Assembly (NCBI GenBank): GCA_020632035.1
Contig: JACKGG010000005.1
Location: 4,855-68,854 of the forward strand
Direction: 5' to 3'
DNA length: 64,000 nucleotides
Source: Candidatus Nomurabacteria bacterium
Lineage (GTDB): Bacteria > Patescibacteriota > Minisyncoccia > Phycocordibacterales > UBA918
Under the pieces are notes generated by a model. That model saw only the letters and a list, made by a program, of their open reading frames with translations. It was not told the DNA's origin and did not search any database. The translations under genes and the position numbers were made by a program. Below, one piece after another: positions 1 to 64,000 of this stretch. How positions within the stretch are numbered: position 1 is the first letter of the stretch; the number at the start of each line of letters is the position of its first letter.

Positions 1-201
1 CTACAACGAGAACTTTCAGATACTGAAAACAAGATTCAAGCTGCTCGTCGTTTCTTCAATGGTAATGTTCGTGATCTAAATATCGCCTTACAATCGTTTC
101 CTTCAAATATTGTTGGTAGTATGTTCAACTTTAAGGCTGAAGAATTCTTTGAACTAGAAGAGGGGAATGAACAAAGAGAACCAGTAAAAGTTGATTTTTA
201 G
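1..201 (+). CDS. lemA: LemA family protein, C-terminal fragment (5' end outside window)
   Basis: Frame 1 is open from base 1 to TAG at 199-201. The translation ...NGNVRDLNIALQSFPSNIVGSMFNFKAEEFFE... matches the conserved LemA C-terminus. It lies upstream of htpX, as in the conserved lemA-htpX pair. Confidence 0.6.
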   Translation, partial: LQRELSDTENKIQAARRFFNGNVRDLNIALQSFPSNIVGSMFNFKAEEFFELEEGNEQREPVKVDF

Positions 202-204
202 ACC

Positions 205-588
205 ATGTCAGAAATAAATCGAGTTTACTACAACAAACTAGTTCGGGACAATATTCCTGGAAAAATTGAAGCTAAGCATCAAGAATGTGAAATACGGAAA
301 ATTACTGACGTCCAGGAACTTCAACAAGAATTGTTCAAAAAAGTTCGAGAAGAGGCCGAATCTCTTTCTATGAGTCGAACCAAGGAAGATTTTCTAGAGG
401 AGTACAGTGACCTTATGGTGGTACTTGAGACGTTAATTAGACAATTAGACATAACCAAAGATGAACTGATTGCCGTGCGAAAAAATAATCTTATTACTAA
501 AGGTGGTTATAAACACGGGCACTACCTTCATTGGTCTGCTGATGTAGACTACCGTTCCAATGAAAGTGTGCAAGGAATTCCTCTATAA
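205..588 (+). CDS. MazG-like (all-alpha NTP pyrophosphohydrolase-like) small protein
   Basis: 127 aa. The N-terminal 'YNKLVRDNIP' resembles the start of MazG/HisE-like house-cleaning NTPases, and acidic 'EEAESL' and 'EEYSDL' stretches resemble the EExxE metal-binding motifs. Spacing to the flanking genes is 3 and 29 nt. Confidence 0.4.
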   Translation: MSEINRVYYNKLVRDNIPGKIEAKHQECEIRKITDVQELQQELFKKVREEAESLSMSRTKEDFLEEYSDLMVVLETLIRQLDITKDELIAVRKNNLITKGGYKHGHYLHWSADVDYRSNESVQGIPL

Positions 589-617
589 GCCGTATCTGAT
601 CAAGAAAGTCACGAAAC

Positions 618-1514
618 ATGGCGACGATATACACCCAACAATCAAATAATGTATTTAAAACTTTCGTGCTGATGGGGGTTTTCTTAGTGATGGTGATTGC
701 TATTTGCTTTGCTGTATCAGCCTACTTTGGTAATCCAATCATTTTGTACATTGGTGCTGCTTTTGCTGTATTCACCAGTATTGGTAGTTATTGGTTTTCG
801 GACAAAGTAGTTTTGAAAATGACTAGTGCCAAACAAGTAGCAAAAGAAGATGCTCCAGAGCTATATAATATTGTTGAGAATCTATCTATCACTGCTGGTC
901 TGCCTATGCCAAGAGTATTTATTGTTAATGACCCTGCACCCAACGCTTTCGCGACTGGTCGCGACCCAGAGCATGCTGTAGTAGCTGTTACTTCAGGGTT
1001 ACTACAGATCCTTGATCGAACAGAGCTTGAAGGAGTAATTGCTCATGAACTAGCTCATGTTGGCAACAGAGACATGTTAGTTATGACGGTGGCAGTTGTC
1101 TTGGCCGGTTTTGTTGCGATTGTAGCTGATATACTATCTCGTTCAATGATTTACGGTGGAGGTAATGACCGCAACCGCCACCCAGCTTTTTTGATACTCG
1201 GTATTGTAGGAATAATCTTGGCTCCTTTCGCAGCCAAACTTATTCAACTCGCAATTTCAAGAAAAAGAGAGTATCTGGCCGATGCCACCGGTGCTCTCCT
1301 TACCCGCTACCCAGAGGGTCTCGCTTCAGCGCTTGAGAAAATTAGTCAGTATGCCCAGCCAATGCGTAAGGCTTCTCACGCCACAGCCCATCTATTTATC
1401 TCAGATCCATTTCAGGATAAAAAATTAGGCATAAAACAAAAAATTAGTGGCCTCTTTCAAACCCATCCTTCAGCCGAAGACAGGATTGCGAAACTCCGAA
1501 GTATGGGAGAATAG
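618..1514 (+). CDS. htpX: HtpX-type M48 zinc metalloprotease
   Basis: 298 aa with N-terminal TM helices, the HEXXH motif 'HELAHVGNRD' and the 'FATGRDPEHAVVAVTSGLL' motif typical of HtpX. Further TM segments follow. Confidence 0.85.
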   Translation: MATIYTQQSNNVFKTFVLMGVFLVMVIAICFAVSAYFGNPIILYIGAAFAVFTSIGSYWFSDKVVLKMTSAKQVAKEDAPELYNIVENLSITAGLPMPRVFIVNDPAPNAFATGRDPEHAVVAVTSGLLQILDRTELEGVIAHELAHVGNRDMLVMTVAVVLAGFVAIVADILSRSMIYGGGNDRNRHPAFLILGIVGIILAPFAAKLIQLAISRKREYLADATGALLTRYPEGLASALEKISQYAQPMRKASHATAHLFISDPFQDKKLGIKQKISGLFQTHPSAEDRIAKLRSMGE

Positions 1515-1522
1515 TCACTGGT

Positions 1523-2599
1523 ATGGGTATCAAAGAAAAATTTCCAACCGAAGAGACCTTGCGACTTTATATTAACGAACATGCTTCTTTGTACACTAGT
1601 GAAATTTTTGCACAAATCGGTTACTTAGAGAAAGACTATAAAAAAGCAGTAAAAAATCAAATTCTTGGTATAGGACTTATTGTTATCGGATCTATTACTT
1701 TTCCTCTGCTCGAGTATTTATCCTCAGTAATTGAAGCAATATTCGCTTTAGCTATTGGTTTCTACCTAATTTTTCAAGGGCTTAAAATTATGGGTAATAG
1801 TGCAGAAGTAATTGCAAATTTTAACAATAAGTTAAATGAGTTGGCTTTTAACAAAGTTTTTAAAATTTTTTCGGTGTCAGGTATTCGAGATGTCCCTGCT
1901 GAAGCAATAGATCCTAGCTCGACTGTATATAAAATCAATAAAATAAGTTCATTATTTAGTCGACTTAACCTTAGTTCTAATAATAACAAGGTTTCTGCTG
2001 AACAAGTCACAAATCTATTAAATCAATCGGAGTTAATAACAGAAGCAAGGAATAAGATTGATGTTGATGACACCTTTAGTCTCACCTTAGACGAAAAAGA
2101 ATTAGTTGTGTCGGAATTAGATGTAAAAAATGAGACTGGAAGCGGGAAGAATCGTCATGTAAAAAACATCTTTCATGGTTATTTGTTTGCCATGAAATTA
2201 GAAAAGCAACTGGAAGGCAAGACTTTTGTATCGGCCGAGTCAGACAAAAGTGGCTTTGGCGATAAGTCATTTTTTGGTTCTAGTAAGGGAATGGAAGAAA
2301 CGATTCTGGAGTGGAATGAGTTTGAAGAAAAGCTTCATGTAATGACTTCTCATCCAGTTGAAGCAAGATATATCCTGACCACAAATTTCATGTCCGATTT
2401 ATACAATTGGTGGAAGGATCGTAAGCAAAAAATAAGATTGTCTTTTATCGGAAGTAGTTTGTACATACTTTACCCTGACACTAAAATACGTTTAAACAGA
2501 ACTGTTAGTAAGATAACTGAAGAAGAAATTGTGGAGTATTTAGAAAGCATTAGTGTTCCCTTACTTAATGTTTTGTACTTAGTAGATGATGTGAAGTAA
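1523..2599 (+). CDS. hypothetical membrane protein (two N-terminal TM helices; possibly the DUF3137-like partner of LemA/HtpX)
   Basis: 358-aa ORF starting 8 nt after the htpX stop, with two hydrophobic helices between aa 50 and 90. No catalytic motif was recognised. Confidence 0.45.
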   Translation: MGIKEKFPTEETLRLYINEHASLYTSEIFAQIGYLEKDYKKAVKNQILGIGLIVIGSITFPLLEYLSSVIEAIFALAIGFYLIFQGLKIMGNSAEVIANFNNKLNELAFNKVFKIFSVSGIRDVPAEAIDPSSTVYKINKISSLFSRLNLSSNNNKVSAEQVTNLLNQSELITEARNKIDVDDTFSLTLDEKELVVSELDVKNETGSGKNRHVKNIFHGYLFAMKLEKQLEGKTFVSAESDKSGFGDKSFFGSSKGMEETILEWNEFEEKLHVMTSHPVEARYILTTNFMSDLYNWWKDRKQKIRLSFIGSSLYILYPDTKIRLNRTVSKITEEEIVEYLESISVPLLNVLYLVDDVK

Positions 2600-2698
2600 A
2601 GCGCTGGGATTTCGTAGTTCTATACAACTCGTGGTATAACTTGTGACACTGGAGAGATGTTCACTGAGATGAGGATAATAATATCTGGTAATTATGGC

Positions 2699-2785
2699 GG
2701 AGAAGTGGCTGAGTGGTTTAAGGCGCACGCTTGGAAAGCGTGTGGGGAGCAATCCCTCGCAGGTTCAAATCCTGTCTTCTCCGCC
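2699..2785 (+). tRNA. tRNA-Ser (anticodon GGA), class II with long variable arm
   Basis: The acceptor stem GGAGAAG pairs with CTTCTCC, followed by discriminator G. The D-arm is GCTGAGTGGTTTAAGGC. The anticodon stem CACGC/GCGTG has loop TTGGAAA, giving anticodon GGA. The long variable arm is GGGGAGCAATCCCTC and the T-arm is GCAGG-TTCAAAT-CCTGT. The 3' CCA is not encoded (the sequence reads CCG). Confidence 0.75.
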
Positions 2786-2850
2786 GTAATTAGCAGGTGT
2801 TTCCTTGTAAAAAATACAAGATAATCATCATCAACTGCTATAATATATTC

Positions 2851-3357
2851 ATGAAAAAGCAGGATTTGGTTAGTATATTAATTACCTTTGCCTTTGGGGT
2901 GTTTGGTGGGGGATATCTTTACCTGACTGGCTTTGCGCCGCTTGAAAATAAAGTTTCCTTGCCTGACGTGGTGGCTTTGTCTCAGTTCGTGCTCGTTAGC
3001 GATACTTATGGTGGCTGTAGAGACAATTGTCCGTCTTTCCAAGTGGTTAACGATGGTTCGTATCGTTACTTGTATGTACCAACTGATGGCACTGGGCAAG
3101 TAGTGAGACAAGGAACATTACCTTCATCTATCCAGCGCAAACTAAAAAGTGTTCTTGATCCTGAGAAGCTTTCGGCACAGGCCGAATCGATCCAGCCAAC
3201 TTCTTGCAACTCGTTTTCGGATGGAGTTGACGTGGTCTACGACATCACTTTGGCCGGAGAGCAGTATATTTTAGATTCATGTGGTACCGCTGTAGATAGG
3301 AATAGTGAGCTTTGGTTGACTCTTCGAAGTATCTGGGAGTATTTGCAAACACTTTGA
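2851..3357 (+). CDS. hypothetical secreted/membrane-anchored protein
   Basis: The ORF track gives 2797-3357. The internal Met at 2851 (MKKQDLVSILITFAFGVFGGGYLYL...) gives a clean signal/anchor helix. Four Cys residues suggest an extracytoplasmic location. Confidence 0.45.
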   Translation: MKKQDLVSILITFAFGVFGGGYLYLTGFAPLENKVSLPDVVALSQFVLVSDTYGGCRDNCPSFQVVNDGSYRYLYVPTDGTGQVVRQGTLPSSIQRKLKSVLDPEKLSAQAESIQPTSCNSFSDGVDVVYDITLAGEQYILDSCGTAVDRNSELWLTLRSIWEYLQTL

Positions 3358-3393
3358 AATAGACCCTTGTGACTTGCGTACGTCTTTCAAAAA

Positions 3394-3424
3394 GGCGAAT
3401 TCCGTTTCGGAATTCGCCTTTTTG
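3394..3424 (+). terminator. rho-independent terminator
   Basis: GGCGAATTCCG-TTT-CGGAATTCGCC is a perfect 11-bp stem followed by TTTTTG. Confidence 0.6.
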
Positions 3425-3497
3425 AAATTAGAAAATATGCGCGCCGTAATAAGTGTGTAGGTGAGTCAGATTATCATTAAGTCACCTAGAGTTATTT

Positions 3498-4136
3498 TTG
3501 AATTATAATATGCAATCGAAATCATTACTTATTGCCATCGCCGCTTTTGCAGTTACTACAACCGGAGTTCAAGCCTATGGCGGAGTTGAAAAATTAGCAA
3601 GAGCAGGTATTAACAAAGAACAGATTCAAGCTTTTGAAGAAGCTAGAGAGCTTAGAGAGTCTGGCGACCTGAAATCAGCTCGCGACAGGCTGGTAAAGGC
3701 TGGAATAGATGAGGAGACACTAAAGAAAGTGCGAGAGGCTAAGAAAATGGTACACTCAGCCATTCAAGAGGCTGTAGAAAACAAAGATTATGAGACATTT
3801 AAAGTGGCCATAGCAGATTCACCACTCTCTGATATCGTCACAACTAAATCAGATTTTGACCTATTTGTGGAAGCTCACGAGCTCAAAATGGAAGGAGAGT
3901 GGATAGAGGCAGAAGAAATATTTTCTGAGTTAGGTATTAATAGACATGGTAAGCCTAGAAACCACTTCGGAATGAGAGGACATGTTCTTTCAGATTTAGA
4001 CGATGTACAGAGAGAGGCCTTTCAAGTTGCTAGACAATCAAATGATCGGGAGACCATGCATGCTATTTTAAAGGAAGCCGGAGTCGAATTGCACCATCGT
4101 CACCGTGAGCAAAAACCGATTAAATGGATTGAGTAA
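3498..4136 (+). CDS. hypothetical secreted protein (alpha-helical, Lys/Glu-rich)
   Basis: 212 aa. The signal peptide MQSKSLLIAIAAFAVTTTGVQA follows an alternative start at 3510. No recognisable domain. Confidence 0.5.
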   Translation: MNYNMQSKSLLIAIAAFAVTTTGVQAYGGVEKLARAGINKEQIQAFEEARELRESGDLKSARDRLVKAGIDEETLKKVREAKKMVHSAIQEAVENKDYETFKVAIADSPLSDIVTTKSDFDLFVEAHELKMEGEWIEAEEIFSELGINRHGKPRNHFGMRGHVLSDLDDVQREAFQVARQSNDRETMHAILKEAGVELHHRHREQKPIKWIE

Positions 4137-4140
4137 GCAA

Positions 4141-4168
4141 AACAGTACCTAGCGGTACTGTTTTTGTT
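4141..4168 (+). terminator. rho-independent terminator
   Basis: AACAGTACC-TAGC-GGTACTGTT followed by TTTGTTTG. Confidence 0.6.
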
Positions 4169-4183
4169 TGTTATGATAGAGGA

Positions 4184-4828
4184 ATGTACAAAGCACTTTT
4201 TTGCCTGCTAATATTTTTTTCTTCCTATGTACCAACCTTTGCTTATGATCTGTATGTAACTGAAGTCGAGAAACCCTACGATATTGTGCGAATCTCCGCC
4301 AGTGTTGAAGAAAGACAACTTCACCTCGGCACGTTGGCTGACTTTCCGGTCATGTATGAAGTTGAACTATCAGAAGCAACAGATTTCACCGCCAGTCTAC
4401 GACAGTTGTCTAATGGCAGATTAGAACCTCTTCCACTTGGAATGATTGTAGTTAAACGAGGCGAAAGGGGCGATGTAACAGAGGTGGCTCGATTTAACCC
4501 AGAAGCAGAAAAGTGGAATAAGGTGAAAGATAAAACTATTGGATTAACCTTCTGGGACAGCGAGGTCGTGGTAAAGCAACTTGAAGCCGGTACCTACGGT
4601 ATTGAGATAAGTACTCCAGATAATGTGGGTAAGTATATTTTGAGTACAGGAAGGGCTCCAGAAGGAGTTGGATATTTTGAAAAGCTAAGCAAGGCTTACC
4701 AGATACAAGATTTTTTTGGGTATTCTATATTCAGGATGCTGGTCTTACCAGCTGTCTACTACCCCTTAGGGCTTTTGTTACTACTGTTTGTTTCTAATAA
4801 AATCAGGAAATATCGACTTAACTTATAA
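4184..4828 (+). CDS. hypothetical secreted protein with C-terminal TM anchor
   Basis: 214 aa with an N-terminal signal peptide (LLIFFSSYVPTFA) and a C-terminal hydrophobic helix (VLPAVYYPLGLLLLLFV) followed by KIRKYR. Confidence 0.5.
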   Translation: MYKALFCLLIFFSSYVPTFAYDLYVTEVEKPYDIVRISASVEERQLHLGTLADFPVMYEVELSEATDFTASLRQLSNGRLEPLPLGMIVVKRGERGDVTEVARFNPEAEKWNKVKDKTIGLTFWDSEVVVKQLEAGTYGIEISTPDNVGKYILSTGRAPEGVGYFEKLSKAYQIQDFFGYSIFRMLVLPAVYYPLGLLLLLFVSNKIRKYRLNL

Positions 4829-5034
4829 TCATGCTGGCTAAATTTTTAGTAATAGTTATATGTGGAGTAATATTTGCCTATTTTGCCAACCTCGCTTTCC
4901 TTGGTGAGCTCTAGACAAAAGTAGAAAAAGCCGGTATTCTAGCGTTGTTCGTGGGTGGTCAACCCGAAAGGGCCGGCCACCTTTCTCATTTAATAGAAGA
5001 AGCCACGAAGCAGTTTTATTATTATTTATTATTT

Positions 5035-6816
5035 ATGTCACAAGAAATTAGAAATATCGCTATAATCGCTCACGTAGACCATGGTAAGACTACTCTTACT
5101 GACGGTCTCATGGAATTCACTGGTTCTCGTGAAGGCGACGCCTCAATGGATAATAATGCGCTTGAACAAGAGCGTGGTATCACTATCTACGCGAAAAATA
5201 CTTCTGTGACGTACAAAGATACTAAGATCAATATCGTTGATACTCCTGGTCACGCCGACTTTGGTTCTGAAGTAGAACGAGTGCTTCGATCGATTGATTC
5301 TGTACTTTTAGTGGTTGATGCCCAAGAAGGCCCAATGCCACAAACCCGTTTTGTACTTAAAAAGTCTCTAGAACTTGGTTTGAAGCCGATTGTGGTTATT
5401 AATAAGATAGACAAGCCAGCCGCAGACCCGGATCATTGTGAAGAGCTGGTGCTAGAACTTTTTCTAGAGCTTGGAGCCTCAGATGAGCAGTCTAGCTTTC
5501 CTGTAGTGTACGCAATTGGACGTGACGGCGTAGCTAAGCGCAAGATGGAAGATGAGTTGGTAGACTTGTCACCGGTATTGGATACTGTTCTAGAACATGT
5601 TGCACCTGCTAAGGGTTATGTGGAAGATGAAGCATTGCGGGCTCAAGTATTCAACCTTGGTTATGACAACTTTCTCGGTAGACTAGCTGTTGCTCGAATT
5701 TACGATGGTAAAATTGCAAAAGGTCAACAAGTTTTGATAAAAGCAGAAGGTGAAGAAATCAAAAAAGGTAAAGTCGTTAAACTTTCTGGTTATGAAGGTG
5801 TCCGTCAGGTAGAAATAAACGAAGCTTTTGCCGGAGACATTGTCTTGATTGCTGGATTAGAAGACATAAATATTGGTGAAACTATCACCGACAAAGAGAA
5901 TGCCGAAATTCTTCCAGCAATTTCAGTTGATGAACCTACTGTAGGAATGCAGTTTTTAGTAAACTCGTCACCATTTGCTGGTCGAGAAGGGAAGTACGTT
6001 ACCTCTCGTCAAATTGGGGAACGTCTTGAAAAAGAAATGGAAATTAACGTAGGACTTCAAGTAGAGCGCCAAGGTGACGTCTACGATGTGTACGGACGCG
6101 GGGAAATGCACATTGCAATCCTATTAGAAAATATGCGCCGAGAAGGCTATGAACTCTCTGTTTCTCAGCCGAAAGTAATTATTAAGGAAATTGATGGTGT
6201 AAAGTCAGAACCGTTTGAAGAAGTCACCATCGATATTCCTTCAGAGTTTCAGGGTCCTGTTATTGAACGTCTATCAAATCGAGGTTTCATTATGCAAAAC
6301 ATGGTACCGCACGAAAACCAAGTTCGACTATTATTTGAAGGACCAACTAGAGGACTCCTAGGTTATAAAAACCAGTTTATTATTGACACAAAAGGGGAAG
6401 GTATTCTAGCTTCACGCTTCATAGAGTTTCGAAAATACGTTGGCGAAATCAAAAAACGGCAAGTTGGTTCAATGATTTCAATGGCGACAGGAAAAGCACT
6501 TGGTTTCTCACTTTTTGGCCTACAAGACCGAGGAGAGTTATACATTGGAGCTGGAGAAGAGGTGTACGAAGGAATGGTAATTGGTAATACTAGTAAGGGT
6601 GAGGAAATGACAGTTAATCCAACCAAAGGAAAGCAACTTACAAACGTACGGGCCTCTGGTAGCGATGATGCTATAAACTTAGTGCCACACCGACCTCTTT
6701 CGATTGAAATTGGTCTCGAAATTATGCAGATTGATGAATACTTAGAAGTTTGTCCAAAATCAATCAGATTGCGGAAGCAAGGCTTAAAAGAGAGCGATAG
6801 AAAGAAAACGAAGTAA
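5035..6816 (+). CDS. typA: translational GTPase TypA/BipA
   Basis: '[19 protein letters not shown]' is the G1 motif and 'DTPGHADF' is G3. The length and C-terminal domain are TypA-like. The start was moved from the track's 4945 to the Met at 5035 to match the canonical N-terminus. Confidence 0.9.
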
Positions 6817-6830
6817 TAAACCAACAAAAG

Positions 6831-6855
6831 GCCGGCGCTAACACGTCGGCTTTTT
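6831..6855 (+). terminator. rho-independent terminator
   Basis: GCCGGCG-CTAACA-CGTCGGC is a 7-bp stem with one G-U pair, followed by TTTTT. Confidence 0.5.
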
Positions 6856-6880
6856 ATATGTATTGTTGTATTATTAAACT

Positions 6881-8116
6881 ATGAAATCTTTAACCACGTT
6901 TGTCTTATTTATTTACTTACTAGCGCAGGTGCCGCCAGTGGAAGCTAGCGAAACTGATAACGTAGTTATACCGCAGTTAACTGCGGTGGTGGAGTATCTA
7001 GAGCATATGTTACCAACTAGTTCAAATGAGCTAACAGCTGATAAGTTGAGAAATATAGTTACTGATGGTGCCGATTGGATTGTGGCTGCGCAAGAGGAGA
7101 GTGGGCACTTTGGTTATGAATATCACCCATTCGAAGGAACTTATAGTAGTGATGAAGGAATGGTGCGCCAAGCCGGTACCCTGTTTGCTTTGTCTGAAGT
7201 GTATCAACACCAAACTAAACAAAATCCAACCTACGCAAAGACAATAGAGAAGGCCATTTCATATTTTGAGAATATTAGTGGTAAAAGTGAGAAAGAAGAT
7301 GGAGATTTCTGGTGCATTAAAAATAATGGTAAGAGTAGTCGATGCGATTTAGGTAGCGTAGCACTGGCTTTGATTGGAATCCTTAATTATGTAGAAGCAG
7401 AACCAGATAAAGAAGCAAAGTACTCAGAAATTATTGATAAGTATTCTACATATTTAATATCTGCAAAATTTAAAGATCGAGGATTTAGCAACAAGTACAA
7501 CCTCGGTGATGGATTCGGTAAGGAAGAGTCTCCTTTCTACAACGGAGAATCCATGTTAGCTTTGGTAAAATACTATGAATACAGTCAGGATGAAAAAGTA
7601 AAAGTAATACTGGAAGAAACCTTCGACTATTTGAGTGCCAAAGAAGAGTACGAGACTCCATTGTATTTATGGATCATGGCAGCGTTAAAAGACATGAATC
7701 GGCTTTGGCCACATGAAAAGTACGTAAAGTATGCAAAAGACTTTACCGCTTGGCGAATTGACTTGTCGTTAATGAAGCATAGTACGAACAGTAACTACTG
7801 CGCTCCACTTGAGGGTATGACTAGTGCCTACAGTATTTTAGAAAACAATGTAAATTATGAACTTTTAAGTCGTCTAAGTAGTGAAATTAATTTTTGGCAA
7901 AACAAAACTACATATTTGCAGCTGAATAAAAACAGCCCATATCGCCTTATGAATTTAGATGGGCAACTGCAGTTACTCAAGCAAACAAATCCAAACTTGT
8001 CTCACGGTGGCTTTCTCTCGGCAGAAAATATACCCTTACAAAGAATTGATTTCACACAGCACTGCGTTAGCTCCTACTTGCAAAAACTAGTCGACATAAA
8101 TGGTGAAACGTTTTAG
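6881..8116 (+). CDS. hypothetical secreted protein (possible alpha/alpha-toroid repeat fold)
   Basis: 411 aa with a signal peptide (LFIYLLAQVPPVEA). The 'WIVAAQEESGHFGYEY' segment is reminiscent of prenyltransferase/terpene-cyclase-type repeats. This is a weak, unverified similarity. Confidence 0.45.
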   Translation: MKSLTTFVLFIYLLAQVPPVEASETDNVVIPQLTAVVEYLEHMLPTSSNELTADKLRNIVTDGADWIVAAQEESGHFGYEYHPFEGTYSSDEGMVRQAGTLFALSEVYQHQTKQNPTYAKTIEKAISYFENISGKSEKEDGDFWCIKNNGKSSRCDLGSVALALIGILNYVEAEPDKEAKYSEIIDKYSTYLISAKFKDRGFSNKYNLGDGFGKEESPFYNGESMLALVKYYEYSQDEKVKVILEETFDYLSAKEEYETPLYLWIMAALKDMNRLWPHEKYVKYAKDFTAWRIDLSLMKHSTNSNYCAPLEGMTSAYSILENNVNYELLSRLSSEINFWQNKTTYLQLNKNSPYRLMNLDGQLQLLKQTNPNLSHGGFLSAENIPLQRIDFTQHCVSSYLQKLVDINGETF

Positions 8117-8183
8117 GGACCAAGCTAATAGCTACAAAAAGGCATTTTCACCTTTATTTTTAAGCTAGGGTATAATCAAACAT

Positions 8184-8729
8184 ATGCAAATATTTGGATT
8201 AGTGGGATTACTTGTCACAGTAGTACTGGCGACCTGGTGGGTGACTAGTGCCGGACCAGTATCAAACACACTGGTAGACGAATCAGGTAATACCGTACAA
8301 GACTCGGCCTATAAAAACGCACTCGATTCCGCTCAGAAAGCGGCTGACAAAATGGAGAACCCTGTTTCTGTGTCTAGTAAAGCAATTTTCGTTTATGACG
8401 AAATAAGTGTACCTGACGATACTAGAATATTAGATTTGTCTGGTAAGAGCTTATCTGGGTCACTGAAGGCCGAAATACGGCACCTTACTAACTTAAGAGA
8501 GCTAGATATAAGTAACAACAACTTCACTGGTTTACCAGCTGAAGTCGGACAACTTAGTAGACTTGAGGTTTTAAACTTGTCTAACAATCCATTTACTGGA
8601 TTACCAAACGAGTTGGGTAATCTATCTAATCTACAAGTACTTGACTTACGTGGGACAAGTTATTCCGAACAAGATCTAAGCTTAATCAAACAAAGTCTGC
8701 CCAACACAGCCAAGGTTTTTGTTGATTAA
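8184..8729 (+). CDS. leucine-rich repeat (LRR) protein, secreted
   Basis: N-terminal TM/signal. The C-terminal repeats LxxLxLSNNxFTGLPxExGxLSxLxxLxL are canonical LRR units. Confidence 0.7.
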   Translation: MQIFGLVGLLVTVVLATWWVTSAGPVSNTLVDESGNTVQDSAYKNALDSAQKAADKMENPVSVSSKAIFVYDEISVPDDTRILDLSGKSLSGSLKAEIRHLTNLRELDISNNNFTGLPAEVGQLSRLEVLNLSNNPFTGLPNELGNLSNLQVLDLRGTSYSEQDLSLIKQSLPNTAKVFVD

Positions 8730-8738
8730 TACAAATTC

Positions 8739-9647
8739 TTACAAAAGAGTGGTCCAGTTACTTGAAGCATCTGACTGAGCTTCTAAAAGCAATTGTCGTA
8801 GCTTAGTTGTGACTGGTCCTGGCTGACCAGCATTAATCTGTCGGCCATCGATATCGATAATTGGAGAAACAAAAGCAGAAGTTCCACAAGCAAATACTTC
8901 GTCGGCCGTGTATACCTCAGTGAGTGCCACTTTTCTTTCGCTGATTCCTATATCTAATTTTTTAGCAATTTCAATAATGCTGCGTCTGGTAATACCCTCT
9001 AAAATATCTGAAGCACAGTCTGGAGTTATAAGCTCACCACGTTTGACCATGAATACGTTGGCGGCACTTAACTCACTAACATAACCATTTTGATTCAAAA
9101 AAAGACAGTCGTCGTAGCCGCAGTCAATCGCTTCTTGCTTGGCTAGGGCAGAGTTTACATAGGCCCCGTTTACTTTAGCTCTCGCAGGTATAGCCGTATC
9201 GGCAGTTCGTCGCCACAAGCTGGTTTTAAGGCGGGCTTTGTCTTGTGGAAGAATATTAACAGCGTCATACATAAATACGCTAGTAGTGAGTTCTAGGTTT
9301 GAGGTTCTTACCCCTGGAACCAACTCGGTTGCGTGAACCGTGACTCGGAAGAATTGGTCAGTGGTTGGTTGATTGATTCTTATCAACTCTTTAATTCTCT
9401 CGATGTCTAGATCTTTCGCTAGTTCTTCCTCTATGTTTGATAGGCCGATCATTTTGGCTGATTCCTTGAGCCTTTTCATGTGCTCAGGGATTCTAAAACA
9501 GAGTATTCCATCGCTGGTGTGCTTACCAAAAAAGACTGAGTAGACACTGAGTCCGTACAAGACAGCAGAGCTAGCCACCGACACTTTGGCTTCAGAAGTC
9601 TCGATCATTTCATTGCCCATAAGAGCGTATTTTCCTAATTTTGCCAT
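8739..9647 (-). CDS. ilvE: class IV (branched-chain / D-amino-acid) aminotransferase
   Basis: 302 aa. 'EVFACGTSAFVSPI', 'GITRRSIIEIAK' and the overall layout match the fold-type IV PLP aminotransferase family. Confidence 0.75.
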   Translation of the reverse strand: MAKLGKYALMGNEMIETSEAKVSVASSAVLYGLSVYSVFFGKHTSDGILCFRIPEHMKRLKESAKMIGLSNIEEELAKDLDIERIKELIRINQPTTDQFFRVTVHATELVPGVRTSNLELTTSVFMYDAVNILPQDKARLKTSLWRRTADTAIPARAKVNGAYVNSALAKQEAIDCGYDDCLFLNQNGYVSELSAANVFMVKRGELITPDCASDILEGITRRSIIEIAKKLDIGISERKVALTEVYTADEVFACGTSAFVSPIIDIDGRQINAGQPGPVTTKLRQLLLEAQSDASSNWTTLL

Positions 9648-9724
9648 TGCGAGTAATTATGACAGTAAAACCAGTCTAGCAACAGTACTAGACGGTGGAG
9701 TGTAGTGATTGGTATACTTTGATT

Positions 9725-10516
9725 ATGAAAATACTTCACGTTTTGATTACCATTACTGTAATCTTTTTAGCTGTAGCTTTATATTTATCTATGTCAAATG
9801 AAGCTAGTGCGCCAGATTTGGTGGGAGAGTTGCCGGAAGGAGTGTCTATTTATCCAATTTCTCACGCATCGTTTGTTTTGAAAATTAATGATACTACTTT
9901 TTTCAATGATCCAGTAGGAGAGACTTCACTATACGAAACCTACGGTACTCCAGACGTCATTTTGCTTAGTGATATTCACAGTGACCACCTTGATGTACAA
10001 ACCCTCACTGTAGTTGCTGGTGAAAATACTGTTATTGTTGCACCAGTTTCCATGCAAGATAAACTACCTTTAGAGCTACAGGAGAAAATAGTTGTTATGT
10101 CTAATGATGATATTCACCAGATTGATGAAATCTCTATAGAAGCAATCCCGATGTACAACCTACCACCTTCACCGGAGGCCTATCACGTGAAGGGTCGCGG
10201 TAATGGTTATGTCTTAGAGTGGAACGGTACTAAAATATACATAGCTGGAGATACGGCAGATATACCAGAAATGCGAGAACTTGAGAATATCAACATCGCT
10301 TTTGTTCCAATGAATCTCCCTTACACTATGGACGTCGATGTGGCAGCAGATGCGGTGCTAGATTTTGCGCCAAAAATTGTTTATCCATATCATTATAGAG
10401 GAACAGAAGGCTTGAGTGATATAAATGAGTTTAAAAGATTGGTGTCGGTCGGTAATCCAAACATAGAAGTCAGAACTCCAGATTGGTATTCAAATAAGGT
10501 AGAGGTAGAAGAATAA
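9725..10516 (+). CDS. MBL-fold metal-dependent hydrolase, membrane-anchored
   Basis: The His-rich 'DVILLSDIHSDHLD' resembles the metallo-beta-lactamase HxHxDH motif, and the N-terminal TM helix begins at the Met at 9725. Confidence 0.55.
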   Translation: MKILHVLITITVIFLAVALYLSMSNEASAPDLVGELPEGVSIYPISHASFVLKINDTTFFNDPVGETSLYETYGTPDVILLSDIHSDHLDVQTLTVVAGENTVIVAPVSMQDKLPLELQEKIVVMSNDDIHQIDEISIEAIPMYNLPPSPEAYHVKGRGNGYVLEWNGTKIYIAGDTADIPEMRELENINIAFVPMNLPYTMDVDVAADAVLDFAPKIVYPYHYRGTEGLSDINEFKRLVSVGNPNIEVRTPDWYSNKVEVEE

Positions 10517-10577
10517 TAAATCCTTATTGTAAATATAGGGAAGTCATGTTCTAATACTTCAAAGATTAATATAATAA

Positions 10578-11543
10578 ATGGAATACTTAATATCCTTAGT
10601 CCTTGTGCTTTTATCAGGGCTCTTCTCGGGCTTAACACTTGGACTACTCTCACTAGACACACAATCACTGGCACGAAGGGCTAAACATGGTGATAAATAC
10701 GCAGAAGTTATATACCCCATTCGAAAAAATGGTAATTTACTACTGGCCACGCTTTTGTTTGGTAATGTGGCGGTGAATACAACCTTATCGATTTTTCTTG
10801 GTAGTATTGCATCTGGCTTGGTGGCAGGCATCACTGCTACAGCTCTCATTGTAGTATTTGGAGAAATTATTCCCCAGGCAGTGATTTCACGCTATGCGCT
10901 TTGGTTTGGAGCTAAAACTATTTGGTTTACTAGAATAGCAATAGTTTTGGCTTATCCAATTGCTTGGCCGATTGCAACAATTTTAAACCGCTTTCTTGGT
11001 TCGGAGCTACCTACTACGTACTCCAAATCTGAGTTGATGGATATTATTTCTGAGCACGAAGACTCTGAACACAGCAACATTGATGCTGATGAAGAAAGAA
11101 TTGTTCATGGTGCTTTACAGTTTTCACACATGCGAGTGCGGGAGGTTATGACTCCAGTTGAAAAGGTTGTATCTTTTGATGAAAATCAACGCCTAAACGA
11201 TGATTTTTTTGAAAAAGTTAAAGAATCAGGATTTTCTAGGCTACCTATATACAAGGGTAATCCTACCAACATCACCGGAATTTTGTACGCAAAAGATCTG
11301 ATAGTTGAGGACGATCATATATCTATTGTTGAGACTGAAGAAGCTTTTGATAAGAAATTTATGACTGTCAAAAGCAGCAGCAAATTGGACTCTGTTTTGA
11401 CCAAAATGCTCCGCACCAGGCAGCACATTGCTATTGTTCGTGATAGTGATAAACACTATGTCGGAGTGGTTTCGCTAGAAGATATTATCGAAGAGATTAT
11501 TCAACAGGAGATTGAAGATGAGGATGATGAGATTGAAAATTAG
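10578..11543 (+). CDS. CNNM/HlyC-CorC family transporter (DUF21 + tandem CBS)
   Basis: The N-terminal DUF21-type TM region begins 'LISLVLVLLSGLFSGLTLGLLSLD'. Two CBS-like segments and an acidic tail follow. Confidence 0.75.
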   Translation: MEYLISLVLVLLSGLFSGLTLGLLSLDTQSLARRAKHGDKYAEVIYPIRKNGNLLLATLLFGNVAVNTTLSIFLGSIASGLVAGITATALIVVFGEIIPQAVISRYALWFGAKTIWFTRIAIVLAYPIAWPIATILNRFLGSELPTTYSKSELMDIISEHEDSEHSNIDADEERIVHGALQFSHMRVREVMTPVEKVVSFDENQRLNDDFFEKVKESGFSRLPIYKGNPTNITGILYAKDLIVEDDHISIVETEEAFDKKFMTVKSSSKLDSVLTKMLRTRQHIAIVRDSDKHYVGVVSLEDIIEEIIQQEIEDEDDEIEN

Positions 11544-11620
11544 CTATAGATAATAATACTTTTGAATAATTATTTGTTACACCAAAATACCCATATCCAA
11601 GCAGGGATAGTGGGTGGTGT

Positions 11621-12316
11621 TTATAAGCCAAGTTGTTTAAGAAAGGTTTTTAACTCATCACCTTGAATCTTTCGGTATTGGTTAGGTTTAAGTTTATCGA
11701 TTTTGATATTTCCAATTCTCACACGTTTTAAATTCTGCACTTGGTAGCCAAGAGCAGCACACATGCGACGAATTTGGTGCTTTTTTCCTTCCGTTAGAAT
11801 TATTTTGAATCTTTTGTCGTTTTTAGGATTTAAAATAGCTATAGCCGGCTTAGTTTGGTAGCCTTCTATATCTACTCCGATACCCATTGCTCTAATAAAC
11901 ATGCTGGATATTCTTTTGTCTACCAAAACTTCGTATTCTTTCTCGTGCTTAGCCTCCGGATCTAGTAGCGGTCCAGTGATACGACCATCGTTAGAAAGAA
12001 CCAGCAAACCCTCAGAGTCCTTGTCGAGACGTCCAACTGGCGATACGTTAGTTATTCCAAAATCCTTTGCTAGCCGACCAGCAATATCAGTTTCACCCTC
12101 AGCCGGGGAGTGAGTGATAATCCCGCGACCTTTGTAATAAGCTAAGTAGGTTTTAGATTTAGTTTGACCAACCACTTTAACATCATCCAATTCTTGCACT
12201 TGTTGTCCCATCTTGGCCTTTTTACCATTAATCTTGACCTTACCTTCAGTAATCAAAGTATCAGCCTCACGCCTTGAAGCCACCCCGTTGTGAGCGAGGT
12301 ATTTATTAATCCGCAT
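11621..12316 (-). CDS. rsuA: pseudouridine synthase, RsuA/RluB family (S4 domain + catalytic domain)
   Basis: The S4 RNA-binding motif is 'MRINKYLAHNGVASRREADTLITEGKVKING' and the catalytic motif is 'GRLDKDSEGLLVLSNDG'. The start was moved to the Met at 12316. Confidence 0.8.
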   Translation of the reverse strand: MRINKYLAHNGVASRREADTLITEGKVKINGKKAKMGQQVQELDDVKVVGQTKSKTYLAYYKGRGIITHSPAEGETDIAGRLAKDFGITNVSPVGRLDKDSEGLLVLSNDGRITGPLLDPEAKHEKEYEVLVDKRISSMFIRAMGIGVDIEGYQTKPAIAILNPKNDKRFKIILTEGKKHQIRRMCAALGYQVQNLKRVRIGNIKIDKLKPNQYRKIQGDELKTFLKQLGL

Positions 12317-12371
12317 TGGAAATTCCATAATGGCGTGATTATGCCACATTTACTCAATTATTTCAAGTTTA

Positions 12372-12914
12372 CTAGTCCTGGGGAGCCAAAAGAATGGATG
12401 GAGTTTTGTAATATTGTAGTTCCGAAGGGTTTAATTGTGCGGGTATTGGCGTCCCGTCCTTTACCATAGTGAACGGTAAGCTGGTTACTAAGAGTGATAA
12501 ATCTAAATCTTTAGTTTGCTCAGCCCTTGGTACGTGTAATAACGTAATGAGGGTAAATTCGGCTGATTTTTTGAGTGGTAAGTAATACTGACTGTCACGA
12601 ACTACGGCATCTTCGTCGCTGGTTAGGGCTACACTATAACTAGTACCTAAAGTACTAGTCGAGCCGTCTTGATTGATCAGCTCGTATTCGAGATGTGGAG
12701 CATTGCTGTCGGAGTGGCTCCCGCGCATGGCCATAATAGGCATGTAAAGTTCACGACCTAAAAAACCAAACTGATAGGTGATGGTGAATAGGATAGTCTC
12801 GTCATTTATTCTGGTGGCAGTTTGACCAGTGGTGAAATAAGCTTCGCTAGTTGACGGTAATAATAGTATTAGGTATACGATTCCAGCTAGGAGTTTCAAT
12901 TTATTTGTATTCAT
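12372..12914 (-). CDS. hypothetical secreted protein
   Basis: 180 aa with a clear signal peptide (LLAGIVYLILLLPSTSEA). Confidence 0.5.
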   Translation of the reverse strand: MNTNKLKLLAGIVYLILLLPSTSEAYFTTGQTATRINDETILFTITYQFGFLGRELYMPIMAMRGSHSDSNAPHLEYELINQDGSTSTLGTSYSVALTSDEDAVVRDSQYYLPLKKSAEFTLITLLHVPRAEQTKDLDLSLLVTSLPFTMVKDGTPIPAQLNPSELQYYKTPSILLAPQD

Positions 12915-12939
12915 GTCAGTATTCTACTACATCAACGAC

Positions 12940-13524
12940 ATGGAACAAATACTAAAATTACCACCAAGCGATGAAGAGCTGGTAAGAATGACTCTTAGAG
13001 ACAAGGAGCATTTTGGTGCTTTGGTTGACAGGTACCAAGCTAAGTTGACTAGGTACATAGCTAGGTTGGGTGTGCGAGACCCAGAAGACCAGATGGATGT
13101 TCTGCAGGATGTATTTCTTAAAACCTATCGTAACCTAAATGACTTTGATACTTCGTTGAAGTTTTCTTCGTGGGTTTATCGGATAGCCCACAATGAAGCG
13201 GTTAGCTGGTTCAGAAAAAGGAGCGTCAGACCGGAAGGTCACTTAATCGGCGATAGTGAAGAAATGATTTCTTTTTTGAGTTCTAAGGAAGAAACAGCTG
13301 ATGCCGAGTTTGATAAAACTATAAATTCTAAGGAAGTTAACGAGGCTATGCTAAAAATAGACGAAAAGTATCGGGAGGTACTCATACTAAGATTTTTTGA
13401 ACACAAAGAATACGATGAAATATCAGATATTCTTAAAATACCTCTTGGTTCAGTAGGAACATTACTGCATAGGGGTAAAAAACAACTTGCTTCTGCATTA
13501 AATCAAGAAGCTATACGTATATAA
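12940..13524 (+). CDS. ECF-type RNA polymerase sigma factor (sigma-70 family)
   Basis: The region-2 motif 'VYRIAHNEAVSWFRK' and the region-4 helix-turn-helix 'YREVLILRFFEHKEYDEISDILKIPLGSVGTLLHRGKKQL' are present. The start is placed at Met 12940 so that it does not overlap the divergent gene. Confidence 0.75.
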   Translation: MEQILKLPPSDEELVRMTLRDKEHFGALVDRYQAKLTRYIARLGVRDPEDQMDVLQDVFLKTYRNLNDFDTSLKFSSWVYRIAHNEAVSWFRKRSVRPEGHLIGDSEEMISFLSSKEETADAEFDKTINSKEVNEAMLKIDEKYREVLILRFFEHKEYDEISDILKIPLGSVGTLLHRGKKQLASALNQEAIRI

Positions 13525-13539
13525 GGGCATACAGATACT

Positions 13540-14460
13540 ATGGAAAAAAATGACAAACAACCAAAACAACTAAAAGAAGCTCTTTTTGAAAGAATAGAGG
13601 CTGAAAAGGTGTGTCCTAAACCCAGGCTCCTATTTCAAAGTAGGGAGTGTTTAGTTTGGTTCTTGTGGATTCTGTCAATTATAATTGGCGCTTTAGCTGT
13701 AGCGGTATCACTTTTTGTGATAATGCACCATCAATATGACTTTTATGAAGCTACCCATGAAAATTTTTTAACTTTTTTAGTTGAAGTCTTACCTTTTGCC
13801 TGGTTTTTTGTATTTGGTCTAATAGCGTATGTGTCTATCTATAATCTCCGGCACACAGCTCATGGCTATCGCTACCCAGTTTGGGTGATTATTTCCAGTA
13901 GCCTAGTACTTAGTTTTGCGGGCGGCTCAACTTTGCAGATGTTTGGCCTTGGCTTCACTGTTGATAAGATCCTTGGTGATAACATGCACATGTATATGTC
14001 TCAGGAGAAACTAGAACAAAGAGTTTGGCAAAACCCAGAGGATGGACGACTTTTGGGTAAGCAGGTACTTAGTACAACAGCTCCTACAACGACAGTAATT
14101 TTTGAAGATTCTGTTGGCAAACGCTGGCAAATGGATGTAAGTGAGCTAGAAGAACACGAAGTAGTGTTATTAAGGTCTGAAATGAAAGTTAAACTAATTG
14201 GAAAGACATCCAATCCAGACTTTAAAATATTTCATGCTTGCGGTGCCTTTCCGTGGATGATGGATAGAGAGACGACTCTGGAGGAACTAAACGAAGAACG
14301 AAAAGCGTTTGTTGAGAAGGTCTCGAGCCACGCTATAAAAGCTAGGCAGTTATTTTTTAAAGAGAAAGTTGCTTCTGGTACTGCAGAGTCACTAAAAGAA
14401 AGTATTTGCGCAGAGATCGCCCCGGTCAAAAGAATGCCGATTAGAGATCTTGATGCTTAA
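13540..14460 (+). CDS. membrane protein, putative cognate anti-sigma factor
   Basis: It begins 15 nt after the sigma-factor stop. A short cytoplasmic N-terminus is followed by several TM helices and a C-terminal soluble domain. The call rests on position only. Confidence 0.4.
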   Translation: MEKNDKQPKQLKEALFERIEAEKVCPKPRLLFQSRECLVWFLWILSIIIGALAVAVSLFVIMHHQYDFYEATHENFLTFLVEVLPFAWFFVFGLIAYVSIYNLRHTAHGYRYPVWVIISSSLVLSFAGGSTLQMFGLGFTVDKILGDNMHMYMSQEKLEQRVWQNPEDGRLLGKQVLSTTAPTTTVIFEDSVGKRWQMDVSELEEHEVVLLRSEMKVKLIGKTSNPDFKIFHACGAFPWMMDRETTLEELNEERKAFVEKVSSHAIKARQLFFKEKVASGTAESLKESICAEIAPVKRMPIRDLDA

Positions 14461-14604
14461 TAACTATTGTCACATTTAATTTTGTGTTGCAGAAACTTGC
14501 ATTTTTGTAAGATAAGAGTAAAGTTTACGTACACGATTGCTTTGGGGTGGCGTGTTTACAATTTAATAAAGATTTTAGTATTTACCTACGATTACAATAG
14601 ATTT

Positions 14605-17600
14605 ATGAATATACTTACTTATACACAACGAAACCTTTCTGCAAAATTCTTCGCAGCTATAACGATTGTTTCAATGATTCTGAGCGCCTTTCCGGTGGCT
14701 TTTTTTGTTGCGGACGCAGCAACAATTGATTTTACAGTTTATGCTGTACCTGACCCTGTTGGCACTGATGGAGATGGTGAATACGTAACTATTTCTTTTA
14801 TTGATACAGTTGATTTTGCGGGTTGGAAACTGGTTGATAATAATGGTGATGAAACAGATCTCACTTCACTTGGGATTGTAAGTGGTCCAGACGACCTGCA
14901 GATTTGTAGTAATATGGTTTTTTCAACAAATGGTGGGGTGAATTGTGATTTGACGTTCGGGACAAACTTCAATTTGGTAAATACTGCTGGTCAAGTTCAA
15001 CTAGTTTCTCCAGACCCTTCAGTGGTGGTTGATCTAACATGGGCATCTGTTACTGTAGGACAAACTGTAAGTGATTCTGGTCAATATATTGAGCCATCAG
15101 TAGCTTGTACTCCACAGCATGATGCAGCTGGAGTAACAAATATCCAAAACACTAGCACTGGAGATTACTTTGACTCTATTGAGGATGCTTTGGCTGACTG
15201 TGATACTTCAGACGGCGATATTGTGGAACTACTTGGCGATATTACCACTACTAAACAACAAAGAATTGCTCGACCAATCATACTAGACGGAAATGGTTAC
15301 ACGATTGATGCTGCTTTTGCTAAAAACGGAAATGATAACAATTCTGCTATCAATGTGTTCGGCACTTCTGACGTGACTGTTATGGACATTGTCCTTGATG
15401 GTACAAGTGGTACGGAATTACATGGTCTTAATGTCTACCGTTCTGATGATGTGGTGGTATCAAACCTAGAGGCGAAGAACTTCAGAACAGGACTATTAGT
15501 AAATGGTTCAGTTGTAGCTGCTAGTGATATCACTACTTCAGGTAATACTTGGCATGCAATAAATGTCGACAAAGGTTCAGATGACTATCCAGCAACACTG
15601 ATTATTAGCAATACTAGTAGTCATGCAGAAAACTCAGCTACACCCCCATCTGGACACATTCCAGGGGTAAACAAACCCCACATTTATGTAGATAACGCTA
15701 ATGGATTCAACACTGTTATTGATGATGATTCACAGTACGATATACATGAATTCTTTATTCCAACTGTGCCAGCAGTGCAAACTCAGCAGTTTGCAGTTGC
15801 TATTCAGGTGCCAGGAATAAAGCCACAAGTTTATACTCTAAAATCTGTTACGCCGGAACCAGTAGCAAATATACATACAAGTAAGATTGTTTGTACTGAT
15901 GAAGCTGATCTGCCTAACTGGGTTTCAGCACCAAGTACAATTACTGAAACTACTGCTACAGACTGGCTAGCTGAACACAAAGATTCGTCTTGTAGTCTAG
16001 TAAGAGGCTGGGAATTTGAATGGGCACCCAAAGGAACTTCTGATCCAGGAGATACTTTAGTTGGTACCGCTGGTCCTGACTGGACCACCTTTACTGGTTC
16101 AACTCAAGTTCCGGAATCAGCTTTTGATGGCGGAAGTTTCTGGGTGCGTGAAGTACTACAAGCTGACTATATCCCATTTACTCATGAATCTGAGGGAGAC
16201 AAAAATACTGATGATGTAACTGCAGAGATGTACTGTCATACTGATGGTCTGAATTATGATAATTACGACCGAATAGATGATCCAGAAGTAGGCGGTGATT
16301 ACTACTGTGTTGCTTGGAATGTTCCGGTTGAAAAGACTTCTGATGTAACAATCTGTAAGTATGATCAGTCAGAAGAGTCATTAGAAGGTTGGCAATTGGC
16401 TCTACTTGGAGCTGAGGTTGATTCATTATCGGTAAAACCAGACGGAACAACACAGTCAATGCTAAATGTTCCTGCTGGGTTTTACGTACTCAAAGCAGAC
16501 GGAGCGTATGAATATCGAGGTAATACAGGCTTACTAGCAGACGCTAGATTTTCTGAGAGACAAGCAGGTGACCCAGATTTTGGAACCTACCCATACCAAC
16601 CATGGCGAGAAGCCAGTGCTGGAACAGGAGGTCTTGCAGTTCAAGTTAATGGTGATTTGGGAGTATCGTGGGGAAGTACATTTAGTCCTTCTCATGTTTA
16701 CTACGGAGCTCTGTCACAAGCATCTCTAGACGATGTAGACTTCTATGTCTACGATAATGCTTACAACGACAACGTAGGAGAAATTGATGTGACTTTATAC
16801 CATGGGTACACAGGAATTACTGAAGAAGATGGTTGTGTGACGTTTGAGGACGTACCATATGGTGAGTACGAGGTTGAAGAATTACTACAACTAGATTGGA
16901 CAAATCTTTCAGGTCTTGGGCCGGTGGTAGTTGATGAAGAGTCAGAAGTGTTTGAGGTTGTAAACCAAGATCCAAATCAGGAACCAGTGACATGTACACT
17001 TAAGCTTACTAGTGATGATACAAACACAGTTGATGAAAAGGGAGGAGCGTTCGCAAAGGTTTTAAGCTTCATACACAATAATTGGACAACAACACTTAAT
17101 GATGCTGATTGGATATGGGGAGACGACGGTCCAGTAAACCCATCACAGGAAGAAACACAAACCTTCTCTAATAAATTTGGTTGGAGTGGAGCAACAGTAG
17201 TGAGCGCGACACTTTCAATTGCGGCTGACAACAGTTTCTCAGCTACTCTAGACGGAGACCTGGCAGGAGAAGATTTAGGTGAGTTCAACTTTGGCGCAAC
17301 CAAAGATTACGATGTTGCGAGTTTGATAGACGCTGGAAACAATGAACTTTCAGTAGTAGTGAAAAATATGGAGCCAAAAAATCCAAACACTGCGACTGGA
17401 AAAAGTAATCCTGCTGGACTCTATTACGAGTTAACAATCGTTGGTGAAGGAGAGGATTGTGGAGTGCCATATATTCCTGAACCAGAAGAGCCAGAATACG
17501 GAGCTTACTGTGGAGACGGTGAAATCAACCAAGATTGGGAACAATGTGATGGTGATGATGTCGAAGACGGTGAATCCTGTACAGATTACTGTACATTCGA

Positions 17601-19422
17601 TAATCAATGTTCAGTCTTGCAACTAGTTAAAGTCGAGGTGGAAGAAACAGATTCACCAAGCTTTGATTACAATACTATTTACTTAGGAAGCGATAGTAAT
17701 CCAATTCCAAACGGAACATGGTTCAACTTCGATGAACTAGGAGACACTTCAGCTCATACTGTGGCTGATGCGGTTGAAGGACTTGGCGTGAGTCGAGATC
17801 CGGGGACCGGACAACTAAGAATTGGTGCGGATGGTGCTAACAAGAAAGGTTTTGACAAAGTAGTTGGAACAGTTCAGATGTTAGGACTTGAAATCGATAG
17901 TATCAAAAGGGGGATCCCGTTTGTGCCAAGGTACAAACTAGAAGAAGAACCGCCGGCTAGACATACGGATTACGCTGATAAGATTAGTGACACAGAAGCA
18001 TTATTTGATTGGCAGGTTTATGGAGCTAGCGATGGTATGACCCTACAACTTGAAACAGGCGAAGAATATGATTGTGATGAATGTAAAGCAACAGTTGAGG
18101 CGAGAATAGTTGTTAAAGATTATGGGTCTGTTGGTGCAGGAGACATGAGTGATGAAATTATCCTTGGAGACGCTGGGTACAGCACAGTAAGCTTTGGTGA
18201 ATGGTTCCCAATTTCTGAGGCAACTAACCCAGGGGATTCGGCTGTGATGATTCAGGATCCAAATACAGTTACAGGATTTTCTACCCCAGCCGATAAGCCA
18301 GGACTGTTTGTAAGTCGAGAAAACGGTACAGTTAAGGTTGCGTTATACGGAAAACTAGAGAATGGTGGCAAGGATAATAATGAATGGATTGACGCTCGAA
18401 TCGAAGTTAGAGATGCTGGTATTACTAATTTCCAAGCATTAACTGGTCCATACAAGTTAGAAAACGGTTATGATTCTGCCTCTGCAGATGGTACTGGAGT
18501 AGACTTCAAAATGAAGGTTACTACTGCATCTGATGGATTTAGATTCGATATTGATGAGAAATCTATAGCGGTTTGTGACGAAGATACAACTGACCCTGAT
18601 CCAGAAACATACCGAATTGATGGATATAAGTATGAAGTTACAGATAACGGAGATGTGCCTAAGGCAGGTTGGAATATTTACGCAGAAAACAAAGATAACG
18701 CTACTAACAAAGCCACAGTAACTGACGAAAATGGTTACTACTACTTTGATGTGCTAGAAGGTAACTGGGAAATTACTGAAGAAGTATTAACAGATTGGAG
18801 TCAAGTAGAAGTGATAGAAAATGGTGTGACAGTAGACCATGAAGGAGACGGTGTAGAATATTGTCTCTTCGACATTCCTGAAGATGATTCAGACTACGAA
18901 TGCGACTTCTACAATGAGTACATTGGAGATGGAAATGATGGTGGAGGAAGTGATGGTGATGATGACGGTGGTTCTGGAGATACTCCAGATAAGAAAAAAT
19001 CTACTCAAACCAGCACTAGAATAAGTCGCGGTGCACCTGGACAAGTGCTCGGAGCATCTACTATTGGACAATGTCCATTCTTGCTAGAATACATGCAAAT
19101 TACTGCTGAAAACAATAGCCAAGAGGTGAGTAAGTTGCAGATTTTCCTTAACTTATTCAAAGACACGTTTGGTGGAACTGAAAACCCAGTCACTGGTTTC
19201 TTCGGACCTACTACAGACTCAAACGTCAAGGCTTTCCAGGAGTATTATCGATCAGAAGTACTAGATCCATGGTACATCAGGGGAATTGTTCCTCACACTA
19301 AGGCTACGGGGTACGTCTACAAAACAACTCTATGGAAGATTAATAGCATTGTTTGTCCAGATTACGCAGTATTACCAGTGTTTGACGGGGAAGACCTCAA
19401 CTCAAATGTAGATTTGGATTAA
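14605..19422 (+). CDS. large secreted surface protein: right-handed beta-helix region, Cys-rich repeat, Cna-B/prealbumin-like domain, C-terminal peptidoglycan-binding domain
   Basis: The signal peptide runs from Met 14605 (FFAAITIVSMILSAFPVAFFVADAA). A PbH1-like repeat stretch (GNGYTIDAAF...NVFGTSDVTVMDIVLDG...) spans about 15280-15600. 'CGDGEINQDWEQCDGDDVEDGESCTDYC' (about 17509-17595) resembles the myxo-type Cys-rich repeat. 'GWNIYAENKDN...ENGYYYFD' is Cna-B-like. 'LLEYMQITAENNSQEVSKLQIFLNLF...FFGPTTDSNVKAFQEYY' (about 19070-19250) is PG_binding_1-like. Confidence 0.7.
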   Translation: MNILTYTQRNLSAKFFAAITIVSMILSAFPVAFFVADAATIDFTVYAVPDPVGTDGDGEYVTISFIDTVDFAGWKLVDNNGDETDLTSLGIVSGPDDLQICSNMVFSTNGGVNCDLTFGTNFNLVNTAGQVQLVSPDPSVVVDLTWASVTVGQTVSDSGQYIEPSVACTPQHDAAGVTNIQNTSTGDYFDSIEDALADCDTSDGDIVELLGDITTTKQQRIARPIILDGNGYTIDAAFAKNGNDNNSAINVFGTSDVTVMDIVLDGTSGTELHGLNVYRSDDVVVSNLEAKNFRTGLLVNGSVVAASDITTSGNTWHAINVDKGSDDYPATLIISNTSSHAENSATPPSGHIPGVNKPHIYVDNANGFNTVIDDDSQYDIHEFFIPTVPAVQTQQFAVAIQVPGIKPQVYTLKSVTPEPVANIHTSKIVCTDEADLPNWVSAPSTITETTATDWLAEHKDSSCSLVRGWEFEWAPKGTSDPGDTLVGTAGPDWTTFTGSTQVPESAFDGGSFWVREVLQADYIPFTHESEGDKNTDDVTAEMYCHTDGLNYDNYDRIDDPEVGGDYYCVAWNVPVEKTSDVTICKYDQSEESLEGWQLALLGAEVDSLSVKPDGTTQSMLNVPAGFYVLKADGAYEYRGNTGLLADARFSERQAGDPDFGTYPYQPWREASAGTGGLAVQVNGDLGVSWGSTFSPSHVYYGALSQASLDDVDFYVYDNAYNDNVGEIDVTLYHGYTGITEEDGCVTFEDVPYGEYEVEELLQLDWTNLSGLGPVVVDEESEVFEVVNQDPNQEPVTCTLKLTSDDTNTVDEKGGAFAKVLSFIHNNWTTTLNDADWIWGDDGPVNPSQEETQTFSNKFGWSGATVVSATLSIAADNSFSATLDGDLAGEDLGEFNFGATKDYDVASLIDAGNNELSVVVKNMEPKNPNTATGKSNPAGLYYELTIVGEGEDCGVPYIPEPEEPEYGAYCGDGEINQDWEQCDGDDVEDGESCTDYCTFDNQCSVLQLVKVEVEETDSPSFDYNTIYLGSDSNPIPNGTWFNFDELGDTSAHTVADAVEGLGVSRDPGTGQLRIGADGANKKGFDKVVGTVQMLGLEIDSIKRGIPFVPRYKLEEEPPARHTDYADKISDTEALFDWQVYGASDGMTLQLETGEEYDCDECKATVEARIVVKDYGSVGAGDMSDEIILGDAGYSTVSFGEWFPISEATNPGDSAVMIQDPNTVTGFSTPADKPGLFVSRENGTVKVALYGKLENGGKDNNEWIDARIEVRDAGITNFQALTGPYKLENGYDSASADGTGVDFKMKVTTASDGFRFDIDEKSIAVCDEDTTDPDPETYRIDGYKYEVTDNGDVPKAGWNIYAENKDNATNKATVTDENGYYYFDVLEGNWEITEEVLTDWSQVEVIENGVTVDHEGDGVEYCLFDIPEDDSDYECDFYNEYIGDGNDGGGSDGDDDGGSGDTPDKKKSTQTSTRISRGAPGQVLGASTIGQCPFLLEYMQITAENNSQEVSKLQIFLNLFKDTFGGTENPVTGFFGPTTDSNVKAFQEYYRSEVLDPWYIRGIVPHTKATGYVYKTTLWKINSIVCPDYAVLPVFDGEDLNSNVDLD

Positions 19423-19440
19423 TCTCTGAGTTTATACAAA

Positions 19441-19466
19441 AAGACCCTTATCCACAGGGTCTTTTT
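19441..19466 (+). terminator. rho-independent terminator
   Basis: AAGACCC-TTATCCACA-GGGTCTT followed by TTTGTAT. Confidence 0.55.
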
Positions 19467-19514
19467 GTATCTATTGACAAATCATGAAAAAGGCATCATA
19501 ATACACGGACAAAT

Positions 19515-20636
19515 ATGAGTCCAAAACTTAAAGGATTAGACATTCTGCAAAAGATATCAATGTCTCTGATGGGTGTGCTGGTGCTTATTACTTTTATTGG
19601 TGCCAATCTACAAGCTCTAACATGGCAGTCTTCAGACTGGCTAGTTTCAACAGTTTTGCCAGCCGTTGTCGTTGAACTTACTAATGAAGAACGTACCGAC
19701 AACTTGGCTCAGCCATTACAGCGTAATGTCACTCTTGACGCTGCAGCAAAAATGAAAGCTCAACACATGGCCAAAAATCAATACTTTGCACACTTTAGTC
19801 CTGATGGTGTTTCACCCTGGTACTGGTTTGATGAAGCTGGTTATGTTTACGCCCACGCTGGAGAAAATCTGGCAATTCACTTCACAGATTCTTCCGAAGT
19901 GGTTGAAGCTTGGATGAACTCTCCAACTCACCGTCAAAACATTGTAAATGGTCTGTATACTGAAATCGGTGTCGGTACTGCTAAAGGTAAATTTGAGGGT
20001 TATGACACTGTATATGTCGTCCAACTTTTTGGTACACCAGCTATACCGCCAGCACCAGTACAGCCAAAATCACTAGCCGTAGCAACTCAACCTCAACCTC
20101 CAGTAGTTGTGCCTGAACCTGAAATAGTACCTGAAATCATCCCCGAAGTAACTGTTGAACCAGCCGAGACAGTCCTTGCTCAGTCTGAAACTGCTGTTTC
20201 TGGACCAGAACCTGAACGTATCTCAGAGGAACTATTTTCTGATAATTCTAAAACTGAACTAACTGAACTAACTGTCGAGCCGGAGCAGACAGTGCCAGAA
20301 AGTATGGCTGTGGCAGAAAGCGAACCTGAGGTCGTAGTCATTGAATCACCAGTTATATCTACTTCATCTGGCCTAGCGGTGGCGCAGATCGATACTTATT
20401 CACCAACTCATGCAGGAGCGACGATTGCTTCAGTGGTAACTCAACCTAATGTTTTATTGCAAATTATCTACTTTGTACTGGCCGTTGCAGTTGTGTTGAT
20501 GCTTGGAACCTCAATCGTACTAGAGGCCCGCCGAATGCGACTCCAGCAAGTTGCTTATGGTCTCTTATTGTTATTTGGTATGGGAGGCTTGTGGTTTATA
20601 AATTCACTGCTCACCACCGGAGCAGTAGTGGTATAA
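19515..20636 (+). CDS. CAP/SCP (PR-1-like, YkwD-type) domain protein with Pro/Glu-rich linker and C-terminal TM anchor
   Basis: The CAP motifs 'HFSPDGVSPWYW...GENLA...WMNSPTHRQNI' are present. A repetitive PEPE/ELTELT linker precedes two C-terminal hydrophobic helices. Confidence 0.7.
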   Translation: MSPKLKGLDILQKISMSLMGVLVLITFIGANLQALTWQSSDWLVSTVLPAVVVELTNEERTDNLAQPLQRNVTLDAAAKMKAQHMAKNQYFAHFSPDGVSPWYWFDEAGYVYAHAGENLAIHFTDSSEVVEAWMNSPTHRQNIVNGLYTEIGVGTAKGKFEGYDTVYVVQLFGTPAIPPAPVQPKSLAVATQPQPPVVVPEPEIVPEIIPEVTVEPAETVLAQSETAVSGPEPERISEELFSDNSKTELTELTVEPEQTVPESMAVAESEPEVVVIESPVISTSSGLAVAQIDTYSPTHAGATIASVVTQPNVLLQIIYFVLAVAVVLMLGTSIVLEARRMRLQQVAYGLLLLFGMGGLWFINSLLTTGAVVV

Positions 20637-20722
20637 GGCGTAGACTACAAATATGATGAGACACAGGGTGCGAGCCAGGTTTGTTGATTTACCTAATAAA
20701 GACAATAGACTATACTTGGTAA

Positions 20723-21169
20723 ATGAAAGAAAAAACCACTACTGTATTATCTGTATTCCCTGCCACACACTCAAAAAAACTTCACTCACAACCACTTTAC
20801 GTTAGTCAACCAGCGGCTGGTTTTCCTTCCCCAGGCGATGATTTAGTAGAAAAAGCCTTGGATCTAAACGATTTACTGGTCGAGAATGAAAGCGCGACAT
20901 TTTTTGTGCGAGTGAGCGGTGATTCTATGGAGGGTGCCAAAATCTTTGATGGAGATATTTTGGTGGTAGACCGCTCCGTGGAAGCCCGGTCCGGACACAT
21001 CGTAGTCGCGGCTGTCTATGGCGAACTAGTAGTTAAACGTCTTTTGAGCAAGGGCAACAAACTTTTTTTAATATCTGAAAACGATCAATATAAACCTATT
21101 CAGATAGATGAAACCGAAGGATGCTTCATCTGGGGCGTAGTAACTGGTAGTGCTAGGGTAATTTTGTAA
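20723..21169 (+). CDS. umuD: UmuD-like S24 peptidase (LexA/UmuD family, no HTH)
   Basis: 148 aa with a candidate autocleavage site A-G in 'QPAAGFPSPGDD', catalytic Ser in 'SGDSMEG' and Lys in 'LVVKRL'. There is no N-terminal DNA-binding domain. Confidence 0.7.
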   Translation: MKEKTTTVLSVFPATHSKKLHSQPLYVSQPAAGFPSPGDDLVEKALDLNDLLVENESATFFVRVSGDSMEGAKIFDGDILVVDRSVEARSGHIVVAAVYGELVVKRLLSKGNKLFLISENDQYKPIQIDETEGCFIWGVVTGSARVIL

Positions 21170-21173
21170 GAGT

Positions 21174-22397
21174 ATGACTGTCCCAGCGTCTACGATGAAT
21201 ATGGTATTAAACAAATCGGCTTTTTTTCTCAACTTTTATATTGCAATTATCCTGTTAGGGTTCTTTTTTGTGCCAGCAGTAGCTCAAGGTGCCAGCCAGG
21301 ATGTGGGTGTCTGGATTCCTTGGTGGACAGAAGAAGCTGGTACAGAAAGTGCTTTAGAGCATATTAAAGATATAGATATAATTTACCCATTTGTGTTTGA
21401 AGTTAATTCAGATGGTTCACTAAAGAATAGGGTAAATTTTAAAGATGATCACTGGGAAGAGCTGTTTGATAAAGCCGACGACGATCGAGTAGACATTATC
21501 CCTACGGTTGCTTGGTTTGATGGTGACGCTATACACAAAATCTTGAGTAGTAAAAGTTCACGCAAGAAACATGTAGATGAGATCGTTAAAATGGTTAATA
21601 AGTATCGCTTTGATGGAGTAAACATCGATTATGAGTCTAAGTTAGGAGAGACTATCGATTATTATTCTGATTTTCTTAAAGAGCTAGAAGACGCGCTTGG
21701 TCGCAAAGATTTGACTTGTACTATTGAAGCTCGTACTCCGCCAGACTCACGTTGGAAGGAAGTGCCTGAGGTGATCAAATATGCCAATGACTACAAAGAA
21801 ATGAACAAGTACTGTGATTGGGTCGAAATAATGGCCTATGACCAACAACGTGCAGATTTGAAGCTAAACGACAAGCGAAAGGGAGTGCCATATATGCCGG
21901 TGGCTGATACTGAGTGGGTAGAAAAGGTGGTTGAACTAGCCTTAGAGGATTTTGATAAAGATAAAGTAATGCTTGGAGTGGCTACTTATGGACGCGCCTG
22001 GGACGTTACTGTTGCTCCAGAATGGTACAGAGACTATAAGCAAGTAGCAGCTATAAATCATCCTAGAATCTTAGAGCTTTCAGAAAAATACAATTCCCCT
22101 ATCGGTCGCACCGAAGGAGGAGAGGCTGTAATAAGCTATTTCCCTGAAGATTCGGTTTGGAAGATATTTAATGCGCTGCCAACACCTGTCGGTACACCAA
22201 AGGGATTCGAAGCAGCTGCAAAAGCGCTCTTAGTGGCTACGTATGCAAAGGTGGAGGTGCCAGTTAGAGTCATTATCTGGAGTGATGCCGAGGCGATAGA
22301 AGAAAAACTAGATCTAGTTAAGAAATACGACCTCAGAGGCGTTGCCGTATTTAAGGTAGATGGTGAAGAAGATTCTAAAATGTGGAAGCTATTTTAA
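21174..22397 (+). CDS. secreted glycoside hydrolase family 18-like protein
   Basis: A signal/anchor helix is followed by the GH18 catalytic motif DxxDxDxE as 'FDGVNIDYE', with Tyr where the usual DxDWE has Trp. The start codon lies 5 nt after the umuD stop. Confidence 0.6.
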   Translation: MTVPASTMNMVLNKSAFFLNFYIAIILLGFFFVPAVAQGASQDVGVWIPWWTEEAGTESALEHIKDIDIIYPFVFEVNSDGSLKNRVNFKDDHWEELFDKADDDRVDIIPTVAWFDGDAIHKILSSKSSRKKHVDEIVKMVNKYRFDGVNIDYESKLGETIDYYSDFLKELEDALGRKDLTCTIEARTPPDSRWKEVPEVIKYANDYKEMNKYCDWVEIMAYDQQRADLKLNDKRKGVPYMPVADTEWVEKVVELALEDFDKDKVMLGVATYGRAWDVTVAPEWYRDYKQVAAINHPRILELSEKYNSPIGRTEGGEAVISYFPEDSVWKIFNALPTPVGTPKGFEAAAKALLVATYAKVEVPVRVIIWSDAEAIEEKLDLVKKYDLRGVAVFKVDGEEDSKMWKLF

Positions 22398-22448
22398 GTA
22401 ACCAAGAAATCAACAATCATTATCTCCTTGTTTTATCTTAGAAAACTT

Positions 22449-22472
22449 TAAGTTCGAATCCTGCCACCGGAG
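22449..22472 (+). repeat. copy A of a 24-27-bp direct-repeat family (AAGTTCGAATCCTGCCACCGGAG)
   Basis: Intergenic, 52 nt after the GH18 stop. It shares AAGTTCGAA..TCC..CACC..GGAG with copies B and C. Confidence 0.5.
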
Positions 22473-22602
22473 AATTTAAGTTTTAGCCGCCAAAGAGGCA
22501 CGAATTTTATTATGTTACTTTGCTTACTATACAACAGGATAGTTATAGAGTATAACTTCCGCATGTTCTTTTTAGTAATTTTCAGACATGAAGGGGTGTG
22601 AA

Positions 22603-23088
22603 ATGCAAAAATTAAACATTAAATACAACTCAGAGGATTGGAGGGGCGCTGTTTTGTCTAATTTGGCCACCACCCCTTTCTCTGTCGCAGGTTTTGACTT
22701 TCTGTCTGTGGAAAGTGCTATTCAGGGCATAAAGTTCCACAGTAAGAACGAAAGAGAGTCGGTATTTAGAATGACCGGCATGGATGCCCTTAAGGCTGGA
22801 CGCCCAATAACAAACTCAATAAGTGAAAGGGTAGAGTCTTTCGTGTACTGGGAAGGGCAGGAGTTTCCTTATAACTCAATGGATCATCGTCTGCTTCTCG
22901 CCATGTTTATTGGCGAGAAAGTCAGACAGAATCCAAACGTACAAGAAGCTCTCTTGGCAACTGACGGGACCTTTATTTACCACGATGTGGGGGAAGAGAA
23001 CCCCAACACTTCTTTGCCGGAGAAATTCTATATCCAAATACTACTTGCTCAAAGAAGCTTGCTGGCTCGACTTAGGAATATTTCCTAG
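22603..23088 (+). CDS. NADAR-like (YbiA-type) domain protein
   Basis: 'FSVAGFDFLSVESAIQGIKF' can be compared with E. coli YbiA 'FSNF...TSEHYFQAQKF', and 'LLATDGTFIYHDVGEENPN' with YbiA 'LLATAPAKLVEHTENDAYWGDG'. The SD AAGGGG sits 7 nt upstream of the ATG at 22603. Confidence 0.45.
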   Translation: MQKLNIKYNSEDWRGAVLSNLATTPFSVAGFDFLSVESAIQGIKFHSKNERESVFRMTGMDALKAGRPITNSISERVESFVYWEGQEFPYNSMDHRLLLAMFIGEKVRQNPNVQEALLATDGTFIYHDVGEENPNTSLPEKFYIQILLAQRSLLARLRNIS

Positions 23089-23112
23089 TTTGCTAATTTC
23101 TCACCAAGATAG

Positions 23113-23145
23113 ACAAGGCTGTCCGTAAGGACGGCCTTTCTTTTT
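23113..23145 (+). terminator. rho-independent terminator
   Basis: GGCTGTCCG-TAA-GGACGGCC followed by TTTCTTTTT. Confidence 0.55.
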
Positions 23146-23183
23146 ATACAAAGTTGACACCTTTAGAGGTGAGTTTGAAACTT

Positions 23184-23224
23184 TGTAGTGTTGTATTGAC
23201 ATTGTCACTACATAACTTATTATA
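23184..23224 (+). promoter_or_regulatory. promoter with overlapping inverted-repeat operator upstream of the relB/dinJ-yafQ pair
   Basis: The inverted repeat TGTAGTG (23184-23190) / CACTACA (23206-23212) brackets -35 TTGACA (23196-23201). The -10-like ATTATA (23219-23224) lies 7 nt before the ATG, implying a near-leaderless transcript. Confidence 0.4.
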
Positions 23225-23231
23225 GATACAT

Positions 23232-23507
23232 ATGAATTCACAAGAAACAATTCAAATTAGGATTGATGCCAAAACTAAGAAAGCAGCTAGGAAGACTCTA
23301 GATGAGCTAGGATTAGATATGTCTAGTGCTGTTAAGCTATTTTTAACTAATGTGGTAAACAGAAAAGGTATACCTTTTGATCTGCGGACTGAGAATGGGT
23401 TCACCTTGGCTCAAGAGCAGGCTTTAATAGCTGAGACAGAGGTAGCAAAGAAGACCGGTAAGAGTTTTAGTGATCTTGATGAACTTTTTTCAGATTTAAA
23501 ATTGTAG
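23232..23507 (+). CDS. relB: RelB/DinJ family antitoxin
   Basis: 91 aa. 'IQIRIDAKTKKAARKTLDELGLDMSSAVKLFL' is a ribbon-helix-helix DinJ/RelB signature. Confidence 0.75.
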   Translation: MNSQETIQIRIDAKTKKAARKTLDELGLDMSSAVKLFLTNVVNRKGIPFDLRTENGFTLAQEQALIAETEVAKKTGKSFSDLDELFSDLKL

Positions 23508-23509
23508 TC

Positions 23510-23791
23510 GTGAAGTATTCAGTACACTACACTACACGCTTTAAAAAATCCCTTAAGCGTGCAAAACAACTGCCTGCTTTCAAGTCAGAAAAACTTAAGG
23601 AGGCTATTTCAATTTTGGCACATGGTAATAGTCTTCCTCCAGAATTTAAAGACCACCGACTTACTGGAAACATGAAAAAGTTTAGAGAGTGTCATTTAGC
23701 TCCGGATATTATTCTTATCTATGAGACAGACGATGGAATTCTAATCCTTACTCTTGTTAATATCGGTAACCATTCTCAGTTGTTTAAATAA
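23510..23791 (+). CDS. yafQ: YafQ/RelE-family mRNA interferase toxin
   Basis: 93 aa with a GTG start 3 nt after the antitoxin stop. 'YTTRFKKSLKRAKQ' and 'KDHRLTGNMKKFRECHLAPDIILIY' match the YafQ/RelE fold signature. Confidence 0.75.
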   Translation: MKYSVHYTTRFKKSLKRAKQLPAFKSEKLKEAISILAHGNSLPPEFKDHRLTGNMKKFRECHLAPDIILIYETDDGILILTLVNIGNHSQLFK

Positions 23792-23792
23792 G

Positions 23793-23819
23793 TTCGAACA
23801 TCCTTCACCCAGCGGAGCC
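23793..23819 (+). repeat. copy B of the direct-repeat family (TTCGAACATCCTTCACCCAGCGGAGCC)
   Basis: It begins 2 nt after the yafQ stop. It differs from copy C at only 2-3 of 27 positions. Confidence 0.55.
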
Positions 23820-23904
23820 AATTGAAATACCCGTATTTTACAGGGATGTTTTTTATTACCTGAAATCGATATCGAACTTTTTGTGACTATTGTAATAAAA
23901 ATAT

Positions 23905-23932
23905 TTGACTTCTTATTTTTAGTATCTATAAT
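23905..23932 (+). promoter_or_regulatory. sigma-70-like promoter (-35 TTGACT, 16-bp spacer, -10 TATAAT)
   Basis: TTGACT is at 23905-23910 and TATAAT at 23927-23932. The predicted TSS at about 23939-23940 coincides with the uORF ATG. Confidence 0.45.
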
Positions 23933-23939
23933 CAAGTAA

Positions 23940-24011
23940 ATGACTAATAAATATCAATTCAACACTTGGTGGACTGCTTGGAGAAACGGGCAGTGGTGTT
24001 TTTGTATTTAA
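23940..24011 (+). CDS. candidate leader peptide MTNKYQFNTWWTAWRNGQWCFCI (23 aa; 4 Trp including a WW pair)
   Basis: The ATG at the predicted TSS indicates a leaderless mRNA. Four TGG codons fall in a 30-nt stretch of an AT-rich genome. GGGCAGT (23988-23994) inside the uORF can pair with ACTGCCC of the downstream terminator's 5' arm. Confidence 0.3.
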   Translation: MTNKYQFNTWWTAWRNGQWCFCI

Positions 24012-24040
24012 TAGTGATTATTCTCCATTAAGTGAAAAAT

Positions 24041-24064
24041 AACTGCCCTCAAGGCAGTTTTTTC
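24041..24064 (+). terminator. intrinsic terminator / attenuator 27 nt upstream of the oxidoreductase start
   Basis: AACTGCC-CTCAA-GGCAGTT followed by TTTTC. The upstream GGGCAGT can form an alternative, mutually exclusive helix with the 5' arm. Confidence 0.5.
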
Positions 24065-24090
24065 TTATAAATCTAAAAATTAATTAAAAT

Positions 24091-25071
24091 ATGAAAACAA
24101 TTAAAAAAACGGACGTGGTAATTATTGGAGCGGGATTCTCAGGGCTTTATTTGGCACATCATTTAGTAAAGGTTGGTAAACGTGATTTCCTCATTGTTGC
24201 GCCCGATATGCAAGCTGTGAGTGACAAGTCATACTTCAATATCAGGTCTAGGGGGGTAAAGCAGACTTCGTTAAAAGAATCTATGAATGTCGCAAGTTAC
24301 GGTATGAGCAACAGACAGTTAGTTAATGTGCTCGTTAACAATATTGATGATGAACTTACATACTTAAGTCATATAACGAAAATGAAACCATCTTTCCTTG
24401 GTGCAATTGTAGCAAGGCCTAAATCGTTGATGAACAAGATACGTAAGGAATCAATCCACAACAGGGTATATGCGGAGGTGTCTTCAGTTAAAAAAAGACA
24501 TGGATACGTAGAAGTCATAACAACTGAAGGTAAGATTCATTGCAAGAAGGTTGTATTTTGCTTCGGTGGTTTAAGAGCGAGATTGTCAGAAAAGTTTGTT
24601 GATGAGAAGGTTAAGAATAACCTTTTTAAGGCTGCTAAAGATGTTGGTTGTGATGTTTTGTATCAAGACCTGGTTATGAAGCATCCTTTCTACTCAAAAG
24701 GTGTCTGCATTCCTAGTGATGATTTGTATAACTTTGATTTCGTTGATGATAAGGAAAAACGTCTTGAGTTAACACATCACTTAGTTAGGGCACATAATGC
24801 CCATCATAGGTTTGATGATATTTGCAAAGAATATCAGAGGACAATAAAGCGCTACGCAATAAATAGAGATAAAATAATTGAATTGGATATAGAGCCTCAT
24901 TTTGTCTTGGGTGGAATAAAGATAAACAGAAGAGGAGAGACAAAGGTAAAAAATGTTTATGCTTTAGGAGAATGCGCTTATGGCATGCATGGCAAAGGTA
25001 GATTAGGAGGTGGTTCCATCGCAGAAATTCTCGTTATGTCTAGAGTGGTTGCAAAACAGATTATTGGTTAG
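24091..25071 (+). CDS. FAD-dependent oxidoreductase (short NadB/FrdA-like flavoprotein)
   Basis: The N-terminal Rossmann motif is 'DVVIIGAGFSGLYLA'. The C-terminal 'ALGECAYGMHGKGRLGGGSIAEILV' resembles the C-terminal FAD-binding motif of L-aspartate oxidase and succinate dehydrogenase flavoproteins. Confidence 0.6.
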   Translation: MKTIKKTDVVIIGAGFSGLYLAHHLVKVGKRDFLIVAPDMQAVSDKSYFNIRSRGVKQTSLKESMNVASYGMSNRQLVNVLVNNIDDELTYLSHITKMKPSFLGAIVARPKSLMNKIRKESIHNRVYAEVSSVKKRHGYVEVITTEGKIHCKKVVFCFGGLRARLSEKFVDEKVKNNLFKAAKDVGCDVLYQDLVMKHPFYSKGVCIPSDDLYNFDFVDDKEKRLELTHHLVRAHNAHHRFDDICKEYQRTIKRYAINRDKIIELDIEPHFVLGGIKINRRGETKVKNVYALGECAYGMHGKGRLGGGSIAEILVMSRVVAKQIIG

Positions 25072-25086
25072 TGCCTACGATATAAG

Positions 25087-25113
25087 TCCGAACATCCACC
25101 ACCCAGCGGAGCC
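25087..25113 (+). repeat. copy C of the direct-repeat family (TCCGAACATCCACCACCCAGCGGAGCC)
   Basis: It lies between the oxidoreductase stop (25071) and the umuC start (25139). Confidence 0.55.
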
Positions 25114-25138
25114 TAAGTTAGCTTGCTATAATACTTTT

Positions 25139-26389
25139 ATGAACCCTTCCTTGATTGGACTTTTGGATTGCAACAATTTTTTTGTATCGTGTGAAAGACT
25201 GTTCCGACCGGATCTAATAGGGAAGCCAGTGGTAGTGCTGTCCAGTAATGATGGTTGTGTAGTAGCTCGATCGAAAGAGATAAAGGACATGGGTATACCA
25301 ATGGGTGTCCCTTACTTTCAGATAAAGGACATTTTAAAAAAAGCTGATGCCGTAACGTTTTCTTCGCACTTTTCTTTGTATCGAGACATCTCAAAAAGAG
25401 TGTTTTCTGTCATGCACAAAGAACTTGGTTTTATTGAGCAATATTCGATAGATGAAGCTTTCTTTACTGTAAGTTCAGGAGCAGAAGAAGTCGCACATAA
25501 CTTAAAAAGAGTGATTGAAAAACAAGTAGGTATCCCAGTTTCAATTGGCTTGGCACAAACAAAAACTCAAGCAAAATATGCTAATTCAATAGCTAAAAAG
25601 GGCACAGGGGTCTGTGCCCTAAGGTTGTCTGATTGGCAGGCTATAGCTAAAGATATTCCCCTAGCTAGTATCTGGGGCGTCGGCGGAAAAACGGAGCTTT
25701 TATATAAAAAACACGGTCTTGAAACCGTTGCGGATTTTATTGTGTTGGATCAATCTAGAGTGGCTAGTTTATTTGGACTGTCTGGCATTAGACTACAACA
25801 AGAATTGATCGGTAATCCAGTGTTTTCGGTTGAACATAAAGTATCTACCCAACAAAGTATTTTGAGCTCAAGATCTTTTTCTGAGACGGCTACAGATTTG
25901 TCTGTTTTGGCTGATGCAGTGGCTTACCATGTGCGTCACGCCACTGCTAATTTGAGATCCTTGGGATTGGAGGCAGGTAAGATCAGAGTCTCGATTCGGC
26001 CGAGTAGACACAGTGATTTTATGCTTCGTGGGGGCTCTAAAGAAGCCTTTATGATTGCTCCTACTGCTGATTCTATATCATTGCTCAGAGTAGCAAACGA
26101 TCTCTTAAAAGATCTGCATGAACCGGGCGTACCCTACAAAAAAGTGGGTGTCGTGTTGTCTCTATTCAGCCCAGTAAACCAAGGACAAACTACGCTTTTT
26201 CCAGACGATACTAAAGTCAAACATGACACGCTGATGTCATTGGTGGACAGCCTTAATACTAAGATAAAAAAAGAATCAGTGTTACTAGGGTCGAGATTGT
26301 TAAGTTCGGCTTGGCAAGCAAAGAGTGAAGTGTGTTCACCGAGCTATACGACTAACTGGTCAGAGGTGGTAATAACTAAAGCTCAATAA
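25139..26389 (+). CDS. umuC: Y-family DNA polymerase, UmuC-like (Pol V catalytic subunit)
   Basis: 'GLLDCNNFFVSCERLFRPDLIGKPVVVLSSNDGCVVARSKEIKDMGI' matches the Y-family N-terminal palm motif. The 417-aa length is UmuC-like. The start was moved to the Met at 25139. Confidence 0.85.
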   Translation: MNPSLIGLLDCNNFFVSCERLFRPDLIGKPVVVLSSNDGCVVARSKEIKDMGIPMGVPYFQIKDILKKADAVTFSSHFSLYRDISKRVFSVMHKELGFIEQYSIDEAFFTVSSGAEEVAHNLKRVIEKQVGIPVSIGLAQTKTQAKYANSIAKKGTGVCALRLSDWQAIAKDIPLASIWGVGGKTELLYKKHGLETVADFIVLDQSRVASLFGLSGIRLQQELIGNPVFSVEHKVSTQQSILSSRSFSETATDLSVLADAVAYHVRHATANLRSLGLEAGKIRVSIRPSRHSDFMLRGGSKEAFMIAPTADSISLLRVANDLLKDLHEPGVPYKKVGVVLSLFSPVNQGQTTLFPDDTKVKHDTLMSLVDSLNTKIKKESVLLGSRLLSSAWQAKSEVCSPSYTTNWSEVVITKAQ

Positions 26390-26695
26390 TATAACCGACA
26401 CATGTACCAGATAGACCTTAAGGGTCATGTCCGTTGAAACGTAATAATATCTCTAAACTTAAAGATTATTTAAAGGATAAAAGGGCAGTCTTTTTGGGTT
26501 ATCAACAGCGCGTTTCGGACAAGTTGTTAAAGACTTAGTACAATGTTGTTAGATCAATCGAAGGGATGAGTTTCATAAAGGCTGAGTTTTTCTCAAATAA
26601 ATTGAACCCCTCATCTTCTCCACAGAAACTTCGATTGAGCTTGCTTCCACTACAGCGTAGAAGTAATTGTTATTTAAAATAATATATAAATAAAT

Positions 26696-27829
26696 ATGTT
26701 CGCAAAAGCAACAAACGTTGGCTTTGCGCAACGGGTGGTCGCGACACTTGTTGCCTGTTCATTAGTACTTTGGTCAATCGGAGTCTACTCAACAGCACAA
26801 GCAGCCAACCTAACATTATTCAGTGATACTTTGTCAGACTCAGACTTAAGTGTTACATCGTCTCATACTATTGAGTTCGATTTGCCAGCTGGATCACCAG
26901 GTATCCTGGCAGGAGATGACATTGTCATTACATGGGACAGCCAGGACGATGGAGCCGGTGGTCAAGACTTCGGTGGTATTGCCGCTATTGTCGACAACTC
27001 TGATTTAACTTACCAAGTTAACTTGGGCGGTCCGGCAGCACCAAACTATGTTGCATCAGACGGAAACTCACTAACAATTGACGGCATAGTAGCCTCAGCG
27101 GGAGACACTGTAGAAATCGTAGTCGCGGATGGAGTAATTACTAACCCAGCTGTGAGTGGCTCATTCGAAATTGAGGTCGCAATCGCAAACGTTGATAATG
27201 ACCTTGGTCGTACTCGTGTCGCTATTGTTGACAATGTAACTGTGACAGCAATAGTAGATACAAGTTTTGACTTTACTATTACTGGACTAGCCACTTCTTC
27301 TGCAGTTAATGGATCAGTTACTACTGGTTCAACATCTCCAGTTCTAATTGACTTCGGTAAGCTAGTAGCTGATACACCAGAGATTCTTGCTCAAGAACTA
27401 ACTGTTGTAACCAACTCTAGAAACGGGTTCGTAGTAACTGTTAATACTGACGGAGATCTTCAGTCTTCAAACGGCGCTATCATTGATAACTTTGATGAAG
27501 GCACAGATGTGTCTGACACAGGTACAGCCTGGAACTCACCAGCTCCAGACGTCAATGACGAAACCACTTGGGGACACTGGGGAATGACATCTACAGATGG
27601 TGACCTGAACTCACTAGGTGGATACTACACAGGAGAGTTTGGAGCCAATGATTACATTGCTGCTTCAACCACTCCACGAGCAGTGTTCCATCACGATGGT
27701 CCATCTGATGGTCTAACACAGAATATTGGAACAACAACAGTTGGATACCAGATAGAAATCACCTCGCTTCAAGAAGCGGCCGATGACTACACTGCAACTC
27801 TAACTTACGTAGCGACCCCTACTTTCTAA
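26696..27829 (+). CDS. secreted protein with WxL-like C-terminal domain
   Basis: Signal peptide (LVACSLVLWSIGVYSTAQA). The C-terminal end '...DDYTATLTYVATPTF' resembles the terminal LTWxLxDxP motif of WxL surface domains. An internal 'NIG..T' block is shared with the C-termini of the giant ORF and the 61694 gene. Confidence 0.45.
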   Translation: MFAKATNVGFAQRVVATLVACSLVLWSIGVYSTAQAANLTLFSDTLSDSDLSVTSSHTIEFDLPAGSPGILAGDDIVITWDSQDDGAGGQDFGGIAAIVDNSDLTYQVNLGGPAAPNYVASDGNSLTIDGIVASAGDTVEIVVADGVITNPAVSGSFEIEVAIANVDNDLGRTRVAIVDNVTVTAIVDTSFDFTITGLATSSAVNGSVTTGSTSPVLIDFGKLVADTPEILAQELTVVTNSRNGFVVTVNTDGDLQSSNGAIIDNFDEGTDVSDTGTAWNSPAPDVNDETTWGHWGMTSTDGDLNSLGGYYTGEFGANDYIAASTTPRAVFHHDGPSDGLTQNIGTTTVGYQIEITSLQEAADDYTATLTYVATPTF

Positions 27830-27844
27830 GTAAACGCTAAATCA

Positions 27845-27871
27845 AAAAACCTCCTAAATAGGAGGTTTTTT
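27845..27871 (+). terminator. rho-independent terminator
   Basis: AAAAACCTCCTA-AA-TAGGAGGTTTTTT. Confidence 0.6.
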
Positions 27872-27950
27872 GTGTATATAAGTTATAAACAAAATTATGG
27901 GAGGTGTTATTATTAGTCTTATTCCAAAATGTACAACAATTAACTAATCT

Positions 27951-29039
27951 ATGGCTATTTTACGCTTGTCCAATATTAAACTGAGAGCAGGAGCATTTAT
28001 GCTAGCGCTGATAGCTGTTATAATTTTTTTGATTACTCCTCATCAGGCAGGAGCTCAGCAGGTTGGTGTTAGTATAACTCCTGCTACAATTGAAGAAACT
28101 TTAGATCCTAGTCAAGAACAGACCTACACACTAACAATTGAAAACCTAAACAGTTCAGACCAAAAATACTATTTGTTTACTAAAAATATTTCTGGAGTTG
28201 AAAATGGAGGGGTGCCAATATTTGCAAAAAGTGATCAAGAAGTCACAGGTTATGAACTCACTGATTGGATAGATCTTCCACTAAATGAAGTCGACGTCAG
28301 TGCTGGGGAAGAATATAGTTTTCAGTTTAAGATTTCTGTTCCTGAAAATGCTACGCCGGGCAGCCACTTTGGAGGGATATTTATCTCAGTTGACCCACCA
28401 GAAATAGAGAAAAGTGGAGCAGCTGTGGGTTACCAGGTAGCTAATATAATTAGTATACGGGTGTCAGGTAAGGCCAAAGATGAAGCAACTATAAGACAGT
28501 TTTCGACTACTAAATTTTTTTACGGATCACAGAATGTAGATTTTTTGGCTCGTATAGAAAATACCGGTAACGTATTGATACGCCCAGTTGGTTTATTAGA
28601 AGTTTACAACATGCTGGGTAAAAAAGTTGGTGATGTAGGATTTAATACAGAAAGATCAGCAGTCTTCCCAAATGATACTCGAGAGTTCAATAAGATTTCT
28701 TGGCAAGGAAACTCGATTGGTTTTGGTCGATATGAGGCCCAGTTAAGTGCTAATTACGGTGATTCAGGAGCCAAAAAAAGCATGTATAGTACTGTTTCAT
28801 TTTGGATATTGCCAATGAACATAATTGGCCCGGCGCTTGCGGTTTTGGCAGTCTTGTTCCTAATTATATTTATATTTGTTAGAGTCTATATAAAGCGGTC
28901 ATTGTCTCACATAAACTATGGACGAAGGATTGTAAAAAAACGAAGGAACAACAGCTCTTCAACAACGTTGCTGGTTATAGTGGTTACTCTTACGGTTACG
29001 GCTTTATTCCTCATTGTAATGCTGGCACTTTTTGCATAG
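27951..29039 (+). CDS. DUF916-like cell-surface protein with C-terminal TM anchor and basic tail
   Basis: Signal peptide. The N-terminal beta-rich region 'VGVSITPATIEETLDPSQEQTYTLTIENL' is like DUF916 (CscB-type). A C-terminal TM helix is followed by 'KRRNNSSS' and a second hydrophobic segment. Confidence 0.45.
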   Translation: MAILRLSNIKLRAGAFMLALIAVIIFLITPHQAGAQQVGVSITPATIEETLDPSQEQTYTLTIENLNSSDQKYYLFTKNISGVENGGVPIFAKSDQEVTGYELTDWIDLPLNEVDVSAGEEYSFQFKISVPENATPGSHFGGIFISVDPPEIEKSGAAVGYQVANIISIRVSGKAKDEATIRQFSTTKFFYGSQNVDFLARIENTGNVLIRPVGLLEVYNMLGKKVGDVGFNTERSAVFPNDTREFNKISWQGNSIGFGRYEAQLSANYGDSGAKKSMYSTVSFWILPMNIIGPALAVLAVLFLIIFIFVRVYIKRSLSHINYGRRIVKKRRNNSSSTTLLVIVVTLTVTALFLIVMLALFA

Positions 29040-29059
29040 GCGAGTAAAATAGAAATACT

Positions 29060-29464
29060 GTGACACACAACTCTACCTATCATAGAATCTTAAGGATTTC
29101 TGCCCTCGTCTGTGCAGTGGTTCTTCTATTTGAGAGTGGATTGTTAAGCCAAACTTCAGCAAAAATGGCTCATGATACTAGTGTGTATCTGGCCAATGCA
29201 ATTGGTATGTCAGCCTCAGTTCAGCCAACAGAGCTAAATACCTATACTGCAGCTTTGACGCAAAAGGAACGTGAGCTTGATTCTAGGGAAGCAGCTTTAA
29301 GAGAAAGAGAAGTTGCAGTAAATCTTTCAACTGATAGTAATTCATCAGATACTGTAACTTATATTTTGGCTAGCATTCTTTTTGTCCTACTAGTGCTTAT
29401 ACTTCTAAACTACACACTTGACTATATAAGAGCAAAAGAAGCGAGAATGTCGCAAACTGTGTAG
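29060..29464 (+). CDS. small bitopic membrane protein with coiled-coil segment
   Basis: 134 aa with N- and C-terminal hydrophobic helices flanking 'KERELDSREAALREREVAV'. Confidence 0.4.
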   Translation: MTHNSTYHRILRISALVCAVVLLFESGLLSQTSAKMAHDTSVYLANAIGMSASVQPTELNTYTAALTQKERELDSREAALREREVAVNLSTDSNSSDTVTYILASILFVLLVLILLNYTLDYIRAKEARMSQTV

Positions 29465-29507
29465 TGCTAAGAAAAAATATCTTTTTGCAGGTTACAATAT
29501 ATATTGT

Positions 29508-31412
29508 ATGGATTTCGTGATAAAACAACGAGCGCTGTTTTATGCTTTGCTCCTAGCTTTTTTAGGAAGTCTATTTTTTGTCAACTCAGATTTTGCTGAA
29601 GCTGTGAATGTTGTTGAGTACAAAGACGTTATATCTGATTCCGGTCCATCAGAGCAATCCAATCATAGTCTATCGTTTGTCTTGAATACTAATCTTTCGC
29701 CTGGAAGTACATTTGAGGTCACTCCACCAGATGGGTTTAGCGTTATTTCTGCTGCCACTTTTGCAGAAAGAAACGTAGAGTTAGTTATCGATGGTATACC
29801 AAGAGTAGCCAGTGATGCGCTTGCTCCTGGAGTCGATATGGTAGAAATTACTCCAGGTTCACCTGGCTTTATTAAGTACACCCTAGCGCCAGATGCTTCT
29901 GTGAGTTCTGGCAGTCAAATCGAATTCAAGATCGGTAACCATACTTCTAATTCTCAGCAAATAGGAACAGCCTACAGTTCGACAACTGGTACGACCACTG
30001 TACCAGCAGACATAGAGCCAATTATTAACTCATCAGATTTAGGGAAACACGATGTCCAGTTAGAGATATATGACGGTAGCTTAGTTGCCAACGCTGACTT
30101 TGTAGTTTTCTTAGTTGAAAAAGTGCAAATGCCAGGTATTGATACTACTGAAGAAATTCCTCCATTTCGTTTTAATCCGGCTCCAACTAGTACAGTAGGA
30201 GGAACTACGCTCAGTGTAGAAATATCTCTGGAAACAGATGAGTTTGCAATTTGTCGGTATAGCACTAGTCCAGATGTTGCTTACGTTGCAATGACCAATA
30301 CTTTCAGTAATACTGGTTTAATCTACCACTCAACTGTGGTGACGGTCACTCCAAGTACAGTCGCTTCATATTATGTAAGATGTATCGATGATGAAGGCAA
30401 CTTCAACATAGACGACTTCTTAATACAGTTTACTGTTAATGATACTCCAACCGGGACTTCAAACGAAGAGGGTGACGTAGACGGAGATGGTACTGGTACT
30501 GGGAATTCTGGTAGTGGGGATGGTTCTGGTGGAGGAGGTACATCTGGTGCTTCAGATGGTGTAGAACCATTGGCAGGGGGTAGTACTGGTTCTGGTGGTT
30601 CTGGCGGTGGCGGGGGAGGCGGCTCAGGCGGTAGTTCTGGTAGTTCAGGAGGAGGAGGTTTTGAGAGTACTGATGCTCCATACAGAAGTGGTGACGGTCG
30701 GGTAGAAATCTCTGGCTACGCTTATCCAAACAGTTCGGTCACGATTTTGGTTGACGGTAACATTTTTTCGACAGTGAAAGCAAATAGCTCTGGCTCTTAC
30801 TCTGAGACTCTAGATGAAATTGCTAGAGGTGTATACACCTTTGGTGTGTACGCCGACGATTCTAATAGAGTACGGTCTTCTACTTTTAGCACCTCGTTCA
30901 CTGTCACAGGAGCGCGGACCTCTGCTTTGAGTAACATCAATGTCTCACCATCAATCTCAGTAGACCCAGACCCGGTTAATCCTGGCCAGACGCTAACCTT
31001 GTCTGGTTACGCATTACCAAATTCAGTTGTCACTATAGAAAACGGTCGACTAAATCGAGCTAGTAGTCAAACATTGTCTGCAAATTCTGATTCAAGTGGT
31101 AAGTGGAGTACAATCATACCAACCAATGGATTTACAGTTGATACATATCAAGTTAGAGCCAAATCACAGCAGGACGGAGGCCAAACAACTCAGTTTTCGA
31201 AGTATACTTTTTATGGAGTCGGCAAGTCAGCTGATGTCCCACTAAACGCCGACTTAAATAGAGATGGTAAGGTTAACCTTATAGACTTTTCTATCTTGCT
31301 ATTCTGGTGGGGTGGAACTGGTGGTGACTCAGACCCGCCTGCCGATATAAACCTAGATGGTAACGTGAGTCTAACCGACTTCTCGATCCTTCTCTTCAAC
31401 TGGACTGGATAA
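29508..31412 (+). CDS. secreted multi-domain protein with Gly/Ser-rich linker, Ig-like repeats and C-terminal dockerin
   Basis: Signal peptide. An about 60-aa Gly/Ser linker sits near 30470-30670. The C-terminal tandem calcium-binding repeats 'ADLNRDGKVNLIDFSILL' and 'ADINLDGNVSLTDFSILL' (about 31231-31409) form a type-I dockerin signature. Confidence 0.65.
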   Translation: MDFVIKQRALFYALLLAFLGSLFFVNSDFAEAVNVVEYKDVISDSGPSEQSNHSLSFVLNTNLSPGSTFEVTPPDGFSVISAATFAERNVELVIDGIPRVASDALAPGVDMVEITPGSPGFIKYTLAPDASVSSGSQIEFKIGNHTSNSQQIGTAYSSTTGTTTVPADIEPIINSSDLGKHDVQLEIYDGSLVANADFVVFLVEKVQMPGIDTTEEIPPFRFNPAPTSTVGGTTLSVEISLETDEFAICRYSTSPDVAYVAMTNTFSNTGLIYHSTVVTVTPSTVASYYVRCIDDEGNFNIDDFLIQFTVNDTPTGTSNEEGDVDGDGTGTGNSGSGDGSGGGGTSGASDGVEPLAGGSTGSGGSGGGGGGGSGGSSGSSGGGGFESTDAPYRSGDGRVEISGYAYPNSSVTILVDGNIFSTVKANSSGSYSETLDEIARGVYTFGVYADDSNRVRSSTFSTSFTVTGARTSALSNINVSPSISVDPDPVNPGQTLTLSGYALPNSVVTIENGRLNRASSQTLSANSDSSGKWSTIIPTNGFTVDTYQVRAKSQQDGGQTTQFSKYTFYGVGKSADVPLNADLNRDGKVNLIDFSILLFWWGGTGGDSDPPADINLDGNVSLTDFSILLFNWTG

Positions 31413-31436
31413 AACCTGACTAGTGTCAGGTTTTAT
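31412..31436 (+). terminator. rho-independent terminator
   Basis: AAACCTGAC-TAGT-GTCAGGTTT followed by TAT. Its 3' half is the first bases of the tandem repeat unit. Confidence 0.55.
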
Positions 31437-31708
31437 CTGGTGCCGACGAGAGTCGGCAATCACCGTTGTGAGGCTTAATGCCGAACAGGTGATAGGAGGG
31501 CACCAACTCTGTCCTCGGCACTTACGCTGCGAATTGGCTATGTTCGTCCAGATTGACTAGTGTCAGGTTTTATCTGGTGCCGACGAGAGTCGGCAATCAC
31601 CGTTGTGAGGCTTAATGCCGAACAGGTGATAGGAGGGCACCAACTCTGTCCTCGGCACTTACGCTGCGAATTGGCTATGTTCGTCCAGATTGACTAGTGT
31701 CAGGTTTT
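31418..31708 (+). repeat. 137-bp GC-rich unit in exact tandem, 2.1 copies
   Basis: Unit starts are at 31418, 31555 and 31692, and the third copy ends after about 17 bp. The first two full units look identical by eye. The unit has no ORF longer than 6 codons and contains several internal helices (see findings). Confidence 0.8.
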
Positions 31709-31733
31709 ATCATAATTTTAGTTCTGCGTAATC

Positions 31734-31748
31734 TGTGGGTAACCCACA
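31734..31748 (+). promoter_or_regulatory. perfect palindrome TGTGGGTAACCCACA upstream of hsp20
   Basis: The 6-bp arms are TGTGGG/CCCACA. It lies 21 nt upstream of the TATAAT at 31769-31774. Confidence 0.3.
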
Positions 31749-31782
31749 ATTAAACTTAAGCTTCTAAGTATAATGTTAAGGT

Positions 31783-32265
31783 ATGTCGTTCTTGCAAAGA
31801 TTGAAAGGTCGGGGAGTTAGGAGTGGCGAAGCTTCTCTTTTGTCAGACGCCGAAGAAACGGCGGTAGATAAAGTAGCTCAATTGCACGTTGATGTTTTTC
31901 AAACTGAACGCATGATTGTTGTGTATGCACAATCAGCTGGAGCTGATATGAATGACGTTCATGTCTCGATTGAAGGAGATGCAGATATTGTTCTTATCGA
32001 AGGTAAAAGAATCAGGCCAGAATATATTGTTTTCCCTAAAAAGAAAGTCAGTGGATCTTTCGTGGCAGAAGAATGTATTTGGGGAGATTTTTACCGAAGG
32101 ATTATCTTGCCTGAAAGTGTAAATATAGATAAAGCTGAAGCAAAAATAAAAAATGGTGTTCTGATCCTCGTCCTGCCACTTTTGAAGCCAAGTGAAAAAG
32201 AAAAAGTTCAGTTAAAAGTTATGGGAGGTAAAGGCATTACTAAGCCTAGGCAGAAGCCAAATTAG
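31783..32265 (+). CDS. Hsp20/alpha-crystallin family small heat-shock protein
   Basis: 160 aa. The alpha-crystallin domain motifs are 'VHVSIEGDADIVLIEGKR' and 'GSFVAEECIWGDFYRRIILPESVNIDKAEAKIKNGVLILVLPL'. Confidence 0.8.
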   Translation: MSFLQRLKGRGVRSGEASLLSDAEETAVDKVAQLHVDVFQTERMIVVYAQSAGADMNDVHVSIEGDADIVLIEGKRIRPEYIVFPKKKVSGSFVAEECIWGDFYRRIILPESVNIDKAEAKIKNGVLILVLPLLKPSEKEKVQLKVMGGKGITKPRQKPN

Positions 32266-32286
32266 TTTGAATCAGATCTTGTTCCT

Positions 32287-33816
32287 ATGTTGTACCTTTT
32301 AAATAAAATTTCAAAACTAACACTAGCAGTCGGATTTACTGTAGCTTTGTTTCTGTCTCTATTTTCTTATACATATGCAGCGGATTTATCAATTTCTCCA
32401 AGCACAGGCTCTTACACTGTAGGTCAAACTTTCACTGCTACCATACGAGCAATCCCAAATGGTGACAGTGTAAACGCAGTTGAGGCAACTTTATCTTACA
32501 ACCCTGCCGTTTTGTCGGTAGTGAGTGTTAGTAAGACTGGTTCAGCTTTCTCGCTTTGGACTACAGAACCAACGTTTTCAAACTCGGCTGGCACTATTCA
32601 GTTCGGAGGTGGTAGTCCGACACCATTTACATCTTCCTCAAACTTGTTGAGCGTCACTTTCAGAACAGTTGCAGAAGGTACAGGATCAATAAAGTTTACA
32701 GAAGCATCAGTTTTAGCCGCAGATGGTAGAGGAACTGATGTATATAAAGCAGCAACAGACGGATCTTTTACGGTTACAGCCGGCACCGCTCCAACACCAA
32801 CTCCAACACCAACTCCTACTCCGACAGACACTGCAGAAGAATCAGATAATGAAGAAGCAATTATCTTTGGTGATCCTCCAAGGCAACCAGAAGTAGGTTC
32901 CCAGACTTTCCTTGATCCCGAAATTTGGTACAACCGAACAGATGGTGTCTTTACTTGGACCCTACCGTTTGATGTTAGTGCCGTAGCAGTGGAAATCTCA
33001 GATGACCCTAATAACATTCCTCAAGACCATGAAGATTCGATTATTGATCCACCGGTTGAAGAATTTTCTGTCAGTAAAGAAACTGTTAAGGATGGAGTAC
33101 AGTACATCAGTGTTAACTTTCAAAACCAAGTCGGTTGGGGAGCAGTTACAAACAGAAAAGTTCAAATCGATACAACTCCACCCGAACCTTTTGCAATAAA
33201 TGTTCAGGCTGGAAATTCGCCAACCTCATTCCCGCTACTAAAGTTTGAAGCTACTGACAAAACTTCAGGTATCGAGTATTACGACATGACGATTGCTGAT
33301 AAGGAACCATTACGGGTTACACCAGATGAGGCTAGATTGGGTTACTTACTAAAAGAACTTGAAGATGGTACTTATACTGTCAAAGTCATTGCTACTGACA
33401 GGGCAGGAAACGTTAGAGAAAGTAGTGTGGCTGTCCTTATAACTGCTGGTTGGATTAAGCCAGTTGAAAATCTAGACGAAGGTTCATTCTGGGACTTTAT
33501 CACAGCTGTCAACCTGTTTATTTTCTTCCTAGTTGTTATAATCTTATTGCAGATAGTATACTTCTGGTATGAGCATAAACGTCTAAAAGAAAAAGATGAA
33601 AAGTTGAGAAGAGAGACTCGAGAAATTCAAGATCAGATGGAAAAGATATTCTCTGCTTTAAGGGACGAAATATACGACCAGATAAACACAATAACAAAAA
33701 GGAAAAGAATGTCAGTCAAAGAAAAGGAGGCGGTTGAACAACTTACACAAGCGCTTGAAGTGTCAGAGACCTTGATTGAGAAGGAAATCAATGACGTAAA
33801 GACAATTTTGAAGTAA
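32287..33816 (+). CDS. membrane-anchored cohesin-domain protein (scaffoldin-like) with TP-repeat linker and cytoplasmic coiled-coil tail
   Basis: Signal peptide. The cohesin-like beta-sandwich is 'ADLSISPSTGSYTVGQTFTATIRAIPNGDSVNAVEATLSYNPAVLSVVSV...IKFTEASVLAADG' (about 32380-32785). A (TP)n linker follows. The TM helix is 'FITAVNLFIFFLVVIILLQIVYFWY', and a charged coiled coil (KEKDEKLRRETREIQDQMEK...) follows it. Confidence 0.6.
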   Translation: MLYLLNKISKLTLAVGFTVALFLSLFSYTYAADLSISPSTGSYTVGQTFTATIRAIPNGDSVNAVEATLSYNPAVLSVVSVSKTGSAFSLWTTEPTFSNSAGTIQFGGGSPTPFTSSSNLLSVTFRTVAEGTGSIKFTEASVLAADGRGTDVYKAATDGSFTVTAGTAPTPTPTPTPTPTDTAEESDNEEAIIFGDPPRQPEVGSQTFLDPEIWYNRTDGVFTWTLPFDVSAVAVEISDDPNNIPQDHEDSIIDPPVEEFSVSKETVKDGVQYISVNFQNQVGWGAVTNRKVQIDTTPPEPFAINVQAGNSPTSFPLLKFEATDKTSGIEYYDMTIADKEPLRVTPDEARLGYLLKELEDGTYTVKVIATDRAGNVRESSVAVLITAGWIKPVENLDEGSFWDFITAVNLFIFFLVVIILLQIVYFWYEHKRLKEKDEKLRRETREIQDQMEKIFSALRDEIYDQINTITKRKRMSVKEKEAVEQLTQALEVSETLIEKEINDVKTILK

Positions 33817-33848
33817 AATAAAGAAGTAATCCACATATAATTAACGAT

Positions 33849-33882
33849 ACCGCGCCACTCACATCGAGTGGCGCGGTATACT
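33849..33882 (+). terminator. strong GC hairpin (ACCGCGCCACTC-ACAT-CGAGTGGCGCGGT), possible terminator
   Basis: A perfect 12-bp stem. The downstream tract is TATACTTATAA, which is T/A-rich but not a clean U-run. Confidence 0.4.
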
Positions 33883-33931
33883 TATAATTGGCCCCTATTC
33901 TAAATTAGCGGGGTGGGGCTTACGTGTACTG

Positions 33932-36900
33932 GTGAATAAAAAACAATTTCACAACACAATAAAAAATCGAATAAAAGCATTGTTTAAAGCGCCAGATGGG
34001 AGAAAGCGGGTTTTTGATGTGCTTAAATTTAATACTAAACAAGTTCCTTTCCTCATTTTGGCTGTCTTTGTAACTTGCGCTCTACCTTACGTACATGCCC
34101 AGTTTTACGCGAATGCTGTTATTGTTCGCACTGTTAATGTTTTCCCAGCGAAAATCACTGCACCTGGATGGAAGAATGCAGAAACTTTAAATTTTCAAAA
34201 TCTCGATGAATATGCGTTGCTCCAAGAGTTTAATTCGATAAACTCAGCAACGATAGACAAAGGTTGGTCTTTACAGCCTGGAGAAACAAAACTTCCTGCG
34301 GATAAACCTGAGGCGATTAATACTCAGAAAAATGCCCAGTCTGCTTCTTCTTTAGATTCTTCAACTTCAACACCAGAAAGTGAAGTGGAAGTGACCGGAG
34401 CGTCTACCACAACAGTCCAGTTTGATGTAATTGAAAACGATGTTACCGAATCAGCTTTTGATGAAATTATTTCTAGTCAAGATACCTCGACTCAGGAAGT
34501 TATTGAGCCAGAAATTATTATAGATAAAGATGTTCCTGACGAAGCAACAACTACAGTAATGAGAAGAGTAGAATCGTTATTTGCTCTAGCTGTATCCAGC
34601 GTTACGTCTTTCTTTGATTCTTCGGCTACTACCGATGAACAACCGCCTAAAGAAGAAGTTGTTGATTCAACCGAGTTAGAGAATCCAGAAGTACTAGTTA
34701 ATGAATTAGATTTTAGTACACTAAACTCATCGACTATAACTACTGAGGAAGTCTTTGAGGAAAATCTATCTCCCGCTACACCAAATACTCAGGAAGTAGA
34801 AATAGTTGCCACTAGTACGGAAGTAAGTACTGAAATAGAGGCTTTCAACACTAGCAGTGAAACAGCTACAGGAATAGTAGAAGAGACACTTAATATCGCT
34901 TCTACCACTAATCAGCCAGTAGAAAAAATAGCAGACCAGGTAAATCAAGAACTTAAATTAGAAACAGAGGATAAAATCGAATGTCTAGAGAATTGTATTC
35001 CATATGTAATATCTCTATCTGACTTTGGTTTTCCTTTAGATGAAAAAGTCGAAATAACCGGTGCCCAATTAAGACTATCCTTTGCGGCTCGTAAAAAAGA
35101 AACCCGTAATCATATCCCAGAATTTTCAATCCGCTATTCATTAGATGGTGCTAAGTCTTGGACGGAGGCTGGATCGGTAGTGATTGATGATGAATCTTCT
35201 AATAGTGTAAACGGGGGTTATTATCTTTTTGCTTTACCAGAGGTTGTCGATCAAGAAGCTCTGAACAACTTACAAGTAGAATTGGTTTACTTAGATAATC
35301 CTGAAGTGCTAGATAATTTATATGTAGAAAGCGCTTGGTTAGAATTATTTACCCTAGAAACTTCAACCGATCAACCACTTGTCGATTTTGAAGAGTTGTT
35401 AAGAGATGATGGCTTTGATGAAGAGTTGTTGTCTGGTGACAACCTAGTCCTTCCAGACGGTAAAGAATTAAAGTTTGAGTTTACTGACAACAATAAAGAT
35501 GAAACTCTCATTATCAAAACTAACGAAGTAACATACGCAGGTCTGTCAGAAGCGACTACCTACTTTAGTGTCACTAACACATCAAATAGCTCTGATGAAT
35601 TCTCAGTTAAAACCTATTTCCCAGCTGGTGTCGGTGAAGTAACTTCTCTTGAAGTTTTTAATCAAAACAAGCCAAGACAAGCTGTTATTCCTGAATATCG
35701 ACCTTATGTTTATCATTGTGAGGGTGGTTGGGAGTATGCTGGGGAAGTTCTTCCACAAACTCTACAAGAATTATCAGAAAGCCTGTCTGGTGGAGGTGCA
35801 CTGTCTCCAGAAGACTCTTCAGTCACCACAACGCCAGAAATAACTGAATTTATTGAATCCATAGAGACTAAAGATAATAGTGAAGCAGTGGAGGAAACAA
35901 ACGTAGATTTCTCTTTACCAACCAGCACTGAAGAGAACGTTATAGAGTTCAATTTGCCTACATCTAGTAATACGACCACTGTTTTACGCCAATTAAACAC
36001 CCTTTCACAGTTGCTGCAGTTTTCTACAGTTACGACTAATACTGTCGACTTCGCACAAACACTAGACCAGATTGACTCAGCATCATCAACCGCTGTGTCT
36101 GGTGAAGACCTGGTCCAATCGTACAGTTGTCGAAACACCAACGTGGTTAGAGTATGCGATGAATTAGATGGCTCTAATACAGCGTGCAAGATGAGCCAGG
36201 TTAAGGTTCAGGATCATCAGATTACAAAGTATGCTCCTGGTTGGGATACTTCAACCATAAAAGAAGGATCTGCACCAAGACCGAGCTTCTTACGGCGAGT
36301 AGCTGAATTCATCGGCTTTGGTCCAAACCGTAAAGAGATCCCAGAAGACTTTGAAGTCCGAGTTCATACTCCTGATACATACGCTATAGAACCAGGTGAA
36401 ACGAAGTACTTCAAGATGGACATTTCTTTTCCTCCATTTTCAAGAGGTGAATATTGGATCGAAGCAGTTGGTAATAGTGAATATGGACTATTGGATCCAT
36501 TCTGGTCATCTGAGTGGCAATATCGTATACCGGTAAAAGTATCTAACCCAACTGATGAACCTCAGTCTGAATATCAAGTATTATTTGAGTTGGATTCGTC
36601 ATTGGCTGATTTCTGGAGTAACGTAAATAGTGACGGTTCAGATATTCGTTTTGTACAAGAGACGAGATTAGGTAATTTGTATGATAGTACTGGACCAGAA
36701 TTTGGTAATTTATTTGGTGAAGCATGGGGTGGACGTATTGCTCTGGTGATAGCCTCTACCAGCGTAAGTACAGGCGTTACTGATTTCCCTGTGTTTGTTG
36801 ATTTATCCACTCTTGGTTCAGTCTTTTGGAGTGGAGTCGCTTCAGATGGTTCAGATATTCGTATAACGAAACAGGACGGTTTTTCAGAATTACCATATGA

Positions 36901-39900
36901 TTTAGTTGAAATTGATGCTGTTGCACAAACAGGCGAATTACACTTCTTGGCTGATTCCTTGAGTAGTGTTTCAGACAATATTTTCCACATATATTTTGAT
37001 AATTCTAGTGCCACTGCTTATGCACCAACTGATCCATACGGCTCACAAGCCGTCTGGACTAACTATGAAGCCGTATACCACTTTTCTGACGACCCAACTA
37101 CAGTTACTAGTGTGATTACTGATGAAACTGGAAACGGACAAGAAATTGAAGTAGAAGGGGCTGGATTAGCTACCACGACTGGAGCGATGGGTACTGCTCT
37201 TGATATGATTGGCTCAGCTGGAATTTTGCGTGATGTCGGTGATGATTGGGCTTGGATAGGAGGTGATGACTTAGTGTCTACAGGTCTTTACTACCAGACG
37301 ACTTCTTCTGGAGAAGCTATTTGGGAATTTGGTAGTAGTGCAAACCCAAACTGGGCTGCCTACATGCCTTGGTACTCAAACGCCTCTACAACTGGTCGTG
37401 GGTACCTGTACTTTGGTTCAAACCAAAGTGGGACATGGGCACGAGACATAGATGTATGGCATCACTTTACTACTATTGCACCAGCTACCACAGGTCAATT
37501 GCATGGGATTTATGACAATGCTGTACTCGAACTGAGTAATACCCAAAGCACGGCTGCTCCATCAAACTTAGGTGGCTTACAAATAGGGCGATGGACAACT
37601 GCTGGTTCATATAATGGAATGATTGACGAACTTCGTTTTGCATCAAATGATGACGCTTTTAGTTCTGGCTGGGTTGCAACCGAACACCTTAATCAGACAG
37701 ATCCAACAAATTTCTATTCGACTAGTACAAGTATATTGGTAGGTGGAGAGAATGTATCTGGTTGGTTTTCTACTAGTTGGGATAATCGTGTTAAATTCAC
37801 TCTGGCCCAAGCAGAAGACAATATTTCTGATTTTCCAGTTTATTTGGACTTATCTACTTTAGGTGATGATTTTTTCACTAATGTGGCAAGTGACGGTAGA
37901 GATATTCGTGTAACGACTGGTGATAGTAGAACAGAGTTACCTTTTGAACTAGTGTCTATAGACACTAGTGCTAAAACCGGTGAGCTCTACTTTAAAACTG
38001 ATTTGACTCAAGATTCAACTACTGATTATTACATTTATTACAATAATAGCGACGCGGCAGCTTATTCGCCAACTGCAACATATGGTTCAGAGAATGTTTG
38101 GACTAATGGTTTCCAAGCGGTTTACCACCTTGAGGAAAGTGCTGCTGGTACAAGTAATCCTGATGTATATAAAGATTCTACTAGTAACCATTATCATGGA
38201 GATGATGAAAATGCTTCGGTTGGAAAGTACGGCTTGTTTGGAAAAGGACAGCAATTTGGATTAGATTCATCGGATTACTTAAGCTTACCTTATCAAGCAA
38301 TGGATGGATTAACCGATAATTCTGTGTCTTGGTGGCACATATCTTCATCATCCGATGATCAAACAATTCTTAGTGGCGCAAATGCTGTTCAGTTTAATGA
38401 ATTTTGGGAGCGTCTAGACAACAACAATTCGTTGATAATTTACTCACAAGGAGGTGGTAGGACTTTTAACTTATCTGATACTGTTGTTAATTATGCAGAT
38501 AATACCTGGCAGTATTATTTAACTACTTCAGAGGATGCGATCGATGAGGTGAATGCTTATATAAACGGGGTGGGAGACAGTGCCAATCCTGATCCTTTGA
38601 CCATATCAGCTTTGGATATTGATAGTGGTGGATTAATTGTTGGACAAGATCAAGATGCTCTTGGTGGAGGGTTTAGCACTGCTGAAAACTTTGAAGGTTT
38701 TCTAGATGAACTACGTATTGCTAGTGTGGTTAGATCTGCTGCTTGGGCAGCGGCTGAGTACGAAAACATGGCCAATCAGAATAGTTTTATTTCTGTCTCT
38801 GACAGTGAAACATTAACTGAGACAAATTTTGTAGAGTTAGATTTTTGGATACAGCATTTCGATGATACTGCAGAAGAAGCAGACATTTGGGTCCAGGTCG
38901 AGGATCTAGCTGTCGGTGACGATACAATTATCTACCTATATTACGGAAGTCCAGGGGCTTCGACAGCAAGTGACGAAATGGCCACATTTACATATAGCAC
39001 CTCTACAGATATCTTCTATGTGGTCGATGATCATGGAGCCACTAGTATTTCAATACAAAGTCTAGTTGATAACAACGAGGTTTCGCTTGATGGAGGAACT
39101 CCAATTCCTTTGAATCAGGGAGAGTCAACTATTTTCACTTCTGGTACATTCGATGGAGATTCTGTAATTAGTATTCTTGGTCCTATTTCAGGAACTGTAA
39201 CAGGAGCTGGTAATGATGGTGGGGACATGCTCGCTCCAATATCATTTGCGACTTCAAGTTTTGCTATACCGACCAGTCGTAGCACTGATCAATGGTTTGT
39301 TTATGCACCGTTTGCTAGTACAACAGCAAGGATATATAAAGGATCTTCCGGAACAGCCTTAGGCACGGCTAATATTGCTACCAGTACATCACATACGTTT
39401 AGTGTCAACATAACAAATACAAACCAAGGTGTTGATGGTGATGGAGCTGTAGTAGAAGCTTCCTCTCCAGTTCTTTTGACACACCGTCATACTACTCAAG
39501 GAGACGGTATGGTTGTGTATCCTCCTACTATTAGAGATATTTTTGGTTTCAATAACCAGTATATGCATTTCTCTGCATTAGCTTCAAACTCAGACCCACT
39601 ACTGAGCTGTTCGGCTGGAGCAGGCGGAACTCTCACTGGTATTACTCGAGGTGATCAAGAAGCAGATGCGTCTTGTACAGCTGGTGGTGAAGGTAGTGGG
39701 TCTGCGGTAAGGGCCAGTGGTCAAGCAGGTCCTATTGCTGCTCTTAGTCAGGCTGATGGAGATGGTAATGAATCAACAATATTTTGGCCTCAACATGAAT
39801 TTGGGACAAGGTACGCTATGACAAATGATAGTGCTTACGCTGCAGTAGTCTGTTCACCAAGATTTGGAGCTACTACACTAGAGATACAAGATAGTGCAGG

Positions 39901-42900
39901 TAATACTGTCGATACCGGTACTTGTACACCAGGAGCAACAACCCCAGGCAAGGCCTTTTTCAATAATGGAAATGGAACTGATGGTGACGCAGTTAATTAT
40001 GTTGCCGGTCACCAAGTTGTGTCTACAAATGGAGTTCCGTTCAAGGTAATTTATGAAGATGTCAAAGTAGAGCAAGACGAAAAAAATATCTCAGGATCAG
40101 TTCAAGCTAGAAAATTTGCTGGAGAATACACCACCTTTATATTTGGCGAACAAGAAATTGCAAACGATGCAGAATATGAACAACTTTCGTTTCGTTGGTA
40201 TCAAAACAATGGACTTCTTGCACCTGCTACAGCTTGGGCACTTAATGATACAGAATTCGTTTCTGAAGGTGGTGCAATAATAGGGGCTGGAGCCGTAGCT
40301 GACACTGATGTATTACGATTAAGAATGAACCTAAGAGCTAGTAATGCAACTGGAACTGAGAATTCTGCTGCCTTTAATCTACAATATGCAGTCGGTACCG
40401 CAGGACAATGTGATCTAGTGTCTGACTGGTTTGATATTGGTGAACAGGGTAGTACCACGGCTGCATTCTCTGGTTATGATAATCCAAGTGTAGGTGACGG
40501 AAAGACTTTATCTACTACCAAGTTAGCGGCATCTACAGTACTTGGAACTTACGAAGAACGTAATCACTCTGACTTTTTACCAAATGACGTACCAGTGAAT
40601 GGTGTTGTGGAATTCGATTGGGTAATTGAAGCTACCAACGTTGATGTTAACACTAACTATTGCTTCAGGATGACGCGTGTAAGTGGGGTCGAACTAGTTA
40701 CTTATACTCTGTATCCAGAACTTGAAACTGTTGGTCCCCCAAATACTCCCACTAACGTTGTATTCTTTGATAATGAAAAAACTAATGTTCTGACACCTGT
40801 TCTTGAGTTTTATACGATCGATATCGCTGGTGATGATGTTCATTATCGAGTTCAGATAGACGATGATTACGACTTTACCTCAGTTGTATTAGATAGAAAT
40901 TCTGATAGTCACTTCTCAGAATTCGAAAATCTAGATTTACCATCAGATAAGGCTCCATTTACATCAGGTAATAGAATCAGGTTTACTTCTAGTTCAGGAT
41001 TATCTCCAACTACTACTTATTGGTATAGGGTACGAGCTAGTGATCCTGATGGTTCTGCAACTAGTAGCGATTGGTCGGTTCCAACTAGCTTTACTACTGA
41101 TACTGTTATAACTGTTTCTGAGTGGTTACAAACTACCACTGAACAATTTCAAACTAATTCACTGTCGGGTGTAACAGTAAGTGGTAATCAGGTGTCTGTC
41201 TCTGTCAACCCAGGTACTATGACAAGTACTCCAATTGATTTTGATGATGCTGTTGTTGGTAATGCTTGGGGTGAGGTATCCTGGAACGACACCGAGACTT
41301 CCGGGGCAATAACTATTCAGGTACAATACAATAATAATGGAAATTGGACTTTAATACCTGATTCACAAATCACCGGAAATAGTGTTGGTATTTCTACTTC
41401 TCCAATTAATATTCTTTCTCTCGACACTAGTATTTATAATGAGATTAGATTAGTGGCCACTTTCACTGGGACTACACTCTCTCTGCAGGATTGGTCAGTC
41501 AAGTGGGGTCTACGAGTAGAAACTCCAGTTCAGGGTGACCTATTTGATAATCAAAAAGTCAATACAACTGTTCCTCATTTTGATTTTCTTTCGAACGACC
41601 CGCAAGGAGATGATTTAGAGTACGAAATTTCGTTTAGTACAGATATTAACTTTATTTTAAGTTCATCAACCTATAATTCTAGTACTAGTCCAGGCTTCGC
41701 AAGTCAACTCTATACATCTGGTGATACTGCTGTTTACATTACCCAACCTGGCGATGCCTTCACCAACGGTCTTACTTACTGGTGGCGTACAAGAGCTAGG
41801 GATACTCTCGGTGGTAATTCTTGGTCTTCATGGGCTGAGCCAGATTCTTTCACTGTCGATACAGGTATATCACTTTCAACCTGGTTTCAAACAACAAAAG
41901 AACAGTTTGAGCAAGGATTTACAGAGGGTACAATTGCTTCGACATCTAATTCAGTGATTATGTCTGATGACGTTGGTGAGTATGGCACGGTTGCATTGAC
42001 AGACAACAATGAAGTCACTATTACAACTCAACGAACTTACGAAAATATGGTGGTGGTCGCTTCACCAGAATATTCTAGTACCATCTTTACTGATGCGAGA
42101 ACCCCGCGTGTCTACGATAAGACATCCAACTCCTTTAAAATTAAAGTTGATAATTATACCGGTGGTTTTGTTGGTTCTACGGCTGTTGACTATATCGTCA
42201 TGGAAGCTGGAGATTGGACTATTGCTGATGGAGCCACTGGCTTTAGAGTACTAGCAGGAACGGAATCTGTCACAGCTGTTCAAAATCAACCTTATTTAAA
42301 TGGTGTAGGAAGCCTAATTACATTTAGTCCAGCCTTTTCAACTGCTCCAGTCCCGCTCGCAACACTAGCAAGTAATAATGATAGTACTTGGGCCGGTATT
42401 GCGATAGATGACCGGGTAGGATATTTGAACGAAGTAACAACATCTCAGATGGGATTGTCTTTATCTAAGAGTCGCTCACTTTTGTCTCATTCTGAAGCTG
42501 AAGATGTAGATTACATAGTTTTTGCTCCTAAGATTGGTACTAATAATGGAGTTAAATTTAGGAGTTTTAACTCGTCAGATAATGTCGATGATTATCCTAC
42601 AAATGGAGGATATGGTCAGGCACTTGGCGCCGGCTTTACCTCAACACCAGGGGTAACACTTACAGCGAACAATGGTACAGACGGAAGTGACGGAGCATTT
42701 ATTTTTAAGAACTTATCTGGAACTCAATCTAACTCTTCGCTGTTCTTGTCTGCCCATGAAATGGGAGCTACAGCAGACGCTCACACCCAGGAAATCTCAT
42801 CAATTGTGGCCTTTGAAAGTAGCTCTGGAATGATCGCAAGACAAAATTCAGGTAATTTGAGTGGGACTTTTGCAGGTGAGGATATCGTCTTTAGTGATGG

Positions 42901-45900
42901 AGCTGGTCCGAAATTTGATAATTTCTCTTGGAGTGCAACTACACCTGGTGCTAGTACCGTCTCTGTCCAAATACAATATCAGGTAAGTGAAGGAGTGTAT
43001 GCACTGATTCCAAATTCACAAATTCCTGGAAATAGTGTCGGTACAACAACTTCACCAATTGATTTAACAGGAGTCGATATAGATTTGTATCCAGTCATCC
43101 GAGCCTTTGCAACTTTGTCTTGCAATAGTGGTAATTGTCCTTCTCTGGATGATTGGAAGCTTGAGTGGAGTGAGGGTGTAAATATGTCTGGTACTTTAAA
43201 GGAGTATGACCGACTGACTAATGTAGCAACCGGGACCATTATGGCTGCTGTGAATGGTATACCTGTAGCTAGTTCTGCTACAGCTTCATCTGGAGTATGG
43301 ACTATCAGTAATGTGACTGCTTTCGCTGGTGACATTGTTACTGTATGGGTTGATGGAGCGACCGAATCTGAAGAAGCTGTAGCGGCTTTTGTATATGATG
43401 GCATTGGTGATATCAGTGGGGTTGAACTTTTTGAACAACACCTTTCTATCTCTTCCAATGAAGAAGAGACCGTTACAAATACTTTGCTTGGAATGTATGA
43501 CAATCTAGCTTCTGGCGATGAGGATATATTTTTTGACGTAGATGGGTCAAACAATCTAGTGCTTTGTAGTGTTGGAACCTGTTCAGATGCAAATATATAT
43601 ATTGGTCTTGGCAATACATATATTCCAGCTTCTACAGGAGGAGTCAGTGTGTCGACTCACGATTTTGTAAATGATGGATTTATTGAGTTAGACTCGAACA
43701 CATTTAATGTCTCTGGCTCGTGGAAGAATTATGCGACCTCATCTACTGATACATCAGTCTTAAATATGACCGCTGCAACTGGGACAGAATCTATTAGTAG
43801 TACTGAGAGTCCTCTAAATTTCCATACTGTTAGTTTTGGAAGCGGTATTGGTGATGCAACATTCTTAATTCCAGATAATCTGGATTTATCTGGAAGTCTG
43901 ACAGTAGCTAGTGGTACCCTGAGTCGTGATGGATTGATGTTGTCTGTGGCCGGTAATATAACAACTGGAACTGCAGGCTTTTGGTTAGGAACAGGTACTA
44001 CAACATTTGATGGAGCTGGTTCAAAAACTTGGCGTGATGATAATCCTGTAACCCAAATAATAGGTGATGTATTGATCGATGGTGCATCAACTATAGTTAC
44101 AGCGTTAACAGATGTTGGTGCATATGATATTCGTATTGGTACAAATGATCGCTTAAATGGTTCTTCAGGAAACACTATTTTTGTGGCTGGGGACTGGAAG
44201 AATAGTGGTACTTATAGTGCACAAAATGGGACTGTTGAAATCATCAATGATAACAGATCATATCCACCGATAGTTCCTGGTTCACAGGACTGGTACGTTG
44301 ACAGTAGTTTCGATAGTCGAATAATGTTGGAACTTAATCATGCAGAAGTGCCTGGAGATTTAAGTGACTTCCCACTTTATGTTGACTTATCGACACTTGG
44401 TAACTCGTTCTGGTCTGAGGTAGCTAATGATGGTCATGATATTCGTGTCACGAGTGGTGATGGCCAAACTGAATTACCGTACGACTTAGTAAGAATTAAT
44501 ACCACCACAAAAAATGGAGAGTTACATTTCTTAGCTGATAATGTTGAAAGTTCAACATCAACCTACTTCTTTATTTACTTTAATAATCCAACAGCTACTA
44601 CTTATCAAACCTATGATACATATGGAAGTGAAGCAGTATGGACAGACTACGAAGCGGTATATCACTTTAATGATGACCCAACAGCAGTAGACAACTATGT
44701 ACTTGATTCTACTACTAATCAACGTCACTTGTTGGTAGAAGCAGCTGCTCTTGCAACATCTACAGGTAAACTAGGTTTGGGCATTAATTTAATTGGCTCG
44801 ACTGGTATTCTTCGGAATGCTGGCTTTACATGGCAGTCTGGAAATCCTTTAATAACTTCAGGTTGGTACAAGATGCCGGCAGCTAGTAATGAATCTTTGT
44901 GGCAATGGGGGACTGGTGCTTCACCAGACAACCTGGAATATCGTCCTTGGTATAGTGGTGTAACCGGGCTCCATTACTTTGGTGTTACTAGTGGTGCTAC
45001 TTACAGTCAGACTCCTAGAGATACTACAAACTGGGTGCACTTCACGACAGTTGGTGCAACTTCAACAAGTCAGGATAACGTCGTGTATCAGAACTCTCTA
45101 GAAGTCGAGAGGATTACTCAGACAGTTGCAAATCCTTACAATAACGGTGCTACTGGTTTGCAAGTTGGTAGAAACGGGACAACAAATTCGCTACAAGCTC
45201 AGCTTGATGAATTTCGTATTACAACAATTACCAGAAATCAATCCTGGGTTCAGGCTGAATACAATAACCAGCACTCACCGACTATCTTCTATAGTACAAC
45301 AACTGTACAGTCGTACACCCCTGACTTAGTAATTGATGAACCGACTCACAACATCAGTACTGGAGGTTCATCCTTCTACAATTTGATAATTAATGATGCT
45401 ACTACTTCACCGGCGTTTATCAATCCATCAGTCTCGGTACTAGGGACCTTTACTGTTGCTACTGGTACAATAGCTCTTCCGACTGGGACACTTACTGTGG
45501 GTCGTTCGTTCATTAATAATGGTTACTTCATGCATAATAATGGTGAAGTTAAGTTCACCAGTACAGTACCTGCCACAATTACGCTCAATGGTACTCAGTT
45601 TTTCAATGCTCTCTACAATGTTACTTTTAGCGGTACTGGCAGCTGGACTTTCTCCGATTTAAATGCAACTTCTAGTAACGATGTCATTATTAATAATGGC
45701 TCTGTAGTATTTCCAACTGGCGTCATGACCATTGGTGGAACACTAGATGTAAATGCTGGAAGCTTCAATGCTAATAATGGTACTGTAAAATTCACTTCAT
45801 CAGAAAATGAAGACGTAACAACTAAGGGATCTTCATTTAATAATGTTATTTTTGGACTAAATGATAGCACTGTTGGTTGGTACAACTCGGATTGGGCTAG

Positions 45901-48900
45901 ACGTTCTGTTATAACAATTGCTTCGACTTCGGTGGCTGGAGCCGTCACTGGTTTTCCAGTGTATATTGATCTCAGTATGCTCGGGGATGAGTTCTGGAGT
46001 AACGTACAGTCAGATGGAGATGGTATCAGAATCACTAGTGCAAATGGAAAGACGGAGTTGCCTTACGACTTAGTTGAATTTAGTGCTGGTCTAAGAACAG
46101 GAGAGCTACATTTTCTAGCTCCGTCTCTGTCTTCAATTTCTGACACAAACTTTTATTTATACTACGATAATCCAGAAGCTACAGCATATGAGAGCGGAGA
46201 CACCTATGGAAGCGAAGCAGTATGGGTAGAGTACGAAGCGGTCTACCACTTTAATGAAGATCCGGTCGGCGGTATCACAGATGCCTCCGGTAACGGTAAA
46301 GATCTTGTTCCAACTGTAGGAACACCTTTAACTACAGCTGGTGTCTTGGGTACTGCGCTAGATACCACTCCTTCTAGTGTAATGCTTGAAGATTCTGACT
46401 GGACCTGGACTTCAGGAGAAGACTTAGTTTCTTCTGGTCTATATTTCCAGAGTGCAGTCGACACAGGAGCATTATGGGAATGGGGTAGCTCATGTTCAAC
46501 AGACGATTGTCTGGCTTATATGCCATGGTACGACAGTGGAGATAGGGGGTACAATAGATTTGGAGAAACTTCTGGAAATGATTTCAGGTTTACGCGAGAT
46601 AATAGTAAATGGCATCACTTTACAACAAATGGTCGAGCTACTGACGGAGAACCAGTTCAGATTTTTGAAGATAGTATTTTACGCGGTAGTTATCTACAGT
46701 CTTCAACAGGGGAAAATCCATCCCAAACCGGACTTCAAATTGGACGTTATGTCACTAACACTTATATGGATATAGATATAGATGAACTTCGTTTCGCTAC
46801 AACTACCAGGAGTCAACAATGGATAACTACTGAATACAATAACCTTACAAACGTCGATGATTTCTATAGTACCTCAACAGAACTTTATCTGGAGGTTGTC
46901 CCATCTTTTACTCTAGATGAAGTAACCACAGATGTAAATGGAGATGTAACTATATACTATGCTAATTTAGTAGCTCCAAGCAATAATTTGAAAATTGGAG
47001 GATCAGCCTTAAATGTTGGTGGGTCATATGATCCAAATAATGCCACAACAACTTTTGATAGCAATGACATTGGTGAGACTGTCGAGTTTGGAGATGGAGC
47101 TTTTTACAACTTAAGCTTCAATGGAATTGGCGGCGGTTGGACAATTTCAACTACAACAGTAGCAAATAATACATCATTAGTAGCAGGAGCTGATTTTACA
47201 TTGTCTCCAGGAAATACCTTATTTGTAGGAGGAATATTTAGCAATGCTTTTAGTGCGGTTTCCACGACTTGGACGGGTAGTACCCTGGCTCTATCAGGAG
47301 GTGATTATACCGTCACTGGACGACTCGACTCTGGAGATGATTATGCTCGATTGATTGTCTCAGGAGATTCTGACTTAGTTATTTGGAATTCAAGTGTCAG
47401 CACCTCTACTATTCGTGACACTTCATCTCTATATATGCCAGACTACGACACTGTAGATGGCCAACTCCGAATTTATGGTGACTACACAAGAGCGAGTGGA
47501 GTTGAGTACTGGAGTTACGATACTGATTTTGATGGTACTAACCTATCTGGGGGCGGTGAACGACCTGTCGCTGTTTCAATCGGTAGAGGTTCAGCTATTC
47601 TATTTGCCACTAGCACATCTCTGGAGGTAATTGGAACTATTGGTGCAACTACTACAGTCCAAGCAATAACTGGTATTTATTCACTAAAGGTAAATGCTGG
47701 AACATTTGACGGTCAGTATGCTTCATTCTCTAATATTGGACCACTTGGATTGCAACTATCTAATGGTACGGTCATTAATAATTTCTCAAATAGTGAGTTT
47801 TCTGTAGCAGGTGGCCGAACTGGTATAACGGCAGATGCTACTACCATCAATGCCCAGCCTTCCGCTGAATATGTCGGTATAATATTTAGTACTTCTTCAG
47901 CTAATAGTATTTATGAACCGGCATGGATTGATCAAGTGGTTGTCAAAATATTTTCTGGTACTGTCAACGAAGATTTGATTGATTATCCTGTTTATATTGA
48001 TTTATCTACCCTCGGTAGTAGTTTTTGGTCTGGTGTCCAAAGTGATGGTAGGGATATTAGAATAACGACCAACAATGGGCTTGAATTACCTTTTGATCTG
48101 GTGGAAATTAATACTATTACAAAAACAGGAGAACTTCATTTCTTGGCACCACTAGTCTCTTCGGGTCAGGATACTGCTTTCTATGTACACTTTAATAATC
48201 CAGCTGCAACATCTTATTTGGCAACAGATGAATACGGTGCAAATGCAGTTTGGAGTAATTACGAAGCGGTCTACCACTTTAATGAAGATCCGACATTATC
48301 AATAACTGATATGACAGGGAATGGTCGCGACTTGTATCCAACAGTAGGATCAATGGCAACTACTTCTGGTCTACTTGGTACTGCACTAGATACCACCGCG
48401 AGTAACGCTAGGATTGAGAATGTCGCTTGGACATGGACCCCTGGCGATGATTTGATTTCTTCCGGCCTCTATTATATGAGCAATTTCGATACTGGTGCTT
48501 TATGGCAATTTGGTGCTGGAAATGGCTCAAATAATGGTACCTACCTTGCTTATTTACCTTGGTATAACAGCGCGACTAGGGGTTATCACTTCTTTGGTAT
48601 AACTTCAGGAGGTGATTACGACTTTGCTAGAAATAATGCTATATGGCATCACTTCACAACCATAGGTCGAGCAGCTGATGGTGCTACTAGTGAATTTTAT
48701 GAAGACAATCTCTTGCGTGACAGCGTTACTCAGATTACATCATCTGCTAATCCTTCGAACACTGGTTTGCGTATCGGTGCCTATCAAAACTCCACATACT
48801 TGGATGTTGATGTAGACGAGCTTCGCTTTGCTACTGTCGTACCGTCGACAAATAGAATTGATGCAGAACACTTAAACTTTACAGACCCTTCTTCTTTCTA

Positions 48901-51900
48901 TTCGACTAGTTCTGCTGAAGTTTTGACCTATAACGTTACCGCTGATGGGGTTCCTTCGACTTTCTGGTTGTTTTCTGCTGGTTCAGGAAATATCTACGGG
49001 GAATCTTTTGATAATGATGATGGGGATCCAGGATCAATCCAGTGGGATGACAGTAATTTTGCTGTAACTATATCCGGTGTTGTATATAGTGATGATGGAG
49101 TGACTCCAGAAGGCTTTCCTGTATGTAATGGTTCGACAGAGGTGGTAACTATCGTGCTTGATGGGGTTACTACATACACCGCTCCTTGTAATCCAATCGA
49201 TGGTACTTATAGAGTTGAAGGTATAGCTTATGTAGGAGAGCCAATAATAACTGCTTATATTGAAAGCAGTGCAACAGAAAACCAAACAAATGTAACTATT
49301 TATGATGAGACCACTGGGGTGGGGACTGTGGCAAGTAACATAATGACAGTAGCAAGGCCTAGTGTCGTGGACGATTCAGTTCTTGTTTTAATCGCTGGTA
49401 AGGATGATGATATTAATTTCGGAACGGCATCAGGTTGGACTTCTGTGGATATTCAAGGAGTCAACTCAGACGATCAAATTGCTGTTGGTATCTGGTACAA
49501 AGTTGTTTCAGATGCTGGTACGGAACCTGCAACATATGATTTTCCTATTGTTGACGGTGGTGAAGAATATAATTACTGGATGGGTTCATTACTAAATGTG
49601 GACACTGTTACACCAGTTGATGTTGCAAGTACATGGACGAAACTGATAAACAGTATTGCACCAAATGCACCTCAAATCACTACTGTAACAAATGGAGCAT
49701 TGGTACTTTCTGCCTGGTACGTAGATTCTGAAGTGGAAGTCACACCACCAGTTTATGGTTGGGATGATCGGGCTAGAAATGTCGTTGGAGCTGGTCTTAA
49801 TAACCTAACGGTTTCATCTCAACTCTTTGAAACAGCTGGTCCGACCGGTAGCTCTACATTAACCGGGGCAACTCTAAACAGCGATCCTTATGTTGGTCAG
49901 TTCGCCTTCAGGCCAGCTGCTAACCCGACTGCAACTGGAAGTATGGTTGCTGCGGTAGTGACAAAAACGCCACTTGGTAATTCTGGATCACCTTATGAAG
50001 ACATTGAATTACGTGATACTCGGGCAGGAACTGGATTGGTGGACTTCGCTACTAACATCACTGTCAATCGACCAGTGGTTGAAAACGGTGACGTTTTAGT
50101 AATGTTTATTGCCAGAGAAGATGATTTTAGTATTGCTGGTCCGCCTGGTTGGGTGGCTGCACAAGAAAGAATTGAAGGCACAGGAAATGATATGTACTCT
50201 GGTATATGGTATAAGGTTGTCACTAATGCTGGAGCGGAACCGGCCACTTATGATTTCTTAAATAATGATACTGCTGGTACAGAAGAGTATTCATATTGGA
50301 TAGGTTCATTTGATGGTGTTGATACAGGTAATGTATTTGATACTTCTGATTCATGGTCAAATCTCCAAAACACCTCTACTCCAGCTGCACCAAGTATTAC
50401 TACTGTAACCAATGGATCTTATGTGCTAGCTGGTTGGTATGTAATTGATGATGCTTCTTTGGATATGCCGGGTGCCCCATGGACCACCTTAGCTGATGAT
50501 ATCCAAACTGGTAGTAGACTACTAGCTGTTGCTGGACGATCATTTGCTACGGCTGGAGCAACTGGAGCAGTCACTCTTACAAACGGAAGTACAGATGATG
50601 TAAACGTCGGTCAGTTTGCTCTACGTCCAGCTCAAGTCTCTGTAGCAAGCAAGATTAAAGACATGGACTTGTATCAGAATCGGGTAATAGTAAGGCATGA
50701 AAACATTGACCCACTGACTATTGCCGATATGGACATATTCGACAATGGTAACGAATCAGACTTGCCATTTACGGTCACAATTGGATCACCAGACCAACTA
50801 AATGTATTATCAGGATCAGGTTTGTTTGTGTGGGGAGGTAAAACCTTTGCTCCAACTGGAGAAATTAATTTACAAGGAAACGGCTCAACTGTAGCAGATG
50901 GTTCCTTGAACTTAGGGACAGGAAGTACTTTCACGAGTGTTGGAACGAATCCAATTACCATTGGTGGTTCGCTCTACACTGGTACAGGAGCTACTTTTAC
51001 AGGTGCGTCTAGCCTGGTCACATTCACGGCAACAAATGCTGGGCAGCAGATTGGTTCAGCTGCCAGTTCAACGCTTACTTTTAACAGCTTAGCGTTTAAT
51101 GGTGTTGGTGGTAACTGGGCAGTAAAAACACCAATCTTGTCGCAAACAGGTATCTCAGTTGCAACAGGAACAGTTAGTGGTATTGCAAATATCACCGTAG
51201 ATACAGGTTCATTTTCAGGAAATGGTACTGTTGATATGACGGGAGGATTAACTACTATTAGGCGTACAAATACTCTTGGTGGTGCTAGAGCTTGGACATT
51301 CAATAGTTTGACACTCGGTAATGGATCTACTGCTGGAGTAACTACACCAGCAGGAATAGCTACCACATCAGTCCGTAGTGTGTTAACGATTGCAGCTGCT
51401 CACTTTTTGGATGCTAATAATTCACTGTGGGATTTAAGAGGAAACGGAAATGCATTTGTCGAAACAGGAACTTTGCTTGAAGATACAAGTACAATTCGCT
51501 TTAGTGGTATCACGCCAAACGTCAAGCAAACTCCTTATTACAACCTAACAATTGATACAGATCGAGGTGGAAGTGTGGTAGCGACAGCACCAGTAACTGG
51601 ATTACAGGTTCTGAATAATTTAAGGATTGGAGCGATCAGTACCTCTACGTTGAATGCAAATATCAATGATCCAGTATTAGCCGTTGGAAAGAATCTCTAT
51701 ATTGGCTCACGAGGTACGCTTGAAGCAAGTAACGTTCAGACTTTAACTGTAAACGGTAATTGGGATAATGACGGTGTCTTTAATGCGAATGGTGGAACTG
51801 TCACTTTCTCTAAGACAGGCGGAAGCGCAACGGTTGCAGCTGGTAATTCATCTTTTGCAAAATTAAATATCTTAGGTACAGCTGGATATATATTTACTGA

Positions 51901-54900
51901 AAATGCCACTACAACCAATAATATGGTTATTCAAACGGGTACCTTTACTCTTAATCCTGGACTAACACTGGCTGTCGGTGGCTCGTTTACTAACACCATG
52001 AACGACATAAATACTACCTGGACGGGGACCACTTTAAGTTTATATAGTGGAACAGCCTTTCAAGTAAATACTAAGGCAACAGGTGAGAAATATAACAATA
52101 TCGTTACTGCCAATGATACCCATCCTCGTCTTTGGAACTCTACTACTACCTCAGTAACTACACACGGCATTAGTTCAGTTTATTCGATGGATCACCAGAG
52201 GGTAGATGGAAGTCTTTATATTTTCGGTGATTATGTAAATGAAGGATATAACGATTATTGGAATTATGCAGAAGATTTTGACGGTGCTGTCTTAGGAACA
52301 AAGCGACAAGCCAAAGTTCGAGTTGAGGCTGGTGGATCAATAAAGTATCCAAGTGGTTCATTATATATTGTGGGTTCTTCCACGGCTTCAACTACTGTTT
52401 CTGTGCAGACTGCTGGCACTTATCAATTATTGATTGGTGGAGATACTGATGTAGAAATGAATCATTATGTGATACGTGACACTACTGCTGACGGCCTAAT
52501 CTTCACTGGAGCGCCAGATATCATTGATTTGTCTTACGGTGATCTTGAAGTTCAGATTGCTGAAGGGACAGCAATGACTGTAGGTGGAACAGTAATCAAT
52601 GCTAATCCCGCAATGGAATTCAATCGAGTAGGATTAGCTACGACTACAGCGATTAATGCCTACAATGTCACAGCGACTGGTACTAGTGCCAGTGCTTGGC
52701 GGTTTGTGAATGTAGTTGGAAACCTCGGTGGAGAAGCTAAAGACGTTGATCCGGGCGGAGACCCAGGTTACGTAACCTGGCAAGATTCAGCTGCGATCAT
52801 CAATATTTCCGGTACTGTTTATAGTGACGAAGCATCAAATGTATCCGCCGCTTGTGACAGCACAACCGGTAATATTTACTTAAGTATTAATGGAACAACT
52901 TTTGCTACCACAACCTGTAACGGGGATGGTCTCGGAGGAGGAACAGGAGCCTACACCTTTACTGGCATTAATTATGGACTTGGCAACACCCTGACAGTCT
53001 ATATAAACAACGAGGCAGAAAAAGCTGTTACAGTGACTCAAGATCCGATTTCTTCAATAACAAATCTAGATTTGTATGAAAATAGAGTCGTTGTGCGACA
53101 CGAGAGTGGGGCCGCCATGACTATTGCAGATATGGGAACCTGGGATAGTGATGATGATCCAGATGTACTTTTTGATGTAGAAACAGTAGGCGCAGATACT
53201 TTAACTCTACCAGCTGATACTAAACTAATAGTCACTAGTAACAAGAAGTTCACACCTGCTGGAAGCATCATAGTGCCGGGAGGAGGAAGTGGTTCAACTT
53301 ATGACGGTACGGTTGAGCTAAAAGCTGGAGCAATATTTACTGGAGGTAGCAATCAGTCACATGTCATTGGTGGAAGTCTGATTTCAGGTGCTGGAGCATC
53401 GTTTGTCTCTGGACAATCTACCACTACCTTTACCTCTGTGGTGACTGGACGCACGATCGACACTAATGAAGCTGGTTTCTATAATTTGACTTTAAACGGT
53501 GCTGGAGACTGGACAGTTTCAGATACAGAATTAAGCATTGGCAACGACTTAGTAATTACTTCAGGAGATCTAACTTTGCCGGCTGCCACCACAACCATAT
53601 CGGGATCGTTGGAAAACACTGGAGGAACCTTTGATAATAATGGGGGAATTCTTTTGTTTGATTCTGGTAGCGGAGGGAACACTGTTGAGCTTGGTGGTTC
53701 AGATGCAAATCGAATTGAGTTTAGTGGGGCAGGCAGTTGGTCATTCGCAGACGTAAATGCAACGGCCACCGATTCATTTATTGTTGATACTGGTACAGTT
53801 ACGCTACCGTCTGGTACTCTAACTATAGGAGAAGATTTTATAGTAACCGACACAGTAGCTCACGCTGGCGGAACAGTTAAACTAATTGCTACTGATGCTG
53901 GTAACTTTATTACATTATCTGGAAATGATTTGGCTGATTTGCGTGTGGTGGCTGGTGCAGGTGATTACACCCTTACTGACGCATCGGCTGCCCTAACTGG
54001 TAATCTGTTTATTGAAAGTGGAACGTTTAAATCCGGAGCAGGGACTCTATCTATTGCTGGATCCTTCGATGCGACTGGCGGTGTTTTCCTAAATAACTCT
54101 GGAACAATATTGTTCAATTCTGGAGATACTGGTGAGTTTGTCGATCCGGGTATAAATAATTTTTATAACCTGCAGTTTGCTGGAGCTGGTGGAGGATGGA
54201 CTATTCTAAATAATGCTACTACAACACATAACTTCACTTTAAGTACTGGTTCTTTATTTACTATGAGTTCTGGGACAGTGCTCTACGTCGGTGGAGTATT
54301 TACCAACACTCTAGGAGGCTCTGCGACTGAGTGGCTCGGTTCAAATATTGTGTTAGATTCTGGTACAGAATATGAAACAAACTTAAAAAATACTCCAGCT
54401 GAGCGCTATAACATATTAACTCTAGGTGAAAATACAGACATAAGTAGTTGGAATTCAAGTGCTACCAGCACATCTATACCATCCAATTCATCTTGGTACT
54501 CACAAGATCATAGTGCTGTCGATGGTAGCTTGTATATTTATGGTGATTATCATATTACTACCACTACAGAATATTGGAGCAGATCAACTGACTTTGATGG
54601 TGTCGCTCTTGGCTCACCAAGAGCAGTCAGTGTTGCGATCGCAAGTAGTTCAGTCATTTATGTAGACGGCGGATCGTTGAACATGGTTGGTGCTACAAAC
54701 GCCACTACTACAGTAACGAACCAGGGAACAGGAAGATACTCTTTCTTTGCTACTAGCGGAACCATCAATGGTAGTTATTACTCATTTAGAAATCTTGATA
54801 CTAGTGGGCTACAGATGATCGGAAACATCAATGTAACGTCATTAAGTAATGGTGATTTTGAGATTGCTCAGGATGATTCAGTAGCTATTACAATCAACTC

Positions 54901-57382
54901 TAATACTGTTAACAATAATGCCTCACTAATTATTACTAGTACTAGATTTGCCGATAATGGTTTTGCTGGTGGGGTAAACGTATCTTTGGACGCAACAACC
55001 ACCAATAGTTGGTTATTTACTGGACAGATTGGAAATATGTGGGGTGAAGGATTTGATATAGACGGAACAGATGATTGTAGTTCGATCCGTTGGGATAATA
55101 GTTCTTGTTTGTTAACAGAGCAAGCAACATATAGATGGAGAAACGATGACGGTGGTGAAGGTGCGCCATCCGGAACTTGGTATAATTCTGACTTCACAGC
55201 TCGTAAAAGGGTGAGAGTTGTTAATGATGATTCGGTAACTTATACAAACGTACCTGTTAAATTTGAGGTTCAGTATGATGCAGATATGCAGGCAGACTTT
55301 GACGACATTAGATTTACGGACGCTACTGGAGTAAATGTTCTTGAGTATTGGCGTGAACGGTATACTAGTGCCACTGATGCAGATTTCTGGGTAAAAATAC
55401 CAACTCTTGCGACTAGTAGCGTAACCGAGATTTACATGTACTACGGAGATGTTAGTACTACAACTACTAGTGAAATTAGCAACATCTTCAATGCTTACGA
55501 TGACTTTGATGATAATAATATAACTGAATATTCAGGTGAAGTTGCAAAATTTGCTACTGCCGGAACTTTTGCATTTGGTGGAGGATACGGTCTCGATTCA
55601 TCACCTAATGCAAACGCAAAAGCACTTGATGGTATTGGAAGAACTGATTTTACTGTTTCTCAGGGTGAGATAATTAGATATATGCAGTATGTAGATACTG
55701 CAGCAGGTAGTGGTGATGAAGTCTGTACACTATTCGGTATGCAATCTCCTGTTACGATAAACCAAAATTATGCTGTCTGTCTTGAACAATTTGGTATCGA
55801 CCGTGTCTCATTGGTAAAAAATGCTCAAAATACTGATTCTTCTGGTACGAAAATTGGTACCACAACTATTACTTACAGTACTGGTTGGTACGAAATTGAA
55901 GTTGATTGGCAGACAAATAATCGCATTGACGTGTCTGTATACAATAACGCTGGTACTTTAGTAGCCACAACTTCAGCCATTGATAGTACTTACACTACAG
56001 GTGGATTTGGTTTCACTTTCTGGGGACAACATGGAGGTTGGGATAGTTTTGTATCATGGCCAAGAACTGAATCAAAACCAACGGTCTACTTTGGTGCTGA
56101 ACAAGTTGATGGTGGTGCTAGTTGGGCTGCGTTGCAGAATACTCCGGTTGGTGGGTTTAATATAAGTCAAACTGCAAGACTTCGAATCGGAATTGAGAAC
56201 ACTGGATTGCCAATAACTAATCAAAACTTCCGACTTGAATTTGCACCAAAGTTGACTGCTCCGAGCTGTCAAGCTGTATCATCTGGATCGTTTGTTCAAG
56301 TGCCAGTCCTAGCTAGTTGTGGTTCATCTGAAATATGTATGACTACTTCGTCATTTACTTCAAACGGAGATACTACTACTGATCACTTAGTAACTGTAAA
56401 CGGTGAGTTTTCCCCTGGAAAAATAGTGGCCAATACAGCAAATCAAACTACTGCTATGGATGTTGATCAGAATAAGTATACAGAACTAGAATACTCTCTA
56501 AAACTTACAGTCAATGCTGTAAATGATGCTTATTGCTTCCGTGTGACTGATGGAGGATCACTACTAGACTCATATGCATCGCTGCCAGAACTGACACTAG
56601 CTTTTGATCCGTTTTTGGATACTCTCACACTAAATAATGGATTCGATATTTCATTGAATCCAGGTGCTACAACTACTGTAATAGCTTCAACTACGGTTAC
56701 TGACTACAATGGTGTCGCAGATTTATTTTCAGCAACTACAACTTTCTATAAAACGTCAGTTGGAGCAGCTTGTACACCGGACAATAACAATTGTTATGTA
56801 GCCTCAGGCACTGCTTGTTCGTTTACTGACTGTACTGCTAACTCATGTACACTTAGTTGTTCAGTAGATATGCAATTCCACGCTGACCCAACAGACTCAG
56901 ATGGTGGAGAACAATGGTTCGCCTTTATGGAGGTTGAAGATTTGTCTGGTGGTAATGACTTTGGTACTTCTCCAGCAGTAGAGTTGCTAACACTAAGGGC
57001 ACTAGATGTTCAAAACTCAATCGGATATGGAACAGTAGACATAAATCAAAACACTGGTTCATACAATCCTGATACAGAGATACTTAACATTGGTAATGAG
57101 TCAATTGATGTACAGATCTCCGGAACAGATATGACGGACGGTGTCACTTCTGTGATTCCAGCTACCCAACAAGTCTTTGCAACAACTACTTTTGATTACT
57201 CTACATGCGTCTCTTGTAACTCGCTTTCTGTGACCGGAACAAATGTAGAGGTAGATTTAACCAAACCAGTAGTAGATGATCCGTTAGTGTCAGATGATAT
57301 CTACTGGGGAATTGAAGTACCTTTCGGAACTGCCAGTAACCCACACAGCGGAGTTAACACGTTTACAGCGATTGCTGATTAG
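33932..57382 (+). CDS. giant secreted protein (7,816 aa) with seven DUF2341-like + LamG/ConA-like modules and a WxL-like C-terminal domain
   Basis: A single uninterrupted frame begins with GTG at 33932. The N-terminal signal anchor is 'FLILAVFVTCALPYVHAQ'. Repeated module starts fall near 36515 (partial), 36725, 37778, 44290, 45893, 47924 and 55190. Each contains ...DFPVY(I/V/L)DLSTLG..FW..V.SDG.DIR(V/I)T...G.TELPY(D/E)LV... and is followed by a LamG_3-like block (VYHF.(D/E)DP...(T/S)GNG...DE(L/F)R(F/I)A). The C-terminal 150 aa is homologous to the C-terminus of the 61694-63598 product. Confidence 0.8.
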   Translation: MNKKQFHNTIKNRIKALFKAPDGRKRVFDVLKFNTKQVPFLILAVFVTCALPYVHAQFYANAVIVRTVNVFPAKITAPGWKNAETLNFQNLDEYALLQEFNSINSATIDKGWSLQPGETKLPADKPEAINTQKNAQSASSLDSSTSTPESEVEVTGASTTTVQFDVIENDVTESAFDEIISSQDTSTQEVIEPEIIIDKDVPDEATTTVMRRVESLFALAVSSVTSFFDSSATTDEQPPKEEVVDSTELENPEVLVNELDFSTLNSSTITTEEVFEENLSPATPNTQEVEIVATSTEVSTEIEAFNTSSETATGIVEETLNIASTTNQPVEKIADQVNQELKLETEDKIECLENCIPYVISLSDFGFPLDEKVEITGAQLRLSFAARKKETRNHIPEFSIRYSLDGAKSWTEAGSVVIDDESSNSVNGGYYLFALPEVVDQEALNNLQVELVYLDNPEVLDNLYVESAWLELFTLETSTDQPLVDFEELLRDDGFDEELLSGDNLVLPDGKELKFEFTDNNKDETLIIKTNEVTYAGLSEATTYFSVTNTSNSSDEFSVKTYFPAGVGEVTSLEVFNQNKPRQAVIPEYRPYVYHCEGGWEYAGEVLPQTLQELSESLSGGGALSPEDSSVTTTPEITEFIESIETKDNSEAVEETNVDFSLPTSTEENVIEFNLPTSSNTTTVLRQLNTLSQLLQFSTVTTNTVDFAQTLDQIDSASSTAVSGEDLVQSYSCRNTNVVRVCDELDGSNTACKMSQVKVQDHQITKYAPGWDTSTIKEGSAPRPSFLRRVAEFIGFGPNRKEIPEDFEVRVHTPDTYAIEPGETKYFKMDISFPPFSRGEYWIEAVGNSEYGLLDPFWSSEWQYRIPVKVSNPTDEPQSEYQVLFELDSSLADFWSNVNSDGSDIRFVQETRLGNLYDSTGPEFGNLFGEAWGGRIALVIASTSVSTGVTDFPVFVDLSTLGSVFWSGVASDGSDIRITKQDGFSELPYDLVEIDAVAQTGELHFLADSLSSVSDNIFHIYFDNSSATAYAPTDPYGSQAVWTNYEAVYHFSDDPTTVTSVITDETGNGQEIEVEGAGLATTTGAMGTALDMIGSAGILRDVGDDWAWIGGDDLVSTGLYYQTTSSGEAIWEFGSSANPNWAAYMPWYSNASTTGRGYLYFGSNQSGTWARDIDVWHHFTTIAPATTGQLHGIYDNAVLELSNTQSTAAPSNLGGLQIGRWTTAGSYNGMIDELRFASNDDAFSSGWVATEHLNQTDPTNFYSTSTSILVGGENVSGWFSTSWDNRVKFTLAQAEDNISDFPVYLDLSTLGDDFFTNVASDGRDIRVTTGDSRTELPFELVSIDTSAKTGELYFKTDLTQDSTTDYYIYYNNSDAAAYSPTATYGSENVWTNGFQAVYHLEESAAGTSNPDVYKDSTSNHYHGDDENASVGKYGLFGKGQQFGLDSSDYLSLPYQAMDGLTDNSVSWWHISSSSDDQTILSGANAVQFNEFWERLDNNNSLIIYSQGGGRTFNLSDTVVNYADNTWQYYLTTSEDAIDEVNAYINGVGDSANPDPLTISALDIDSGGLIVGQDQDALGGGFSTAENFEGFLDELRIASVVRSAAWAAAEYENMANQNSFISVSDSETLTETNFVELDFWIQHFDDTAEEADIWVQVEDLAVGDDTIIYLYYGSPGASTASDEMATFTYSTSTDIFYVVDDHGATSISIQSLVDNNEVSLDGGTPIPLNQGESTIFTSGTFDGDSVISILGPISGTVTGAGNDGGDMLAPISFATSSFAIPTSRSTDQWFVYAPFASTTARIYKGSSGTALGTANIATSTSHTFSVNITNTNQGVDGDGAVVEASSPVLLTHRHTTQGDGMVVYPPTIRDIFGFNNQYMHFSALASNSDPLLSCSAGAGGTLTGITRGDQEADASCTAGGEGSGSAVRASGQAGPIAALSQADGDGNESTIFWPQHEFGTRYAMTNDSAYAAVVCSPRFGATTLEIQDSAGNTVDTGTCTPGATTPGKAFFNNGNGTDGDAVNYVAGHQVVSTNGVPFKVIYEDVKVEQDEKNISGSVQARKFAGEYTTFIFGEQEIANDAEYEQLSFRWYQNNGLLAPATAWALNDTEFVSEGGAIIGAGAVADTDVLRLRMNLRASNATGTENSAAFNLQYAVGTAGQCDLVSDWFDIGEQGSTTAAFSGYDNPSVGDGKTLSTTKLAASTVLGTYEERNHSDFLPNDVPVNGVVEFDWVIEATNVDVNTNYCFRMTRVSGVELVTYTLYPELETVGPPNTPTNVVFFDNEKTNVLTPVLEFYTIDIAGDDVHYRVQIDDDYDFTSVVLDRNSDSHFSEFENLDLPSDKAPFTSGNRIRFTSSSGLSPTTTYWYRVRASDPDGSATSSDWSVPTSFTTDTVITVSEWLQTTTEQFQTNSLSGVTVSGNQVSVSVNPGTMTSTPIDFDDAVVGNAWGEVSWNDTETSGAITIQVQYNNNGNWTLIPDSQITGNSVGISTSPINILSLDTSIYNEIRLVATFTGTTLSLQDWSVKWGLRVETPVQGDLFDNQKVNTTVPHFDFLSNDPQGDDLEYEISFSTDINFILSSSTYNSSTSPGFASQLYTSGDTAVYITQPGDAFTNGLTYWWRTRARDTLGGNSWSSWAEPDSFTVDTGISLSTWFQTTKEQFEQGFTEGTIASTSNSVIMSDDVGEYGTVALTDNNEVTITTQRTYENMVVVASPEYSSTIFTDARTPRVYDKTSNSFKIKVDNYTGGFVGSTAVDYIVMEAGDWTIADGATGFRVLAGTESVTAVQNQPYLNGVGSLITFSPAFSTAPVPLATLASNNDSTWAGIAIDDRVGYLNEVTTSQMGLSLSKSRSLLSHSEAEDVDYIVFAPKIGTNNGVKFRSFNSSDNVDDYPTNGGYGQALGAGFTSTPGVTLTANNGTDGSDGAFIFKNLSGTQSNSSLFLSAHEMGATADAHTQEISSIVAFESSSGMIARQNSGNLSGTFAGEDIVFSDGAGPKFDNFSWSATTPGASTVSVQIQYQVSEGVYALIPNSQIPGNSVGTTTSPIDLTGVDIDLYPVIRAFATLSCNSGNCPSLDDWKLEWSEGVNMSGTLKEYDRLTNVATGTIMAAVNGIPVASSATASSGVWTISNVTAFAGDIVTVWVDGATESEEAVAAFVYDGIGDISGVELFEQHLSISSNEEETVTNTLLGMYDNLASGDEDIFFDVDGSNNLVLCSVGTCSDANIYIGLGNTYIPASTGGVSVSTHDFVNDGFIELDSNTFNVSGSWKNYATSSTDTSVLNMTAATGTESISSTESPLNFHTVSFGSGIGDATFLIPDNLDLSGSLTVASGTLSRDGLMLSVAGNITTGTAGFWLGTGTTTFDGAGSKTWRDDNPVTQIIGDVLIDGASTIVTALTDVGAYDIRIGTNDRLNGSSGNTIFVAGDWKNSGTYSAQNGTVEIINDNRSYPPIVPGSQDWYVDSSFDSRIMLELNHAEVPGDLSDFPLYVDLSTLGNSFWSEVANDGHDIRVTSGDGQTELPYDLVRINTTTKNGELHFLADNVESSTSTYFFIYFNNPTATTYQTYDTYGSEAVWTDYEAVYHFNDDPTAVDNYVLDSTTNQRHLLVEAAALATSTGKLGLGINLIGSTGILRNAGFTWQSGNPLITSGWYKMPAASNESLWQWGTGASPDNLEYRPWYSGVTGLHYFGVTSGATYSQTPRDTTNWVHFTTVGATSTSQDNVVYQNSLEVERITQTVANPYNNGATGLQVGRNGTTNSLQAQLDEFRITTITRNQSWVQAEYNNQHSPTIFYSTTTVQSYTPDLVIDEPTHNISTGGSSFYNLIINDATTSPAFINPSVSVLGTFTVATGTIALPTGTLTVGRSFINNGYFMHNNGEVKFTSTVPATITLNGTQFFNALYNVTFSGTGSWTFSDLNATSSNDVIINNGSVVFPTGVMTIGGTLDVNAGSFNANNGTVKFTSSENEDVTTKGSSFNNVIFGLNDSTVGWYNSDWARRSVITIASTSVAGAVTGFPVYIDLSMLGDEFWSNVQSDGDGIRITSANGKTELPYDLVEFSAGLRTGELHFLAPSLSSISDTNFYLYYDNPEATAYESGDTYGSEAVWVEYEAVYHFNEDPVGGITDASGNGKDLVPTVGTPLTTAGVLGTALDTTPSSVMLEDSDWTWTSGEDLVSSGLYFQSAVDTGALWEWGSSCSTDDCLAYMPWYDSGDRGYNRFGETSGNDFRFTRDNSKWHHFTTNGRATDGEPVQIFEDSILRGSYLQSSTGENPSQTGLQIGRYVTNTYMDIDIDELRFATTTRSQQWITTEYNNLTNVDDFYSTSTELYLEVVPSFTLDEVTTDVNGDVTIYYANLVAPSNNLKIGGSALNVGGSYDPNNATTTFDSNDIGETVEFGDGAFYNLSFNGIGGGWTISTTTVANNTSLVAGADFTLSPGNTLFVGGIFSNAFSAVSTTWTGSTLALSGGDYTVTGRLDSGDDYARLIVSGDSDLVIWNSSVSTSTIRDTSSLYMPDYDTVDGQLRIYGDYTRASGVEYWSYDTDFDGTNLSGGGERPVAVSIGRGSAILFATSTSLEVIGTIGATTTVQAITGIYSLKVNAGTFDGQYASFSNIGPLGLQLSNGTVINNFSNSEFSVAGGRTGITADATTINAQPSAEYVGIIFSTSSANSIYEPAWIDQVVVKIFSGTVNEDLIDYPVYIDLSTLGSSFWSGVQSDGRDIRITTNNGLELPFDLVEINTITKTGELHFLAPLVSSGQDTAFYVHFNNPAATSYLATDEYGANAVWSNYEAVYHFNEDPTLSITDMTGNGRDLYPTVGSMATTSGLLGTALDTTASNARIENVAWTWTPGDDLISSGLYYMSNFDTGALWQFGAGNGSNNGTYLAYLPWYNSATRGYHFFGITSGGDYDFARNNAIWHHFTTIGRAADGATSEFYEDNLLRDSVTQITSSANPSNTGLRIGAYQNSTYLDVDVDELRFATVVPSTNRIDAEHLNFTDPSSFYSTSSAEVLTYNVTADGVPSTFWLFSAGSGNIYGESFDNDDGDPGSIQWDDSNFAVTISGVVYSDDGVTPEGFPVCNGSTEVVTIVLDGVTTYTAPCNPIDGTYRVEGIAYVGEPIITAYIESSATENQTNVTIYDETTGVGTVASNIMTVARPSVVDDSVLVLIAGKDDDINFGTASGWTSVDIQGVNSDDQIAVGIWYKVVSDAGTEPATYDFPIVDGGEEYNYWMGSLLNVDTVTPVDVASTWTKLINSIAPNAPQITTVTNGALVLSAWYVDSEVEVTPPVYGWDDRARNVVGAGLNNLTVSSQLFETAGPTGSSTLTGATLNSDPYVGQFAFRPAANPTATGSMVAAVVTKTPLGNSGSPYEDIELRDTRAGTGLVDFATNITVNRPVVENGDVLVMFIAREDDFSIAGPPGWVAAQERIEGTGNDMYSGIWYKVVTNAGAEPATYDFLNNDTAGTEEYSYWIGSFDGVDTGNVFDTSDSWSNLQNTSTPAAPSITTVTNGSYVLAGWYVIDDASLDMPGAPWTTLADDIQTGSRLLAVAGRSFATAGATGAVTLTNGSTDDVNVGQFALRPAQVSVASKIKDMDLYQNRVIVRHENIDPLTIADMDIFDNGNESDLPFTVTIGSPDQLNVLSGSGLFVWGGKTFAPTGEINLQGNGSTVADGSLNLGTGSTFTSVGTNPITIGGSLYTGTGATFTGASSLVTFTATNAGQQIGSAASSTLTFNSLAFNGVGGNWAVKTPILSQTGISVATGTVSGIANITVDTGSFSGNGTVDMTGGLTTIRRTNTLGGARAWTFNSLTLGNGSTAGVTTPAGIATTSVRSVLTIAAAHFLDANNSLWDLRGNGNAFVETGTLLEDTSTIRFSGITPNVKQTPYYNLTIDTDRGGSVVATAPVTGLQVLNNLRIGAISTSTLNANINDPVLAVGKNLYIGSRGTLEASNVQTLTVNGNWDNDGVFNANGGTVTFSKTGGSATVAAGNSSFAKLNILGTAGYIFTENATTTNNMVIQTGTFTLNPGLTLAVGGSFTNTMNDINTTWTGTTLSLYSGTAFQVNTKATGEKYNNIVTANDTHPRLWNSTTTSVTTHGISSVYSMDHQRVDGSLYIFGDYVNEGYNDYWNYAEDFDGAVLGTKRQAKVRVEAGGSIKYPSGSLYIVGSSTASTTVSVQTAGTYQLLIGGDTDVEMNHYVIRDTTADGLIFTGAPDIIDLSYGDLEVQIAEGTAMTVGGTVINANPAMEFNRVGLATTTAINAYNVTATGTSASAWRFVNVVGNLGGEAKDVDPGGDPGYVTWQDSAAIINISGTVYSDEASNVSAACDSTTGNIYLSINGTTFATTTCNGDGLGGGTGAYTFTGINYGLGNTLTVYINNEAEKAVTVTQDPISSITNLDLYENRVVVRHESGAAMTIADMGTWDSDDDPDVLFDVETVGADTLTLPADTKLIVTSNKKFTPAGSIIVPGGGSGSTYDGTVELKAGAIFTGGSNQSHVIGGSLISGAGASFVSGQSTTTFTSVVTGRTIDTNEAGFYNLTLNGAGDWTVSDTELSIGNDLVITSGDLTLPAATTTISGSLENTGGTFDNNGGILLFDSGSGGNTVELGGSDANRIEFSGAGSWSFADVNATATDSFIVDTGTVTLPSGTLTIGEDFIVTDTVAHAGGTVKLIATDAGNFITLSGNDLADLRVVAGAGDYTLTDASAALTGNLFIESGTFKSGAGTLSIAGSFDATGGVFLNNSGTILFNSGDTGEFVDPGINNFYNLQFAGAGGGWTILNNATTTHNFTLSTGSLFTMSSGTVLYVGGVFTNTLGGSATEWLGSNIVLDSGTEYETNLKNTPAERYNILTLGENTDISSWNSSATSTSIPSNSSWYSQDHSAVDGSLYIYGDYHITTTTEYWSRSTDFDGVALGSPRAVSVAIASSSVIYVDGGSLNMVGATNATTTVTNQGTGRYSFFATSGTINGSYYSFRNLDTSGLQMIGNINVTSLSNGDFEIAQDDSVAITINSNTVNNNASLIITSTRFADNGFAGGVNVSLDATTTNSWLFTGQIGNMWGEGFDIDGTDDCSSIRWDNSSCLLTEQATYRWRNDDGGEGAPSGTWYNSDFTARKRVRVVNDDSVTYTNVPVKFEVQYDADMQADFDDIRFTDATGVNVLEYWRERYTSATDADFWVKIPTLATSSVTEIYMYYGDVSTTTTSEISNIFNAYDDFDDNNITEYSGEVAKFATAGTFAFGGGYGLDSSPNANAKALDGIGRTDFTVSQGEIIRYMQYVDTAAGSGDEVCTLFGMQSPVTINQNYAVCLEQFGIDRVSLVKNAQNTDSSGTKIGTTTITYSTGWYEIEVDWQTNNRIDVSVYNNAGTLVATTSAIDSTYTTGGFGFTFWGQHGGWDSFVSWPRTESKPTVYFGAEQVDGGASWAALQNTPVGGFNISQTARLRIGIENTGLPITNQNFRLEFAPKLTAPSCQAVSSGSFVQVPVLASCGSSEICMTTSSFTSNGDTTTDHLVTVNGEFSPGKIVANTANQTTAMDVDQNKYTELEYSLKLTVNAVNDAYCFRVTDGGSLLDSYASLPELTLAFDPFLDTLTLNNGFDISLNPGATTTVIASTTVTDYNGVADLFSATTTFYKTSVGAACTPDNNNCYVASGTACSFTDCTANSCTLSCSVDMQFHADPTDSDGGEQWFAFMEVEDLSGGNDFGTSPAVELLTLRALDVQNSIGYGTVDINQNTGSYNPDTEILNIGNESIDVQISGTDMTDGVTSVIPATQQVFATTTFDYSTCVSCNSLSVTGTNVEVDLTKPVVDDPLVSDDIYWGIEVPFGTASNPHSGVNTFTAIAD

Positions 57383-57431
57383 TCTTAGTATGTATACTTT
57401 TATCAGAATGTTGCATGCTACACTTAAGGTA

Positions 57432-58985
57432 ATGAATCGTACTTCTGTCGTATTTTTGAGTTCAGTATTGATTTTTGTTGTTGCTTTTCCGGCAACTTCT
57501 TTCTCTCAATCTAATGATCAAACAGCACCTGAAATCTCAGCTGTTGAAATTTCTGAGGTAAGCAATAATAGTGTAACTATAACTTGGGAAACCGATGAAG
57601 ACGCTGACTCTTTGGTTAACTATGGCCTACAACCAGACTACGGTATTGTTAGAATCCCAGTGGCTGATCGTACTTCACACTCAATTACTCTAGATGACCT
57701 TGAGCCAGGACGAATCTATTACTTCAGAGTTGTTTCGGCCGACGAGGAAGGAAACCAGGGAATCTCAGCCGATTATCGTGTACAGACTTCTGGTTCTGCC
57801 CAAGCAGGTGAAGGTTTAGGTGCTGGCAATGAAGATGGTCTTGGTGACGGACAGGATGTTCAAGTAGGAGATGGACCAAATCGCGATCAAGAGTCACAAA
57901 TAACAACTGATACGATTTCTGATTCGACTGCCACTTTAAGAATTATCGAACAGATTAATCAAATTACTAATCCAGAGCAACTACAAGAGATTGTTAACGA
58001 AACTGTCAAAGCCATTCAAGGTATTACAGAAGACTTGACTATCGTTGGCCCACCAACAGTTATACCGGAAACTAACACAGCAGTAATAAAATGGACAACT
58101 GACCGCGAAGCTTCATCTGAGGTCATCTTTTCCCCAACGGCTTCATTTGACGGCTCAAATTATGCTTATTCTCAGCAGTCTACTGGCGGAAACACGACAG
58201 ATCATGAAATTCAAGTCATCGGTTTGGATGCTTTTACAGGTTATTCGTTTAAGGTTTTGTCTACTGATACGTTTGGAATAACTGGAGAAAGTCGTAATTA
58301 CACCTTTAAAACAAAAGCCACGGCTCCAAATATCCGTAATCTTAGAGTGGTTAAAGTTGAGGAAAATGCTGCCACTCTGGCCTGGGATACTAATGTCCCC
58401 GCTAAGGCTTTGGTTGAGTATCAAGATCAAACCACTGGTGCTCAAAATTCAGTTGGTCGTCCAACTTTGTCGACTACACACCAGATGCGCTTAGCGGATC
58501 TTACGCTTGGTACAAGATATGTTGCTTTTGTAACAGCTGAAAACTCAGGTGGTGATAGAATTAAGAGTCAACCAATCCAGTTTATTACAGTCAAAGATAT
58601 TGCTGCTCCAATAATTACTAATGTTACAAATGAGTCTACTTTGTTTCCAGGGAGTGAGTCTAGAATTCAGACTATTATCGAATGGGATACGGATGAGCCC
58701 TCATCTTGTCTTATGACATATCAAGAAGGAGTGGCTGGAGGAACTGACTCGTTTACGATTGAAAAAGAACAGGTGGAATATAAATCAAAACACGTGGAAG
58801 TAGTAATCGACTTTGCACCAGCAACTGTTTACCAGTTTTATCTTGAATGTGTCGACGAAGCAGGCAATGAAGTAAAGTCTGAAAACTTTGTCCTCTTTAC
58901 TCCTATTCAGGAGAAAAACATTATTGATTTGATTCTTGAAAACTTCCAGTCAACCTTTGGTTGGGTCAAGAATATTGGAGGTTAA
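57432..58985 (+). CDS. secreted protein with four fibronectin type III-like repeats
   Basis: The start is placed at Met 57432, which has an AAGG 6 nt upstream and a clean signal peptide (VVFLSSVLIFVVAFPATSFSQ). Four repeats follow of the form 'AP.I......V..T...W.T.......V.YG....Y.......T.H...L..L...T.Y.F.V.S.D..GN'. Confidence 0.6.
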   Translation: MNRTSVVFLSSVLIFVVAFPATSFSQSNDQTAPEISAVEISEVSNNSVTITWETDEDADSLVNYGLQPDYGIVRIPVADRTSHSITLDDLEPGRIYYFRVVSADEEGNQGISADYRVQTSGSAQAGEGLGAGNEDGLGDGQDVQVGDGPNRDQESQITTDTISDSTATLRIIEQINQITNPEQLQEIVNETVKAIQGITEDLTIVGPPTVIPETNTAVIKWTTDREASSEVIFSPTASFDGSNYAYSQQSTGGNTTDHEIQVIGLDAFTGYSFKVLSTDTFGITGESRNYTFKTKATAPNIRNLRVVKVEENAATLAWDTNVPAKALVEYQDQTTGAQNSVGRPTLSTTHQMRLADLTLGTRYVAFVTAENSGGDRIKSQPIQFITVKDIAAPIITNVTNESTLFPGSESRIQTIIEWDTDEPSSCLMTYQEGVAGGTDSFTIEKEQVEYKSKHVEVVIDFAPATVYQFYLECVDEAGNEVKSENFVLFTPIQEKNIIDLILENFQSTFGWVKNIGG

Positions 58986-59051
58986 GTTTGCTAAAACTAT
59001 ATTGGGGATATATATAACTAGTTTTTGGTAAAGCAGTGTCATAATACATAA

Positions 59052-60374
59052 ATGGCAAAACCGCTCATTGTAGCTCGGGATCTTTCGATTATTTATAATA
59101 AAGGAAAATCCAACGAATTTAAGGCTCTCCAGGGTGTTAACACGGACATCTTTGAAGGAGAGTACATTATTTTGTTTGGCCCTTCTGGTTGTGGAAAGTC
59201 AACGCTCATGTACTCAATCCAGGGATCTCTTCCGCCTGGAGAAGGTACTTTGCTAATTAAAGGCGATGATGTTTATTCTTACCCACCCTCAGAACGCGTT
59301 TATTTCCAACGCCACGTTATGGGTATTATTTTTCAATCTTTTAACCTGATCGGGTCACTATCGGTACTCGACAACGTGGCATTACCAATGATCTTTTGTG
59401 ATGCCGACCGCACTACGCGTGAAAGACGAGCTCAGTCCTTGCTTGACCGTTTTGGAGTTGGTCACGTATCACACAAAATCCCTGCTATGCTTTCAGGAGG
59501 ACAGCAACAAAGAGTTTCAGTAGCTCGGTCAATGGTTAATGACCCCAAGATTCTTTTGGCTGACGAACCAACTGGTAACCTAGACTCAATCTCAACCCAA
59601 CAAGTTATGGATAAGATCGATGAGATTAACACCTTCGATCGAAGAACTATTATTATGGTTTCCCATAATGCAGCGCACCTGAGTTATGCTCATAGGGTTT
59701 ACTATCTTAGAGATGGTAGAATCGTGCGTGAGGTTGTTAACCCACAGCGAAAGCAAATAAAACCAGTAAGAGAAGGAGAGACTATTGTAACTGAGCTGGA
59801 ACAGTTAGCCAGGTTATTTCCGTACGACTCAGTAGAAACCCTAAGGGTAAAAAGTTTAGTCAACTACCTTACTCAAGACTATAGCTTTGACCAGATAATA
59901 AAGCTCGAACGGGCCACCTCACTTTTTATTCAAGGAAAAATTGACAGAGCCTCTTATATAAAAAGTTTAATCCTACCAACTGAAAGGGGCGGGGTACAAA
60001 TTGACGAGAAAGAGGCTCGCCGTATGGCCAACATTTCAGAAAAAATGATAAAAAACGCTGATGATATACGTAGATTTAGAGCCAGAAAAGACAATAACGA
60101 TATATTTTTTAGCCAGCATATTTTAGCTGAAAGAATGCAGGAACATTTACTCCAAACCTACCGAATAAAGTTGGACAAAAAACAAGCTAGTAACATGACT
60201 GAAGTTATAGCTGATAGAGTAACTGGCGTTATTGAGGAAGAAGAACTAAATCAAAGATTAATGAAAAGTGTTCGCTCGCATGGTTTGGGGCTGAGCGAGA
60301 AGGAGGCAGATGATTTAACTAGATACTTCGAAAAAATAATTGCTCAAGGAGTTGATGTAAACTATAAGAACTAG
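59052..60374 (+). CDS. ABC transporter ATP-binding protein (MacB/LolD/FtsE-like) with about 210-aa C-terminal extension
   Basis: Walker A is 'GPSGCGKST', the signature is '[15 protein letters not shown]' and Walker B is '[12 protein letters not shown]'. After about aa 230 there is a charged helical domain with no recognised homology. Confidence 0.85.
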
Positions 60375-60376
60375 AT

Positions 60377-61591
60377 ATGAGAATCCAAGACTTGGCACAA
60401 CTTTCGACTAGAATGTTCAAGACAAATCCACTTCGAACCTGGCTTACTATTTTGGGTATGGGAGTGGGTACTGGTGCAGTAGTGGTCTTGGTTGGTCTTG
60501 GCTTTGGGTTGCAGCAAATTATTTTGGAACAGATTGTTTTTGGCGAGACCCTGCTTTCGCTTGGAGTATCATCAACCGGCTCGCAAGGATTACGACTCAC
60601 CCCAGAAACAGTTTTAGATTTTGAAAAAAATGAAGCTGTGCTCGATGCTGCGCCACTGGCTAGATTTCCGGCCTTGGTTACCTACAAAGGTCTTACAGGA
60701 AATGTGTTTGTACAAGGTGTAGAACCGCCATATCTTCGCTATGCCGGAGTCACGGCCGTAGCGGGAGACGTTTTTCTAGAAGAAGATTTAGGCGACACCA
60801 ACTCAATTATGATTTCCCCGGCAACCTTGAAATTGTTCGGAATTCCAGATGAAGAGATGGACAATTTTATTGGTGAAAAAGTATCAATCCGTCTATTGGT
60901 GCCAGCAGATGACGGAACAGAAAATGTGAATGAAATCGTAATTGATAAAGAATACCGAGTGCGCGGTATCTCCAAAGAAGAAGGGGTGTTAAACATTATG
61001 ATGATGCTACCTGAACTTAGAAATTATGTCGGTATCGAAGAATATGAACGTATACAGGTAAGAGTTGATTCTAACGAGAATCTACCTTTGGTAGAAACCA
61101 AGCTGATTGAGGAAGGGTATCGAGTGACAGCTCTTTCAAAAACAGTTGAGCAAGCTTCAAAAATCTTTCAAGGTATCCAGGCCGTATTGGCTACTTTTGG
61201 TGGTATCGCACTTATTGTGTCTGCTATCGGAATGTTTAATACCATGACAGTGACCTTGCTAGAAAGAACAAAAGAAATTGGAATCATGCGTACGATTGGA
61301 GCCTCTCCAAACGATGTAAAATATTTGTTCGTCTCGGAGTCAGTGGTAGTAGGTTTTCTTGGTGGAGTAAGCGGAATCTTGATGGGTGTAACTCTGGGAG
61401 TGACAGTAAATCTTTTCTTAAATATCGTGGCCGGTCAGTTTGGTGGACAAGCAGTTAAACTATTTGCTTTTCCTTTCAATTTCCTAGCTTTTATTACCAT
61501 TTTTTCTGCAGCTGTCGGCTACTTAACTGGTATCTTCCCAGCAAGAAGAGCTTCCACTCTTAATCCACTAGACGCTATCAGGTACGAGTAA
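60377..61591 (+). CDS. ABC transporter permease, FtsX/MacB-type (4 TM, large extracytoplasmic domain)
   Basis: It starts 2 nt after the ATPase stop. An N-terminal TM helix is followed by an extracytoplasmic domain of about 220 aa, and the C-terminal three TM helices contain the FtsX-like 'TKEIGIMRTIGASPNDV' motif. Confidence 0.8.
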   Translation: MRIQDLAQLSTRMFKTNPLRTWLTILGMGVGTGAVVVLVGLGFGLQQIILEQIVFGETLLSLGVSSTGSQGLRLTPETVLDFEKNEAVLDAAPLARFPALVTYKGLTGNVFVQGVEPPYLRYAGVTAVAGDVFLEEDLGDTNSIMISPATLKLFGIPDEEMDNFIGEKVSIRLLVPADDGTENVNEIVIDKEYRVRGISKEEGVLNIMMMLPELRNYVGIEEYERIQVRVDSNENLPLVETKLIEEGYRVTALSKTVEQASKIFQGIQAVLATFGGIALIVSAIGMFNTMTVTLLERTKEIGIMRTIGASPNDVKYLFVSESVVVGFLGGVSGILMGVTLGVTVNLFLNIVAGQFGGQAVKLFAFPFNFLAFITIFSAAVGYLTGIFPARRASTLNPLDAIRYE

Positions 61592-61693
61592 ATAAGAGTT
61601 GTCCACAGTTTAGCTTGCGCTGTGTATAACTCACTCAAATAATTACTTAAAACAAGTACAATAAAGAAAAAGTTATTTATTTATTATATTATT

Positions 61694-63598
61694 ATGATGT
61701 ACAACAAGGAAAATTTACCAAACTACGTTCGAACAGCAGGGAAGATCACAGTCGTAACGGCTTTATCTGGACTGCTAGTTTTTATAGTTGCTTTCATTTT
61801 CGATTTTGGTGCACAAGAGCTCAACAAGGCTTCCGCTGCTGCAAACGGAGTTGCTACTACAACTCTTATTGTGCTTAACACCCCTCCGTCCTTCACTGTA
61901 CCTGCTTATGAAGTCATTGAGTCTTCAACTTCAACTCCAACAAACTCCGGTGACGTAATTCAGTGGTCTGCAGTTGCAAACGATAGTAACAGTGCACCAT
62001 ATTTTCTTTTGATATGTAGTACTAATGCGTCTCCAACACCGAATAATGCATCAGGGCCGGGCTTCCTTGGAACAGCTCCACCAGTTTGTGGTGGTGGAAC
62101 CCAGTGGGGAGTCTCTGCAAGTACACCAAGTGATGCTACTGCGACTGTCTCTACAACTACAACAGAACTAGCTCCTTTTCTAGAAGCAAATCACTGGTTT
62201 GCCTGGGTATGTGACGATGATCCAAACACTCCACGTTGCAACTCAATTCCTGTTCAGGGGTACAGTGCAACCAACACTTCTCCTTTCCATGTCAATAATC
62301 GTCCTGTGTTTGACCCAATCATGACCAACAATGGTCCAGTTGATCCCAGCGGAACGGTCACCTTTAACTCAACTTCTTCAGACCCGGACGTAGTTGGAGG
62401 ATCAGACCAGATCTACTTGATTATTTGTAGTACAAACACTGATTACGATACAAACACAAATACTTGCCCTAATGATTTCTTAGCTTCTACTACTTTGGCT
62501 GGTATTCTAACAGATGCTGCTGCAACCTACACGGTCCCTTCAGTCCAAAGAGATCAGAGCTATGATGCCTTCGGCTACTTAGTCGACGAACATGGACATG
62601 AAGCTCTAAACAACGGACAACAAGCCAACTTCTATGTAAACAACGTAGCACCTTATGTGCTGGGAGCTGAGATTTCACTTAATGGAGGAGGGGACATGAC
62701 TCTCTCTAACGCAGATGCTGGAGAAACTCAAGGCTTTAGTTTGACTTTTGAAATTCACGACTCAAACAGTTGTCTAAATGCAGCTTCCTCTAGTGAAATT
62801 TCGCTTGACTCTGATGATCATCTTGTGTCAGTTTTCCGAAGTAATAACAGTACAACTACTTGCACTGGTGCGGCTGGGGACTATGATCCTAACGATTGTT
62901 ACGTAAACGGCGTAGCTACTACTACATGGAATTTGGTTTGTACTGCGGACAATACATGTGATAGTCCACTTCAAGATAGTATTAACTATACGTGTAGCTT
63001 CCCACTCTGGTTCTTGACAGACCCTACTGACGCAGCTGGAACTACCCCTCTTTCGTTTGCTAACACCAACTGGACCGCTGGTATCGCGGGAGTTGACGAC
63101 GATTATGCTACTGGAACAATGGCTACTACGACTAACCCTGTAGAAGTAATAAGTGCCACTTTCATTGAAATTGCAGCTAACGAAATTGTCTATGGTTCAA
63201 TTGCTCCTGGTGACTTCACAGCAAATCTAACCTCGACTTCAACAGCCTTCAATATTGGTAACACAGGGTTAGACCAAAGCGTACTCGGAGAGTCTATGTG
63301 TGGTACTTTCACACCTTCAACAGAATGTGCTATATCTTCAACCTCAACTATAAATGAAAATGAACAAAGATTTTCCGCAACCTCATCACTATCCTTTACT
63401 AGTCCGTTTGCACTCGTTTTATCATCATCAACACCTAGTGAAGTTGAGTTAAACGTCAAGAAGTCAACTTCTACTTCAGTTTACCAAGAAGGTGATACTT
63501 ACTGGGGAATCAATGTACCGATTTCTATCTCACTATCTGGTAGCTACTCTGGACTCAACAGTTTCATGGCTGTGACAGCCGAGGCTGAGGATTGGTAG
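61694..63598 (+). CDS. secreted/anchored protein paralogous to the C-terminal ~400 aa of the giant protein (WxL-like C-terminal domain)
   Basis: N-terminal TM/signal. Segments alignable to the giant protein include 'ANHWFAWVCDDD' versus 'GEQWFAFMEVED', 'FNIGNTGLDQSVLGESM' versus 'LNIGNESIDVQISGTDM', and the terminal 'GDTYWGINVP...GLNSFMAV' versus 'DDIYWGIEVP...GVNTFTAI'. Confidence 0.6.
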   Translation: MMYNKENLPNYVRTAGKITVVTALSGLLVFIVAFIFDFGAQELNKASAAANGVATTTLIVLNTPPSFTVPAYEVIESSTSTPTNSGDVIQWSAVANDSNSAPYFLLICSTNASPTPNNASGPGFLGTAPPVCGGGTQWGVSASTPSDATATVSTTTTELAPFLEANHWFAWVCDDDPNTPRCNSIPVQGYSATNTSPFHVNNRPVFDPIMTNNGPVDPSGTVTFNSTSSDPDVVGGSDQIYLIICSTNTDYDTNTNTCPNDFLASTTLAGILTDAAATYTVPSVQRDQSYDAFGYLVDEHGHEALNNGQQANFYVNNVAPYVLGAEISLNGGGDMTLSNADAGETQGFSLTFEIHDSNSCLNAASSSEISLDSDDHLVSVFRSNNSTTTCTGAAGDYDPNDCYVNGVATTTWNLVCTADNTCDSPLQDSINYTCSFPLWFLTDPTDAAGTTPLSFANTNWTAGIAGVDDDYATGTMATTTNPVEVISATFIEIAANEIVYGSIAPGDFTANLTSTSTAFNIGNTGLDQSVLGESMCGTFTPSTECAISSTSTINENEQRFSATSSLSFTSPFALVLSSSTPSEVELNVKKSTSTSVYQEGDTYWGINVPISISLSGSYSGLNSFMAVTAEAEDW

Positions 63599-63619
63599 AA
63601 TCTCTAATCCTATATAGTT

Positions 63620-63658
63620 GCAACAGCCATTGTTATCCAACAATGGCTGTTGCTTTTT
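63620..63658 (+). terminator. rho-independent terminator
   Basis: GCAACAGCCATTGTT-ATCCA-ACAATGGCTGTTGC followed by TTTTT. Confidence 0.65.
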
Positions 63659-63689
63659 AGGTGTTTTTTTCCGATAATGTAACGACTAC

Positions 63690-64000
63690 ATGAATTTATT
63701 TTCGCGAACGTTTTTTCTAGTTCTCTTTGTGCCTGTGCTTTTTGTAAGTACTGGTTTAAATAAAGCTGAAGCAGGTTTTGGGATTACTCCACCCTACGTA
63801 AGAAATGTTAGCTTGACTCGAAACTCTACTTATGAACAACAAATTTTGCTGGTGAGAGGAGATCCAAACGTGGCACAAAAGGCAGAAATAATCGTTGACG
63901 CTCCTGAAATACAAGATTGGATAGAAGTACTAGAAGGAGATGAGATAAAAATGCCAGTTGGTACTACTAAGGTCCCGATGACTGTAAGGGTTACCGTTCC
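63690..64000 (+). CDS. DUF916-like secreted protein, N-terminal fragment (3' end outside window)
   Basis: ATG at 63690 with signal peptide 'FFLVLFVPVLFVSTGLNKAEA'. The N-terminal 'GITPPYVRNVSLTRNSTYEQQILLVRG' parallels the N-terminus of the 27951 product. The ORF is absent from the track because it runs off the window. Confidence 0.4.
   Translation, partial: MNLFSRTFFLVLFVPVLFVSTGLNKAEAGFGITPPYVRNVSLTRNSTYEQQILLVRGDPNVAQKAEIIVDAPEIQDWIEVLEGDEIKMPVGTTKVPMTVRVTV

Follow-up and report, generated by a model that had tools for sequence, protein, structure and literature searches.

The window, by which we mean the whole 64-kb stretch of DNA analysed here, contained one giant open reading frame followed on the same strand by four further genes. 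Strong terminator-like hairpins flanked this five-gene unit on both sides. The features of the unit were as follows (CTD, C-terminal domain of the giant protein):

33847..33879, + strand: terminator-like hairpin (14-15 bp stem) closing the upstream cohesin gene, 5' boundary of the unit
33932..57382, + strand: giant ORF of 7,816 aa, predicted GTG start, TAG stop; open over the 14.1 kb fetched of an orthologue, under purifying selection
57432..58985, + strand: secreted fn3 / Pur_ac_phosph_N-like protein, probable start ATG 57432
59052..60374, + strand: ABC ATPase, 440 aa, 80-93% identical in syntenic loci
60377..61591, + strand: MacB_PCD + FtsX permease with four hydrophobic segments, of a MacB-type ABC transporter
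61694..63598, + strand: 634-aa protein with an N-terminal membrane anchor, sharing the CTD of the giant protein
63620..63653, + strand: intrinsic-terminator-like hairpin (15 bp stem, then TTTTT), 3' end of the unit

The listed ORF of the fn3 protein began at 57294, and the ATG at 57432 was probably the true start since it yields a signal peptide.

Integrity of the giant gene

A preliminary description of this DNA had reported a single frame open from the GTG at 33932 to the TAG at 57382, with only short ORFs on the opposite strand. Both points were borne out: the frame covered 23.4 kb, and the only opposite-strand ORFs of at least 150 aa within it were located at 35713-36189 and 42979-43614. 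The GTG was a predicted start, and the in-frame alternatives (TTG at codon 17, GTG at codon 30) also lay ahead of the membrane segment.

We considered whether the ORF could be an assembly artefact due to repeat collapse or expansion, or else a pseudogene in decay. It was true that many frameshifts broke the homologous regions of three related loci (L001, L004 and L005). However, the frameshifted assemblies also split unrelated neighbours, namely FtsX in L004 and the fn3 gene in L005, which pointed to assembly indel errors in these two loci. Moreover, a Candidatus Parcubacteria MAG (L003) carried an orthologue that was uninterrupted across 14.1 kb, which was all of the sequence fetched. The two proteins were collinear and 68% identical over 4,715 aligned aa with just 5 and 56 gap columns, and pN was 0.21 against a pS of 0.77 (saturated) in every 200-aa bin. 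Since the orthologue was uninterrupted and nearly free of gaps, and since pN was far below pS, an artefact or a pseudogene was excluded for practical purposes. When the DNA of the giant gene was compared with itself, identity did not exceed 69%, the longest exact repeat was 33 nt and no DNA-level duplication was found. Thus, assembly duplication was rejected as the origin of the repeats, which were ancient, as previously proposed. According to these sequence comparisons, the giant gene was intact and maintained by selection.

Lectin cassettes, scaffold and terminal domain

The repeats were mapped by chunked BLAST and iterated HMMs, while self-BLAST of the whole protein gave the self match alone. 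The following parts were distinguished along the chain:

33932..34105, + strand: basic region and sole hydrophobic segment (aa 36-58), Sec signal peptide or uncleaved signal anchor
34106..36499, + strand: conserved N-terminal region, aa 59-856, with the family motif and an acidic Ser/Thr/Glu-rich stretch
36500..36664, + strand: truncated DUF2341 fragment, aa 857-911 (iterated HMMs)
36707..37741, + strand: type I cassette 1, DUF2341 + ConA/LamG-like, aa 926-1270 (HMM, motifs)
37760..38818, + strand: type I cassette 2, aa 1277-1629 (Laminin_G_3 E 2.7e-11, also a Pentaxin match)
38789..39520, + strand: type II cassette 1, aa ~1620-1863 (divergent DUF2341, Pfam match at aa 1632-1687)
40745..41977, + strand: two ~155-aa modB repeats, aa 2272-2428 and 2531-2682 (weak Ig_Rha78A_N / fn3-like signal)
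44291..45319, + strand: type I cassette 3, aa 3454-3796 (Laminin_G_3 sub-threshold, E 0.0035)
45875..46894, + strand: type I cassette 4, aa 3982-4321 (modelled copy, ConA-like lectin fold)
46988..47863, + strand: Thr/Gly-rich ~294-aa modC copy, aa 4353-4644 (iterated HMMs)
47906..48928, + strand: type I cassette 5, aa 4659-4999 (iterated HMMs)
49289..50632, + strand: two ~210-aa modD repeats, aa 5120-5329 and 5357-5567 (chunked BLAST, HMMs)
50648..55135, + strand: main Thr/Gly-rich scaffold, aa 5573-7068 (modC and modE repeats)
55178..56023, + strand: type II cassette 2, aa 7083-7364 (canonical DUF2341, E 2.7e-17, and ConA-like domain)
56024..56734, + strand: beta-sandwich domain(s), aa 7365-7601, between the last lectin cassette and the CTD
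56735..57379, + strand: CTD, ~215 aa, aa 7602-7816 (cysteine-rich, all-beta, DPTD and YWG(I/V)xVP motifs)

There were therefore five DUF2341 + LamG cassettes (type I) and two divergent DUF2341 + ConA-like cassettes (type II). The seven module starts of the preliminary description were each recovered within about 20 nt (36500, 36707, 37760, 44291, 45875, 47906 and 55178), but the other type II copy, at aa ~1631, had been missed. Its consensus motifs were present in the five full type I modules, where DLS(T/M)LG, AVYH and (L/I/V)DE(L/F)R(F/I) occurred in all five, WHHFT or WVHFT in four and (T/S)GNG in three, but none of them was found in the type II copy at 55178 (aa 7083). Similarly, the LamG-like block said to follow every module did follow the type I DUF2341 domains but was missing after the truncated copy. 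The identity of 35-45% estimated among the modules had to be replaced by 44-59% among the type I copies and 15-26% between these and type II. In type II cassette 1 the domain after DUF2341 was homologous to aa 7151-7364, and the ConA-like domain of type II cassette 2 was of the CBM66 / legume-lectin / DUF1080-like type. The view of a protein built from seven such pairs was not upheld either: the cassettes covered 29% of the chain and were inserted in varying number (0-5 copies) into a scaffold that was conserved and had no Pfam matches.

The proposed DUF2341 assignment was confirmed by PF10102, which reached 95 bits on one half of the protein and 85 bits on the other (gathering score 23.4 bits). 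Its matches lay at aa ~1632-1687, 4028-4091 and 7122-7197 and in three stretches within aa 758-1757, the one at ~3500-3581 was sub-threshold (20.7 bits) and cassette 5 was unmatched. The Laminin_G_3 assignment (PF13385, gathering score 27.6 bits) was confirmed in part: module 2 reached 44.3 bits, but module 3 was sub-threshold with 17.9 bits and modules 1, 4 and 5 were unmatched. Pfam searches over 1000-aa chunks missed this domain, and it was seen solely when half-modules were scanned alone. The five modules were 40-56% identical to one another in the test of PF13385 membership, and homologues were annotated with both PF13385 and PF10102.

The structure prediction suggested in the preliminary description was carried out for cassette 4, and the AF2 model (pLDDT 90.8, pTM 0.92) matched lectin and CBM folds. 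The model was a two-sheet jelly-roll superposable on known ConA-like domains (clan CL0004). The ConA-like fold is also known from enzymes (GH16, PL) and from purely structural proteins. Here, the closest fold matches were non-catalytic binding modules and the GH16-type catalytic motif ExDxxE was absent, so a GH16-type enzyme was rejected. Thus, the modelled fold of the cassette matched that of carbohydrate-binding lectin modules.

The N-terminal signal anchor described earlier was found as the single hydrophobic segment, with the same layout in family members. The region of about 850 aa that contains it was indeed acidic and Ser/Thr-rich, but its family-wide conservation, including the motif RT(V/I)(N/H)VFP...GW at aa ~62-84, showed that it was no mere linker. 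The whole protein was strongly acidic (943 D+E versus 312 K+R), its two modelled regions were all-beta and it had no C-terminal TM helix or hydrophobic segment. NCBIfam searches with the whole protein gave nothing useful, PDB sequence searches with both halves gave no match, and no catalytic family was detected by Pfam or NCBIfam anywhere along the 7,816 aa.

The main scaffold had no sequence matches in Pfam, NCBIfam or PDB, and the modC profile had none in PDB. When homologues of the Thr/Gly-rich scaffold were sought, 13 matches were obtained, none with a useful Pfam annotation. The homologous parts in L006, as well as P0020, bore an Ice_binding (PF11999) annotation. The composition, the repeat pattern and this annotation of homologues suggest that the Thr/Gly-rich scaffold is probably a beta-solenoid.

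The CTD was recognised by its own HMM in the last 215 residues (E 2.2e-97), and the profile matched 1,940 protein clusters. Among the best 145 of these clusters, 26 were of at least 5,000 aa, and the CTD was at the extreme C-terminus in all. The same domain was found in the 634-aa protein four genes downstream (BLASTP E 9e-13, HMM E 1e-49). The preliminary description had seen a WxL-like domain here, and there were points of likeness to the Firmicutes WxL proteins (PF13731; WxLIP/DUF916 partners): a C-terminal non-covalent surface domain of ~200 aa, a monoderm-type envelope, a WxLIP_PGBD protein encoded 5 kb upstream and W-G-(I/V) near the CTD end. Unlike those proteins, however, the CTD was cysteine-rich and had other conserved motifs and other partner genes. 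PF13731 was unmatched both at E<=1 (aa 6817-7816) and at E<=10 (isolated CTD), where DUF7065 alone appeared (E 0.083). The two W-x-L motifs were absent, the tryptophans of 18 diverse members being found in W-x-A (W61) and W-G-(I/V) (W191-G192). A WxL anchor was therefore rejected, and the CTD was a family-specific cysteine-rich beta-sandwich domain.

The five-gene unit and its family

The order giant gene, fn3 protein, MacB-type ABC ATPase, permease and CTD protein was seen in the six related loci that reached far enough downstream (the window, L004, L005, L006, L007 and L008), and in L001 it was followed up to the contig end within the ATPase gene. This conservation was observed in one lineage only, in which the C-termini of the giants were still ~44% identical at the greatest distance, and it may in part reflect common descent. 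Other neighbouring genes of the window encoded cohesin, dockerin, WxLIP_PGBD and PG_binding_1 proteins, and no exact-sequence match to the neighbouring cohesin protein was on record. There were no pilus genes in the operon or among the scanned ORFs elsewhere in the window, no MFP gene beside the MacB_PCD/FtsX-type transporter and no outer-membrane (TpsB) partner gene among the window ORFs.

The CPR affiliation inferred in the preliminary description was supported by the orthologue in the Parcubacteria MAG and by other relatives from Kaiserbacteria, Paceibacterota and Minisyncoccia, which were annotated as 'DUF2341 domain-containing protein'. The family scaffold was defined by the N-terminal anchor, the RTxHVFP..GW motif, ~11 modC, 4 modE and 2-3 modB repeats. 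The window protein had 12 modC, 4 modE and 2 modB repeats (10-13, 3-4 and 2-5 in giants of 5,300-7,700 aa) and possessed all three marks of the family, namely the C-terminal CTD, the scaffold and the gene order. Type I cassettes, on the other hand, varied from 0 to 5 copies among relatives of 5,000-7,700 aa in which the scaffold repeats were constant, and the giant protein of L005 was without aa ~4658-5574. Since many members had no type I cassette at all, the core function of the family cannot depend on them. The architecture, considered unusual at first, was not so within its lineage: the same scaffold and CTD occurred in 26 or more cluster representatives, each at least 5,000 aa long. Thus, the window protein belonged to a lineage-wide Paceibacteria family of 5,000-7,800 aa, and dozens of similar uncharacterised giants were already in the databases.

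Possible functions and known systems

We favoured, with moderate confidence, the reading that the giant protein is a Sec-exported, N-terminally anchored, multivalent lectin surface fibre by which Parcubacteria/Paceibacteria (CPR) attach to a host. In such a mechanism, the protein would be exported by Sec and kept tethered by its N-terminal helix, and the Thr/Gly-rich repeats would fold into an extended, rigid stalk of the beta-solenoid type. By a rough estimate, a beta-rich chain of this length could reach several hundred nanometres if fully extended. Spaced along this stalk, the lectin cassettes would bind glycans on the envelope of a host or prey cell in a multivalent manner, and their gain and loss by lineage would tune specificity. 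The fn3 protein, the MacB-type ABC transporter and the CTD-sharing membrane protein are probably co-transcribed and probably take part in building, holding or actuating the fibre at the envelope. The adhesin role suggested in the preliminary description was plausible and agreed with literature proposals, in which large DUF2341/FhaB proteins of Patescibacteria were put forward as adhesins (PMC11809585) and large surface proteins with ConA and fn3 domains as host-recognition factors (PMC13059738).

It was also conceivable, if rather unlikely, that the protein has a structural role in the envelope (an S-layer-like coat, a spacer or a wall scaffold) and that its lectin domains bind the cell's own wall polysaccharide, thus shaping or protecting the CPR surface. 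The scaffold and the CTD were conserved while the lectin cassettes were dispensable in many members, purifying selection was even over the whole length, the acidic and Thr/Ser/Gly-rich composition resembled that of many S-layer proteins, and the other neighbours (cohesin, dockerin, WxLIP_PGBD and PG_binding_1) were wall-associated. However, a single N-terminally anchored chain of 7.8 thousand residues would be atypical of lattice S-layer proteins, neither an SLH nor another S-layer domain was detected in it (Pfam chunks, NCBIfam), and the difference in cassette count among close relatives suited an interaction surface better than a structural lattice. A giant extracellular enzyme or attack protein degrading host cell-wall polysaccharides, as proposed for predatory Omnitrophota, whose giant genes have been tied to cell-wall degradation (bioRxiv 10.1101/2023.11.21.568195), was very unlikely in view of the missing catalytic families and ExDxxE motif and of the non-catalytic modules among the closest folds.

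We gave even less credence to a tip adhesin associated with a type IV pilus, although DUF2341 proteins have been proposed as PilY1-like tips in archaeal T4P loci. Methanococcal T4P loci contain DUF2341 proteins (PMC4858521), a transformation screen struck a DUF2341 gene of the epd pilus locus (PMC10133366), and the distant homologue in L002 sat within a T4P cluster. In the window, by contrast, the first 80 aa of the giant protein had no prepilin (class III) motif, pilus genes were lacking and the conserved partners were an fn3 protein and a MacB-type ABC transporter. A pilin or modular pilin was rejected on the same grounds. Likewise, the PilC protein of S. sanguinis (PDB 7oa7/7oa8) is a type IV pilin with a grafted ConA-like lectin module, and the window protein differed from it, as from the archaeal DUF2341 proteins, in having neither a pilin N-terminus nor pilus genes in its operon.

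Returning to the surface-fibre reading, several known adhesin types were compared. The giant repetitive adhesins of Gram-negative bacteria of the LapA, SiiE and MpIBP type have RTX repeats and a C-terminal secretion signal without an N-terminal Sec signal, and are exported by a T1SS consisting of an ABC exporter, a membrane fusion protein and TolC. The window protein resembled them in its thousands of residues, acidic and beta-rich character, predicted stalk with ligand- or sugar-binding modules and adjoining ABC transporter gene. Unlike them, it had an N-terminal hydrophobic signal or anchor, no GGxGxD (RTX) motif and a MacB_PCD/FtsX-type transporter with no MFP gene, and an RTX/T1SS adhesin was rejected. 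A TPS/FhaB exoprotein was rejected since the haemagglutination-activity domain (PF05860) had no Pfam match at E<=1 in any chunk and an outer-membrane partner gene was missing. The Gram-positive proteins Aap/SasG and YwfG carry a C-terminal LPXTG sortase anchor and one L-type lectin head on a repeat stalk, whereas the window protein had a predicted N-terminal anchor and seven lectin cassettes and was 3-5 times larger. LPxT(G/A/N) was matched in it only internally (aa 7426) with no hydrophobic segment at the C-terminus, so a sortase-anchored protein was rejected as well.

The closest precedent was the Patescibacterium danicum study (PMC11809585), whose DUF2341/FhaB proteins of >4,000 aa shared with the window protein the phylum, the size class, DUF2341, a predicted surface location and a proposed role in adhesion or host interaction; the Patescibacterium genome was given there as <1 Mbp. 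The passages on these proteins gave domain counts only, reported no full-length homologues of them and did not describe a family with the scaffold, the CTD, variable lectin cassettes and the operon of fn3, MacB-ABC and CTD proteins. Thus, the giant protein was not a new kind of object, since DUF2341 giants of Patescibacteria were already in the literature.

More speculatively, and with a low probability in our estimation, Paceibacteria may possess in the five-gene unit a dedicated envelope machine of a kind not described before. Its shared CTD would serve for docking or recognition. The ABC transporter, with its MacB-type (mechanotransmission) ATPase, would spend ATP on the cytoplasmic face to build the lectin fibre, to release it or to actuate it mechanically where the cell touches its host. 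If true, this would be a monoderm counterpart of the action of LolCDE and MacB on lipoproteins and toxins.

Attachment to other cells is the presumed way of life of CPR/Patescibacteria, and to our knowledge almost nothing is known about how members beyond Saccharibacteria recognise and hold their hosts. Genomes of this group are typically below ~1 Mb, so that a single gene of 23.4 kb would occupy a few percent of what they can encode, and the purifying selection on the giant gene implied that it must matter to the cell. Many such genes have been broken into fragments of ~1,000 aa annotated as 'DUF2341 domain-containing protein' in the databases. What had been an oddity became a defined family with a scaffold, exchangeable lectin cassettes, a diagnostic CTD and operon partners, and these features provide handles for host-range prediction, glycan-binding experiments and the correction of such database entries.

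The giant gene and its integrity

The preliminary description of this region, which reported a single very long surface-protein gene, was largely correct. The frame stayed open on the forward strand from GTG 33932 to TAG 57382 (7,816 codons), and just two opposite-strand ORFs of at least 150 aa lay within it. An ORF of this length in DNA of 40% G+C could not have arisen by chance. The GTG was the first in-frame start past the upstream stop; alternative starts were found at codons 17 and 30, both still ahead of the only hydrophobic segment of the giant protein (aa 36-58).

A search of species-representative genomes returned a sole orthologous locus (L003, from 'MAG: Candidatus Parcubacteria bacterium isolate CG_2015-02_43_9'). 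Its single frame was open over all 14.1 kb fetched and was collinear with giant residues 3099-7816 at 68% identity; the alignment of 4,715 positions needed only 5 + 56 gap columns. The codon-level comparison gave pN of 0.21 and a saturated pS of 0.77, with similar values in every 200-residue bin. Moreover, DNA self-similarity inside the ORF never exceeded ~69% and the longest exact repeat was 33 nt, which bore out the earlier view of ancient repeats rather than an assembly duplication. Together, these results showed an old, intact gene on which purifying selection acts over the whole compared length. They ruled out a pseudogene and a mis-assembled repeat, and it was unlikely that the ORF is an artefact.

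In three syntenic relatives (L001, L004 and L005), the region homologous to the giant was split by many frame changes. The gene was shattered at L001 1-6700, L004 1-10000 and L005 1-10000, all in long-contig metagenome assemblies. Neighbours unrelated to the giant were split there as well (FtsX in L004, fn3 in L005), and we read the breaks as probable assembly indel errors. In the databases, many proteins entered under the name 'DUF2341 domain-containing protein' and ~800-1,300 aa long were 3' remnants of giant genes. Thus, because of frame-broken assemblies, public annotations list remnants of ~1,000 aa and the true family sizes are under-reported.

Lectin cassettes and the surrounding scaffold

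Repeat modules were located by iterated HMMs built from the giant itself. Type I cassettes combined DUF2341 with a ConA/LamG-like domain, and type II a divergent DUF2341 with a different ConA-like domain.

DUF2341 modules of the giant protein
aa 857-911: truncated DUF2341 fragment
aa 926-1270: complete bipartite type I cassette (~345 aa, as in the next four)
aa 1277-1629: complete type I cassette
aa ~1631: DUF2341 match, then a different ~215-aa domain (type II)
aa 3454-3796: complete type I cassette
aa 3982-4321: complete type I cassette
aa 4659-4999: complete type I cassette
aa 7083: DUF2341 match, then a different ~215-aa domain (type II)

The seven modules described previously corresponded to the five full cassettes, the truncated one and the copy at 7083, with starts within ~20 nt of the HMM-derived ones, but the type II copy at 1631 had been missed. 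The motifs quoted for them recurred in the five full cassettes and were absent from the copy at 7083. Instead of the 35-45% identity estimated by eye, type I copies were mutually 44-59% identical; the copy at 7083 shared 32% identity with its type II counterpart at 1631 and 15-26% with the type I copies. Nor was the protein built from seven modules, since the cassettes made up 2,293 residues, just 29% of its length.

The proposed domain assignment held for DUF2341, which was strongly backed by Pfam, and in part for Laminin_G_3. Namely, the isolated half of cassette 2 passed the curated cut-off (44.3 bits, E 2.7e-11) and also matched Pentaxin, but that of cassette 3 was sub-threshold. Scanning the giant in 1000-aa chunks at E<=1 reported no Laminin_G_3 for the lectin halves (37082-48928), yet a 229-aa half-module alone scored 44 bits; real domain matches can be masked in long, compositionally biased queries. 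Precomputed PF13385 and PF10102 were present on database homologues of the cassette. The CPR lineage, the surface protein and the DUF2341/LamG pairing were upheld.

The lectin cassette resembled the domains with which tetanus and botulinum toxins bind their receptors, the CBM40 sialic-acid lectins, pentraxins, LamG domains and the lectin module of PilC, a minor pilin of S. sanguinis. In GCA_013558375.1 (L002, 6668-17658), a type IV pilus cluster contained two Laminin_G_3 proteins that were distant homologues of the cassette; a membrane-fusion-like protein and MacB-type ABC genes came after this cluster. LamG proteins and a MacB-type transporter were thus co-located a second time, independently.

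Apart from weak Ig/fn3-like signals near aa 2355, sequence comparison with Pfam, NCBIfam and the PDB gave no match in the non-cassette remainder, which includes a conserved N-terminal region. At least four further repeat families (modB, modC, modD and modE) were recognized. A long Thr/Gly-rich tract (aa 5573-7068) had a sequence pattern like beta-solenoid rungs, and homologous tracts in other genomes were annotated as Ice_binding (PF11999, a beta-helix family); it may fold as a beta-solenoid. Three beta-sandwich domains formed the end of the protein. It was very acidic (943 D+E versus 312 K+R) and lacked both a C-terminal anchor and a sortase motif.

The shared C-terminal domain and the operon

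The last ~215 residues formed a cysteine-rich, all-beta C-terminal domain (CTD) with conserved DPTD and YWG(I/V)xVP motifs. The earlier WxL-like assignment was rejected: PF13731 matched neither the final 1,000 residues (E<=1) nor the CTD taken alone (E<=10), and no conserved tryptophan stood in a W-x-L context. Four genes downstream, a 634-aa protein (p634), anchored in the membrane by its N-terminus and without a Pfam match, unexpectedly ended in the same domain (BLASTP E 9e-13, HMM E 1e-49), as did the L004 and L005 orthologues.

When profiles were searched exhaustively, 1,940 cluster representatives contained the CTD (578 with E<=1e-30), and it stood at the extreme C-terminus of all large matches. 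Among the best 145 additional matches, 29 had at least 4,000 aa, 26 at least 5,000 and seven at least 7,000 (longest, 7,696 aa), so within its lineage the architecture was not an unusual one. Giants among the CTD matches, scored with window-derived HMMs, had an N-terminal membrane segment with a conserved RTxHVFP...GW motif after it, 10-13 modC, 3-4 modE and 2-5 modB matches, and one CTD. Full type I cassettes numbered 0 to 5, with none in many members of 5,300-6,600 aa, and the syntenic L005 lacked aa ~4658-5574 of the window giant, among other segments. This identified the cassettes as accessory insertions into a conserved scaffold. The window giant and one 7,696-aa relative were among the longest family members and those richest in cassettes.

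The five-gene unit and its flanking hairpins
33847-33879: strong hairpin, 14-15 bp, between the upstream cohesin gene and the giant ORF
33932-57382, forward: giant protein
57432 (likely start), forward: secreted fn3 protein
downstream, forward: ABC ATPase, 440 aa
downstream, forward: MacB_PCD/FtsX permease
61694-63598, forward: p634, CTD-sharing membrane protein
63620-63653: strong hairpin, 15 bp, then a T-run, closing the unit

The same gene order was present in L004, L005, L006, L007 and L008, and in L001 up to the contig limit, with two small extra genes in some loci. It persisted even where identity in the C-terminal part of the giant fell to ~44%, and the genes at 57432-61591 always followed the giant gene in these loci and the window.

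Upstream genes for cohesin, dockerin, WxLIP_PGBD and PG_binding_1 proteins marked a part of the genome rich in surface proteins. A dockerin-domain protein and a cohesin and Big_13 protein (29508-31412 and 32287-33816) lay just upstream of the giant, a possible cohesin-dockerin pair in a CPR genome; over its last 240 aa, the former shared ~40% identity with DUF4215/dockerin genes that in L004 and L005 are found on the downstream side of the operon. At 26696-29039, a WxLIP_PGBD (DUF916) protein whose C-terminal part had membrane segments adjoined a 377-aa secreted protein without Pfam match, and past the operon (~63690-64000) a partial ORF started with a signal peptide and 'GFGITPPYVRN...'. These may represent a csc/WxL-like surface cluster, but no WxL domain was detected. 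The window also contained a second large surface protein (14467-19422; 1,651 aa; SpaA-like, CarboxypepD_reg and PG_binding_1 domains), a 166-aa protein (22588-23088) that matched Phage_30_3 (PF08010, E 2e-18) and, weakly, NADAR, and tRNA-Ser(GGA) at 2699-2785, the only RNA gene detected.

A possible adhesin fibre

The giant began with a predicted Sec-type signal or anchor and carried seven cassettes of lectin fold and a conserved CTD, and its operon was conserved too; it was acidic, all-beta in the modelled regions, and predicted to be extracytoplasmic and disulfide-capable. We moderately favoured an adhesin fibre. In such a fibre, the N-terminus would tether the chain, the Thr/Gly-rich repeats would form a rigid stalk, and the lectin cassettes would bind glycans of another cell multivalently, with specificity tuned by cassette turnover. 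The fn3 protein, MacB-type transporter and CTD partner would have a role in assembly or anchoring. A structural coat directed at the cell itself seemed considerably less probable, and an enzyme or a pilus tip was unlikely.

Objects of this kind were already known, though uncharacterised. Of the 2.1 million NCBI proteins from Patescibacteria, 149 exceeded 4,000 aa, and 82 of the 149 had FhaB and/or DUF2341 domains, for which the authors of the Patescibacterium danicum paper suggested adhesion (PMC11809585). Large ConA and fn3 surface proteins of Absconditicoccaceae have been proposed as host-recognition factors (PMC13059738), and archaeal type IV pilus loci have been linked to DUF2341 proteins (PMC4858521, PMC10133366). 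In the searchable literature, we encountered no definition of this family and no description of the CTD common to two operon proteins, the variable cassettes or the conserved MacB-type operon. The linkage of the operon and the CTD is the part most deserving follow-up.
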